Source: Eledone cirrhosa (taxonomy: Eukaryota). From it: DNA of 64,000 nucleotides. Below the pieces are notes generated by a model, which saw only the letters and a program-made list of their open reading frames with translations, had not been told where the DNA came from and did no database searches. The stretch lies in the NCBI GenBank assembly GCA_964016885.1, contig CAXHJY010000384.1:73930-137929 (forward strand). The letters run 5' to 3'. Both the position numbers and the translations under genes were made by a program. This document shows, one piece after another, positions 1 to 64,000 of this stretch (the first letter of the stretch is position 1; every line of letters starts with the position of its first letter).

Positions 1-561
1 CAATCAGGATCATGTAAAAACTAACTTTCCAATGACAGTCACACAGTTGAATTCTGCTGCTTTTTGTTGGTATGGTACATATATAATGTTTATATTTATA
101 TATATTATCTTAGCACCTAAATGAATGAACAAGAAAATTGCTTTGTCTTGTTTATTATATTTTTAAAATTTTAGGAAAATAAACTAGAAACATATATTGG
201 TATTTTGATGGCAGATATGTCTAAAATAAACAAAAAGTTAAAAGTCCTGAAATGGTAACAATAAATCTATATATAGAATTTAAAAAATGAAATGTGTGAC
301 CTTTAAACTTTGTTGTAAAAATATTTTTAAAAATACATTTAAGTTGCTGACATCAATGCTTTGAAATTATGTATTTTTAGTCATACTTTACGATCATGAA
401 ATATGACAGGGGGTGTGAAATAAGATTCTTCTTCTTTCTTCAAAATAATGAACAAAAGAGGTGAAGGTACGCAACCTTAGAGTCCGACACTCACATTGAA
501 TGATTTTGATTTAGCACCATTTATCCAAACACAAATACTCAGGACCACAAGGAGCTGACCA

Positions 562-1938
562 TTGATTACATACTCCTGCAGAACAAGAGTATACCTCTTG
601 GCAATACTGCCGCAAAAACTGGCAATGGTCCTGCGTGGCGTGGGATGGATGCACAAATATTGCATATCCCGAGACCCCCAAAGAGAGACCAGAACAGAGC
701 AAACCTTGACAACTAGAACCTGCAACATCACAACCCTTACAAGTAAGAGGCAAGAACTAGTGGAGGAGATTAGATGCTACTGGCTAGATATAGTCGGGAT
801 TTCCTAAACAAAGTTCTGTGGCTCTGCTACTATAGATTTGGATGGAAAGTCTACTATTCAGGTGTGGTGCCAGAAATGACTGCACAGGCAGGAGTAGGGA
901 TACTCATAAGCCCTCAGCTGTCAGAATGTGTTATGGACTGGATCCATTTGGAGAGAGGATTTGCCTCTATCAGTTTAGGCTGAGAGATATGTCACTGTGG
1001 GTTGTGCAAGTTTATGCACCAAGCAAGGAGTTTGAATACAGGTCCTTCACAACAGCATTAGGTGTAGTTATGACTGAGTCATATATCCTGACAGAAGACT
1101 TCAATGCACCTGTTGGCACTGACCACCTGACATTGGAAGGAATGGCGACCCTGATCTATATACAGATATAGAGGCCTTACTAGACTTCTGTTCTAGTAAT
1201 GGACTCTCTATTATGAACACCTTCCAGCAGAGAGACATCCATAAATATACATAGTATAAGGGAAATCAGGGACAGAGATCAATAATTGATTTTGTTACTG
1301 CCTCTGATCTCTTTGATTCTGTGCTAGATGTTCATGTTAAGAGAGGGGCTGAACTGTCATCTGATCATCATCTAGTTATCTGCAACTTGACACTACCTAA
1401 AGCCAAAAAAGCCCCAAAACTGGTAGGTCCAGGGCCACCTACAGGATAAAGTGGGGAGCATTGGTGGATAAGGCAGTCAGGACCAGGTATGCAGATACTA
1501 TTGCATCCAAATTCAGAGAACTCCCTAAGCAAGCTGTGGATGTTGAGACAGAGTAGAGATGGTTCAGCTCAGCATTTTCTGCTTCAGCTGTTAAATGTTG
1601 CGGGTGAATGAGGATTAGTGTTGTGGTGCAGGATGGCAGTAGGACCTCTTGGTTCAATCAAGAGGTCAAAGATGCCATCAGAGCAAAGAAGAAGGCTTAT
1701 AAAGTTTGGCTTGGAAATAAGTCCTCCTCCTTGCACTGGATCCCTGGAAAGGCACTAAAGCAATGGCAATCAGAAGTGATAATCCCAATTTTTAAAAATG
1801 GAGTCAGAGAGGTTGTTCTAATTACAGAGGAATCTCCTTCTTAAGCCTCCCCAGTAAAGTCTATGCTAAATGTCTGGCAAAGAAATGCAGGGATATTGTC
1901 AAGTCTAAGCTAGCTGATGAACAGTGCAGTTTTCACTG
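562..1938 (+). mobile_element. Degenerate RTE-clade LINE ORF2 (AP endonuclease plus start of RT, internally deleted)
   Basis: Frameshifted pieces carry APE/RT motifs: TCNITTL..ELVEE..LDIVGIS, AGVGILI, VVQVYAP, EDFNAPVG, LLDFCSSNGLSIMNTF, SIIDFV, SSDHHLV, then IIPIFKNG and NYRGISLLSLPSKVYAKCL. Several stops. Confidence 0.9.
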
Positions 1939-3020
1939 AGATGAAACTTAAGAGTTTATAAAATATTTCTAACAGATATACCCATGATTATTCCAACTAG
2001 TTTCATGAAAACACTAGCTAGAAAAAACATTATCAGGCACTGTGGGATGTTAAATATTACCCTAATCATTTGATCTAATATATACCAGGTGAGAATTTAG
2101 ATAGGTTTACTGATATATTCAAACTTCTCAGAGCCAGCCAGACCTCATGCTAGCTTCACTCAAGTGTTTCTAATTGGGATTGGGGCTTATAATATCAATT
2201 ATGGCAACCATATTTTATATGGAGTACCAATCTCAAAATCCCATCTACTTTCACATGAATTCACCATCACCAAACACATTAATGTTCACAGCATTGAGCA
2301 TTTGTAACTATATCACATTTGTTAGTGTTTCTAATGCCTATGAGTGTCAATTAATTTTGAAAATTTGGAGGAATTTAATAAAATAACTAACCTTCTCATT
2401 AGCAAGCTGATGTTTGGAAGATTACTTCATAAAAATTTCTTAAATAAAACAATGGTGGAAGCTTTTAATATAATTATAAAATGGTTTCAAGCAGGTTAAT
2501 ATAAAAAGAGATATATAACCAACTATTTTAACTATCATTTTTACTACTACTACTACATTTTAAAAATACATTAGTCAATAGTGTCATAGTGCAAGTGTAG
2601 TCTCCAGAGAGAACATATGTGAATTCCAGGCATTTACTGATTGGTACCACAGAATATATAGCCTTCATGCATATACTCAATAGCCCCACACAACATATGT
2701 GCCATCTAACTAAAATAGCCATATCAGTAAGACTATGTTCCCCACCCTATATTCCAAATAAGTGCAATGTCAATATTTGCAGAGAAAGCTTTATAAACAG
2801 AATGAATGAAAAAATTCCCCATACGATAGCAATTATATTTAAATTTTATCATCCATACAGGTAGAAAAACACACACGTGCGCGCAAAATGAATTCAAGGC
2901 TAAAATATTGACTGCCAGTTCATGAGTTGTGTTCAAAGTTGTTTCAAGTGTTTATCATAATATTTAATTTGATAGGTCTCAGTTTACCTACCTGTGGAAG
3001 AACAGACATGTTCTCATATG

Positions 3021-3210
3021 TTTAACTCTTAACATTCTGTATTGTTAGCTACATTCTTGAAGAATACTAAACAGAACTATGACCGCATCACATTAAAATT
3101 GAAGCCTTTACTTTAATACAACAAACTTTTACTAACTGTCCATAAATACTATTAACAAACTTGTTTTTAGATATCTTTTACTAAATAATTACAGAATGTT
3201 AAGAGTTAAA
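3021..3210. mobile_element. MITE with TTAA-bounded terminal inverted repeats (piggyBac/Kolobok-like)
   Basis: TTTAACTCTTAACATTCTGTA (3021-3041) is the exact reverse complement of 3190-3210. Confidence 0.65.
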
Positions 3211-4794
3211 TTAAAAATTAAAAAAAACTAGTTTAACACCAACCCTATAGACACTTGTGATTCATGAAGAGATTAACTTTTAACAGAGACACACAGACAG
3301 TGTTAAGAGTAGAGAAAGTCCTAATAGTGGAACTAAAGTAACACAAATATGATTCAAGATTAAAAGCCATAAAACACAGATATGGATGTCAATTAGCCGG
3401 ATATGGACATATAGTGACCAAATGGTTTGCAACCAAAATCATTCTAACGCATTCTTTATTCATGCACGTGTATTGGTGATGGTGTATGTGTGTATGTATG
3501 GATAGACGTAGGTGTATATATTGTGTGTGATGTAGCTGTGTCCATGTGCGACCTTCACTTCATATGAAAGGTCATGGCAGTAGAAACCAATATTAGTTTT
3601 CTTGAAGCTAGACTTTAAGGTAAAAACCTATAAAAGTATCATTAAAAAAATGAACTTGTTTATGTGTTCAAGCCACCAATTAAACTGCTATTCACAATTT
3701 GACATGAAGTATTCTTTGTAACCACACAAATAATTTAAAGGAGAAACCTTTGCAACAACACCAGCAAGTACAATCTATCCTATATACAATATTTTTTTCA
3801 AGATTAGGCACAGATTTCTGCTTTTTTTTTTTTTTTTTTCTAAAGTGATTGGGTGGGAGATTTATCCCAAAAGGCCACCAAAGTTCATAATTTTAATGAG
3901 ACAAGGGAGCCTCTGTGTGGTCATTTGACCCACTAGAAACAGCAACCAGATTACACTATACTGTCTTAAATAAAGAAAAACATTTTAGATAATGTAATAC
4001 TAAATACCCCTATGGGATGTGTCATGGTTAAAATGCCTTTGATCATAGGTTTGTTTGATTAGGACTAACTCGAGAAAATAACAATAACAGCTACCTCATG
4101 TTAATTAGTATAAGATAAAGATAAACTTTTTTATTTATGAAATGAAGCAAAAGTAAAATTTGCCCCAAAGAATATTTAAAGACAAACATTTTATAAACAG
4201 TTTGAAAAACAAATTCTTATTTCCAAACTCCATTCAAATATTTGAAATATTTTATAATGACTAGCTGCCTTAAAATAGATACCTACAACGTCAGAGATAC
4301 AAACATGCCATGGCTATTTCATGACAGATTAAATTACACAATCACTTATCAATAAGTCTCAAGTTTTTCATAGCAAATCAGATCATTTTACTTATCCTGG
4401 TCAACTAATATGAACCACTCCCAAGTCAGTGAATGGAAGAACATATGATATTTGATACAAGACTTGAATCATAAAAACAAAATAAACTACATGATCAAAG
4501 GGAGTTATCAAATGGATACCACTGTGATGGGCTTGCTAACCATTTGTTCTGAGTTAATGCAGCAGATCTTGGTATAAACACATACACATGCACAAATATC
4601 TAAATCTCCACTGAGTGTTCCAGAAATATTAGTCTTATCTGATTGGATAATTATGAACACTCATTTAAAAATTGGGTTGATAACATTCTGAACAGAGCTT
4701 TTTGTGATGAGGTAACTGTAAATCTGCTAACTTTAGTTATTGATTTTTTTTTTTGAGAGAGAGAGAGAGATATATATAGCCTAGAGCTGATGGC

Positions 4795-4957
4795 AAATGA
4801 GGCATGGTTGAATGGTTAAGGAATTTGATTTCCATAATTAGGTCCTGGGTTCAATTCCAGTCAGTCATCTTGAGCAAGTGTCATTTACTATAGCCCCAAG
4901 TTGACCCTTGCCTTGTGGGTGAAATTGGGTTGATGGAAACTATTTGGAAGCCTGTCA
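4795..4957 (+). mobile_element. tRNA-derived SINE, CORE-like family (older relatives near 9010-9140, 13606-13710, 20210-20345, 31060-31160)
   Basis: A-box-like TGGTTGAATGGT, B-box GGTTCAATTCC, then CTTGAGCAAGTGTC..ACTATAGCCC..GCCTTGTG shared among copies. Confidence 0.7.
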
Positions 4958-6454
4958 GACAGGCTGAACCAGACTTGTCCTATTGAATCTTCCTAAGAAT
5001 TATGTTAAGGATACATGTGTCTGTGAAATTATCAGCCACTTTCACATTAATTTCACATTCAAAAGTTAGGGTGAATGCTGAAAAAGTTATATTAATATTT
5101 CATTAGAAGTAGGATAGTAGAGCTAACACAGAAGGGAAACATATTCATAGTTGAGAAAATATAAGTAGATTTTTAGGTTGAATGACAAGTTCTTCAGCCT
5201 GGAAATCACCATACCTACAGAAAATGATAGCTGAATATAGACAGCAACTATGTAATAAGAAACAAAAACATTTGAATTAATCTCTTTCTTGCTTACCACT
5301 GTCATTGACCTCAATGAAGAAATTACTGGAACATAAGATAGATTATTTTCATAAAACACTACATGAATGGATATGAAATAATAGTGTTGGTATATATTAA
5401 AAGTCACGACATAATAATCTGAAATAATCTCGGTTTACAACAATAATGTTAGCTTCAGTAATATTAGCTCCACACACATTACTTTCTCATGCTAAGTCTG
5501 CAGTCTGTAGTCAGTGTTTCTCAGATCATCTCTCTAAATCAGTAATCTTTTACATCAGATCTAAATACTACCCAAGTCTTTGTCTACCCAGGGTAGCATT
5601 AATCACTACCATCATCTATTTTCCTCTATTAAGTACACTGCAACCAAACACCTTCACCCTATATAAAAAGATGTTTATTTTATCAGACAGTTGCAACTTA
5701 CAGCATCAGTGGAGAACTCAACTATCAGCTGTGTTCCATCACCAGCATTGTATTCTTTGATATCAAGTGCTAGGTGGACTAAGCCTGCAAGAACTGCCAA
5801 TATATACTATTAAGTGGAAAAATATGACTAGCTTCAAATTATTAGGTTCAAAACTATCCCCAAATATGGATGGGAGAAGAAAAAACCCTAACATATTTTC
5901 TTCAACTTATGGAGAAGTACCAAACTCGCCACTGTAACAATACAGCAAAAAAATGACAACCTTTTCTGTGTGTTGACCTCATCTTCAGATCTTGATATAA
6001 AACAATGTTTTATATAATTTTCCTTGAATATGTATGGACTGAGATTGAACTCACATGCCCTTATTTCATGCAAAATTACATTTATTCACTAGATCCCAAA
6101 TAGTGCTTTTACAAAAAAATAAAAAAAAGTTTTCCAGCTGAAACATTTACCATTGAGTATTAATGGTAATACTCTATAGTAATTATCATTTATGTAAACA
6201 CTAAATGTGGTTTATCAATGATGCTTACCACTTCACTGCAATGTAAACTAACTAAAGTATCTGTCAACAGAGATCTACTACTAGCTTTCATAGTACTCTC
6301 TTTACTACACTGTAAACTGTCACCATTGCTCTAGTACAAAGCTTTCCAAACATTTCACATTGGTGACAGATTTTTTTTTTTTTTGTGATACACAAAAAGT
6401 TTTGTTAGTGACATGAAGTAAATAGAAGGAAAGAAAGGGAGGACCACATTGATC

Positions 6455-6705
6455 ATGGTTTACCATGGGTTGCACTTAGAAAGTTCTTCTCCAAAGCACA
6501 AACCTAGAGAAGATGATTTTTGTGGAAGAACAGCAGTTGCCCATGCAAACCAGTCTCCTCTCTCTATGCCACTGATGTCCAAGAGAAAGGCAAAGGCTGA
6601 TAAAGCATGGCATCAGTGATGCTGCAACTCATTTTATCCAGCTGAGTAAACTGAAGCAAGATGAAATAAAGCATCCTGCTCAAAGACACAATGCATCAGG
6701 GAATC
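6455..6705 (-). mobile_element. SINE-like repeat, third family (relatives at 9351-9425, 37420-37580, 51240-51387)
   Basis: Shared GAGTAAACTG(G/A)AGCAA..TGAAATAAAG..TCTTGCTCAA. The 51300-51387 copy shows a reverse B-box (GGAAATCGAACTC) and A-box. Confidence 0.6.
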
Positions 6706-7602
6706 AGAGAGGAATGAATGTTGAGTCTTAGAGTTAAGTTCACAGCCAAATATTTGTAAAAGAAATATCAGATTTGACAATCTTTTCATTACTATATTTC
6801 TAATGAAAAACAGTGTACGATTTTCATATAATTTTGAAAATAATCAAAAACTTCAGCAGATTTAGTAATATAACTAAATTCGTCATTATTAGTCTAGGTT
6901 TTTTTTTTACATAAAATTATGATTGAAGGATTTTAGATAAAGATGGACATTTTAAAACAAATAACTTTTTATCATGGAACTAAGGAGTTCCAGACAGTTT
7001 GATATGAAATGGGTTAATTTCATGACAGTTTGGAAAACTCTGGTGTAATAGCACCCATGGAGTGCAGTGTTGTTCAACAGCACTGAGACATGAATGAAAA
7101 GGTAGTAAATACAACTACAGATGACAATCAAAAAGTGTTGCATTTCAAGATTTAAACACACTAAGTGATAGCAATATCATGGCAATGATGTTAGTTGTTT
7201 TGTCTGACCTTTATAAAACATAAAGCATCTTAAAACTTGCATGCCACTCAACCCTGTCAGCTGCCCCAGGATAACAACGTAAAAGTCAATTCCTATTGAC
7301 ATTTTGTATGATACTCTGAACTAGTTTGTGCCAATAAATTTGACTATTTTAATAGTAGCACTGTGGGAACAAGTGTGAGGGGGAAGTACATTTTCTGTGG
7401 CATTGAACATCATTCTATTGTAGCAAAAATAATAATTTTAAAATATCAATATAGGGCATTTAAAATTATTAATAAGTTAGAAAATAACTTTTTGTGATGG
7501 CTTAATTTATCAAAAGCAAATTCCTTAATTAAATATAATGAAAACTTACTATCTATAATCATTAGCACCCATTAGTAGTTGATGGAAGAGAGAGGAATAT
7601 AA

Positions 7603-7753
7603 ATAATTGTTTCTACTTTAGGCACAAGGCCAGCAACTACCCAGTACATTACTGGTACTTTATTTTATCGACCCCGTAAGGATGAAAGGCAAAGTTAACC
7701 TCGGCGGGATTTGAACTCAGACTGTAAAGGGACGTAACTATGCTAGAAAGCAT
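7603..7753 (-). mobile_element. tRNA-derived SINE (Meta-domain-like family), 5'-truncated, with target-site duplication
   Basis: Minus strand has B-box GAGTTCAAATCCC and GCCTTTCATCCTTACGGGGTCGATAAAATAAAGTACCAG. The flanking direct repeat AGAGAGGAATATAAATAAT occurs at 7589-7607 and 7754-7772. Confidence 0.85.
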
Positions 7754-8334
7754 AGAGAGGAATATAAATAATGAATTGCAGAAGGTGATAGGAACAAAGC
7801 CAGTGATGAATGGTGTGAAGAGAAATGGCTGGATCATGTGTTGAAGAAGGATGAAAGTGAAATGACTGCATGAAAGGAAGATGGGAGTAGAGCTAGTGAT
7901 GAATAGTGTGAAGAGAAATGGAATGAGTTGGCTGGATCATGTGTTGAAGAAAGATGAAAGTAACTGAGTGAGAGTGATAGAAATGAAAACCAACGGGTTG
8001 ATAAAGGAGGGTGATGTAAATAATTCAGCAAACTGGAGAGGTTAACCCCTGTTTTAGCAATGGAAATATCCTTAAAAAGCTTGTTGTGTTGTAGTAGTTA
8101 GTGATACTTTGTAAAAGTTCCAAGCTAAACATGCCACCAAATTTGTCAGTAATGCCAGCATATCATGTATGATAGGCAGATTAATAACTGTTACAAGGTT
8201 AAACATACGGAAAGCTGCAGTAGTAGAAATCCTTTCATTCTATGCCAATATGGAAAAACAGAAATAAAAGTCAATGAAGATTATGATGCCTGAAAGGGCT
8301 TTATTTGGTGTTATTGTTTGAGTTCAAAGGGCAG

Positions 8335-8545
8335 TAGATTAGCTGCATCAGTAGAGGGTCAGATAACATGCTTTGTAGCATATAGTTAAGTCCCTTTACA
8401 TTCTGAGTTCATATCCCGCTGAGGTTAGCTTTGATTTTTATCCTTATGGTGTTGATAAAATATAGTACCAGTAATGCTCTGGATCGATTTGTTTGACTTT
8501 CCCTTCGCCAAAAATTGTTAGCCTTGTGCCTAAATCAGAAACCAC
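8335..8545 (+). mobile_element. Older copy of the same SINE family
   Basis: GAGTTCATATCCCGCTGAGG..ATCCTTATGGTGTTGATAAAA..GCCTTGTGCCTAAA. Confidence 0.75.
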
Positions 8546-8607
8546 TGAGTTCAAATTCAGCCATGGTCAACTTTATTTTATTATCTGTAGAAAGATAAAA
8601 TGGAACC

Positions 8608-8860
8608 TTATGATTGCAAAACAAATTTGATAATCATTCAAATAATTATTTATAACATAGGCACAGGGCTAGCAATTTGGGAGAAATAGAAGTCGATTGA
8701 CACCAGTATTTGACTGGTACTTTATTTTATTATCCGTAGAAAGATAAAATGCAAAGTACCAGTCAATATAATCGACTTCTATTTCTCCCAAATTGCTAGC
8801 CCTGTGCCAATGTTAGAAATAATTATTTGAATGATTATCAAATTTGTTTTGCAATCATAA
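8608..8860. repeat. Long inverted repeat (arms ~120 bp, short loop) built from a SINE 3' end and its flank
   Basis: 8608-8730 is the reverse complement of 8744-8860 apart from a few mismatches and small indels. Confidence 0.9.
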
Positions 8861-9159
8861 AGCTCCAGGCTCAGTCACACTATCTAGCCCCTAGGAATTA
8901 AGTGCTTCAGATCAACTCAAGTCTTGTGAATAACACTGAGTTGGGGGAAATTGGTTGGGGGCTTATTATGTGGACTGTATCTATAATTTTACCATAGCCC
9001 TGGGTCGTGGCTGTGGTACAAGGCACTTAATAGGTGCAGGCAATCATAGGGTTCAGTGGCATCTTGGACTATAGCCTTGGATTGATCAATGCCTTGTGAA
9101 TGGAATTTGGTATATAGAGATGAGATTATGGAAGATAGTCATTCATATATATATATATA

Positions 9160-9330
9160 ATCATCATTTCATTTTACGTCTGCTTTTTCCCTGCTTGCAA
9201 GGGTGGGACGGGAACTGATTCCGGCTTGATTTCTACAGCTGGATGCCCTTCCTAACACCAACCTCATTTACAGTGAGTGCTGGGTGCTTTTTTGCCGTGG
9301 CACCTCCACGACCACTTTACAGTGGAATGA
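9160..9330 (-). mobile_element. RTE LINE 3' UTR fragment (relatives at 13167-13410, 13495-13550, 17120-17411, 48135-48200)
   Basis: TTTCTACAGCTGGATGCCCTTCCTAACACCAACC with a (CAT)n end. Same motif as the 3' UTR of the RTE at 53061-53400. Confidence 0.75.
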
Positions 9331-9350
9331 TATGGACCTCAGTCCCTATC

Positions 9351-9479
9351 ATCTCATTTCTATAGCTGAGTAAACTGGAGCAATGTGAAATAAAGTGTCT
9401 TGTTCAAAGAAACGGCACTTCACCCGGAGCAAGAGACTTTATTTCACATTGCTCCAGTTTACTCAGCTGTAGAAATGAG

Positions 9480-9481
<2 letters not shown>
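9351..9481. repeat. Fold-back hairpin, ~55-bp stem, ~21-nt loop
   Basis: 9351-9405 pairs with 9427-9481 with three mismatches. Confidence 0.9.
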
Positions 9482-9520
<39 letters not shown>

Positions 9521-9719
9521 CCATATGTGTGTCTGTGAGAATGGGTGTGTATATCTGTGGGTGCATGGATGTGTATGTTCATGTGTGCATGGGTGTCCAT
9601 GTCCATGACTGTGTGTGTGTGTTTGTACCTTTGAAAACAAACAGATTGTTGAAGCTGCTTTTGCTTGTAGTCCAGGAAAGTCAACTGGATGAGCTTCACA
9701 AAAACTTGATATCTCTTAA

Positions 9720-10440
9720 AGATCAATTATAAGAATGTTACACAATGCTAACTTAAGACCATATCGTCCATTCTTGCTCCCCTCATTGAATGAAGATGAT
9801 TATGACTTGTGTAGGGTTCTGTCAGATATTCCAGTAACCCTTGTTTGGAGGATGCCACTTTCCCAGAAAAGATCATTTGGAGAGATGAGACAACTTTTAA
9901 ATTGAACAGCCAAGTCAACCGGCATAATTCTAGTTACTGGGCAAGTGAAAATCTGCATCTAGTCCTCAAGAAGGAAGTCAACACTATCAGTGTCACAGTT
10001 TGGATCAGGATTTGCTTCAGATCTGATTGGGCTGATTTTTTTTCGAAGGAATTGTAACAGGTAACAACAATGTGGTAATGATCAACAATGAATTACAGCC
10101 AAATTTTACAAAATGTGGTTCCAGCAAGATGGTACAACTCATTACAGCATCATTGCGTGCAACTGGCTTGATGAACTTTCCATGCAGATGGATCAGACAC
10201 CATGGTCCTATCGAGTATCCTCCTTGATCTCCTGATCTTTCACCTCTTGACATTTTTTTCTTTTGAGTGTACTAAAGAATTCAGTCTATGCTGAAAAACA
10301 GAGAAGTGTTCAGGAGCTTAAAGCAAAGATAGTGAATATTTATGTGGAAATCAATGTTGACTTGTGTTGATGTCTATGTTATTCTGTTCTTGATAGAACT
10401 TCAAAATGTATTGAGGAATGGAGTCAGCTTCACAAACAAT
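9720..10440 (+). mobile_element. Tc1/mariner-superfamily transposase relic (maT/DD37D-like)
   Basis: LRPYRP, IIWRDETTFKLNSQVNRHNSSYWASEN, WFQQDG, YPP*SPDLSPLD, LKNSVY. Frameshifts and stops. Confidence 0.88.
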
Positions 10441-10481
10441 TACTTTAATTATATAATAATAATAATAATAATAATAATTGT

Positions 10482-10665
10482 TTCTACGTTAGGCACAAGG
10501 CCAGCAATTACCCAGTGTGTTTCTGGTACTTTATTTTATCGACCCCATAAGGATGAAAGGCAAAGTTAACCTCGGCGGGATTCGAACTCAGAATGGCAAG
10601 GGCCGTAACTCTATGCATCAAAGCATAGCGTCCGACCCTCTACCGACACTGCCAATCCACCGTCT
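10482..10665 (-). mobile_element. Full-length Meta-like tRNA SINE embedded in (TAA)n
   Basis: A-box (GGATTGGCAGTGTCGGTAG), B-box (GAGTTCGAATCCC), core domain, and TAA repeats on both sides. Confidence 0.88.
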
Positions 10666-11812
10666 CATAATAATAATGAAATAGTGTGTACAGTGCTCAG
10701 GTGCACTACAACTCATCAAAAAATGTATGTACAGTACATAGGGTAATGTACAGTACATAGGGTAATGTACAAACATCATATTTTTTAAACTATTTTTGTT
10801 TGATGTAGGACCAGAATTTTAGTAAATATCATCATTTGGAATATGAAAATTGGACAAACACACACACATATATTTATCATCATTATCATTTAACATTGAT
10901 TTTCATGCTCTTTCCTTTTAACACTATCATTACCATATTTCTAACATAAGACACTGCCTATAGTTTTCAATTAATTTGGAAAATTATCAAGAATTTTGAG
11001 GGATTTAGTAATATGACTAACATCCTCATTCAGTTGATACTTGGAACATAACTTAAGGATTTTTACATAGAATTGACAGAAGATTTTTAGATAAATATAA
11101 ACACTTTAAAATGAATGGCTTCAGGCAGTTGGTATCAAAAGGGATTTTTAATTATTTTTATTTCTATTGAGATGAATGTTGGTAAGATATGATGAACCCA
11201 GTTCCAAATTACGTATTATCAAGCAAGCATGACTAATTGACAATCCATTAGTTTACTACTTTTCCCTTTGAAGAAGTAGAGTAGATTTCGAGTTATTAGG
11301 GAGAACCCAAAACACGCACACACACACACAAATACAGTTATTTATTGAGAACTGTAGTAGAGATAGAGATATGTTTGCGAAAAGTTTAGATAAAAATTGT
11401 TACAAAAACATGAATTTATGAAGAGATAAATTTAATGAATTCCTCTAGACGTAATGTAAATATTTAATTTATATTATCAGAGATTATTGATCAAGGTGGA
11501 GAAGAAAATTAAATACTAAGGCTTTAACTTGTAATATATGATTTGATAAAATTATACTGAGAAGACTAAAAGTCATTTTATTACCAAGATGTCAGTCCAT
11601 AGATTATCAGACAAATATTATGAATGTTCTGTGTATAACCTTGAGAGGTACAGAGTTCAATATACTGAAGCAGCTGCTAGCCACTTTTTTTTCGTTTATA
11701 GGGATATTTTACCCAATTTTCAGGTAAACTGTTAACAGTCATTTTCTGTATTTGAGATTGTCTACATTTTCTAAGAATTTCAATTCACCCAACACTGATT
11801 ATTTACAAATGA

Positions 11813-11813
<1 letters not shown>

Positions 11814-11856
<43 letters not shown>

Positions 11857-12080
11857 CAAGATTAAAGTATCAACTATAATCTTGCCTGAATGCATTATGT
11901 GTATATATGTATGTATATATATATGTGCCTGTATGTATATGTATATATATGTGTGTGTATGTATATATGTGCGTGTATGTATATATGTGCGTGTATGTAT
12001 ATATATATATATGTGTGTGTATGTATATATATATATTATCTATATACATACATGCATACACATATATATATACATACACA
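11814..12080. repeat. (TA)n/(TG)n compound microsatellite
   Basis: Direct reading. Confidence 0.9.
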
Positions 12081-12171
12081 ACCACTCCCTAACCATAAAA
12101 AAATAATTCTATGAAGAAAATTTACAATTGGATAAGTAATGTATATACATACCCTTATATGAACAAACCAC

Positions 12172-12259
12172 ACCCCTGATGACAGCCAGTAAACCGCCAA
12201 GCCCTTTGGCAAACAGTCTGGAACTAGTTGTTGAAATGGTAAGTGCTCAGCCGTTGGGT
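12172..12259 (+). ncRNA. Degenerate type I hammerhead ribozyme motif (family shared with 20711-20805 and 46776-46850)
   Basis: ACCC-CTGATGA-CAGC...GTTGTT-GAAA-TGGT(aagtgctca)GCCG-TT-GGGT. Stems I and III pair; stem II is out of register by 2 nt. Confidence 0.55.
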
Positions 12260-12269
12260 CCCAACTCTT

Positions 12270-12317
<48 letters not shown>

Positions 12318-12515
12318 TATGTTGGATGGTTTAACTAATAGGTAGATCTAGTCATTCTGATAGGCAGACCGTGATGCAATAAGGAAAAGCACTCAACGTT
12401 ATGCGAGACTCTCCGTCATAGTGATCGTATCATTAGCCAGGCTGCTTCCGTATCAATCCTTTGTTTATATTTTGCTATAACCCAGTAGGGATTACTAAAT
12501 TAAATCTTTTATGCT

Positions 12516-12595
12516 AATTACACCTGATGATGTCGATTGTCTTGCTTCATGGTCTAATGATGTAAGTTAGCCATAAAAATATGTATTGTGTAATT
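12516..12595 (+). ncRNA. Hammerhead ribozyme relic
   Basis: Perfect 8-bp stem I AATTACAC/GTGTAATT encloses CTGATGA...AAAA (GAAA mutated) and a quasi-palindromic stem III ATATGTAT. Stem II is diverged. Confidence 0.6.
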
Positions 12596-13716
12596 GTGTA
12601 ACATTAAAGGAATATATTGGAACCTGGCCTTCTGTTTTCAGTGTGTGTATGTGTGTGTGTGTAATTTAAAATATAATAGTATCTTTGTATTGTAAATGGC
12701 TATCATAGTGTATATACACAACAAAATGACAAAAGTGAATATAATATTATCCTTGCACTTTAGTTGGCTATCATGAAGCAACTGTTTCAATTTTGACATA
12801 TGATTCCATATTAAATCACAAGCCAAACTTGTTCATTTCCAAAATAATTATGATTTTGATCATAAAAAAATTACACTCTTTAAAGGATTATAGTGAAATA
12901 AGTATGAAAGTTTTAACAGAAATTTGACACAGGGTTATAAATATAGTTTACCAAACAATTACTAGTAACACACCACTTTAATTTTCTTTGGCAAAAAATA
13001 AGGCCAGAATTTATGGGCATAGAAATTAGTCTTCTTTAATATCACTGGTTTGTTATTTACCAGAAAACAATTGTGATAGCATGTAACATCTCTATCCAAC
13101 ATAACTGTCTCTGTGATTACTTGATATGCTAGAAATATCAACTAAATCGCCTTCGATTCACACCCTCATCATCACCATTTTACATCCATTCTCCCATGCT
13201 AGCATGGGTTAGACGAGTTGTCCTGTTGAGGGCAATGCCAGGTCAGGTGACCATGTCTTGCTCATACAGAACTGATTTTGGCCTTGATTTCTACAGCTGC
13301 ATGCACTTCCTAACACCAACCTCATTTACAGTGAGTACTGGGTGCTTTTTACTGTGGCGCCTACACAACCACTTTACAGGGTGGACTGGATGCTTTTTTG
13401 TCATGACACCTACACCCTAACCATCTAAAGTAAGCCAGAAACAGCCCTATATGAGCAACACATGGTCAGCCGACCCAACTTGCCTCTAATGGGACAAACC
13501 CGTCTAACCCATGCTCGCATGGAAAATGGACGTTAAATGATGATGATGATACATCAGAGAGTATAAAAGGCATAAAAGGCATATTTAGACAACAGTAATC
13601 AGTGAAGGCGTGTAGCCTAATAGTTTGAGTGTTAACTCATGATCATATGGTTGTGGAATTCATTTATAGACTGGATAGCACATTGTTTTTTGAGCAAAAC
13701 ACTCCATTTCATGTTA

Positions 13717-14213
13717 GGAAACCTCTTATAAGATGCAATCTTTTAGAAGGCCAGTTAAACCTTCAGAGGTGTGAGCTGCAACAAAATGATAAGACTTTGT
13801 CTTCTATCGTTAAAACACCTAAGAAACCTCCTATAAGATGCAACCTTGTAGGTGACCAGCTAAACTTACATAGGTGTGAGCTCTAACAACAATGATAGGA
13901 CTGGGTCCTCTATCGTTAAAACACCTGAGAAACCTTCTGTAAGACCCAACCTTGGATGAAGCCAGCTAAGACACATAGGTGTCAGCTGAAACAACAACAT
14001 GATAGGATCGGGACCCCTATTGTAAAAACACCTGAGAAACCTCCTATAGAATGCAACCTTGTATGAAACTAGCTAAACTTGCATAGGTGTGAGCTGTAAC
14101 AACAAAATAATAGGATAGGGACCCCTATTGTGAAAACATCCAAGAAACTTATAAGATACAACCATGAGAAGATCAGCTAAACCTATATAGGTGTGAGCTC
14201 GCTCCAACAACAA
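13717..14213. repeat. Diverged tandem repeat, ~105-108-bp unit, ~4.7 copies
   Basis: GAAAC(C)T..ATAAGATGCAACC..CAGCTAAAC..AGGTGTGAGCT..ATAGGA..CTAT..AAAACACCT recurs near 13718, 13823, 13929, 14036 and 14144. Confidence 0.9.
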
Positions 14214-15092
14214 CAGTAAATGTTAGAGAGACAGTTTGTTATCATCTAACTTTAGTATTGATTGAGAAAACTACAACAAAACCTATTTTGTCTCAATGAA
14301 AGTATTATTGTTATTTACTAAAAGAAATACTTCTTGTCCTTTGAAGGTCAGACAGTATAATAAAAATACAGTAATTCTACTGCAATCAGTACAAGCTTTT
14401 ATAAAAAAAAGATATTTTTTTCACAAGGCCATGGACATAAAGCATCACACACAACCACACATCTGATAATAGTTTCAAGAATGTTCCATTGATCACTCTC
14501 CCCTCCAACTCCACTTCAATTCAAGAGTTCTAAAATGATAAAAGCAGTATAGTTGCTAACAATTCTATTATTCTGTAGTTCTGTATACAACAATGAAGAG
14601 TTTCATGTCTCCCATTAATTAGTTGCTGTATTTAGACCAAACTACAGCAAAAGAAATCATAAAGCCAGTAGCAATGAATACTTTTTTATAAAATGAAAAC
14701 AAAAAAAAGCTTTCTTTACTATCATCATTATTGTCTCTATGAACAGATGCAGCCAAGAAGAATGTGAAAACTGGGAAGTTAAAACTAGATTAGTTGAGAA
14801 ATAAAGTTATTTGTGCTACAAATCCGTTGAACCTGCAACAAAGTGGGGGAAAATATGGCTACAAATTTTGTTTCCATTTTTTTTAATTGAGAAGAGGGTC
14901 TTATATAAGGAGAACATTATGTGGACATATGGTTAGGATCTTAGCAAACAAGATGAAAGAATTAAAGGTCAAGACAGATCAAACAGAGCTGTATTGTTGA
15001 CATAAATAACTGGAGCATAAATGCTATTAAATTCTAGAAATCTCCCACTCTAGATATCTTCTGTTAGGTATTTTTAGTCATAATAATAATAA

Positions 15093-15237
15093 TAATAGTT
15101 TCTACTTTTGGTACAAGGCCAGCAATTACCCAGTACATTACTGGTACTTTATTTTTATCAACCCCGTAAGGATGAAAGGCAAAGTTAACCTCGGTGGGAT
15201 TTGAACTCAGACCGTAAAGAGACGTAACTATGCTGGA
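15093..15237 (-). mobile_element. Meta-like tRNA SINE
   Basis: Near-identical to the 7603-7753 copy, with a (TAA)n flank. Confidence 0.85.
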
Positions 15238-15954
15238 TAATGTCTTAGTAATAGCAGCAGCAGTAATAGTTACAATAGTAATTAATAAACTACCTCAATT
15301 AGATTTTCTTCAATTTTCTTATATCTGGCACCAACATCATTAACCAAGACCAAACTCAGATATAAATATTATAGTCAGACAATCAACCAACGTTTGTACA
15401 TGTATGACCTCAAGTTTTGAAGTTGCAAATGATAGATAACTAAAAATACTACTACAGTATGTTGCAAATGATAGATAACTAAAAATACTACTACAGACAG
15501 AACATAGATTTAACAAAGAAATTCACTAGATTTGGATCAGAAAAATATGCAAGGCAACTTTGAAGAGAGGAAAATTAAAAACACTACAAAATGGTTCTGA
15601 AAGATGGGCATTTAATCTGATCATCGAGCAGATGCAGCTGTGATCCATCATCTAAAATTAGGGCTGAAACTAGTCACTCTGAAGACAGTTGTCAAACAGC
15701 AACGGTCAACCCTATCAAAAGCTTTTGGTTGATCTAAATTTATCAAGGTCACATAGAAGCCTGCTTAACAACCCTCTTTATGATGTATTGCCCGAGTTGG
15801 ATGCTATTGTGGATAGAGTTATTTGGAATCACATAGATTTACACTTCTCTAAGCAAACTACTGACAACATGCATCAACCTCCTTACAATCACCTTGACTG
15901 AAATCTTAAATCCTAAATTCAGCTTTCTGTTGTTATTTGTTTCAATACTGTTAT

Positions 15955-16055
15955 TGCACTTGCTGTTTCATTACCATACATCGTTGTACTTAATACACAA
16001 ACATTATAAAATCTGCCCTTCACTGAGAGAGAGAACCCCTTTGTTATCAGCACAG
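15955..16055 (-). mobile_element. Small RTE ORF2 fragment
   Basis: LITKGFSLSVKGRFYNVCVLSTTMYGNET aligns with [29 protein letters not shown] of the RTE at 53406. Confidence 0.75.
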
Positions 16056-19000
16056 TATGTATAAAATCATAAAATAAAAAAAAAATTATGTAATATATAC
16101 ATACATTGTGTGTGTAAACAAATGTCAATTGAATTCTCTTTAGTTTTTCCTTTTAAATCTTATTAAAAGCGACAACAAAAGAACCACCCTGATATGTCAA
16201 AATTAAAGTCCAAACAAACCAATCACAAGGAATCAATTTAAACAGACATTCAGGTTTTCATTTATCATCAGTTGTGTTTGTCACACTGGTTTACATTTAC
16301 AACGGCAAAGTGCAAGGTGTTTATATGAAAGTAGATGCCGAAGTAGGTGATCATGGAAATAGTTTTCAACAGTCCTTTTACTCTTATCTAAGTCCAGCAG
16401 TCATTCTTTGCAGTAAATATTTACAATAGAAGCTTACAATCACAGTACACATTCAGTTGGCTTATTTGCACAAAACAGACTGGTGGTTCCTTGTTCAACT
16501 AAACGTTTCACAACAAAATTTCACATTGGTTAATTGGAACATATGAGCTATTTGGGGTTTGGGGTTGATTTAGTTTGTTGTTTTGTTTTTTTAATAAATG
16601 TCAAAAAATGAATCTAATGCTAACAGATTTTATAGAAAATCTGGAAAAGTATATAACTAGTCTTCTGACAACTGTTATAAAAAGAACCCATGTGTTATAT
16701 TGATTTCCTTGGAGAATAATATTGATTTCCTTCTTCCCACCAGTCTCAGAGGCCCTGAAAAGAGTCATGAGTATTGTTCTTCCTTCGCTAATCTACATAT
16801 TCTGCCATTCACAATAACTGTAAAAGCTTTCTTTGTCATGGTATGTATCCAAATGTTATGTTTTTGAAGGGAAATAACCTTGTCTTGATTGTTATTCTTA
16901 TCTGTTGCAATCAGCGAAGTGAATACTAAGAGTCAAAGAACCAAGACAAATATTGCAAATACTTCTAAAGCCTCTACTAATTTACCATTAAGATCTTTGG
17001 TGTTATGCAATAATACAGAAGACCCACCTTTCTATGTTAAAGCATACATCTAGTATGCACCACCCCTCTCCCTTCCATACACCTCCCACACCCTAACACT
17101 CCATCCAGGTACTTACACACTTACACCCACCACTCCAGTGCCCAGTCCACACTGTAAAGTGATCATTTTGGTTTCACAACAAAAACGACCAGTTCATACT
17201 GTAAAGTGGTTGTTTTGGTGCCATGTCAAAAAGTGCCAGCCCACACTGTAAATGTGGTTGGCATTAAGAAGGGCATCCAGCTGTAGAAACCAAGCCAGAA
17301 ACACTTGTGTATGAACAAGACACAGTCACCTGATCTGACTTGTCTCACAACAGGAGAACTGATCTAACTCATGCTAGTGTGGAAGAATAGATGTTAAATG
17401 GTGATGATGATAGTGGGGAGAGGAGAGATGACAGTAGTTAGTGAACTTATTCATTCCAGGTTTATGAGATGTTTGTCTACTCAACAAGCTAGCAGACATC
17501 CAGCATTAACTTAGCAGAACCCCATGGAGTATGTGAACCACAGGTCATCAACCATTGATCTACATTGTGTAATTTGGCTACAACCATCAACAACCATCTT
17601 TTTTTTCCATAAAACTTGGGATGGGTAGCTTTACCATATTTTGTATCATTTCTCAAAATACTAAATTTTCACCTTTTTTCCAAAGGAACTCATTGCTTGC
17701 CAATACCTTTATACTCAACCACTAGCCTATAAGAATTCAAACAGAATATTAACCATATTTTTAAAAAAAGGAGGTTTGTCAGATCGAATCAAGGAAACTT
17801 TGTTTCAATTGGTTTTATCATTACTGACACTATTTGCTTAGCACAATTCCTGGGAGAAGAATTTCTTCTTTCTGGTGACAGCAGATGGGATTTGAAGTCA
17901 AAACTCACTGAACCAGAACAAAAACCACAAAGCAACTCATCTGACTAACAATCTACCCTTTAAAAAAAATGAAAGGCAATGTTGACCTCAGCAGGATTTG
18001 AACTCAGAGTGCAGAATAAATACTAAGACATTTAATTTGATGCTCTAATTACAATACCAATTTTCTGCCTATATGCTAACTATATTAATCCAACAACTAC
18101 ATCCCTATTTGTCAATGGCCTAGGGAGGGTATGGCATTGCCTCATTTTTGAACACGTGCAAAACAAAAAATAAAGAAAATAATCTTTGCTAAAAGACTAT
18201 TAAAATATATTTTGTGACCTTTTGAATTATGCCTGTGATGAATATTTTCTATACTAAACATGTCTTCAGGCCCAACTATGACTGAATATCTTAGATGTTG
18301 GGATCCTCAAGAGATAAATTTCCTAAACCTGAAAGACATCAGTGAGAACTGATTTGAACTGAAAATATTAATTCTGTTTTCAGTAGGGTTAAAGCTAATA
18401 GGAAACCAGAGAACAGTTATCTAAAGATCTCTAACACTTTAGTGGGGGAGGGGGAGATAATTTAAACTCAACAACTCCATGTGGATGATTAAGATGTATA
18501 AAGTTTATTAGGACAAAATTTATCAACTCCATAGCAGAGATATAATTTTGGTATACAGAGCAGGCAGTGTTGAGAGATTATAAATGTATGATTGCTGTAC
18601 AGCTGTTTTATTTCTTCAAATAAACAGCAGAGAGGAGCATCAGCTTATAATTTTAAACATTTCACTCAAAGGATAGACCAAGTTTGTTTTCCCTATCCCT
18701 GATTTAAAGCATAAAACTATTATGAAACAAATATTATTGTAAGCTTTTCAGCACTATTTACATTTTTGACTATCCAACCCCAACATCCTTCTCAATTTAA
18801 ACCTCTGATGACTTTACCCACAATATATAAATATACACACATACATACTAATTATCATCATCACTACTGCCATTTTATATATAATGATGTATATATAATC
18901 AGAGAGAGACCCGACGTGTAATAATGCAATAGGCATCTGTCAATAATAAAACTTACCAGATAAACATCAGCACTATCTAATTTAGTAGACTCTCATGCCC

Positions 19001-19402
19001 TTTGTAAAACATCAGAGAGAGAGAGATTTCTTCATGATCTTGACAAACAGAATAGTGAATATGCTACCTTAGAGGATAGTGATGGAGAGATAGTCAACTC
19101 ACAGGGCTTATTCTAGCAAATGGTCATCTTTATTCCAAGCATAGTAAATAGGGAGGTAGTTCAGAGATGCAAGACACCATCTGTTTCCCCTATTGGGAGA
19201 GCAAGCAGCTAGTACTTAGTCAGCTGGTGATATTGCGCATCACATGCCACGAAACCTGAACCTGATTCTGAATTCACCAGGTTGTTGCTGGAGAAAGTAT
19301 ATGGACAGATTTTTACTGTGAGAATGACAAGCTATATAACAAGATGAGAGTGACAAAAAACATTAAAAAATAATAATAATAAAAATAATAATAATAATAA
19401 TT

Positions 19403-19804
19403 AGACCTGACCTGGTGGTTTTGGACAAAGAAAAAAGATTGTGCCTGATTGTGGATGTGGCCTGCCCATTCGACACGAGAGTGCAAGAGAAGGAGAGGGA
19501 GAAAATTAACCAATACCAGGACTTAAAGTGGGAGGTAAAAAAGGATTTGGAACTGCCATGAAGTCAAAGTGATCCCGATTGTCATAGGCGCACTAGGGAC
19601 TATCTCAAAAAGTTTCCAGGGATGGTTAAAGAAAATTGGCCCCTTCACGCTTTTTGGAACGCTTCAAAAGGCATGCTTGCTGGAAACAGCAAGAACCCTC
19701 CGATACGTCCTGAATATCTGAGGCTGCAGGTAGTGGCTTGATATTCATTTCAACAAACTTTCCAGTTAACTAACACCAATGACCGAGACTCAAAGAGGAA
19801 TAAC

Positions 19805-19840
<36 letters not shown>
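19403..19840 (+). mobile_element. R4/Dong-clade non-LTR retrotransposon, 3' end (restriction-like endonuclease) with (TAA)n tail
   Basis: RPDLVVLDKEKRLCLIVDVACPFD..EREKINQYQDLKWEV/RIWN..VIPIVIGALGTI..LQKACLLETARTLRYVLNI* (one frameshift, stop 19719-19721). TAA repeats on both sides. Confidence 0.9.
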
Positions 19841-20509
19841 CCAGCTTGCTGAATAATCTTACATCCAAAATAAGAAATAGTGTCTAGAGGTTAAATAGAG
19901 AACATACAAATAAACAAGACAATAAAAGCAAATAAGTGGAGTTCAAATTCTATTTGAGGATAAATCTCACTTATCCATTAAGTGGCAATTAGTGAAGTGT
20001 AGTAGAAAACACTCTTATAGAATCAATAACTGAAAACTTAAAACTCCAGTATGAAGATTAAAAGGATTCTAACATTACAGTAGTAAAACATCAGCAATAA
20101 TTCTTAGATTCAATAACAATAAAAATAGTTAAAGTATAAATTAACAATGCAGAAAAAAAAACGTCATTTATATAGAAAGTGATTCTGCAATTACTTGTAC
20201 ATCGGTGGACACAGCATGTCCAAATGGTTAAAGACATTTGCTTCGCAATTATTAGGTCCAGGGTTTGGTCTCACTGTATGATATCTTTTACTATAGCTTT
20301 GAGTCAAACCATGATTTGTGAGAGAAACTAAGTAGATGAACTGTAGTTGTAGTGCCAACCCTATCGCACATGAAACGTTAATTTCATGAGCTGGTTGTTC
20401 TGTTGATCAAACAACTGGAACACTCATCGTTGAATCTGACAGAGCAACAGGAGTCCATTCCACCAGTTCAACATAGTTGCCAATCAGTGACAACTGAATA
20501 ACTAAATTA

Positions 20510-20510
<1 letters not shown>

Positions 20511-20598
<88 letters not shown>

Positions 20599-20617
20599 AT
20601 ATATATATATATATATA
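20511..20617. repeat. (GT)n followed by (TA)n microsatellite
   Basis: Direct reading. Confidence 0.95.
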
Positions 20618-21147
20618 ACGAAGGAAATGTGGTAAGGAACCAGGTGGACCATAACGCACCAAAGTACTCAATACTTAGGGTAGTAGAGTGGGTAATAGGA
20701 ACGAGTAGGAACCCGACGGCTGAGCTCAAGCCGTTTCGACGGCTAATTTTGGACTAAATGAAAATTTTTATCCTGGTATATGAAAGGCCAAGCTTCTCAG
20801 GGGGTAATTCCATATATGGTAAAAGTGATTGTCACAAGGATTGGTCAAAAGTTTGTTGTTGAGACAATAATTTTATCATGGCAATTTGTGGAGGGAGGGG
20901 GTAGCTGAACCTGCCAGTAGAAGAAAGAGGGAGAGGGGGTGGAGGAAACCCAGTCGTGCGTTGATAGTGCCAACTACAGCTGGGCAGGAGGTCAAAGAAG
21001 ATACTAGGGAGGGGGAGGAAGTCGAAACAATAAGTAAAACAATATGGGGTAAATATATAGAAAAATATCGAGTGTTTCTCGATATTTTTCTATATATTTA
21101 CCCCATATTGTTTTACTTATTGTTTCGAATTCCTCCCCCTCCTCCTC

Positions 21148-21150
<3 letters not shown>
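20618..21150 (-). mobile_element. Probable Penelope-like terminal repeat remnant with hammerhead motif and terminal palindrome
   Basis: TA-flanked and homologous to 46776-46933 in the opposite orientation. Minus strand reads CCC-CTGAGAA...GCCGTC-GAAA-CGGC(ttgagctca)GCCG-TC-GGGT at 20805-20711. Confidence 0.55.
21008..21142. repeat. Palindrome with perfect 51-bp arms and 5-nt loop
   Basis: 21022-21072 is the exact reverse complement of 21078-21128 and extends a further 13 bp past one mismatch. Confidence 0.95.
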
Positions 21151-21188
<38 letters not shown>

Positions 21189-21324
21189 TTATTAAAATAA
21201 CAGATTAAAGTTTAAGTAAAGAATCGCTGCTTTCACTCTTAATGGGATCTTCTGAAACTAACAAAGTCAATCTGTGAACGCAGAAGTGAATATTTCAAAA
21301 AACGTTGCAACCGGAGGAAGACAG

Positions 21325-21610
21325 GAAGACGATTCTTTGGTTCGTGGAAACGTTCCCTGGCAAAGAACGGGAAAAACCGAATATAATACGTCATTATTTG
21401 GAGCGGTGAAAAACAATTACACGCAAAGACAAAACCACGTTTATGGTATAAAAGAAGTCGTAGACTAATATTCTATTAGGTGGTTCATAGAGACGTTCTC
21501 TGGCTATGAACGGAAAAAACGAAGATAATACGTTATATGTGGAGCGTAGAGAACAATTGCACGCAAAGACAAAACCACGTAAATGGTATAACACAAGTCG
21601 TAGACTAAAA
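21325..21610. repeat. Diverged tandem duplication, ~140-bp unit
   Basis: CACGCAAAGACAAAACCACGT..ATGGTATAA..AAGTCGTAGACTAA occurs at ~21420 and ~21560. Confidence 0.85.
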
Positions 21611-22214
21611 TTCTAACTAGGAAACCGAATGATTCTCGGCTTCAGAGTTAAGAATAAAGTAAATAAAATGCAGAGGTAATTGAAATTAAATAAATACATA
21701 CACGCATCTATATACGTACATACACAAGCATACGCGAAAATACTCGCCATGGGTATACAAATACACGCACATATATATATGTGTGTGTGTGTATACAAAT
21801 AATTAAATAAACGTATATAAATAAATAAATACGTATATAACAAGCGCGCACACATACCTACATGTAAATACACATATGTTCGGAGACGAACGTCGACCAA
21901 AACACGAAGTACACATATACACACACCCTACATACGTACGAACCCGCATACTCACACAAACGCAAAACTCACGTATACACATAACCAAAAGCATATGTAC
22001 CAGAATATATAAAATATACGCCATAACATATACAATCAAATATACGTACGAGAAAGTATACGTACCTTCACAAAACATACAGGTAATATATACTTACCTA
22101 TACAAATAAATAATGGTATAAACATAACATATACCTAGCTACCACATCAAGACGTAAAATATCCGCGTATAGTTCATACTATCCGTTAGGGTATAATGTG
22201 GGGCTGTAATACAG

Positions 22215-22592
22215 GAAAATTTTGTGCAATTTATGTTTACAAGCCGAAATTGCCTCAGATTTTTTGTTTAAGATGTGGTCTTTGGCGTAGAGTATTTCCA
22301 GGGACTCAGCGGCGCAGAGGTCACATGGTCTTATTTCCGTTATACGATCTAGCCCTAGCTAGGATTAACTTATATTGGGTGTGGTTATCTTTTAGACTCC
22401 AGATATAAGCTGAAAGTGACGTCATATTCCTTCTTAAAGGGTAACGAAAAGAATGGGTATGCATGTAAAGACGCTGCTTGAATCTATTGGCGGTTAACTC
22501 TATGTAGGCCCTGCGGGACGTGGGTGTTTCAACCTTACATTTGTAGACAATGTTACTAGAGAGGCATTTCTCGGATAGGGGGCAGTCATCAA
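22215..22592 (-). mobile_element. Penelope-like element GIY-YIG endonuclease fragment
   Basis: CPLSEKCLSSNIVYKCKV..AYIELTANRFKQRLYMHTHSF..TSLSAYIWSLK..LNKKSEAISACKH. Confidence 0.88.
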
Positions 22593-24362
22593 ATTTATTA
22601 TTACTATATATATATATATGAGAGAGGGGGGAAGAGAGAGAGAGAGAGAACTGCATCTCTTGTTGATAATCTAATCTGATAGTCTGTAGGATTCTTACCT
22701 ATAAAAATTTAATTTTAAAGTAGCAAGAAACCCTAATAAAAAAAACAAAACATGGTAAGTGCAACCCTGAAAAGTAGCATAGTCCACACGATATGTAACC
22801 CAGTTAGGCCACCCTGCCGGTAAGTGCACAATAGTAAGAATTTGTTGCTAAAACTATTGAGAAGTATGTGTGTGTGTAGCAGCTCTTATTTTTCATTTAC
22901 ATACACTGGTAGTACATAAGCACACAAGAGAGGAGTGAGGACGAGGGAAATGATAAACTAAGTTCAGCAATTAATCTCTAAAGATAACAAACAGGTAAAA
23001 AACAAAAGCAAAAAAGAACCAAGAAAAAAACACTATCTCACCAACTCTGATTTGCTGTCCTATAAAGGTGTCTGTCTGCATGTGTTTGGTTGTTTTGTCA
23101 ATAGTAAAAATTTAGCATCTTGTTTCGTCCCATGTGAATTTTCTCTTGTCCTTCCCCTAACATAGTGGGCTGAATGCCAAAAGTAACGAGGAAGAGGAAA
23201 TGGGAAAGTAATAGAACACACATCTCATCCTGCTATCATTGAAGAACAGTTTACATAGCTAGCTAGTCCTTACCTACCCCTAACCAGCTGACAGAAGTCT
23301 CTCTTAACGATTCTAAAAACTGTTCCATTCAAAAGAAACTTAGCAAACTATAGAGTAAAAAAGAGTCAGTATTTATTATTATGGGAACCAGTGATGCATA
23401 CTATTACTGTATGACTTCATTAACAGTATGTCTTACTTCCTATCACATACAATTGTGTTAATACTGTTAAAGACAACCATAATAAATATAGATGTAGGAA
23501 AGACTAATGCAGAAAATATCTGGAATTACTGTTAGTTGCTATAAAATAGCTTATAAAAATCGGGTAAAAACCCTTATAGACGGATCGTTTTCCGAATGGG
23601 ATGGAAAAGAAACCACAGTTAAATAAAGTAGAGAAGAAGCAGATTTATATTAAAAAGAAATTACTTCTACAGGACCAGAGCTGTTTCATTCCACTTCTAG
23701 TGATTTCGTATGAATGAAGATATTTCTATATGAAATAAGTGTGTGTGGCGTGGTCTACCCTGACTTACAACACACACTTTTCTGAAATACTCGTGACCCG
23801 ACTAACAAAGTTATTTTAATGATGGTAGAATTAGTACTTGTTACGCACACAACCTCCATCACTTCACAAGGTTTGATTATAAACACACGGTGATGAATTG
23901 ACACAAACGTTAATCTCATACGAACGTTTTGAGTTCAAATCTCACCGAGATCAACTTTGCTTTTCATTCTTCCAAGGTCGATAAAATACAGTACCAGTCA
24001 AGTACTAGAGTTGTTACAATAGACTCTCCACCCAACAAAAAAAAATCTGGCCTTATTAACACTCACACACACTGCTAGTTATCTCTCTTACGCACACATT
24101 TTCACGCACCAGCTACAATTTTTTTCCCCGTTTTCGAGACAATTATTAAAAAAAGAATATTTTAGCAGCACCTGCTGCTAAAAACACATACGTAATAGAA
24201 AACAAAAATATGTCCATTCGCTAACACAATATAACCAAGTCGGTGCGCTCTATCCTGTCTCTGGATCATATAACTCGGTCGATGATTTGGCAAAATTATT
24301 TGAGCGTGATTATTTTGAAGCAAGGAATTTGATCAATGTTCATCACCACCATTACACACACA

Positions 24363-24628
24363 CAGAGTCAAGGAGGGAGCTGTCACTCAACATACTAGTC
24401 GCTCTCCGACAGGTTTGCAGCCGTACCCCTGGCAGTGGAGACCTCTGGTGTCCTCGGCCCCAGGGCTACTCCTTACTCACGACCATAGGCTCTGAGCTGG
24501 CCAGCCGCAGGTGTGAGCCCCGCGAGTTGGAGTGGCTTTTCCAGCGCGTCTCCCTTGCCGTCCTCCGGGGAAATGTCTTCTCCATTCTGTCCGCCGGGGC
24601 TGTGGGTGGGCCCCATCGCGTACCGTTG
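24363..24628 (+). mobile_element. CRE-clade retrotransposon 3' fragment
   Basis: PLAVETSGVLGP/..IGSELASRRCEPRELEWLFQRVSLAVLRGNVFSILSA; GC-rich. Confidence 0.85.
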
Positions 24629-24759
24629 TAGTTGTTGTATACAGAGAGAAACTAGTCCGGTAACTATCTTGCAGTACAAAAAGGGACAAAATTCGACAAG
24701 AAAATAAAAATGCCGCCAGCAACGCAGAATAGATAACAAAATTTAAGGCATTAACGTAC

Positions 24760-24823
24760 TAATCTTTATTGTGCCATTGAAACTTTCGGTGTGCTCGGCT
24801 ATGAATGGACTGACTGATGCCAT
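24760..24823 (-). CDS. Candidate first coding exon of an unidentified minus-strand gene (MASVSPFIAEHTESFNGTIKI, phase-1 intron)
   Basis: ATG at 24823, open frame, donor A|GTACGT. It lies just downstream of AAGATGGCG, and CpG-poor DNA extends toward lower coordinates. Confidence 0.4.
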
Positions 24824-24872
24824 GGATACCTATGGCATCGCTTTCGCCATCTTGTCCTCAGAGCGCAGCCGG
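24801..24872 (+). CDS. Candidate first exon on the plus strand (MNGLTDAMDTYGIAFAILSSERSR, or non-coding)
   Basis: 24 open codons end at a consensus donor CGG|GTGAGT, followed by T-rich sequence. Confidence 0.3.
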
Positions 24873-25085
24873 GTGAGTAGGATTCGTCCACCTCACTTTT
24901 AGTTTTATTTTTGTTTAATAAGTTCTAAATAAAAAAAGGTTCTATTTTTAGAACGTGTTGAGGAGGGACCATTTAAAGTTGAGGGAAAATATACATATAT
25001 ACACCGAATAGCCAGTCAAGGCATCATAATAGATAGAATGCCGTAAACACATGCGCTTAGACATTTAAACGTCACGCATGACTAA
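24830..25085. promoter_or_regulatory. Probable promoter/TSS region
   Basis: YY1-type CGCCATCTT (24845-24853), CATGCGC and ACGTCACGCATG motifs, locally GC- and CpG-rich non-repeat DNA, splice donors on both strands. Confidence 0.5.
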
Positions 25086-25564
25086 TATTACTTTTTTTTT
25101 TTGCAACCGTTCCAACCCACCCATCCAACTCAGTTTATGTACATGTTTATTTAGCCTTTGACAAAATGCATTCGATTTCAGACCATTCCGTATGTGCTAA
25201 GAATTCAAGACCACAATATTCAACTTGTCAATTTCTAGTGTTAATTTGAGGGAGATTTGACCATTACCAGTAGATTAAGCTATCGCATAGAAACACTCGT
25301 GTTTTATTTGTGACTGTATCAAGAATTGACCACATATGCATGATTTATTCAATACACACTCATACATCAAACATAGCCTCAGTCCACGAGATCTAACCGG
25401 TAAAAGAATATGTGTAATTGGAGTAGAAGGCGATAAATGGAAGAAAACGATTGTAACACCTGACCAAATATAAACATCGTTAAGACAAATTAAGAATACA
25501 TATATTGATCTCTCCCTTTCTTTCTCTCTCTCTATATATATATATTCATACACACACACATATA

Positions 25565-25712
25565 TGGGCTGTCTGTGAAGGAGTGATGCTAGAGCCGTGA
25601 AATCTTGCATACATTAATTTCAACTCTTAATAGCTGCAGTGTTTCTTTCCAGCGACTATGTTGAACAATAAACCTCATTTGTTCATTCCATGAGAGTATC
25701 TTGGTCAGCCGA
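25565..25712. mobile_element. Mariner-type MITE, eroded copy
   Basis: Internal sequence matches 29515-29701 and 49435-49622 (TCATTCCATGAGAGTATCTTGGTCA). Confidence 0.7.
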
Positions 25713-26768
25713 TCCCCCAAACACACACACTATAAATCCTGTTATTTATCTAAGTCTGAATATTGATATTTGGGATACCCTAATATGGCATACAACATTT
25801 CTAGTTTTTTACAAATTTGGAAAAGTAATCGGAATTATTATTATTTTTTTTTTTTTTGCAAGTTTACCATAAATCTGAATGTCAAAACTGTCATTGTATA
25901 CAAATGTAAACTAGCAGATTACTACCAAATTATATAAAACAAAAGCATATATATATATATAAGAAAATCTTAGTGTTAATGTGTGTGTGTTGGCTAGTCA
26001 CTTTTACTTTATCAAACTATTTGTTTGGTGGCCCGCGAGCATTTTCTTTTATAACCGTCGTGCTGCGACTAGCTTCTTTGTCATACAACATATTTTGGGG
26101 TGCAATTAAGAATTATTTTGTTTAAAATACGAGGGTGTGATTATAAGGGAATATGGCTGTAATTTCTAGCAGGTAAAGCGACCAAAAATAGACGCTATTC
26201 ACGAGGGGAAAATAATAGAATATATTCCTATTATTAATTATAATAATAATCTAGCAATAATAATTTTAAACAAATTAAGTACATTTTAAAACCAAAGTTG
26301 ACAATCATTTACAGCAAATCCAGGTAATTATAAATTATAAAATAACACAAATCAATGAAACAGCTGACGTTCGATAGAGCTAGGCCGTTGACAACGAGTT
26401 TTTTGTCATTGTTACTGAAATATTAAGTAATATTCCGGGGGGGGGGGGGGGGGGGACTTAGCTATTCTAGCGCCTTAGGTATGCTATCACCTGCAGCGAT
26501 GCTAAAACTGGCTTAGCTTTCCTCATTTTTTTTCCTTTGAGAAAGAAACATCAGCATTCTCTGCTGTAACGTGTGAGTGTCCGCGTCTTCGGTGGCTTTA
26601 AAAAAAAAAAAAAAATCTATTGATTTGTTTCTTTTGTAAATTATACTCCTCATTATAAGTTATTTTAATAAAAGACATTGACAAACAATATAACATACTG
26701 TTCAGAATGTTCGATCATCACCATATCCACTTAAATTCTTTTAAGTAACTATTCAAAACTTCACATGT

Positions 26769-26945
26769 ATAATTATTTCTACTTTTGGCACAAGGCCAAC
26801 AATCACCCTAGTGCATTACTGGTACTTTATTTTATCGACCCCGTAAGGATGAAAGGCAAAGTTAACCTCGGCAGGATTTGAACTCAGAGCGTAAAGGGCC
26901 ATAACTATGCTGCAAAGCATGGTGTCTGACGCTCTACTGATACAA
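26769..26945 (-). mobile_element. Meta-like tRNA SINE
   Basis: Family consensus motifs as above. Confidence 0.85.
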
Positions 26946-27544
26946 TTAATGTTTCTTCTTTCACGATCGCTTAACAAATTGATACTAGCTACAGTTTGAC
27001 AAAGTGAAAGTGGTACATTTTAACCATGGTTCGCCACATGTCTTGACTACACATTTGAGTGTAGCTACATAATTATTTACAGATAATAGTAAAGTTTACT
27101 ATAAGTTTAGATGCAGCAAGCGTCCTTTGGTATTATTCATATACATATTCCGATACATCTATCTAGAAATTTAAAATAGAATCGGACTATATACGTCAAA
27201 CGGAAAACACACACATAATAAATATCCACTTTGGTATTAATTTTCCTTGTGTTGACAAACCCAAATGTGTGTGTGTGTATATATATATATACACACACGT
27301 ACATTTTGGTTTGCCAACACGAGATTGGTATATATATATATATATATAATATACCAAAGTTGATATTTTACGTAAATTACAGAGGCTATTTTGTTGCTAC
27401 TCTTGTGTTTTGCGAAACGCAGAGTAGCAACAAAGAGTAATCACAGTATATATATATAATCGTTGAAATTTATTGTTACGAACGGAGATGATCCAGAAAG
27501 TAAGGTACTCAATACATCAAGTAGAGATATTAATTCATTACGAA

Positions 27545-27642
27545 ATGGTTCTTACAGGACTAATTCCTTTTCCTTCAAGTAAGATTTCGTCAGAACCTTT
27601 CTGGCGAAGTTTTAATTCAAGAAGGACAGATTAGTCTTGAGT
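27545..27642. ncRNA. Eroded head-to-head pair of hammerhead-like motifs
   Basis: Minus strand CTGACGA..GAAA..TA-GTCC; plus strand CTGGCGA..GAAG..TA-GTCT. Related to 46984-47073, with which it shares a GTAAGGTACTCAATACAT flank. Confidence 0.4.
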
Positions 27643-28744
27643 CACTTTTCAATAAATGTTAGAAAATATATAAACGCAGTGCACGTTATACACAGAAACA
27701 TTGTAATATATAGTATATACATGCTATACACACACAAGGGGTCAGCCGTGTATTGAAGCTAAAATATATTTTTATTTTATATTTTACATAATTACATTGA
27801 CATATGGTTAGTTAATATTGTTCAAACCTACATGCAATGTATTTTTCATACCCCGGCATAAAAAGATAAAAACTTTTCTTTTGTTTTTATTTTACCAAGC
27901 CCACGTTACAATTAAATACAGATTTAGTGAATAGAATGGTGCTAGCAATATGGCCCTAAGCTTGTCTAAAAATCACAGGATTCTAAATCATCGGTGTTAG
28001 GAATTTACAAATGGACACGCCAGGTGTGAACGAACATACACTATCAAACTCCTACTACTACGACCATAGAATACAATACATGTTCCGCCCGTCCGTCTCC
28101 ATATGGAGGAAATGACGCCGGCATATTCAAGGGGACAAGTGACATTTCCTCACTAATGAACAAACGAAGAAAGAAGCGAGGGTTGAAAAGGAACACAGAA
28201 GCTAAACAATATGAGAGATGCGAAGGTAAACGTACATATGTTCGTGTGGTTAGTCTATGTATCCTGTGTATAAGAAAGACAGTAGCAATAACATAGCTCT
28301 ATGGTGTTACAGGACAAAGCAAAGATAAAACCTGGCTATGTTGTAGAATTATCCCGTTTTCAAACGTTTTTTTTTTTATTATTATTCGGTTTATCAATAA
28401 TAAATGGCAGTATTAGTCTCTTGTTGTCAACAACTTGCAATGTGTTAGAACTTAAATTAAATTCTAATACATTATTTTTTTTTCTTTCAGAAAAATATAT
28501 TCTTTTAATGTTAAAATATTAAAGAAAATTTGAAGGAAGAGGTAAACAAGCGAGCCAACACCAGAGCAAAAGACAAGTAACGTCGCGAGGAGTACCGGGC
28601 AACCTCTCTAATGATTTTGATAACTGAATTGATTCTTTCGAGGGACTATGTTGAGAAATAAACCTTATTTGGTCATTCCATGAGAGTATCTTGGTCAACC
28701 GACGCTCGTTGGCATTATCTGAATTTCTTTCTAGGTTACATTAT

Positions 28745-29172
28745 TTTGGATTGGCAGTATCAGTAGAGGGTCGGACGCCATGCTTTCCAGCATAGTTACG
28801 TCCCTTTACAATCTGAGTTCAAATCCCGCCGAGGTTGACTTTGCCTTTCATCCTTACGGGGTCGATAAAATAAAGTACCAGTAATGCACTGGGTATTTGC
28901 TGGCCTTGTGCCTAAAGTAGAAACCATTATTTATATTTGCCTTCAAATTTATATTTGAGTTCAAATCCCGCCGAGGTTAACTTTGCCTTTCATCCTTACG
29001 GGGTCGATAAAATAAGGTACCAGTAATGCACTGGGTAATTACTGGCCTTGTGCCAAAAGTAGAAACAATTATTTATATTTGCCTTTCATCCTTACGGGGT
29101 CGATAAAATAAAGTACCAGTAATGCACTGGATTATTGCTGGCCTTGTGCCTAAAGTAGAAACAATTATTTAT
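28745..29172 (+). mobile_element. Tandem array: one full SINE plus two progressively shorter 3' duplicates
   Basis: The core GCCTTTCATCCTTACGGGGTCG occurs three times (~28843, ~28985, ~29080). Confidence 0.88.
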
Positions 29173-29514
29173 AAATGGAAAGTGACGTACAATTTGTAAA
29201 ATGTTTTTAAAAAAAACAAACTCGAAATTCATTCGTTACACTTTGCAACTCGCATTCTACAAAGACTGCTAACAACTATAATATATATACCCACACATTT
29301 ACAAATACTATTTAAAACTTACATATAAGTAAAAGTCGATAATATGTCAGATTATCTAGGACGATATACTAACTGCAGAAAGTCAAGATGTTGTCAACGA
29401 ACAAATAAATCCAACTCAATAAACTATAAGTCTAATTTGTGATTTACTGAAGTTATTAAATATAACTTTTGAAATATTAATAAATCCACGAAGCTGTTTG
29501 TTAATTCAGAGATG

Positions 29515-29701
29515 TACGAGGGTCAGCTGAAAAGTTCATAGGCTAACTATGAAGGATTGATGCTAGAGCTGTGAAATCTTAATGTATATTCATTTCAACT
29601 CTTCTTATTGATAACTGAATTGATTCTTTCGAGGGACTATGTTGAAAAATAAACCTTACTTGGTCATTCCATGAGAGTATCTTGGTCAACCGACGCTCGT
29701 A
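29515..29701. mobile_element. Mariner-type MITE (right TIR partly deleted)
   Basis: TA-CGAGGGTCAGCTGAAAAGTTC ... GACGCTCG-TA. Confidence 0.8.
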
Positions 29702-29979
29702 TGTTGGTTCGTTGGCATTATCTGAATTTCTTCCTAGGTTAGCTTGGCTTTTCATCCTTATGGGTGTCGGTAAAATAAAGCACTAGTAACACACTGGGAT
29801 CGATTTAATCGATTTTACTCCCCCCCCCCCCCTAAATTGTTGGCTTTGTGCCTAAATCAAAAACTATTATTTGAATTCCCGTTATTAAAATGCCGATAAA
29901 CAGTCCCGATCGTCTAATTAACAGAGACGGAGAAAATATATCGATATTCAATGTAGTAGGAACCCTCCTCGATTCTATA

Positions 29980-30273
29980 TACCGTATTTGCCGGACTACT
30001 GGACGCACTTAAAAAAAAAACTATTAAAAAATCTCCTGCTGGGAGGCTAAATGGAGAGTAAGGACAATTATTGTTTAAAAAAAATATTTTATATTACTAT
30101 TAGTATTATTAAGTCATACAATACAATTTATATAAGCAAAATGATGTCGGAAAAAAAAGAAATATTTTAAAAAATAAATTGAAGAAATGAACTAATTTTT
30201 TTTTTAAATGTCCATGTAAAACCAAGAGGGCGTCTTATACAAAGGTGCATCCAATAGACCAGCTAATACGGTA
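29980..30273. mobile_element. Tc1/pogo-type MITE
   Basis: TACCGTATTTGCCGGACTACTGGACGCAC matches the reverse complement of the right end, TACCGTATTAGCTGGTCTATTGGATGCAC. TA termini. Confidence 0.8.
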
Positions 30274-31177
30274 ATTCTCAACAGACATAAATATAAAGAC
30301 AGACGACATGAGACAACAGATAACTAACTAAATAACTAACACATGTAAAACTAAGAGTTAGCTAAGTTTACGTGTTTTGACCAAGGAACAAACCTTTGAT
30401 AGTCTGTCTCTTTACACGATGGATGTCTTTTACCGGCTAAAAACAAAACGACAGGTAGCAGACAGCATAACAAAGAATTCTTACTCATTGCAGCAACTAC
30501 TTCTGTTATTTCAACGTTCTTTCATGGAGAGACAGAGAGAAAAAAAGTTTCCTTCCTGTGAGAAAAAAAAAAATGACTGAAGCAGGCGACACTAGATGAA
30601 GAGAGAGTGTGTGTGTGTGTGTCTGTCTTTATGTTATATACATATAAATGTATAGATGGAGAGATACATACAACTGTACAGTTACTTCTAACCCCTCTCT
30701 TTCTTTGTGTGTGTGTAGAGAGAGAGGGGGGGGGCAAAGCAGTAGTGGAGAAAGGAAGGTGGGGGGAATATGAGAGCGATAAAGACAATATAACAGGGAG
30801 TGAATTAAAGATACATACAAAACAGTCGATGATGAAAGAATGATAGGCAGAGTTAAGAGAAAGGATGGAGTAGCAATGTTAGAAAAAGAGACAAAACATA
30901 CATATTTGATATGTCTGTGTATACGTGCATTTATATATGCATGTATGATAAAACTAAAAAAAGTTGAGATAAACAGAAAGGTCACATAAAGAGAAAGATA
31001 ACACGGAGATTAAAAATGAAAGAAAAACATACGGTAAAACTAAATAATAGAGATTGTCGCAAGTATGGTCGTAGGATTAAGTAGCCTGATTCACAACCAT
31101 GAGGTTCCGGGTTCGAGCGCAGTGCACAGCAATTTAGGAGAATATCTTCAACTCCAGGGTATTGATATGACTAACTT

Positions 31178-31650
31178 ACATAATTGTTTCTACTTTTGGC
31201 ACAAGGCCAGCAATTAATCCCAGTGCATTACTGGTACTTTATTTTATCGACCCCGTAAGGATGAAAGGCAAAGTTAACCTCGGCGGGATTTGAACTCAGA
31301 ACGTAAAGGGACGTAACTATGCTGGAAAGCCTGTCCGACCCTCTATCGATACTGCCAAACTTACATAATAATTGTTTCTACTTTTGGCACAAGGCCAGCA
31401 ATTACCCAGTACATTACTGCCGCAAGGCATGTTGTCCGACGCTCTACCGATATTGGCAATTCAACAAACTCAAATTATAATGATTATAATTAATTATAAT
31501 GATTTCTAATGTTTGAGGGGAGGGAAAAATCGATTTTACTCGTCACCAGTATTTGACTAGTACTTTATTTTATCGACCCTGAAAGGATGAGAGGCAAAGT
31601 TGACCTCGGCGGGATTTGAACTGTAACTAAATGCTGCAAAACATTGTCCA
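31178..31650 (-). mobile_element. Cluster of Meta-like SINEs
   Basis: Three copies or fragments. AACTTACATAAT is duplicated around the first copy. Confidence 0.85.
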
Positions 31651-31765
31651 ACGCCATAAACAGTTGTGACAGAAAAGATGGTAAAGAAAGAATGGGGAAG
31701 TCGTCGTAACGCCCCGCCAACCATATCTCTTATCCTCACAGGGAACACAGATCACAGTAGCTGTC

Positions 31766-31907
31766 GAATACGCGCTTTTCGCTGGAGAAATTCTCGTTTC
31801 CGCAGTTCGTCTGTTCGTCATCCTTTGTTATGGACATCAATAACAAAGGATGTTACGAACTGACAAGTTGTAGAAATGAGAATTTCATCAGCGAAACGCG
31901 CGTATTC
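31766..31907. ncRNA. Head-to-head inverted pair of type I hammerhead motifs
   Basis: Plus strand: GAA-CTGACAA-GTTG..CAGC-GAAA-CGCGCG-TA-TTC (31857-31907). Minus strand: CGAA-CAGACGA-ACTG..CAGC-GAAA-AGCGCG-TA-TTCG. 10-nt central loop. Confidence 0.75.
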
Positions 31908-32001
31908 ACATTAAAATGTGAATTCAAATTAAATCTTGTGTACATACGTACGCGCGCGCGAGCACACACCACATATATATATTCATATATATTATCATAT
32001 G

Positions 32002-32044
<43 letters not shown>

Positions 32045-32089
32045 CATCATTGCAGCTGGTTGTAGACCTGGCTTTTAAACAGGAAGACT

Positions 32090-32242
32090 TTTAAGTCCTT
32101 TTAACTGACACACTTGACCTAACCTATGTGTTTGAGTGAGTGCATGTGCATGTATGTTTTTATACATACATACATAGGCACAGTGGTCTCACAAAGTCAC
32201 ACACACCAAGTTAGGTCAAGTGTGTCAGCTGAAAGAACATAA
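32090..32242. mobile_element. Small MITE-like inverted repeat
   Basis: CTGACACACTTGACCTAAC / GTTAGGTCAAGTGTGTCAG. Confidence 0.55.
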
Positions 32243-32682
32243 ACCCCTTTTTTGTAACAAACCACCCGAAACCGCCTTTGGTTCTTTGATACAAAACTGT
32301 GTTTAAGAGTGTTTATATTTCTCTAAACACTTTCCATTTTATGTAAGAATCTTTGTTTGGTGGTTGTCAACAAGTAGCAACACTCACCAAAATTAGATAT
32401 TAGAAATAAGTGAATGCCAATTGAACAGACGCCAAAGATAAAGTACCTCAGGTGTATTCAATCAGAAAAAAAGGAAATGTAAAAGAGAAACCAAAAGAAG
32501 AGTTGGGATTGCGAGAAAGTCATCTGAAAAAAAATGTCTTGTAAACTTACACCAAAAACATCAATATAGGCTTATATAAAAAGATTATTAGAAACCAGGC
32601 AATCCCAAAACAAGCCATTCTTCCATTAAATGTTTATAGGTTAGACAACAGTAATATAATTAATATAAATAGAACTGTGGTC

Positions 32683-32880
32683 AATACAGACCACTGCCAC
32701 AATGAATATATACCTGGACAATGTGGAAAGCCCTCGCTAAGACACAAACCACCATCGTTACCACAATGAATATATACCTGGACAATGTGGGAGAACCCTC
32801 TCCAACAATACACAGACCACCACCATCACTACCACAATGATATATGCCTGGATAATGCAGGGAAATGCTTTCTGACCTGC
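32683..32880. repeat. Diverged ~65-bp tandem repeat, three copies
   Basis: CCACAATGA(A)TATAT(A/G)CCTGGA(C/T)AATG occurs three times. Confidence 0.8.
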
Positions 32881-32904
32881 AGAACTCCATGTGCATGCCA
32901 CATC

Positions 32905-33100
32905 ATCACAGTCACTACAGACAGAATAGAGACAGCAATAGAAGATAGCAATGGAGTTGCATTGAAATAGCTATTATTCCAACTTGCAAAGCTCACTTCT
33001 GCTGGTGGCCAACTCCATCCCGATATCAGTCAGTAGGGCGGAGGTTCAGGGACCAAGAACACCAGAAGTCTCCACTGCTATAGGTTCAAATGCATAATCC
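32905..33100 (-). mobile_element. CRE-clade 3' fragment
   Basis: YAFEPIAVETSGVLGP*TSALLTDIGMELATSRSE..LFQ, homologous to 24363-24628. Confidence 0.8.
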
Positions 33101-33109
33101 TCTTGACTA

Positions 33110-33410
33110 ATATAGAGCTGAAACATGTACATGAACAAAAATACTATCAAATTAATAATCTATATGTAGAGGCATACAGAAAATATTTGAGAATATCGGG
33201 GACAAAACACAAAACTAATGAAATATTAACAAAAACAAAAACATTTGTTCCATACCATGAAAGGGAGAAAACTAAAATATTTTGGACACTTAGTAAAAAA
33301 GGCTTACAGAGACTGTTAATAGAAGGCAATATGAAGAGAGGAAGAAGAAAACGAAAAATTATGTGGATGGGTAATATCAAGAATTGGACAGGTTTAAAAT
33401 GCAGTGCAAA
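33110..33410 (+). mobile_element. RTE LINE C-terminal relic
   Basis: EAYRKYLRIS..KTNE, RKLKYFGH (alternate frame), LLIEGNMKRGRR..WMGNIKNWTGL. Confidence 0.7.
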
Positions 33411-33469
33411 TATAAAGCAATGGTTCTCAGATGGGAGACACTTGGGGAAGAATCCAAACTGGGAAAGAA

Positions 33470-33730
33470 TAATGTATATTGTGTATATATATCCAACTAT
33501 TGTGTATAGTGTACATATATATCAAATAAAATACCAATATATTCAAATATTATGTATATATCAAATGAAATACCAATATAGCCAACTATAGTGTATATTG
33601 TATATATATCAAATAAAATACCAATATACACAACTATAGTGTATATTGTATATATATCAAATAAAATACCAATATACCCGTGTATATTGTATATATATCA
33701 AATAAAATACCAATATACCCAACTATAAGG
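33470..33730. repeat. AT-rich tandem repeat, ~37-48-bp units
   Basis: ATATATATCAAATAAAATACCAATATA recurs five times. Confidence 0.85.
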
Positions 33731-34237
33731 ATGATTATGAATTAACAGTTCATCAAAAACTGCTGCTTCAGATTTATTCCTGCTTGGGATTATACAATTA
33801 TTGAGGTTTAAAAAACTTAGTCATGTTAATATGGTACTCAGGTTAAAAAAATTACTAGATGCATTTAAAGCTGAGAAGGAATTGAAGAAACCTGTGCAAG
33901 GGTAGAAATGTAGCTTGGGTCTCTGAGAGCCACTGGTAAGAGGACAATACAAAATAGACCAAGATAGCACTCCATGGTACTGAACCTGTTGAAAATATAT
34001 GATACTCAATAATGATATGGCCAACTACAATATATATTATTTCTGTTCATACACAGTGCTACCTAAGGTTTCATGGTCCAATTTTGACCGTCTCTCCAGG
34101 TTGTAAGAACAATTGAATTTGTGACCTAGTCACCAGGTGCTTGAACAAGTTTGAAAATAGATAAATAATATATCAGCTCTCATATCTAATTGAGCATTGT
34201 TTTTTCATATCCACTAATATTTTACAACACACACACA

Positions 34238-34279
<42 letters not shown>

Positions 34280-34827
34280 AGGTGTGTGTGTACACTTTAC
34301 TTGACATTTCAAATATGTATATAAGTTGAGTCATAATTAGTTTACTGTTAAGGGTTGTGAATAAACGGGAAACCATGGTGTTATTTAATTTTATTCCAAA
34401 GGTAATATATAGGTAATTCATATAAGTTTATGTACTAATATTAAATGTTTGAAGTGTTACCCATTTGTAAGTATGCCAATATTATGTTGTTTTGTTGTTG
34501 TTTATTGTAATCAATAAGCTGATTGTGGTTTACTCTGTACATACTTTCTTACTCACACATGAAGTGTAATGTATGCTTATTTTAAACCATTTCATGGCTG
34601 TATTTCTAATGAAATACATTCAATTAATTACTTAAGAAATATGAGGGATTTACTAAAATTATTAATTATTTCATAACTACTATAGTAACTTGATATATAG
34701 TACTTATCTAAAATTATGCTGGGAAATTTTAGTTTAACTCTTTACCATTTACATTACTCTATATTTACTACTATATTTTCACGGTAAAGGCTTTACCTCA
34801 CATAATTATACACAATTCTATTTTCAG

Positions 34828-35390
34828 AGTGTCGGCGGCCCGTCTGAGGAGGGAGCCCCGTGAGGTTGGGTGGCAAACTACAGCCACCTCTTTTAAATGT
34901 CTCTCTATCGATGGATGGATGGATGGATGCATGCATGCATGCATACAAGGAGCTCTTAAGAGTCAATGGCCATCCAAAATCACCGGGAGAGATGACCCCT
35001 TAGCCTTTGTCAAGGCAGAATTCTAGGAGAAGGAAAACTCTGATATAACACCTGCAACCCTGATGGTATCCAATGATGTTGACTTGTTCTTCTTTTTGGT
35101 AAATATCATCTTGGTTAAGAGAGTGGGACTGGCTTTGTGCAGTGCCTTTGCTCACTATAAAAGCTTCACGGCACAGGCATTGCTTTATATCTGGAGATCT
35201 CTCTGCACTTGTCATCACATGGTACCATGGGCCCAGCACTATGTGTCAATAATTGTCACAAGTGTAGTGTTTGTACCAGAGTTTTCAAGTCGCTGGCTGG
35301 ACTAAAAGTCACTCGTTCAGCGCATCGGTAGGGGTTCTCCTACATGGATATAAAGTAGTGGCCGTACTCGAAAACGAGTTGGCAGCCACC
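34828..35390 (+). mobile_element. Non-autonomous RTE-derived (bipartite) retroelement, copy 1
   Basis: RTE 5'-type motif CTAGGAGAAGGAAAACTCTGA. The 3' part reads as a C2H2 finger relic (HKCSVCTRVFKSLAGLKSH). Followed by (GT)n; ~400 bp are near-identical to 46337-46739. Confidence 0.7.

Positions 35391-35478
<88 letters not shown>
35391..35478. repeat. (GT)n microsatellite
   Basis: Direct reading. Confidence 0.95.
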
Positions 35479-35481
<3 letters not shown>

Positions 35482-35847
35482 TATTATTATACTACACTCA
35501 GTCTAGCTCTACACCTCGATTATCTCACAGCTATGATATTTTGATGTTATTAATTTTGAGAACAATACCTTAACATTGGTAAGAGAGGCTGATTACAGCC
35601 GGTTTGAATAGAAAGAGGTGAGCGAATTCTGGCCGAATATGGCTGGTTTAAATGCTAAAGAGTTAAACAGGAAAGCTTTAAAATTGGTGGTTTTGTTTTA
35701 TAGGACCATGTTGGTTTTGGCAGGGTCCGTAACGAAAGGGTAAATAAACATGCAATTTTAGCCTCACTGTGAGAGTAATCCGATCTTATCCAATCCTCAG
35801 CCATCCAGTGAAACGCTCCTAAGGTTTTCAGTTGTGCAAGTAGTAGG

Positions 35848-37259
35848 AGAAGCAAGGTGCTACTCTATGTATTCTCAGAAACAAGGTGCTACTCTATGTG
35901 TTCTCAGAAACAAGGTGCTACTCTATGTGTTCTCAGAAACAAGGTGCTACTCTATGTGTTCTCAGAAACAAGGTGCTACTCTATGTGTTCTCAGAAACAA
36001 GGTGCTACTCTATGTGTTCTCAGAAACAAGGTGCTACTCTATGTGTTCTCAGAAACAAGGTGCTATTCTATGTATTCTCAGAAAAAAAGTGCTACTCTAT
36101 GTGTTCTCAGAAACAAGGTGCTACTCTATGTGTTCTCAGAAACAAGGTGCTACTCTATGTGTTCTCAGAAACAAGGTGCTACTCTATGTGTTCTCAGAAA
36201 CAAGGTGCTACTCTATGTGTTCTCAGAAACAAGGTGCTATTCTATGTGTTCTCAGAAACAAGGTGCTACTCTATGTGTTCTCAGAAACAAGGTGCTACTC
36301 TATGTGTTCTCAGAAACAAGGTGCTACTCTATGTGTTCTCAGAAACAAGGTGCTACTCTATGTGTTCTCAGAAACAAGGTGCTACTCTATGTGTTCTCAG
36401 AAACAAGGTGCTATTCTATGTGTTCCCAGAAACAAGGTGCTATTCTATGTGTTCTCAGAAACAAGGTGCTACTCTATGTGTTCTCAGAAACAAGGTGCTA
36501 CTCTATGTGTTCTCAGAAACAAGGTGCTATTCTATGTGTTCTCAGAAACAAGGTGCTACTCTATGTGTTCTCAGAAACAAGGTGCTACTCTATGTGTTCC
36601 CAGAAACAAGGTGCTACTCTGTGTTCTCAGAAACAAGGTGCTACTCTATGTGTTCTCAGAAACAAGGAGCTACTCTATGTGTTCCCAGAAACAAGGTGCT
36701 ACTCTATGTGTTCTCAGAAACAAGGTGCTACTCTATGTGTTCTCAGAAACAAGGTGCTATTCTATGTGTTCTCAGAAACAAGGTGCTACTCTGTGTTCTC
36801 AGAAACAAGGTGCTACTCTGTGTGTTCTCAGAAACAAGGTGCTATTCTATGTGTTCTCAGAAACAAGGTGCTACTCTATGTGTTCTCAGAAACAAGGTGC
36901 TACTCTATGTGTTCTCAGAAACAAGGTGCTATTCTATGTGTTCTCAGAAACAAGGTGCTACTCTGTGTTCTCAGAAACAAGGTGCTATTCTATGTATTCT
37001 CAGAAACAAGGTGCTATTCTATGTGTTCTCAGAAACAAGGTGCTACTCTATGTGTTCTCAGAAACAAGGTGCTATTCTATGTGTTCTCAGAAACAAGGTG
37101 CTACTCTGTGTTCTCAGAAACAAGGTGCTATTCTATGTATTCTCAGAAACAAGGTGCTACTCTGTGTTCTCAGAAACAAGGTGCTATTCTATGTATTCTC
37201 AGAAACAAGGTGCTATTCTATGTATTCTCAGAAACAAGGTGCTATTCTATGTGTTCTCA
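35848..37259. repeat. Homogeneous 29-bp minisatellite, roughly 49 units
   Basis: Unit GTGCTACTCTATGTGTTCTCAGAAACAAG, with some 27-bp variants and no spacers. Confidence 0.97.
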
Positions 37260-37261
37260 AA

Positions 37262-37420
37262 ATTGATTATCGACCGCAGTACTTGATTGGTACTTTATTT
37301 TTTCGACCACAAAAGGATGAAAACTAAAGTTGATCACAGTGGGATTTGAATGCAGAATGTAAAGGGCCATAATGATACATGAAAGTTTGTCTGACACTCT
37401 ACCAATACTACCAATCAACC
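37262..37420 (-). mobile_element. Older Meta-like SINE
   Basis: GGTACTTTATTTTTTCGACC..AAGGATGAAA..GGGATTTGAA. Confidence 0.7.
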
Positions 37421-38689
37421 ATGTGAAAGAATAAAGTGTCTTGCTGAAGAATACAATGTGCTGCTCTCCACCTGAGTGAACTGTAGCTATGTGAAATAGT
37501 ATCTTGCTGAAGAACACAACGGGAATTGAACACACATCACAATAATGAACCCAAGACTATAATCAGTCAACCATGCATTTTCGCAAAAAAAAATACTCAG
37601 ATTAATTAATTTTTTTTTCTGTCCACTGAGATAAACCTTTTAGCAAAACAGATACATTTAGGGGTAGAGGGTGTACCTTGATGGTGGTGTAGAGTGGGAT
37701 GGTATGTTCCTATATGATGCAGAGCAGCAGGGTAGGAACAATTAATGTAAGGCAACATTCATACCACCTCCCTGTAACGTTTTTCAAGATAGGGGGTGTC
37801 TGGCTTCCAGATGTTGCCATGTCTGGGCGGGTCCCCTACGTGTTAGTGCCAGACATACTGATGGGAAGCAGTTTCTACAAAATGCATCACCAAGTGATGA
37901 AGAACACACACATTCCTTGAGTTACCATGGTTACTAGAGATAGGGGACACGCACATGGGGATTAAACAGGTGCATAGGAGGTGTGTAGTGGGGTGCAGTG
38001 GAAGAAATTACTGAATTTATGATGCAGAGTGGGGTAGGGGTGACAGGTGATAGTTTTCGTAGGGAAGGGTGGAAACAGAAAGAGATAGGGAGGAAGGGGT
38101 AAATTATGAAGAAAGGAAATAAGTGTGGGTGGGTAGAAAATGAAGTGGAATGAAATATACAGGAAAGAAAGTAAAAATATGGAATGAGAAAGTAGTATGG
38201 ATGGAGGGGGGGGGGGGGGGAGATGGGAAGAGGAGAGGTCAGGGGGTATATATGGTGTTAGTGAGAGGTTGAAAGAGATTATATACACATTTGAATCGAC
38301 AACAGTTCTTGTTGTTTAGCCTCGGGTCAGACTTGAAAAAGTTAAGATGTTCCAACCACGACCACACCACATCACATTCAGTTTATCTAGGACTACATTT
38401 TTCATTTTCTAAGACGCTAGAATGTGATTTGATAGAAATTTGGTTACTATTTCTAGTAGGTCCTATGACCGTGTAGAGGCTGACTCATTGGTTTGTGAGG
38501 TTCCATCACTGGCTTCAGGTTTTTGTTGTTTAGGTCTTGGGCAGCTATGATTACGTAGATCTATAACTAAAGCCATTCCAGTCAGAAGCATCTCTCTCTC
38601 TCTCTTTGTTTATGTTTTTACATGTAGTGTACCCTATTATCCAAAGTGTCTTTCCTTTTTAAAGTGTGTAATTCGAGGGGAAATTGGCA

Positions 38690-41230
38690 GCTATTTTTAA
38701 CAGGTCGAGCCACCACATGCTTAATAACCTCGTTAAGGGCAGCATGGCATGGAAGGCGGCCAGCACTATGGCAACAGGAAAGAAGAGTGGAGTCCGAAAG
38801 AGTCCACAATGGATCCACAGCGACATTTATGTGGCTCGCAGATCCGGAGTCCAAGCCTCAAGGAAACGCCGATGCACAGGCTATCGTTATCCAGCTGCGT
38901 GCCAGTGGAGAAGGCGGGCAAGGCATGGAGCCAGGAGGCCGCGCTGAAACAAGCAAGGCGGTGCTGGCGCATGAGCCTGTCTGAGGCCAGGCTGCACTGG
39001 ATGGCATCCCATACGCTTTGGGGGGACTTGACGTCAGCACGGGGAGAAAGAGGAGGGATGCCTACCATGCTAAGTCCCAGCCTGTCCCACGTCTCACAGG
39101 CAACTCACGTTCCCTGAACACAGAGGGTTCTATTGTGTTTTGGAGAACCCTGCTGAGGAGGATGCGGCATGAGGTTACTGTTGAAAGAAACGCTGGCAAG
39201 GCCAGCAAGATCGAGGACCAGAGGCCAAGGCCGCCATATCTGACAGGTAAAGTGTCCTGTTGCCATCCAATGTCGTCAAACCTGACGTTGCATATCTCCT
39301 CAGCTGCTGCTCGGATACAAGTATCGAGGTCAGCGAGGAGAGATGCGTGGCTGTAGCACGGAGCGCTGCAAAGGGTGTAGAGGAGCTTCAGCATGGCGAA
39401 GCAGTTCTTCAACAGGAAGAGAGCTGGGTGGCCATCGATCAAGCCCAGTCGGCTCATGAGGGTCTGGAGTTGTTGGAACCTAGACCTGATAGTGGAGTGG
39501 ATGGCCGGCGAGTGGATCAGTGACCAGAGGATGAGGACATCCTCTTTGAGGGTCACCTGTACTTGGTGGAGATTGGACCACACATCCAAGACGGAGGCGG
39601 CAAAGATCTCAGCATCATAGCTGACATTCACCACCTCCGACTTGGACGAGTTGACCTGGAGGTCGATCCCGCCAGAGCAGGAACCATCGATTGAAGGTCA
39701 TGGCAGACAGTTTCCACGGGCCCACCCAGTGTAGCATCATCCAGGTACCAAACGTTGAGATGGGCCGTGATACTCCGGGCAATGTGGTCTATACCGAGGG
39801 TAAACAGGAGGGGGCCCAAAGGGTCGCCCTGTTGAACACCAGTGGCCGAAGGTATGACCGTATCAGCAGCAAGGAGCATGCTTGGGGCTCCATATGACAA
39901 GTAGGCCAGCGGGTAAGCAGAGGGGGCTCGGCTAAGGCAGGCATTGACTGGATGGTCCCGGCATATACAGTAAAAGGCATTCCTCATGTCAAGCTTGACA
40001 ATGAGGTGCCTGGAGTCCCTGGATGCCGGTTCCGGTGGGCAACTATTGAAGAACTGCCTGGTTGCATGTGAGGCCCTCTCACAGCCACCAGACACGCTGA
40101 CACCCAGTTGCACCTGACTGAACTCTTCACCCAGTTCAGGTGTTATGGACATGCAGACCACCTCAGCAGCCAACCTCCGGAAGACATTGCCCACAGCAAT
40201 GGGGCGTATGCCACCTTTCTTCCTGAGAGCGGTCAGGCTTACCGAAAAAAAGAGGCCTCGGGCGTGAGGATCCAGGGCGCCATGGATAAGCCTATTGGTG
40301 AGTTCCACAATTGCACTCAGAAGGTTACGCCCGGCCTCAGCAGAGAGGTGGGATAGCAACTCCTTAAGGTGGCCTGGTCGGAGACCATCAGCACTTCCGC
40401 TGCTGCTAACTTGGAAGGACTTGATGGCAGACATGATATCTGCATTGGAAGCCACAAGGAGCAGGTGGGGTATGGGTCGGAGGTCAGCGGGTGGCTCAGG
40501 GTGCTTGAGTCACAGGGCAGCCAGGACCTCCTCGGTGGGTTGGAGGACAGTGTCCTCTGAGGCAACCACTCTGACTGCAGCTATGACATCACCCATGATA
40601 AGTTTAGCATTTACGTGGTCGTGCAAACGGGTGGAGGATTGGAGGCACCCGAGAGCAGGGGTTGTGGCGTCCTTCAGCATGCTTGGAATGGGCGCTTGCC
40701 CAAAGGAAGAAAAATTAGCCTTGACAAAGGTTGCTGTCGACAGGCCACCTCAGTCAGCGCCAGAGCTGGGGAGGCCGAGGGTGAGTGGAGCGGAATAGAA
40801 GAGGTGCTCCCAGTCACTGGCTCGATTGGAGTCCAGAGCCCTCTCGATCGAGGAAGCGAGGGCATCGGCTACCGGCACCCAGGCCGCTCTCGGGATCCTG
40901 AGCAGAATCTTCCGGAGCCGCCTGAGCCAAGCGATGTTGACCAGTGCGGTTTGGGCATGAGGCATGCTCGATGTCTCATCTGGTGGAGTGCCAGATGGCT
41001 GTGGCTGGGCAGACGAGGGGAAGAGAGTTTCTGCATCTCCACACTGCGAGGGCACTGGAAGCTCGACGCATCAAACCAACAGTGGTGTGGCCCCTCTTCT
41101 GTCTGTTTGTGGTGCTGCAAGTGCTGCAGATGTTGACTGGTGGGCGTGGAGCCAGGGACTGGGGCACCAAGCGGCATCAGGGGTGAGTGACTGGTTGTCA
41201 CCAGCCTAGGTGCTAGGCACAACTGCACAT
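38690..41230 (-). mobile_element. CRE-clade non-LTR retrotransposon (RT plus zinc motif), frameshifted and 3'-truncated
   Basis: LRIPRAA..WEHL, GSADGLRPGHLK, GGIRPIAVGNVFRRLAA, QLGV..GGCE, KLDMRNAF, GVQQGDPLGPLLF, WYLDD, LPVRYGGLGL, SLRLGL..PHKCRCG..GLH, LSC..GRLPCHAALNEVI. Confidence 0.93.
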
Positions 41231-41429
41231 GGGTGGAAGGGAAAGTGTTGGTATGAGTGAGGCCTCATAGCTCACCTACATCAGATATGGAGGCAACAGA
41301 AGACAAGATAAAAGAGAAGGGGGGTTGCATGGAGGGGGGGGGGGGGGCACGAAAGTAGAAAGTTAGCAAATAAATAAATGAATGAATGAATGTACAAAAA
41401 AAACACAGGGGGTTGTTCCCAGCGGAATG

Positions 41430-42017
41430 ACCCAAAGGTTGTTATTGTCACTGATGCTGGAGTTGGCTTCCTCTTGTTAATGGTGGTGGTAATGATTGCT
41501 GGTAAGATGTTGGTGTATACACACATATGTTGTTGTTATTGTCACTGCCGCTGTCGTATCTTTCCTCTTGTTAATGGTAGTTGATACCGATACCTATTTC
41601 GGCTGCCAGGCCGGTTGCTAGGGCTCGAATGCCTTCTTTCACCGAAGATGCTGTATCGTTGTTATTGTCACTGTTGCTGTCGTTGACTTCCTCTTGGTAA
41701 TGGTAGTGATAATTCTTGGTGCCATCTATTTCGGCTGTCAAGCTGGCTGCAGAATCAGCTTCTGTTTACATTTTCGCATATATCTTAACGATATTCTCAA
41801 TGGACGCCCTTACAATATTTGAATATAATTGCACCGTTGTATCATTTAATTTGAAAAGTGTTCTCAGATGGCTGCTGTATAAACGCAACCACAGTATTTC
41901 TCTTCACCTAAAACAACTTTGACACAGAGGACATAAGAATTGAAGTGAAAACTGGGTCCAGGAGTCCTCATTGTCAGTCTGCTTTCCTTCACCTGCGTAT
42001 TCTTCAATCAGTATCAT
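41430..42017 (-). pseudogene. Decayed ORF with a C2H2 zinc finger and Asn/Asp-rich repeats
   Basis: A single frame from ATG 42017 reads ..FLCPLCQSCFR*REILWLRLYSSH.. then YHYQEEVNDSNSDNNN-type repeats. In-frame stops are present. Confidence 0.5.
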
Positions 42018-42321
42018 CTTTATATTTACATGCAAACTTTTTTCCCTTTCAAGCGAACCATCAGATATGTATCAACCGCTTGCTAACTTATTGAATGTAT
42101 GCTTTTATTGATCTTATTAAAAATATGTAACTAAATATTGTAAGGCAATTTGTCAGTTGGACATTTGAATTCAATAATTATATGACTCGTGTTTCACTTT
42201 GCTCATTTGATATGCGTAAAAGCCTATACAAGAAGAATTTGAACTTATATAGTATTTAGTTTCCACCCACAACGTTCTATCATCATCATCACCGTTTTCC
42301 GTCCATTTTTCCATGCTATAT

Positions 42322-42412
42322 ATACAGGGTGTCCCGGAAAATGTATACACACTATATATATCAATATATATATATATATAGGGTGTCCCAAAAAATGTAT
42401 ACACATATTTAT
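42322..42412 (+). mobile_element. Two tandem Tc1/mariner TIR-like ends
   Basis: AGGGTGTCCC(GG/AA)AAAATGTATACACA occurs twice, TA-flanked. Confidence 0.55.
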
Positions 42413-42895
42413 TAGAATGCGTGCAGTGCTTTGGGACTGACAATCAGTCTGAAGAAGACTGTCGTCATGTACCAACCTGCTTCGGATAAAGTTTTCAATA
42501 AACCCTCCATATACGTATACGGTCAAAAACTGAAGGCTGCTGAGATAGAAGCTCTTGAAAGAGAAACTTGGCGTGGAATGGTGAATGATGGGGTCCATAA
42601 TTTTGAGGACAGACGCATAGAGCACGAGAAGATCAAAGGGGATGTGCGTAAGCAATGCCCTGGTGTATCTCTCGAAACGATCGGTGTCTCCATTGAATTG
42701 AAGTGCCCTGAGTGTGGAAAAATTTGCTTGAGCAAATCTGGTCTCAGGAGCCACAGTCGCAGCCATGTTCAAAGAGAACCAGTGAACTATGAGCTCCATG
42801 GTGTTGTGAGGGTTCACGGGCAACCTGATGCAGGACCTCAAGCCAAGGAGATCCATAGTTGTCGTCAGTGTCTGAAGGAATGCAAGTCTCTAGTC
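42413..42895 (+). mobile_element. Internally deleted RTE-clade ORF2 fragment with C-terminal C2H2 zinc fingers
   Basis: GLTISLKKTVVMYQP is joined to ALERETWR..FEDRR, then CPECGKICLSKSGLRSHSRSH and CRQCLKECKSL. Confidence 0.85.
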
Positions 42896-43320
42896 TCTAG
42901 CAGGCTTGAAAAGCCATATCCAAGCGTCACATATCTGAATCTGACAAGCGATTGCAATACTCTTGGCAGAGTTTGCAGCCATCATATATATATATATATA
43001 TATATAGTTTCTGAGGTTGACAGTGTAATGGATCAGAGATTTCGAGATTAGAAATAGTTAGTGACATAACGACTACCAGCTAGTCAATATATCGATCTAC
43101 TACGAACAATCAACTCTCTGAAACAATCGTAAAACAATGAACTAATTAAGTATCTATCTTCGACTTGCTTTATTTTCATTGTTCAACACACACACATATA
43201 TTCGCCTAGTATTCTTGATTGTCCGGAATTCTCTTCTCGTTCCCTTTTTCCATGCAGACCACGAACTATGCCCTGAAATGATTTACAATTGTATCTGGCC
43301 TTATATCATATCTCCTCTTA

Positions 43321-43682
43321 AGATGGCTTTACCCTGTGCCCCTGGTCGAGAGGCAGGTGCCTTGTCTGGGACGTCACTGTTAGTGACTCTTTTGCTCTTT
43401 CCCACATCCTGGATGCTGTTGTTAGGACGAGAGCCACAGCTTCTGCAGCCGAGCGGAGTAAGACCCTCAAATACTCTGATCTGTCTGCCAGCTACATTTT
43501 TCAGCCTGTGGCTTTCGACAAGTTTGGGGGAGTCGGGCAGCTGACTGCGAGGTTCCTCTTTTCACTGGCGGCTCGCCTAATAGAGGTAATTGGCGAATCT
43601 CGCGAGGGCGCTTGGCCGTTTCAGCCTCGCAATCACCCGAGGCAACGCTGCGAGTGTGCTGGCTTGCCTCAAAAATCATTAG
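43321..43682 (+). mobile_element. CRE-clade restriction-like endonuclease fragment
   Basis: DGFTLCPWSRGRCLVWDVTVSD..AAERSKTLKYSDL..FQPVAFDKFGGVG..SLAITRGNAASVL. Confidence 0.88.
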
Positions 43683-44163
43683 AGAGGTTGCCCAGTACTC
43701 GCGACGTTGCTGTCTTTTGCTGTGGTGTTGGCTCCGTTGTTCACCCCTTCCTTTACATTTTCTTTAATATTGTAACATTAAAAGAATATATCTTTCCGAA
43801 AGAATCGCGAGTTTTATATAATGTTATCTAAGCATTTGTAATGTTATTTATGTATATATTTTTAAAACATATTTATGTTATGTTATTCTACTGTAAATTT
43901 ATTTATATGCTCTGTTTATATTTTCATTCTGAAAGAATTGCAAACGATTTGTAGTGTATTTAGGAAATAATAATAAAAAGACTAACGGTTATTGTTACTG
44001 TTGAATATTTGAACTCAGAACGTAAAGGGATATAATATACTAAGTCTGACACTCAGTAAAAGTGTAAAAATGTTTTTTTTTTTTTTTTTTAAGCGAAAAT
44101 AGAAACCGGGTCGTTGATTTCATTTGATACATCAAATCAAGACGACATTCCATTAGGAAAGCT

Positions 44164-44196
44164 GTTGCTAAGTAACAAATATGAAAATGTGTGAGT
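44164..44196 (+). promoter_or_regulatory. RFX X-box followed by ATG and splice donor (candidate promoter/first exon)
   Basis: GTTGCTAAGTAAC (44164-44176) then ATGAAAATGT|GTGAGT, in a non-repeat, CpG-containing context. Confidence 0.4.
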
Positions 44197-44412
44197 CATA
44201 GTTATCGCCCTTGTATTGACTGGATAGTTAGAAGTTTCTGATATGACTATGACCCTGCAAACGTCATTCAGTACACATTAACATTTGAATTCAAGCCTTT
44301 GGTTCGTTTGAGTTCTCGTTAGTACATTTTTGTGTGTAAACTTACGTTCCCTTTTGAATGAGCCCTGTTTCTATGATACAAATCTGTTTATAGTTGTCTA
44401 AAAACCTTCCAT

Positions 44413-44885
44413 TATTTCATCCTTACGGGGTGGTGGATTGGCAGTATCGATAGAGTGTCGGACGCCATGCTTTCCAGCATAGTTACGTCCCTTTACGATC
44501 TGAGTTCAAATCCCGCCGAGGTTGACTTTGCCTTTCATCCTTACGGGGTCGATAAAATAAAGTACCAGTAATGCACTGGGTAATTACTGGCCTTGTGCCT
44601 AAAGTAGAAACAATTATTTCATCCTTACGGTGGATTGGCAGTATCGGTAGAGAGTCGGACGCCATGCTTTACGGTCTGAGTTCAAATCCCGCCGAGGTTA
44701 ACTTTGCCTTTCATCCTTACGGGGTCGATAAAATAAAGTACCAGTAATGCACTGGGATTGATTGCTGGCCTTGTGCCAAAAGTAGAAACAATTATTTCAT
44801 CCTTACGGGGTCGATAAATTAAAGTACCAGTAATGTACTGAGTATTTGCTGGCATTGTGCCAAAAAGTAGAAACAATTATTATTT
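44413..44885 (+). mobile_element. Tandem array of young Meta-like SINE copies and fragments
   Basis: At least three cores joined at ATTATTTCATCCTTACGG junctions. Confidence 0.88.
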
Positions 44886-45109
44886 TATATAAGAACCTTT
44901 GTTAAGCAACGTTCCAAGCGCCAGCTAAATAATGAAAAAGTTAGTTATATTACTAAATCACTCAAAATTGTCGATTATTTGAAAATAACAGGATTATTGG
45001 CGAATGTAGTCAGCGCGTTTTCGATTCTGATAGGAGCAATTTCACTCAATTTGTGACAATAATATGTTAAATAAAAGCTACGAAGGTAAAAAAAAAATTC
45101 CAATTTTTG

Positions 45110-45730
45110 AGAGAGGGTTAAATCAATTAAATCGACCCCAGCACTTGACTAGTATATTATTTTATCGATCTCATGAAAGTTAATCTCGGCAACATTTGAA
45201 GTCAGAATGTAAAGAGCCAGAAGAAATACCACAAAGCATTTTGTCCAACGGTCTAATAATTCTGCCAATCCAACACCCTAAATAGTTTGATAATTGTTTC
45301 TACTTTAGGCACAAGGTCAGCAATTTGTAGGAGAGGGGAAAGTCGATTAAATCGACCCCAGTGCATAACTGGCACTTTATTTTAAGGATGAAAGGCAAAG
45401 ATAACCTTGGCGAGATTTGAACGTAAAGAGCCGTAACTATATGTCATGAAGCATGTTGTCCGACGCTCTACCGATACTGTCAATTCACTGTAGTCTAATA
45501 ATTGTTTCTACTTTTGGCACAAGGCCAGCAATTACCCAGTACATTACTGGTACTTTATTTTATCGACCCCGTAAGGATGAAAGGCAAAGTTAACCTTGGT
45601 CTAATAATGATTATATTAAAATCCCGCCGAGGTTAACTTTGCCTTTCATCCTTCCGGGGTCGATAGAATAAAGTACCAGTAATGCATTGGGTATTTGCTG
45701 GCCTTGTGCCAAAAGTAGAAACAATTATAT
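45110..45730. mobile_element. SINE cluster ending in a closely spaced inverted pair
   Basis: Minus-strand copies at 45110-45600 and a plus-strand copy at 45620-45730. Confidence 0.85.
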
Positions 45731-46336
45731 TAAAAGTTAACACTTTTGTAACTATATTTCTACTGAAAGACACTACTATATTTTGAAAATAACTAATAAT
45801 TTTAATTCTATTCCTTTATTTTCTTTTGTTTCCTTTTCTTTTTTTTTATTATTGTTGTCGTTATGTATATATTATTGCTTGTGCTGATAATATTCATAAA
45901 AAATTTCATTGTTTAAAATATAACAAAAATACATATAATACTTTAATAAATTTAAGTTTCGTGCCAGGGTCAGGTGGGGCAGTTCGTGGTAGTTTAGTAC
46001 TGAGAGGGTTAAAGATTAAAAATAAATACAACATAACATTCTATTTTTAGTTTTGTTTGATTACTTGATTGATTAATTAGCTAATTGTTTGATTAACTGA
46101 CTGATGGCAACATCTTTTGACTTTTTTGTCTTTCTGCTTCCATAAATATATCTCTTTCCCAAATCAGACTTACTGTTTACTGGAGTGAATATAATGATTT
46201 ACTTACTCCTCACTAACCTTTCATTAACACTTCACTTCACATCCAATGACTTTTTTTTTCACGTTATCCACCCACCCTATTTACCTCTCCCTCTCTCATG
46301 TATATGTATGTATGTATATATATATATATACATACA

Positions 46337-46737
46337 GATGACCCCTTAACCTTTGTCAAGGCAGAATTCTAGGAGAAGGAAAACTCTGATATAACACCTG
46401 CAACCCTGATGGTATCCAATGATGTTGACTTGTTCTTCTTTTTGGTAAATATCATCTTGGTTAAGAGAGTGAGACTGGCTTTGTGCAGTGCCTTTGCTCA
46501 CTATAAAAGCTTCACGGCACAGGCATTGCTTTATATCTGGAGATCTCTCTGCACTTGTCGTCACATGGTACCATGGGCCCAGCACTATGTGTCAATAATT
46601 GTCACAAGTGTAGTGTTTGTACCAGAGTTTTCAAGTCGCTGGCTGGACTAAAAAGTCACACTCGTTCAGCGCATCGGTAGGGGTTCTCCTACATGGATAT
46701 AAAGTAGTGGCCGTACTCGAAAACGAGTTGGCAGCCA

Positions 46738-46739
<2 letters not shown>
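46337..46739 (+). mobile_element. Non-autonomous RTE-derived element, copy 2 (5'-truncated, in TA repeats)
   Basis: Near-identical to 34990-35390. Confidence 0.75.
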
Positions 46740-46775
<36 letters not shown>

Positions 46776-46779
<4 letters not shown>

Positions 46780-46930
46780 ATGTTCAAGACCCCGACAGAA
46801 ATAGCCGTCGAAACGGCTTGAGCTCTGCCGTCGGGATCTTGAACATTTTCCTATTACCCACTACTATTACTCTAAGTATTGAGTACTCAGGTGCGTTATG
46901 GTGCACATGGTTCCTTACCACACTTCCTTC

Positions 46931-46933
<3 letters not shown>
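46776..46933 (+). mobile_element. Probable Penelope-like terminal remnant: hammerhead 3' half inside a fold-back
   Basis: GCCGTC-GAAA-CGGC(ttgagctct)GCCG-TC-GGG, with outer arms GAAAATGTTCAAGA/TCTTGAACATTTTC. Confidence 0.55.
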
Positions 46934-46983
<50 letters not shown>

Positions 46984-46989
<6 letters not shown>

Positions 46990-47073
46990 TTCTACAGGAC
47001 TAGAACTTTCATTCGAAGGAAATCATCAGGAAAAAGCCCTTCGAATAAAACAGTTGTAGTCCTGTAGAAGCCA
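46984..47073. ncRNA. Fold-back containing hammerhead remnants on both strands
   Basis: Arms ATGGCTTCTACAGGACTA/TAGTCCTGTAGAAGCCAT. Minus strand CTGATGA..GAAA..TA-GTCC; plus strand AAAA-CAGTTG-TA-GTCC. Confidence 0.5.
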
Positions 47074-47329
47074 TTTCTATATTGAATATTTATACTCAGC
47101 TATGTATTGAGTACCTTACTCTGGTTACCCCCGATTGAACCCGGGATATACGCACACACACAGATAGATAGATATATTTAAAGGTTAAGCAAGTTTCAAT
47201 GAATAAATCAAAGAATGAGTTTTACAATAGATTGGAAGCACTCAACAGTATGGTTTTCTGGAGTTATTAATATTAATTCAAAATATTAATAAAAATAGAC
47301 ATTCTGTCAGGGTATGTCATGCATCATCT

Positions 47330-47396
47330 TATTTTATCTGATGAGGACGTACTGTTGAAGATAGCTCAGTACCTCTGAAATATGTATAATAAAATA
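47330..47396 (+). ncRNA. Type I hammerhead ribozyme with intact catalytic core
   Basis: Stem I TATTTTAT/ATAAAATA, CTGATGA (47338-47344), stem II GGACGTACTG/CAGTACCTCT (9 of 10 paired), GAAA (47377-47380), quasi-palindromic stem III ATATGTAT, cleavage triplet AUA (after 47388). Confidence 0.8.
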
Positions 47397-47433
47397 TACT
47401 TGATCACACGAATGTCTATTTTTGTTAATATTA

Positions 47434-47470
47434 GTCTGTCTGTCTGTCTGTGTCTGTCTGTCTGTCTGTC

Positions 47471-47557
<87 letters not shown>

Positions 47558-47558
47558 G
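47434..47558. repeat. (GTCT)n microsatellite
   Basis: Direct reading. Confidence 0.95.
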
Positions 47559-48639
47559 ATGTATGTGTACCTGTGTTGGTCTGTCCATTTATCTCTCAAA
47601 TTCTGTTTAACGTATCTGTAGTCTATCTAGTTATATGTATGTATGTTTAATCCATATATCTCAATTATTCAATCAATGAGAGAGTGTGTGTCTCTATAAG
47701 TTACTTTCATCTCATTAGCCATGAGGTCACTCCCCACCAAACAACTGCTATAAACTGAGTGAGAGTGGGGAGGGGGACTACGGAGAAAGAATGAGTGATG
47801 GGGAAAGAGAGAAAGATAAACAAATAAAGAAAGATGAACAGAAAAGTGAAAGATAAAGAGAGTGAGAAACTGACACACACACACACATGATGGTGGTGGT
47901 ATTGTTGATGGTAGTGTTGGTTTTAGTTGTAGTGGTAGTGTTTTGATGAAGGTGATGATGACGATGGTAGTGTTGATGAAGGTGATGTTGATGGTAGTGT
48001 TGAGACATGTGAAAGATCAATATAGAAAGAGGAGTTATGTAGTGAGAAAGGTTGGGAGAGCAAGAAAAAGACATTAGATTTATAGTTGACTGAAAACAAA
48101 CATACAAAGATATCTTTACTTTATATAGAAGATATTGTTATATCATCTGCCATTTTGGGCATGGTTTCTATGGTTGGATGTCCTTCTTAACACTAATCAC
48201 TATACAACACCAGCACTAGAAAGTCTGTCTTATCTTGACAAAACTATAGGGTACCATCTACTGAGTTCAAATTCCGTCAAGGTTAACTTTGCCTTTCATC
48301 TTTACAGGGTCGATAAAATATAGCACCAGTAATGCACTGGAGTAATTGCTGGCCTTGTGCCAAAAATAGAAGCAATTATCTTTGTTCATTTGCCAACAGC
48401 TTTACAGTGTGTAATGAGTGCATGTTATCATAGCACCAGTCCTAGATAAGTTACCTTGTCCCTGGCAAGACTAAATAGTCCTTTTTACTCTATACACTTC
48501 AGATCATTACTCACTGATGAACACTTACCTGTTTGTTAAATTAATCACTGAACTCATTACAAACTTTTGCTTTGCTGACTGCATCTCTGTATATGGCATG
48601 CACAGCTCTCACTTGTCATTCATTTACCCTTACTTTCTT

Positions 48640-48820
48640 TAGCAACCACCAGACTCAGAGCATGGAATCTAGTCAGAAGCCTTCTCCAGACTGACAAATG
48701 CTGAGTAGAGATGCTTATTCCTTGATGAGTACTTCTCCTGCACTTGTCTCATTGGGAAGATGACATTAGTAAGCAACCTTCCTGGTATAAAACCAAACTG
48801 CACTTCATCTATATTAATTT
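48640..48820 (-). mobile_element. Old RTE RT fragment
   Basis: QFGFIPGRLLTNVIFPMRQVQEKY..LYSAFVSLEKASD. Confidence 0.75.
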
Positions 48821-49434
48821 TCTTCTGTAACTTGTTCAGTAACTTTCATAACCTGGTCAATACATTTGAAGCTTCTGTATAATTGCTTCCTTTTAGAGTG
48901 TCTTTTGTCCCAACAATACTGGATTAAATGCAGAGCAAAATAAGGACTTGCTTAAAATATCAAGGGAAGATGATCACTATTTTATTCAAATTAAATGTAT
49001 ATGTCATTCCCCAACATATATATATATATATTTTTTGCTGACTTTATATATCGTGGGAACACCATAATCTTTTAACTTTAAACATATAGGGAACCAGTGA
49101 TTGTATCATTAAAAATCTGTAACCAATGATGCTATGAATCCTTTTGATATCAACCACCTGAAACCACCTCTGGTTCTATTGATACAAAGCTGTTTGTTTT
49201 AAAGTGTTTAAACTTATCTAAAAACCTCCAATCATAATTTTATGTAAGATTCTTTGTTAAGTTATCTTCCAACCACTCATGGTTCTATGATATTAAGCTG
49301 TTTATTTTAAAGTGTTTATATTTATCAAAAAAACATTTTTAAATTCTGCATTGTTTTTAAGCTTATTTTAAATTCATATGCAGTGTCTTTTATTAGAAAA
49401 ATAATAACGAAAGAGTTAATCACAAATTGTGATA

Positions 49435-49622
49435 TACAAGGGTCAGCTGAAAAGTTCATAGGCTGATTAAGATACTCTCATGGAATGACCAAATGAGGTT
49501 TATTTTTCAACAGTCATTGGAAAGAAACAATGCAGTTATTAAGAAGAGTTGAAATTAACACAAACAAGATTTCACAGCTCTCCACCATAGTCAGCATATG
49601 AACTTTTCAGCCAACCCTCGTA
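49435..49622. mobile_element. Complete mariner-type MITE
   Basis: ~30-bp TIRs (CAAGGGTCAGCTGAAAAGTTCATAGGCTGA / TCAGCATATGAACTTTTCAGCCAACCCTCG) flanked by TA. Confidence 0.85.
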
Positions 49623-50234
49623 TAACTCAAACAAATAAAATAAATATAATGTCCCAAAATAAACAACAAAATACATGCTGTGAAACTGAACATAAAACTT
49701 TTCAGATGAAATCCCATTCAGTCATGTTACATCTTATAGAAAGAAACACTCAACATGGATGCTGTCGTTGTTGTTGAGGTTGTGCTTGTTGTCAAGGTTG
49801 CAAGATATGTGCATACAGCTTGATATATGTATTCAACAAGTGCATACATGCATATATGTGTGGAGATGAGTGCAAGTTGATAACTAGAAGGCAGGGAAGA
49901 TAAGGAAGAACAAAGAAAAAGAAACAATGTTGATGACAAATGCTGCTAGGATGCAGCTAGAAGTAACATTGTCAATATGTCTATAACTTACATAAAATAT
50001 TGTAGGTAGTAAAATGGTGGTGTACTGTACATTAAAGTAGAATGTTGTAGTGGGGGTAGTAAAACTGATGTACTGAACATACAGTAGTATAGATAGTGTA
50101 GTGAACATTATAATGCAGTAGTATACTGTGGGTAGTGAAACGACCGTATAACTGCCATTCTTTCACAAAATTGGAAAAAAACAGCAACCCACCCAAGGAA
50201 GGCGCCCTATGAGGCAGAGTGATTATTGTAGTAG

Positions 50235-50300
50235 AGGTGATGCTGGCCGTTCTCTGTGGCAATGCCTTCGTCATTTTGTCTGCAGGGTGGAGCTGAGAGA
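50235..50300 (+). mobile_element. Extreme 3' tip of a CRE element
   Basis: LAVLCGNAFVILSAG matches LAVLRGNVFSILSAG at 24560-24600. Confidence 0.65.
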
Positions 50301-50399
50301 TATCGCTAAGGCTGGGCTGAAGAGTCTGTCACACCCTGTCCCCTTTTCCCTTCCCTTTCATTGTTGACTTTCTTCTTTCATTTTATTTCTTTTCAACTG

Positions 50400-50695
50400 C
50401 CAAACCGCAGACTGGTACTAGACCATGGGCCATTTGGTACTGCGCTGCACAGAAAGAATAAAAACTTTTTTTTTACCATTTTACTGACTATTGCAACTGC
50501 AACCTTATTTTGAGTTGAGTCACATTTACAGTATAAATGTCATGATTAAATTAATAATAAAATTATATAATATGCACTTTATTGTTTGTGTTGTTAAACA
50601 CGTGACTGACACTGATCACCCTCTTCCCTCGTTCAATGGAGAAATTGTCTTGCATGATACTGCTCTGTGGCACAAAATGGTTGGGGACTGATGCT
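50400..50695. mobile_element. hAT-type MITE remnant
   Basis: Ends in AAAATGGTTGGGGACTGATG, similar to hAT-Charlie termini; the left end is eroded. Confidence 0.45.
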
Positions 50696-51738
50696 CGAAA
50701 CGATTCAGCTATTTAAATAGGAAGCTAAACAATGGCTGAGATGTTAACATTTTGAAAATATATTATGAGAACATTGGTAGATTGAAATTCTTAGAAAATG
50801 TAGAAATCTAAATTTTTATTGTCAAGGGACGATACCATTGTGTGACAAATACCGCCTGAACTCTAAGAGTTTCTATAGCCAATCCCTAGAACAGATTTTC
50901 TAGATGTGGAAGGTAAATTTTTTCTCCTGGATAGAGCACTAGTCTCTTTCAGAAGACATTCACAGATGATCTGCTACTTAATCTCTGGTAGTTAGCTGAA
51001 ACATGTACCATTAAATACACTACCTGAATCTACAATCAAATATCTGTAGTTGATTTGAATATGAAACACGTGACAGCAGTCCAATACAATATTGACGTGG
51101 ATATTTATACATACAGACACAGATGCATATATACATATACATATATACATATACATATGTATATAAAGGATCGATCGACTTTCGTCAAATCGGACTGAGG
51201 AAACAATGTTTTCGTCGGTCTTTCCAGTTGCTAGTACTATCTATCGGTCACAACTCCAGGTAGAAGGAGCAACGTGAAATAAAGTGTCTTGCTCAAGGAC
51301 ATAACGCATCACCCGGTCCGGAAATCGAACTCACAGCCTCAAGATTGTGAATCCAATTCTCTAACCACTCAGCCATGCGCCTTCACTAATATATATATAC
51401 ATATATATATACATATATATACATATACATATATACATATACATATATATACATATACATATATACATATATATGTATATATATATATATATACATGTAC
51501 ATACATATACATGTATACATATATATATACATATATATAAATATATATATATACATATATGTAAATATATATATATAAATATATATATATACATATATAT
51601 AAATATATATATATATACATATATATAAATATATATATATACATATATGTAAATATATATATATAAATATATATATATATACATGTACAGACATATACAC
51701 ATATATATACATATACATGTACAGACATATACACATAT

Positions 51739-51773
<35 letters not shown>

Positions 51774-52110
51774 TATATATACATATATATATATACATAT
51801 AAATATATATATATACATATATATAAATATATATATATACATATATATAAATATATATATATACATATAAATAAATATATATATACATACAAATAAATAT
51901 ATCTATATACATATAAATAAATATATCTATATACATATAAATAAATATATCTATATACATATAAATATATCTATATACATATAAATAAATATATCTATAT
52001 ACATATAAATAAATATATCTATATACATATAAATATATATATATATATATATAAATATATATATATACATATAAATATATATATATATATACATAAATAT
52101 ATATATATAC

Positions 52111-52141
<31 letters not shown>

Positions 52142-52378
52142 AATATATATATATATATACATATAAATATATATATATATATACATATAAATATATATAT
52201 ATATACATATAAATATATATATATATATACATATAAATATATATATATATATACATATAAATATATATATATATACATATAAATATATATATATATACAT
52301 ATAAATATATATATATACATATAAATATATATATACATATAAATATATATATATAAATATATACATATAAATATATAT

Positions 52379-52438
<60 letters not shown>

Positions 52439-52542
52439 ATACATATATATATATATAAATATATATATATACATATATATATACATATAAATATATATAT
52501 ACATATAAATATATATATATATACATATATATATACATATAA

Positions 52543-52573
<31 letters not shown>

Positions 52574-52681
52574 CATATATATATACATATAAATATATAT
52601 ATATATACATATATATATACATATAAATATATATATATATACATATATATATACATTATATATACATATATATATATATAT

Positions 52682-53031
52682 ACCCCGTCCCGCCACCACC
52701 CCCACCCCATCCACACCACCCCGTTCTATGTAAAGTTATGTTGGTGCCGCGCCATCCAGGCCGAAACAAATGAGATCGTGTAGGTGTCACGACAAAAAAA
52801 CACACAGTCCACGCTGTAATGTGGCCGTGAAGGCAACACGGTAAAAACCTCCCAGACCCACACTGTAAATGTGGTTGGTGTTAGGAAGGGCATCCAACTG
52901 TAGAAAACCTGCCAGACAGTCCTATGCGAGCAAGACAACCACTCTTGCCTCAAGTGGGACTACCCCGTCCAAACCCATGCAAGCGTGGAACACGGACGTT
53001 AAACGTTGATGATGATGATGATGATGATGAT
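52682..53031 (+). mobile_element. RTE LINE 3' UTR-only copy with (GAT)n tail
   Basis: Reverse complement of 53061-53397 with a handful of differences. Confidence 0.92.
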
Positions 53032-53060
53032 ACATATATATATATACAAATAAATATATA

Positions 53061-54684
53061 TCATCATCATCAACGTTTAACGTCCGTGTTCCACGCTTGC
53101 ATGGGTTTGGACGGGGGTAGTCCCACTTGAGGCAAGAGTGATTGTCTTGCTCGCATAGGACTGTCTGGCAGGTTTTCTACAGTTGGATGCCCTTCCTAAC
53201 ACCAACCACATTTACAGTGTGGGTCTGGGAGGTTTTTACCGTGTTGCCTACACGGCCACATTACAGCGTGGACTGTGTGTTTTTTTGTCGTGACACCTAC
53301 ACGATCTCATTTGTTTCGGCCTGGATGGCGCGGCACCAACATAACTTTACATAGGACGGGGTGGTGTGGATGGGTGGGGGTGGTGGCGGGACGGGGTGTA
53401 TTTTGTTAGAGATGCCTACTGGCAAGGCGGGTCTTCTCTGTTACTGAGTACCGCCAAAGGTCTCGGTCCAGTGACATTGTCTTGGAGAGGTGTAAGTGTG
53501 TGAGGTCGGAGTTTATCAGCTCGTCCCAGGTTTTTCTAGGTCTGCCTATTCCGTGGCTACCGTCTATCTTTATTGCCCTGCACTTTGTTATACAGCTATC
53601 GACTTTCATGCGCATCACATGTCCATACCAACGTAGCCTTCTCTCGAGTAAACAACATCTGATCCCTCTTATCTCTAATTTTTTCCTTAGTTCGTTTATG
53701 CTTTGCCGTTCACGTATATTACTGTTACACATCCAGCGGAGCATGCAAGCTTCGTTCCTCTCTAGTCTGCGTATATCCTCTGCACACAATGCCCAGGTCT
53801 CACTGCCATGCAACATTGCTGTTCGTATGCAGGCATCGTACAACCTGCCTTTCATTTTTAGGGAGAACCCTTTAGCAGCTAATAGTGGTATAAGCTCTCT
53901 GAACTTTTTCCAACCAGTTCTGACTCTAGCTACAGTACTTTCAGAGCACCCTCCCCCACTGCTGATTTTATCGCCCAGGTAACGGAAGCTGTCCACTATT
54001 TCTATAAAACCCTCTGCGCAATTGAAAGAGCTAGTATTTTGTGGGCACTTGCTGCTACTTATTGCACCAGAACACCGGCCACATGTAAAATCTATGTTCT
54101 TAGTTAGCTTACCTGTGATCCCACTACATCTTTTATGCACCCATACTTTGCATTTAGGACATAAAGTGGAGTTTCTACCTACGCCTTTCCTACACACCGA
54201 GCACGACCATTTCCCAGAAGGGACCGCCGCCTTGTTTTCTTTCCTACAAACTAGAACTTTGGTCTTAGCCAGGTTAATTTTAAGTCCTTTTGACTCTAGG
54301 CCGTGCTTCCATGTTTGGAATTTCTTCTCTAGCTCGGCCATTGATTCCGCTATGAGTGTCAGGTCGTCTGCGTATAGGAGTTCCCATGGGCAGCCTGTCT
54401 TGAACTCCTCTGTTATAAGTGTCAGGTCGTCTGCGTATAGGAGTTCCCATGGGCAGCCTGTCTTGAACTCCTCTGTTATAGCCTGAAGGGCAATAATAAA
54501 TAGTAGGGGGCTGAGAACAGAGCCCTGATGGACGCCAACTTTTACGCTAAACTCTTCACTATATTCGTTGTTAATTCTAACCTTGCTGACTGTTTCTTTA
54601 TACATGGCTTGTATAGCCCTCACAAGCCATTCGTCAACCCCTAGTTTTCTAAGAGCCCACCAGATAATGGAGCGGGGGACTCTG
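53061..54684 (-). mobile_element. Young 5'-truncated RTE-clade LINE: RT C-terminal half, PHD finger, 3' UTR, (GAT)n tail
   Basis: Uninterrupted frame 54681-53406: [33 protein letters not shown] (twice), [44 protein letters not shown]. Confidence 0.95.
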
Positions 54685-55182
54685 GATATATATATACATA
54701 TAAATATAAATATATATATACATATAAATATATATATATACATATAAATATATATATATAAATAAATATACATATAAATATATATATATACATATAAATA
54801 TATATATATATAAATATATATATATATAAATATATATATATACATATAAATATATATATATAAATATATATATATAAATATATATATATACATATAAATA
54901 TATATATATAAATATATATATATAAATATATATATATAAATATATATATATAAATATATATATATACATATATTGTTATATTTGGGGAGGGTCATATTTG
55001 CGTAATATTGCCAGAATTAATAACAGAACACACTCACTGTTTGGTTGGTTTTCGCTTCTCGCTGTCTTTTATATCTGCGGTCTAACTTACTCGGTCCTCA
55101 ATGTTGCCATTGACTGACCGACGGTCAAAAATAATACAGATACAATATAGACACAAACACATATATATAGTTTACATAATTT

Positions 55183-55223
55183 ACATAAATCTTTCGTTGC
55201 ACATCTGCAACATCGTCAGTGGT
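55183..55223 (-). ncRNA. Minimal hammerhead motif in a unique island inside the TA tract
   Basis: CA-CTGACGA-T-GTTGCA(gatg)TGCAAC-GAAA-GATT-TA-TG. Core and 6-bp stem II are perfect; stems I and III are weak. Confidence 0.6.
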
Positions 55224-55701
55224 GTTATATTCATTGTTCCTCCTGTTGTGTTGTATGTCTATATATACATATATATATATATACATATATATATACATAT
55301 ATATATACATGTTGTGTATATATATACATATATACATATACATATATATATATACATATACATATATATATATATACATATACATATATATATATATACA
55401 TATATATATATACATATACATATATATATATACATATACATATATATATATACATATATATACATATACATATATATATATACATATACATATATACATA
55501 TATATACATATACATATATATATATACATACATATACATATATACATACATATACATATATATACATATATATACATATATATATATATACATATATATA
55601 TATACATATATATATATATAAACATATATATATATACATATATATATATACATATATATATATACATATATATATATACATATACATATAAATATATATA
55701 C

Positions 55702-55748
<47 letters not shown>

Positions 55749-55847
55749 CATATATATATACATATATATATATATACATATATATATATACATATATATA
55801 TATACATATATATATATACATATATACATATACATATATACATATAC

Positions 55848-55898
<51 letters not shown>

Positions 55899-55913
55899 CA
55901 TATATACATATAC

Positions 55914-56034
<121 letters not shown>

Positions 56035-56227
56035 CATACATATATATATATACATATACATATATATATATACATATACATATATACATATACATATATA
56101 CATATACATATATACATATACATATACATATATACATATATACATATACATATATACATATATATATATACATATACATATATACATATACATATATACA
56201 TATACATATACATATATACATACATAC

Positions 56228-56258
<31 letters not shown>

Positions 56259-56327
56259 CATATACATATATACATATACATATATACATATATACATATA
56301 TACATATATACATATACATATACATAT

Positions 56328-56364
<37 letters not shown>

Positions 56365-56369
56365 CATAC

Positions 56370-56406
<37 letters not shown>

Positions 56407-56964
56407 CATACATACATATATATATATATACATACATATATATATATATATATACATACATATATATATATATATATACATACATATATATATACATATA
56501 TATATATATACATACATATATATATACATACATATATATATACATACATATATATATACATATATATATATATACATACATATATATATACATACATATA
56601 TATATATATACATATATATATATACATACATATACATATATATATATATATACATACACATACATACATATATATATATACATACACATACATACATATA
56701 TATATATACATACACATACATACATATATATATATACATACACATACATACATATATATATACATACACATACATATATATATATATACATACACATACA
56801 TATATATATATATATATACATACACATATATATATATATATACATACACATACATACATATATATATACATACACATACATACATATATTATATATACAT
56901 ATATATATATATACATATATATACATACATATATATATATATACATATATATATACATATATAC

Positions 56965-57063
<99 letters not shown>

Positions 57064-57132
57064 CATATATATATACATATATATATATATACATATATAT
57101 ATACATATATATATATATACATATATATATAC

Positions 57133-57199
<67 letters not shown>

Positions 57200-57203
57200 C
57201 ATA

Positions 57204-57283
<80 letters not shown>

Positions 57284-57284
57284 C

Positions 57285-57315
<31 letters not shown>

Positions 57316-57418
57316 CATATATATACATATATATATACATATATATATATATACATATATATACATATATATATACATATATATATATACATATATATAT
57401 ATATACATACATATATAC

Positions 57419-57473
<55 letters not shown>

Positions 57474-57491
57474 CATATTATATATATATAC

Positions 57492-57522
<31 letters not shown>

Positions 57523-57848
57523 CATATATATACATATATATATATATACATATACATATATATACATATACATATATATACATATACATATATATACATA
57601 TACATATATATACATATACATATATATACATATATATATATATACATATATATACATATATATATATATACATATACATATACATATATATACATATACA
57701 TATATATACATATACATATATATACATATACATATATATACATATACATATATATATATACATATATATACATATATATACATATATATATATATACATA
57801 TAAATATATATATACATATATATATATACATATAAATATAATATATAC

Positions 57849-57879
<31 letters not shown>

Positions 57880-57924
57880 CATATAAATATATATATACAT
57901 ATATATATATATACATATATATAC

Positions 57925-57977
<53 letters not shown>

Positions 57978-58078
57978 CTTATATACATATATATACATAT
58001 TTATATATATATACATATATATACATATATATATATATACATATATATATACATATATATATATACATATATATATAC

Positions 58079-58115
<37 letters not shown>

Positions 58116-58189
58116 CATATATATATACATATATATATACATATATATATACATATATATATATATACATATATATATATTATATATAC

Positions 58190-58222
<33 letters not shown>

Positions 58223-58461
58223 CATATATATATAATATATATATACATATATACATCATATATATATATATACATATATAATATATATATACATATATAC
58301 ATATATATATATATATACATATATATACATATACATATATATACATATATATATATACATATATATACATATATATATAATATATACATACATATATATA
58401 TATACATATATATATATAATATATATATATATAGCACATATATATACATACCTATATATAC

Positions 58462-58500
<39 letters not shown>

Positions 58501-58508
58501 CATATATA

Positions 58509-58539
<31 letters not shown>

Positions 58540-58558
58540 TATACATACCTATATATAC

Positions 58559-58595
<37 letters not shown>

Positions 58596-58931
58596 CATAT
58601 ATAATATATATATATATATATACATACATATATATATATATACAGATATATATATAATATATATATATATACAGATATATATATAATATATATATATATA
58701 ATATATAATATATATACAGATATATATATAATATATATATATATAATATATAATATATATACAGATATATATAATATATATATATATAATATATATATAT
58801 ACAGATATATATATAATATATATATATAATATATATATAATATATATATAATATATATATATATACATATATACATATAAATATATATATATATACATAT
58901 AAATATATATATATACATATATACATATATA

Positions 58932-59098
58932 TGTAAATGTGGTTGGTGTTAGGAAGGGCATCCAACTGTAGAAAACCTGCCAGACAGTCCTATGCGAGCA
59001 AGACAATCACTCTTGCCTCAAGTGGGACTACCCCCGTCCAAACCCATGCAAGCGTGGAACACGGACGTTAAAACGTTGATGATGATGATGATGATGAT
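58932..59098 (+). mobile_element. Third copy of the RTE 3' end in the TA tract
   Basis: Matches the terminal ~160 bp of the 53061 element, with a (GAT)n tail. Confidence 0.92.
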
Positions 59099-59198
59099 AT
59101 ACATATATACATATATATATATACATATATATACATATATACATATATATACATATATATATACATATATATATATATACATATATACATATATATAC

Positions 59199-59229
<31 letters not shown>

Positions 59230-59351
59230 ACATATATATACATATATATATACATATATATAATATATATATATATACAATATATATACATATATAAATA
59301 TATATATACATATAAATATATATATACATATAAATAAATATATACATATAA

Positions 59352-59386
<35 letters not shown>

Positions 59387-59508
59387 CATATAAATATACA
59401 TATAAATATATATATACATATATATATATACATATATATATACATATATATATATATAAATATATATATACATATAAATATATATATACATATATATATA
59501 TAATATAC

Positions 59509-59592
<84 letters not shown>

Positions 59593-59598
59593 TTATAC

Positions 59599-59689
<91 letters not shown>

Positions 59690-59730
59690 GATATATATAT
59701 ATATATATATACATATACATGTATTTATAC

Positions 59731-59761
<31 letters not shown>

Positions 59762-59782
59762 CATATACATGTATTTATACAT

Positions 59783-59883
<101 letters not shown>

Positions 59884-60013
59884 GATATATATATAATATA
59901 TAGATATATATATATATATATACATATATATATAAATATATATATAAATATATATATATATAGATATATACATATATATATAAATATATATATATAAATA
60001 TATATATATATAG

Positions 60014-60080
<67 letters not shown>

Positions 60081-60257
60081 AATATATATATATACATATA
60101 TATATACATATAAATATATATATACATATAAATATATATATACATATAAATATATAGATATACATATATATATACATATAAATATATATATACATATAAA
60201 TATATATATACATATAAATATATAGATATACATATATATATATATATACATACATAC

Positions 60258-60290
<33 letters not shown>

Positions 60291-60296
60291 CATACA

Positions 60297-60382
<86 letters not shown>

Positions 60383-60383
60383 C

Positions 60384-60466
<83 letters not shown>

Positions 60467-60517
60467 CATATATACATATACATATATACATATATACATA
60501 TACATATATATATATAC

Positions 60518-60598
<81 letters not shown>

Positions 60599-60633
60599 TA
60601 TACATATTTATATATATACATATATATATATAC

Positions 60634-60672
<39 letters not shown>

Positions 60673-61213
60673 CATATATATATACATATTTATATATATA
60701 CATATATATATATACATATACATATATATATATACATATATATATATACATATATATATATACATATATATATATACATATATATATATACATATATATA
60801 TATACATATATATATATACATATATATATACATATATACATATATATATATACATATATATATATATACATATATATATACATATACATATATATATACA
60901 TATATATACAGATAATTATACATATATATATACATATATACTATATATATATACATATATATATATACATATATATATACATATACATATATATATACAT
61001 ATATATACAGATATATATATACATATATATATATACATATATATATACATATACATATATATACATATATATATATACATATATATATATATACATATAT
61101 ATATACATATACATATATATATACATATACATATATATACATATATATATATACATATATGTATATATATACATATATATATATACATATACATATATAT
61201 ATATACACATATA

Positions 61214-61288
<75 letters not shown>

Positions 61289-61584
61289 ATATATATATAT
61301 ACATATATACATATATATATATATAAATATATATGTATATATATATATGTATATGTATATATATATATGTATATTATATATGTATATATGTTATATATAT
61401 ATATGTATATATATATATGTATATGTATATATATATATGTATATGTATATATATATATGTATATGTATATATATGTATATATGTATATATATATGTATAT
61501 ATGTATATGTATATATATATATATGTATATATATGTATATATATATATATATGTATATATATATGTATATATATGTATATATTT

Positions 61585-61619
<35 letters not shown>

Positions 61620-61628
61620 TACATATAC

Positions 61629-61659
<31 letters not shown>

Positions 61660-61660
61660 C

Positions 61661-61735
<75 letters not shown>

Positions 61736-62265
61736 TATATATAGATATATATATATAAATATATACATATATATATATACATATATATATATACATATAT
61801 ATATATATACATATATATACATATATATAATATATATATATACATATACATATATATACATATACATATATACATATATATATATACATATACATATATA
61901 CATATACACATATATATATATACATATATACATATATATATATATACATATATATATATACATATATATACATATACATATATATATATACATATATATA
62001 CATATACATATATATATATACATATACATATATATATATACATATATATACATATACATATATATATATACATACATATACATATATATACATATATATA
62101 CATATATATATATACATATATATATATATAAACATATATATATACATATATATATATACATATATACATATACATATAAATATATATACATATATATACA
62201 TATATATATATATACATATATATATATACATATATATACATATAATAATACATATATATATATAC

Positions 62266-62302
<37 letters not shown>

Positions 62303-62486
62303 CATATATATATTATACATATATAATATATACATATACATATACATATATACATATACATATATACATATATATATATACATATATATATATACATATA
62401 TACATATACATAATATATATATACATATATACATATACATATATATATACATATACTATATATATATATACATATTATATATATAC

Positions 62487-62521
<35 letters not shown>

Positions 62522-62530
62522 CATATATAC

Positions 62531-62577
<47 letters not shown>

Positions 62578-62787
62578 CATATAAATATATATATACATAT
62601 ATATATACATACTATATATATACATATATAATATATATATATACATATATATATATACATATACATATATATATATACATATATATATACATATACATAT
62701 ATATATATACTATATACATATATAATATATACATATATATATATACATATACATATACATATATATATATATATACAATATACATAT

Positions 62788-62826
<39 letters not shown>

Positions 62827-63480
62827 TATACATATATATATATACATACATATATATATAATATATACATACATATATATATATATATATATACATACAT
62901 ATATATATATATATATACAATACATATATATATATACTATATATACATATATATATATATATATATACATACATATATATATATACATATATATATACAT
63001 ATATACATATATATATACATACATATATATATATACATATATATATATACATACATATATATATACATACATATATATATATACATACATATATATATAT
63101 ACATATATATATATATACTATACATATATATATACATATATATATACATACATATATATATATACATACATATATATATATACATATATATATATATACA
63201 TAATATATATATACATACATATATATATATATATATACATACTATATATACATACATATATATATATATACATATATATATACATATACATATATATATA
63301 TACATATATATATATACATACATATATACATATATATATATACATATACTATATATATATAATACATATATATACATATATATATATATATACATACACA
63401 TACATAATATATATATATACATACACATACATACATATATATATACATATACATATATATATACATATATATATATATAC

Positions 63481-63529
<49 letters not shown>

Positions 63530-63563
63530 ATATACATATATATATACATATATATATACATAT

Positions 63564-63646
<83 letters not shown>

Positions 63647-63658
63647 CATATATATTAC

Positions 63659-63691
<33 letters not shown>

Positions 63692-63763
63692 CATATATAT
63701 AATATATATATACATATATATATATACTATATATATATATATATACATATCATATATATATAC

Positions 63764-63812
<49 letters not shown>

Positions 63813-63922
63813 CATATATATACATATATATATACATATACATATATATACATATATAATATATATACATATACATATATATACATATACATATATATAC
63901 ATATACATATATATACATATAC

Positions 63923-63953
<31 letters not shown>

Positions 63954-64000
63954 CATATATATACATATATATAAATATATATACATATATATACTATATA

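What the first reader, a model, noticed from the sequence alone, without database searches (positions are those of the whole stretch)
12172..55223. Dispersed hammerhead and fold-back system next to TA microsatellites
Seen: hammerhead-like motifs at about nine loci from several sequence families (12172, 12516, 20711, 27545, 31766, 46776, 46984, 47330, 55183). Most abut (TA)n tracts, at least four sit inside fold-backs, and the window has only one Penelope coding fragment (22215-22592). Inferred: these may be small non-coding ribozyme-bearing retroelements (retrozyme-like) mobilised by Penelope RT. They could equally be decayed pseudo-LTRs.
Basis: partly seen in the sequence, partly recalled or inferred. 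Interest (0 to 1): 0.7.

Follow-up and report, generated by a model that had tools for sequence, protein, structure and literature searches.

The report
Broken-off ends of Penelope retrotransposons
Eight of the nine ribozyme-like spots are short, mostly decayed tail-ends of several families of a known jumping gene (Penelope-like elements) that sit beside TA repeats, and only one likely belongs to a small non-coding hitch-hiker, so the finding is real but largely ordinary.

Summary
The nine loci fall into seven repeat families, each with tens to over 11,000 genomic matches. All have hammerhead-derived anatomy, but only 47330 passes a strict descriptor, and most window copies are broken. TA adjacency (7 of 9 within 100 nt, against 11% background) and the fold-backs are real.

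Six families (eight loci) map to the 3' pseudo-LTR of protein-coding Penelope-like elements: five Hydra-clade, one Neptune/Nematis-type. The link is strong for 20711/46776, 47330 and 55183, moderate for 12172, and rests on one or two loci for 27545/46984 and 31766. (TA)n targeting, 5' truncation, inverted 5' copies and tails are published features of these elements. No short tandem arrays were seen.

Only the 12516 family has a hard 5' boundary and no linked ORF; it may be non-autonomous.

Cleavage was not tested. The scan noted this system before on other DNA of this genome.

The parts
12063..12274 (+). Family E: 5'-truncated 3' end of a Hydra-clade Penelope-like element; hammerhead at 12171-12258 (CTGATGA and GAAA intact, cleavage triplet decayed GUC>GUU, 2 nt lost at the base of stem II)
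   Evidence: (81-83% to L218/L219)
12275..12314 (.). (TA)20 tract shared by the E copy and the G copy
12315..12400 (-). Family G: inverted tail
12401..12640 (+). Family G body, candidate non-autonomous element; hammerhead at 12518-12593 with G12>A in this copy; stem I keeps pairing through a two-sided change against the family majority
20612..21076 (-). Family A: 5'-truncated pLTR/3' UTR copy with tail; complete hammerhead at 20711-20805 with core CTGAGAA (C3.A8)
   Evidence: 91.6% to L161 over 474 nt
21008..21142 (.). Fold-back at the 5' truncation point of the 20711 copy; the inverted arm ends at a TA inside the element
21186..22588 (-). Family I: 5'-truncated Hydra-clade element with GIY-YIG endonuclease end (22200-22584, with stops and a frameshift) and 3' UTR
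21209..21259 (-).
27460..27640 (-). Old family B copy, weak fold-back; decayed hammerhead at 27547-27597
31765..31945 (+). Family C: head-to-head pair of decayed minimal hammerheads (31855-31907 on +, 31765-31818 on -), each with one core change
46776..46933 (+). Family A: inverted arm, 3' half of the hammerhead only (46803-46835; the CUGA half is absent), 83-nt tail
46934..46986 (.). (TA)26 tract between the A and B copies
46987..47146 (+). Family B fold-back plus tail; CTGATGA survives only in the inverted arm (46987-47034 on -)
47164..47432 (+). Family D: inverted tail and arm, then the direct copy with the one intact minimal type I hammerhead (47330-47396; stem I 8 bp, near-palindromic stem III)
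54966..55259 (-). Family F: 3' end and tail of a Neptune/Nematis-type element; core intact at 55184-55221, stem II 6 bp, stem I only 2 bp
   Evidence: 92.8% to L311

Best explanation
Eight of the nine loci are 5'-truncated 3' ends (pseudo-LTRs) of six families of protein-coding Penelope-like retrotransposons, lying beside TA microsatellites and carrying hammerhead-derived motifs whose cleavage is untested; the ninth (12516) is likely a short non-autonomous derivative. Shown: the motif lies in the pLTR before and after the ORF in full-length copies; copies end at fixed points next to (TA)n; many carry a head-to-head inverted arm of variable length that starts at a fixed TA-like site; the tail is the sequence that leads into the ORF in full-length copies and stops at a second TA-like site. 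Inferred: the element's GIY-YIG endonuclease nicks (TA)n; the RT copies from the 3' end and usually stops early; snap-back or template switching makes the inverted arm; cutting at TA-like sites inside the element sets the two ends. Each insertion leaves TA tracts that attract the next one, which would build chains such as A-B-D at 46776-47432. The short copies would be dead on arrival.
For: Family A: 25 of the 30 best endonuclease-end loci have the motif 0.2-1.2 kb downstream on the same strand; 6 of 8 elements picked for long frames carry the whole motif on both sides of the ORF. Family D: 2 of 6 extended loci are colinear over 4.6 kb (85.7%) with the ORF, the motif at the 3' end and an inverted copy at the 5' end; a third is interrupted. 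Family F: 9 of the first 20 pattern hits have the ORF end about 480 nt upstream; L311 holds 4,147-bp tandem units with 675-aa frames. Family E: motif directly before an ORF in L218, endonuclease end 1.2 kb upstream in L219. Family B: L254 reads inverted B, ORF, 3' UTR, B. Family C: decayed endonuclease upstream in 2 of 25 loci. Hydra marks seen in L157 and relatives: DKT, CxCx5C linker, CxxC..E..N..CxH, RWR for RWK (criteria in PMC8557442 section 11). Family A ends: 30 of 30 stop at the same 3' point next to TA, 21 of 30 have the inverted arm starting at one site. The same architecture is described in PMC8557442 and PMC3846280 (passages).
Against: The B link rests on one locus of a related subfamily (76-80% identity); none of the 60 B search loci showed a colinear ORF within 1.5 kb. 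The C link rests on weak matches (E 3e-9 and 9e-5). Family G is not linked. Pfam found nothing in the family A protein and only a sub-threshold RVT_1 hit in F; GIY-YIG hits came from neighbouring fragments, so the clade calls rest on motifs, not on a tree. Search loci are best hits, not random samples, except those. Tails of about 80-200 nt are longer than the 30-40 bp in print. Single hammerhead segments show no folding excess.
Confidence: 0.87

Rival explanations
1. Family G (12516) is a monomeric non-autonomous element of about 390-430 nt, moved by Penelope enzymes, perhaps through an RNA circle that closes at a TA site. This can be true together with the best explanation.
For: In 30 loci fetched with a 5' query no direct homology runs past a 10-bp hairpin at the 5' end, and about ten copies start at that hairpin. 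No colinear ORF in 15+30+30 partly overlapping loci or 8 longer stretches. Same inverted arm, tail and TA ends as the autonomous families. Family C, of similar age, does show upstream extension.
Against: No tail-to-start junction: 0 exact pattern hits (low power at about 20% divergence) and none in 30 tail loci. No tandem copies in 14 loci. The family is old, so long copies may be rare, and the hairpin beside a TA site could be a truncation hot spot.
Confidence: 0.55
2. All seven families are non-coding retrozymes that borrow Penelope RT.
For: Copies are short, dispersed, carry type I hammerheads, and the window has one coding fragment. Retrozymes are proposed to derive from pLTRs (10.64898/2026.07.22.740005; part 1 of 5 and passages). 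Earlier scan notes report such arrays in other families of this genome (unchecked).
Against: Six families connect to ORFs. Only 11 of 178 loci had a second same-strand match; the 6 inspected were separate insertions split by TA tracts or other sequence, or a cross-match to another family, one more was a low-complexity artefact by its offsets, and 4 were not inspected. 5' ends are variable.
Confidence: 0.04
3. The motifs are chance CTGANGA/GAAA words inside hairpin-ended DNA transposons (MITE-like).
For: The CTGANGA count equals chance; no Rfam hammerhead hit among those shown; no folding excess.
Against: Seven unrelated families keep core order and stems with different sequences. In family A, 99 of the first 100 hits read YTGANAA with position 7 varying among G, T and A. 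The arms are head-to-head with variable turn points, not terminal inverted repeats, and the families join RT/GIY-YIG ORFs.
Confidence: 0.02

Closest known systems
Hydra clade of Penelope-like elements (Craig et al. 2021, PMC8557442; section 11 and passages read)
   Same: C-terminal GIY-YIG, DKT, CxCx5C linker, CxxC and CxH around conserved E and N, (TA)n insertion, hammerhead in the pLTR, 5' truncation, inverted 5' copy, tail.
   Different: RWR for RWK; units of about 3.5 kb (A) to over 4.4 kb (D) against 'generally <3 kb'; tails about 80-150 nt against 30-40 bp; tens of thousands of fragments; hammerhead cores often non-canonical where the paper reports canonical ones.
[quoted passage not shown]
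   Same: Type I, short or palindromic stem III, extra nucleotide before stem II (F), U3-A8 core (A), 2-bp stem I as in D. virilis (F); mostly single motifs or opposite-strand pairs from truncated elements.
   Different: A, E and G have 50-55-nt stem II domains; a subfamily of A has C3.A8; family I has U4>A with a CUU triplet. These were not seen in the parts read.
Neptune/Nematis-type Penelope-like elements (family F)
   Same: CX4CxxC linker, CCHH-type endonuclease, tandem 4.1-kb units.
   Different: Not assigned to either clade; no tree was built.
Metazoan non-LTR retrozymes (PMC7229834, passages; 10.64898/2026.07.22.740005, part 1 and passages)
   Same: Non-coding, type I hammerhead, 150-450 nt; monomers are known. 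Fits family G in size.
   Different: Defined by head-to-tail tandem units and circular RNAs; no tandem unit was found for any of the seven families.

Membership tests
Penelope-like element (EN+) | RT plus GIY-YIG ORF linked to the terminal motif | tested here: met
   A, D, F strong; E moderate; B one locus; C two weak loci. Not met for G.
Penelope-like element (EN+) | Direct pLTRs or partial tandems with the hammerhead in each | tested here: met
   A: 6 of 8 long elements; F: 4,147-bp tandem units. Not seen for B, C, D, G; E only as an upstream pLTR.
Penelope-like element (EN+) | Inverted 5'-truncated copy and optional tail | tested here: met
Hydra clade | DKT, CxCx5C linker, CxxC..E..N..CxH | tested here: met
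   A, D, B (linker variant), I; E and C by similarity to the A protein only
Hydra clade | RWK motif | tested here: inconclusive
   RWR in A and D
Hydra clade | Phylogenetic placement with reference Hydra RTs | not tested
   No reference sequences were in hand; assignment is by motifs
Hydra clade | Insertion into (TA)n | tested here: met
   145 of 178 copies against 32% background
Type I hammerhead ribozyme | Core order with stems I-III at family level | tested here: met
   Majority sequences of A-G; canonical G10.1-C11.1 in A, C, F; U.C, U.U or G.U at the base of stem II in E, B, D
Type I hammerhead ribozyme | Intact core in the window copies | tested here: not met
   Intact at 47330 and 55183; complete but C3.A8 at 20711; core present with damaged stems or triplet at 12172 and 27545; core changed or split at 12516, 31766, 46776, 46984
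Type I hammerhead ribozyme | Self-cleavage | not testable with these tools
   Needs an in vitro assay or raw RNA reads
Non-LTR retrozyme | Head-to-tail tandem units of 150-450 nt, each with a hammerhead | tested here: not met
   power is low for G
Non-LTR retrozyme | No link to a coding element | tested here: not met
   Linked for six families; no link found for G
Non-LTR retrozyme | Circular RNA | not testable with these tools
   Needs RNase R-treated RNA reads

The most novel reading that the evidence does not exclude
The most successful Penelope families of this genome have fixed core changes expected to cripple cleavage (U4>A with CUU in family I, over 18,000 copies; C3.A8 in about a quarter of family A) while keeping the three-way fold, so the hammerhead works here as a structural cis-signal rather than as a catalyst; and family G is a monomer-only, non-tandem hitch-hiker that uses the same two TA-like cut sites. 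Near-identical families with intact and altered cores would then make the open question of hammerhead function in Penelope elements directly testable.
Probability: 0.25. Interest if true: 0.55.

Novelty: new member of a known kind. Interest (0 to 1): 0.24.

Why it matters
It shows that hammerhead fields beside TA microsatellites in such genomes are mostly Penelope 3' ends and should not be counted as retrozymes without an upstream check. It adds a very large Hydra-clade expansion with near-intact copies, useful for in vitro work on the unexplained inverted arm and tail. The fixed core variants give natural test cases for whether cleavage is needed, which PMC8557442 calls unclear.

Tried and rejected
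Rfam scans gave no hammerhead hit among those shown. The repeat finder was swamped by the TA-rich arrays, so a masked self-BLAST was used. A DNA search with the 55183 locus returned nothing, not even itself; a pattern search then found 11,363 matches, so the blank was a search artefact. A pattern for G's 5' start gave 17 hits against 26 in the control, and only 4 were G: uninformative. The tail-to-start junction pattern gave 0, with low power. Pfam was blank for most Hydra proteins. One G stretch (L256) was taken on the wrong side and left out of the upstream comparison. Lunse et al. (PMC5785218) on small hammerhead variants of Penelope elements is not held and may already list U4>A or C3.A8 cores; no supplement of any paper was read, and those of PMC8557442 and PMC4209133 list hammerhead sequences that bear on this. 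Searches for prior reports; none of the listings or passages described these families. PMC13282606 (passages) mentions Penelope-like families without Hydra or ribozyme terms. Rejected readings: MITE-like DNA transposons, microRNA hairpins (all Rfam miRNA hits shown were far below their thresholds), Naiad clade (endonuclease is C-terminal here).
Full report
Setting. The window lies on contig C411 of a 3.0-Gb animal assembly. It is AT-rich, with long TA-type arrays from 51389 on and many SINE copies. From recalled SINE words I take it for an octopod; this was not tested.

Checking the motifs. The word CTGANGA is not enriched (26 against 22.8 +/- 4.7). A strict descriptor finds one hammerhead, 47338(+), against 0.05 in shuffles. 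A relaxed descriptor allowing U3-A8, an offset stem II and long loops finds 4 against 0.9 +/- 0.8: three of the nine loci and one unrelated hit. Rfam shows no hammerhead family among the hits displayed, and six segments fold no better than shuffles. Single copies are therefore weak evidence.

Family comparison is stronger. The nine loci belong to seven families: A (20711, 46776; 3,363 first-look candidates), B (27545, 46984; 2,758), C (31766; 92 with a better query), D (47330; 29), E (12172; 951), G (12516; 343) and F (55183; 11,363 exact pattern matches, control 0). Each majority sequence has the type I order, with stems of different sequence. Intact cores per family: A 24 of 26, D 24 of 29, E 15 of 29, G 7 of 14, B 7 of 20, C 5 of 27; F 21 of 21 by construction. 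In the window, 47330 and 55183 have intact cores, 20711 is complete with C3.A8, and the other six are damaged; 46776 lacks the CUGA half altogether.

TA tracts and fold-backs. Seven of nine loci lie within 100 nt of (TA)5+, against 11% of positions; 145 of 178 genomic copies have (TA)4+ just downstream, against 32%. Four strong fold-backs and one weak one cover listed loci, and a fifth strong one (21008-21142) is the 5' end of the 20711 copy. The arms are head-to-head: in family A the inverted arm starts at one site in 21 of 30 copies, the turn point varies, and 30 of 30 copies end at the same 3' point next to TA. Families B, D and G show the same plan.

Link to coding elements. Family A: two of the first 30 loci carried an endonuclease end. 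Searching the genome with it gave 52,661 candidates; 25 of the 30 best had the A motif 0.2-1.2 kb downstream. Of 8 elements chosen for long frames, 6 have the whole motif on both sides of the ORF, with stop-free frames up to 791 aa. The tail is the sequence that runs on into the ORF in these copies. Family D: L210 and L211 are colinear over 4.6 kb, with ORF, 1.9-kb 3' UTR, motif and inverted 5' copy (2 of 6, a third interrupted). Family F: 9 of the first 20 hits have the ORF end about 480 nt upstream, and L311 has 4,147-bp tandem units. Family E: 2 of 4 extended loci. Family B: one locus, L254. Family C: 2 of 25 loci with decayed endonuclease. The A, B, D and I proteins carry the Hydra-clade marks listed in PMC8557442 section 11; E and C are placed there by similarity to the A protein. 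F has a CX4CxxC linker and CCHH endonuclease and shares only a weak endonuclease match with A. No tree was built.

Family G is the exception. No direct homology runs upstream of a 10-bp hairpin in 30 loci, about ten copies begin there, and no colinear ORF was found. Its tail also ends at a TA site, so a circle closing at that site is possible, but no junction or tandem was found. I put it at 0.55 that G is non-autonomous.

Retrozyme test. Non-LTR retrozymes are defined by short head-to-tail units (PMC7229834, passages; 10.64898/2026.07.22.740005). Only 11 of 178 loci had a second same-strand match. The six inspected were separate insertions or a cross-match.

Mechanism. Shown: fixed 3' ends beside TA, variable 5' truncation, inverted arms, tails, ORF links. 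From the literature: (TA)n targeting in Hydra elements, inverted 5'-truncated copies and tails (PMC8557442), self-priming proposed for the palindromic junctions (PMC3846280, passages), minimal hammerheads mostly as single motifs from truncated elements (PMC4209133). Inferred: nicking at (TA)n, early RT stop, snap-back, and cutting at two TA-like sites inside the element; serial insertion into the TA tracts gives the clusters at 12063-12640, 20612-22588 and 46776-47432.

Core variants. In family A the first 100 of 5,307 pattern hits read TTGANAA (76), CTGANAA (23) or other (1), never CTGANGA (counted by eye). U3-A8 is a known natural, active pairing (PMC3088659, passages; PMC4209133); C3.A8 breaks that pair. 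The window's own coding fragment ends in a hammerhead-shaped motif with CAGAAGA and a CUU triplet (21209-21259); 96 of the first 100 of 18,671 hits read CAGAAGA and none CTGA, and L362 links it to a Hydra ORF. Its hammerhead fold is not the lowest-energy one (-3.5 against -8.8 kcal/mol). Poor cleavage is a prediction from general hammerhead knowledge, untested here, and a paper on such variants could not be read.

Prior notes. The scan reported this system several times on other DNA of this genome, with both pLTR ends and true retrozyme arrays in other families. I had the Penelope reading before looking; the notes are not counted as support.

Verdict. A real feature, new members of a known kind. 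Interest 0.24.

Noticed in passing
   Followed up: partly
window 21338-21615: Two 140-bp tandem copies (84%) inside the 3' UTR of the family I fragment; the related locus L194 lacks this stretch.
   Followed up: no
window 52684-53395: Near-perfect 324-bp fold-back (98.5%) between TA-rich arrays, made of another repeat family.
   Followed up: no
window 8601-8867, 9353-9479, 32090-32243, 45498-45728: Further fold-backs; two involve SINE sequence, and 9353-9479 abuts a TA tract.
   Followed up: no
window 34990-35390 and 46336-46739: 404-bp direct repeat at 98.5%, the second copy ending at the TA tract before 46776; its last bases recur beside TA in L096 and L345, so it may be a young element.
   Followed up: no
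window 35848-37259: 29-bp minisatellite, 49 copies.
   Followed up: no
window 55260-64000 and 51389-52683: Very long degenerate (TA)n/(TACA) arrays, 8.7 kb to the window end.
   Followed up: no
L311 (G000:C1:14385500-14395000): Family F element in head-to-tail 4,147-bp units with two identical-length 675-aa frames.
   Followed up: partly
L157, L158, L160: Family A elements with 789-791-aa stop-free frames and 98-100% identical pLTRs; the family is probably recent.
   Followed up: partly
families A, B, E and G tails: Tails of otherwise different families share the word TTGAGTAC or TTGAGTGC; a conserved 5' UTR signal is possible.
   Followed up: no
L100 2813-3148: Frame resembling a PIF1-type helicase end (recalled motif), possibly a Helitron relic.
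   Followed up: no

What the first reader, a model, noticed from the sequence alone, without database searches (positions are those of the whole stretch)
47330..47396. Apparently intact self-cleaving hammerhead ribozyme
Seen: all conserved core bases (CUGAUGA, GAAA, UH), an 8-bp stem I, a 10-bp stem II with one mismatch, and a short self-complementary stem III (ATATGTAT, plausibly ATACGTAT before CpG decay). Known: minimal type I hammerheads with palindromic stem III occur in Penelope-like element termini and cleave best as dimers. Inferred: if the X-box site at 44.2 kb drives plus-strand transcription, this motif lies sense within that transcript.
Basis: partly seen in the sequence, partly recalled or inferred. 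Interest (0 to 1): 0.75.

Follow-up and report, generated by a model that had tools for sequence, protein, structure and literature searches.

The report
Penelope retroelement hammerhead, one of thousands
This is a real but ordinary self-cutting-RNA motif at the end of a broken jumping-gene copy, one of tens of thousands of such motifs in this animal genome; it likely cuts only when two copies pair up, and cutting was not tested.

Summary
The motif is there as described (47330-47396) and is not chance. It is not a stand-alone or host ribozyme. It lies in a 260-base, two-armed end fragment (about 47174-47431) of a Penelope-like retroelement whose long copies encode RT plus a C-terminal GIY-YIG nuclease with Hydra-clade motifs. 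An exact pattern for this hammerhead group matches 52,731 places in the genome (control 0), about one per window. Stem II covaries across sister families. CpG decay in this copy is not supported: the stem III centre is TG in 24,542 matches but CA in 119, as expected if the RNAs were selected to pair as dimers. Insertions end about 55 or 155 bases past the predicted cut, not at it, so they were copied from uncut or re-joined RNA. This lone copy has no sense partner in the window and is predicted to be masked by flanking hairpins. The X-box link is untested. One detail I did not find described: pair 4 of stem II is a mismatch (mostly C.C) in 50 of 50 distinct motifs. The scan noted Hydra-clade hammerheads and the end hairpins before, on other DNA of this genome.

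The parts
47330..47396 (+). Minimal type I hammerhead motif of the element's terminal repeat (pLTR)
   Evidence: differs from 63 family arms mainly at three loop II positions
47338..47344 (+). Core CUGAUGA (C3-A9)
47345..47376 (+). Stem II: 3 pairs (first G.U), C.C mismatch at 47348/47373, 6 pairs, 12-nt loop
47380..47387 (+). Self-complementary stem III segment; 8 pairs with two central G.U wobbles if two copies pair
47388..47388 (+). H17 (A); predicted cleavage 3' of this base
   Evidence: position by core numbering; cleavage not tested
47303..47431 (+). Direct arm of the insertion: 5'-truncated pLTR (C3-33 to +93), ending about 12 nt short of the usual +105 end, abutting (GTCT)n
   Evidence: 95% to the 3' end of near-full copy L032
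47174..47302 (-). Inverted arm of the insertion (C3+71 to about +203), ending at the family's second fixed end next to a TA-like tract
47240..47264 (-). First of the two bulged end hairpins (4-bp stem, UU bulge, inner stem), about 6 nt behind the +105 end
   Evidence: lead from earlier scan notes
47307..47353 (+). Competing hairpin predicted to cover the core and the 5' strand of stem II; specific to this family

Best explanation
The motif is the hammerhead in the terminal repeat of a high-copy Penelope-like retroelement family, likely of the Hydra clade, left here in a short two-armed, 5'-truncated insertion; it likely cuts only as a dimer, and this lone copy is probably inert. Shown: the motif, the family, the RT and GIY-YIG coding body of long copies, insertion in (TA)n, two fixed 3' ends, stem II covariation, and a stem III centre that stays self-complementary. 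Inferred: in transcripts of long copies that carry a terminal repeat at both ends, two hammerheads pair through stem III and cut out unit-length RNA. Inferred: the element's RT starts at two internal sites downstream of the cut position, on uncut or re-joined RNA, and copying from the two sites gives the two arms. Inferred: the window copy lacks a sense partner and is masked by its own fold-back, so it is a passenger.
For: 60 matches at 85-100% in the own genome, 40 of 50 candidates scored. Near-full copy L032: (TA)n, inverted pLTR, broken ORF with RWR, DKT, GLYRDD, CxCX5C, VYKC..YIG, CxxC, CxH, no CCHH, then about 1.9 kb of 3' UTR, the hammerhead and (TA)n. These match the Hydra description in PMC8557442 section 11, whose hammerhead table also often shows U before GAA and A at the cut site. 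52,731 pattern matches, control 0. Stem II, which the pattern left free: 5 of 5 counted pairs in its inner helix change on both sides; 98.2% of cells paired; score 0.327 against 0.228+/-0.016 shuffled and at most 0.127 slid. Stem III centre TG 24,542, CG 650, CA 119, TA 27,420 by subtraction; the CA duplex is unstable (+1.0 kcal/mol) and the others stable. Dimer hammerhead fold -21.6 against -8.5 per open monomer and -5.0 for a closed monomer. 67 of 81 arm ends fall at +100..109 or +200..209; the cut is at +50; 16 of 18 head-to-head insertions have one arm at each end. 18 of 30 ORF-start copies carry a sense hammerhead upstream of the ORF. Two internal RT starts, and insertion from uncut RNA, were shown for another PLE (PMC11167929).
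Against: No cleavage or RNA data. The lowest-energy cofold of two copies is non-catalytic (-24.3, 2.7 kcal/mol below the dimer hammerhead). The preferred G10.1-C11.1 pair occurs in 1 of 50 distinct motifs. The competing hairpin also covers the core in ORF-linked copies of this family, so either the prediction is unreliable or this family's ribozyme is normally held off. Core bases decay in copies as freely as others (C3 changed in 6, G8 in 5 of 63 arms; 50 of 63 keep all 11). The motif is RWR not RWK, the element is about 4.4 kb rather than under 3 kb, Pfam found no RT or GIY-YIG domain, and no tree was built. Copy counts are not independent events.
Confidence: 0.8

Rival explanations
1. The motif is kept as a structure for binding (by the element's RT or by a second RNA) and cutting is weak or irrelevant to transposition.
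For: No insertion ends or starts pile up at the cut. PLE minimal hammerheads cleave poorly even as dimers (PMC4209133). Catalytic mutants did not affect insertion in vitro in Poseidon_Ac, and no RNA-seq reads ended at its cut (PMC11167929). Non-canonical first pair of stem II.
Against: Core, palindrome and H17 are all kept across sister families whose stem II has been rewritten; five such sister motifs turned up in loci fetched without the pattern. This is what selection on catalysis predicts.
Confidence: 0.12
2. This particular copy has been co-opted and cuts a host transcript that starts near the X-box-like site at 44164.
For: Sense orientation relative to the proposed promoter; all core bases present; the 44085-44400 stretch has no other full-length match in the genome.
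Against: The copy is 98-99% like dispersed paralogues, so intactness reflects youth. About one such motif is expected per 57 kb. No second sense copy in the window. Catalytic stems predicted at 0.02 or less in context. The two long ORFs with Pfam hits in the window are RT remnants. A loose X-box pattern hits 2 sites in 55 kb.
Confidence: 0.04
3. The fragment is a non-autonomous retrozyme-like circle derived from the PLE end, amplified by itself.
For: Many short copies hold only the terminal 130-270 nt; retrozymes are reported to derive from PLE ends (bioRxiv 10.64898/2026.07.22.740005, passages).
Against: 5' ends of the copies are scattered and continue into 3' UTR and ORF; no tandem array of a fixed monomer in the 61 loci examined.
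Confidence: 0.04

Closest known systems
Hydra clade of C-terminal EN+ Penelope-like elements, e.g. Hydra-1_Obim (Craig et al. 2021, PMC8557442; passages, section 11, supplement part 2 and searches seen)
   Same: RT then GIY-YIG; DKT; CxCX5C; CxxC and CxH around E and N; no CCHH; (TA)n targets; type I hammerhead near the 3' end with short near-palindromic stem III.
   Different: RWR for RWK; about 4.4 kb with a 1.9 kb 3' UTR against under 3 kb; clear pLTR; hammerhead sequence unlike that of Hydra-1_Obim (compared by eye); 10-position stem II with a fixed mismatch; tens of thousands of motifs. A different family, not among those listed in the Hydra sheet as far as the hammerhead table shows.
Minimal PLE hammerheads (Cervera and de la Pena 2014, PMC4209133; parts 1-2 of 4 read). 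Lunse et al. 2017 was not held and is known only from its citation in PMC6765202 (passages)
   Same: Type I, in pLTRs, palindromic stem III, long stem II, many dispersed single copies, dimer mechanism.
   Different: First stem II pair is A-U or G.U rather than G-C; stem I is 8 bp rather than 4-5; 52,731 matches against about 4,000 and 9,000 quoted there for coelacanth and Xenopus (other search methods, so only roughly comparable).
Poseidon_Ac two-site internal RT initiation and tail (Frangieh et al. 2024, PMC11167929; passages)
   Same: Two fixed 3' ends downstream of the hammerhead; no ends at the cut.
   Different: Tail here about 100 nt rather than 30-40; each end is followed by a bulged hairpin; inferred from genomic copies only.

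Membership tests
PLE-type minimal (dimer) type I hammerhead | Conserved core C3 U4 G5 A6 G8 A9 G12 A13 A14 A15.1 U16.1 and H17 not G | tested here: met
PLE-type minimal (dimer) type I hammerhead | Stems I and II, with covariation | tested here: met
   stem II covaries; stem I varies on one side only (G.U changes) and was partly fixed by my pattern
PLE-type minimal (dimer) type I hammerhead | Short palindromic stem III suited to a dimer | tested here: met
PLE-type minimal (dimer) type I hammerhead | Located in the pLTR of a PLE | tested here: met
PLE-type minimal (dimer) type I hammerhead | Self-cleavage as a dimer | not testable with these tools
   needs in vitro assay
Canonical type I hammerhead (Rfam models) | Match to an Rfam hammerhead model | tested here: not met
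Canonical type I hammerhead (Rfam models) | G10.1-C11.1 pair and 4-bp stem II | tested here: not met
   G.U here; G-C in 1 of 50 distinct motifs. Not filed under this family
Hydra-clade PLE | Single ORF with RT and C-terminal GIY-YIG | tested here: met
   by motifs in broken copies L032 and L036; Pfam gave no domain hit
Hydra-clade PLE | RWK motif | tested here: inconclusive
   RWR in 19 of 30 copies, RWK in none; the two top homologues read (P0002, P0004, 41% and 39%) have RWK
Hydra-clade PLE | DKT motif | tested here: met
   24 of 30 copies
Hydra-clade PLE | CxCX5C linker, CxxC and CxH flanking E and N, no CCHH | tested here: met
   L032
Hydra-clade PLE | Insertion in (TA)n | tested here: met
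   the window's direct arm itself abuts (GTCT)n
Hydra-clade PLE | Generally under 3 kb (typical, not defining) | tested here: not met
   about 4.4 kb in L032 and L036
Hydra-clade PLE | Placement in the clade on an RT tree | not tested
   published reference proteins were not available as tool sequences
Non-LTR retrozyme | Tandem array of a fixed non-coding monomer | tested here: not met

The most novel reading that the evidence does not exclude
This hammerhead group is a distinct dimeric variant in which a fixed C.C mismatch four pairs into stem II replaces the usual loop II contact (docking on stem I or on the element's RT), and the elements replicate through cut and re-joined circular RNA copied from two hairpin-marked start sites. 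With more than 50,000 motifs and many natural covariants, the genome would be a ready-made mutational scan for the open question of what PLE hammerheads do.
Probability: 0.15. Interest if true: 0.55.

Novelty: new member of a known kind. Interest (0 to 1): 0.25.

Why it matters
For this locus, little: about one such motif is expected in any window of this genome. For the family: the role of PLE hammerheads is unsettled, and this group offers three testable handles. These are a genome-wide sign of selection for dimer pairing (TG against CA, 206 to 1), a conserved stem II mismatch, and fixed insertion ends that avoid the cut site. It also shows that Hydra-like elements, described from few families, can be very abundant.

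Tried and rejected
Rfam: no hammerhead hit. Pfam on the family ORF pieces and three homologues: no RT or GIY-YIG hit. Naiad membership was my first guess and was dropped: the nuclease is C-terminal. A conserved anti-ribozyme switch: the upstream hairpin covers the core in the window's family and one close sister, but in most other families it does not and shows no covariation, so it was rejected as a general feature. Scars of cleavage in the genome: one arm ends at +49 (L008) and one starts at +48 (L055) among 81 ends and about 90 starts; too few to count. The pile of 5' starts at -66 to -30 follows from my query and is not read as a transcription start. Sequencing runs: no RNA holder listed. 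Contigs of four runs of unrecorded kind hold the family, including two other organisms (one 102-nt piece with 0 differences, one 98-nt piece with 2), but cannot show ends or expression. Paper searches for an octopus or cephalopod hammerhead census and for Hydra-clade follow-ups returned only Craig 2021 as relevant; subscription papers, Lunse 2017 among them, were not searchable and may describe this group or the mismatch. Rows dropped: 17 of 62 distinct motifs were aligned (19 picked for distinct stem II, 2 decayed copies of the window's family left out); 8 duplicate loci were skipped; L021 (ambiguous short pieces) and L030 (tail-to-tail) were left out of the 18.

Full report
Observation. My descriptor scan finds this one motif in the window and none of comparable strength in 60 shuffles. 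Rfam does not recognise it, and its folding energy alone is not unusual.

It is a repeat. A search of the own genome (3.0 Gb, an animal; the SINEs resemble octopus repeats as I recall them, not tested) gave 60 matches at 85-100% identity. The window copy has two arms joined head to head: an inverted arm at about 47174-47302 and a direct arm at 47303-47431 that holds the hammerhead. Following seven copies upstream led to two near-full elements of about 4.4 kb (L032, L036). L032 reads (TA)n, inverted terminal repeat, a broken ORF, about 1.9 kb of 3' UTR, the hammerhead, (TA)n. The ORF has RWR, DKT, GLYRDD, CxCX5C, a GIY-YIG-type VYKC..YIG, CxxC and CxH, and no CCHH. Apart from RWR for RWK and the length, this is the description of the Hydra clade in PMC8557442 section 11. 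Pfam does not detect the domains. The best database homologues are unnamed, 39-48% identical for the top four, and the two I read carry RWK and DKT. Hydra-1_Obim in that paper's supplement has a different hammerhead and a clearly diverged protein (by eye). No tree was built, so clade membership is likely, not shown.

How common. An exact pattern fixing the core, part of stem I and stem III but leaving stem II free matches 52,731 places, with 0 for the reversed control: one per 57 kb. These are matches from several sister families, and two-armed insertions can count twice.

Selection on the structure. In an alignment of 17 motifs with distinct stem II, all five counted pairs of the inner stem II helix change on both sides; 98.2% of cells pair, and the covariation score exceeds all 500 shuffles and all slid controls (related sequences inflate such scores). 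Pair 4 is a mismatch in 50 of 50 distinct motifs, C.C in 45, while its neighbours covary. Pair 1 is A-U or G.U in 48 of 50, so the U before GAAA is the family state. The stem III centre is TG in 24,542, CG in 650, CA in 119 and TA in 27,420 (by subtraction) matches. CpG deamination in inserted DNA would give TG and CA alike; only CA breaks pairing between two copies. I read this as selection in the master RNAs for a dimer helix (inference; copies are not independent).

Mechanism. A closed monomer costs energy (-5.0 against -8.5 kcal/mol open), and the dimer fold is better than two open monomers (-21.6), although a non-catalytic cofold is lower still (-24.3). This fits the dimer model in PMC4209133 and PMC6765202. 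18 of 30 copies found by their ORF start carry a sense hammerhead upstream of the ORF, so long transcripts could hold two. Arm ends cluster at +105 and about +203 from C3 (67 of 81), the cut would be at +50, and 16 of 18 head-to-head insertions use one end on each arm. The cDNAs therefore run through the cut position: templates were uncut or re-joined RNA. Ten of the 30 copies have 310 nt or more of direct repeat upstream of C3, which fits tandem read-through or a circle equally. PMC11167929 reports two internal RT starts and insertion from uncut RNA for another PLE. Earlier scan notes proposed a bulged hairpin behind each end. I confirmed one 52-64 nt after the cut in most long-armed copies of the sister families listed, and both in this family, though their folding energies are no better than shuffles.

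This copy. It keeps all core bases because it is young (98-99% to its nearest paralogues); core bases decay freely among 63 arms. It has no sense partner in the window. In context, an upstream hairpin and the fold-back of its two arms put stems I and II at 0.02 or less; the same upstream hairpin is predicted in ORF-linked copies, which limits the weight of this. The X-box-like site at 44164 exists in unique sequence, but no transcript or host exon was found or could be tested; no RNA holder was listed.

Verdict. A real, ordinary PLE hammerhead in a truncated insertion; a new family of a known kind. The points worth following are family-level: the census, the TG/CA asymmetry and the conserved stem II mismatch. 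I did not find these in the papers searched, with Lunse et al. 2017 unavailable.

Noticed in passing
window 22212-22590 (-): Fragment of another Hydra-like PLE nuclease domain (tblastn 42-47% to P0002 and P0004).
   Followed up: no
window 46985-47075 and 46770-46856: Two strong fold-back hairpins (z -12 and -8 to -9) from other TA-inserted repeat families; the first has CUGAUGA and GAAA on the minus strand but no hammerhead fold by my descriptor.
   Followed up: partly
window 55178-55219 (-): Second hammerhead-like core with a 6-bp stem II beside the TA satellite; no stem I found.
   Followed up: partly
window 44164-44200: X-box-like 13-mer followed by an ATG and a GTGAGT donor-like site in unique AT-rich sequence; possible first exon, untested.
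   Followed up: partly
L007, L013, L015, L017, L019, L035, L037: Sister-family hammerheads sit within 1-5 kb of the window's family, as expected from shared (TA)n targets; L035 and L037 hold a related ORF at about 66-69% DNA identity.
   Followed up: partly
upstream of the hammerhead in most families: A short motif like GGTATGTCA recurs 20-45 nt before the core in otherwise diverged families; function unknown.
   Followed up: no
window 39628-40506 (-) and 53409-55016 (-): RT remnants of other retroelements, the second with a PHD-like finger; 55260-64000 is a TA-rich satellite.
   Followed up: no
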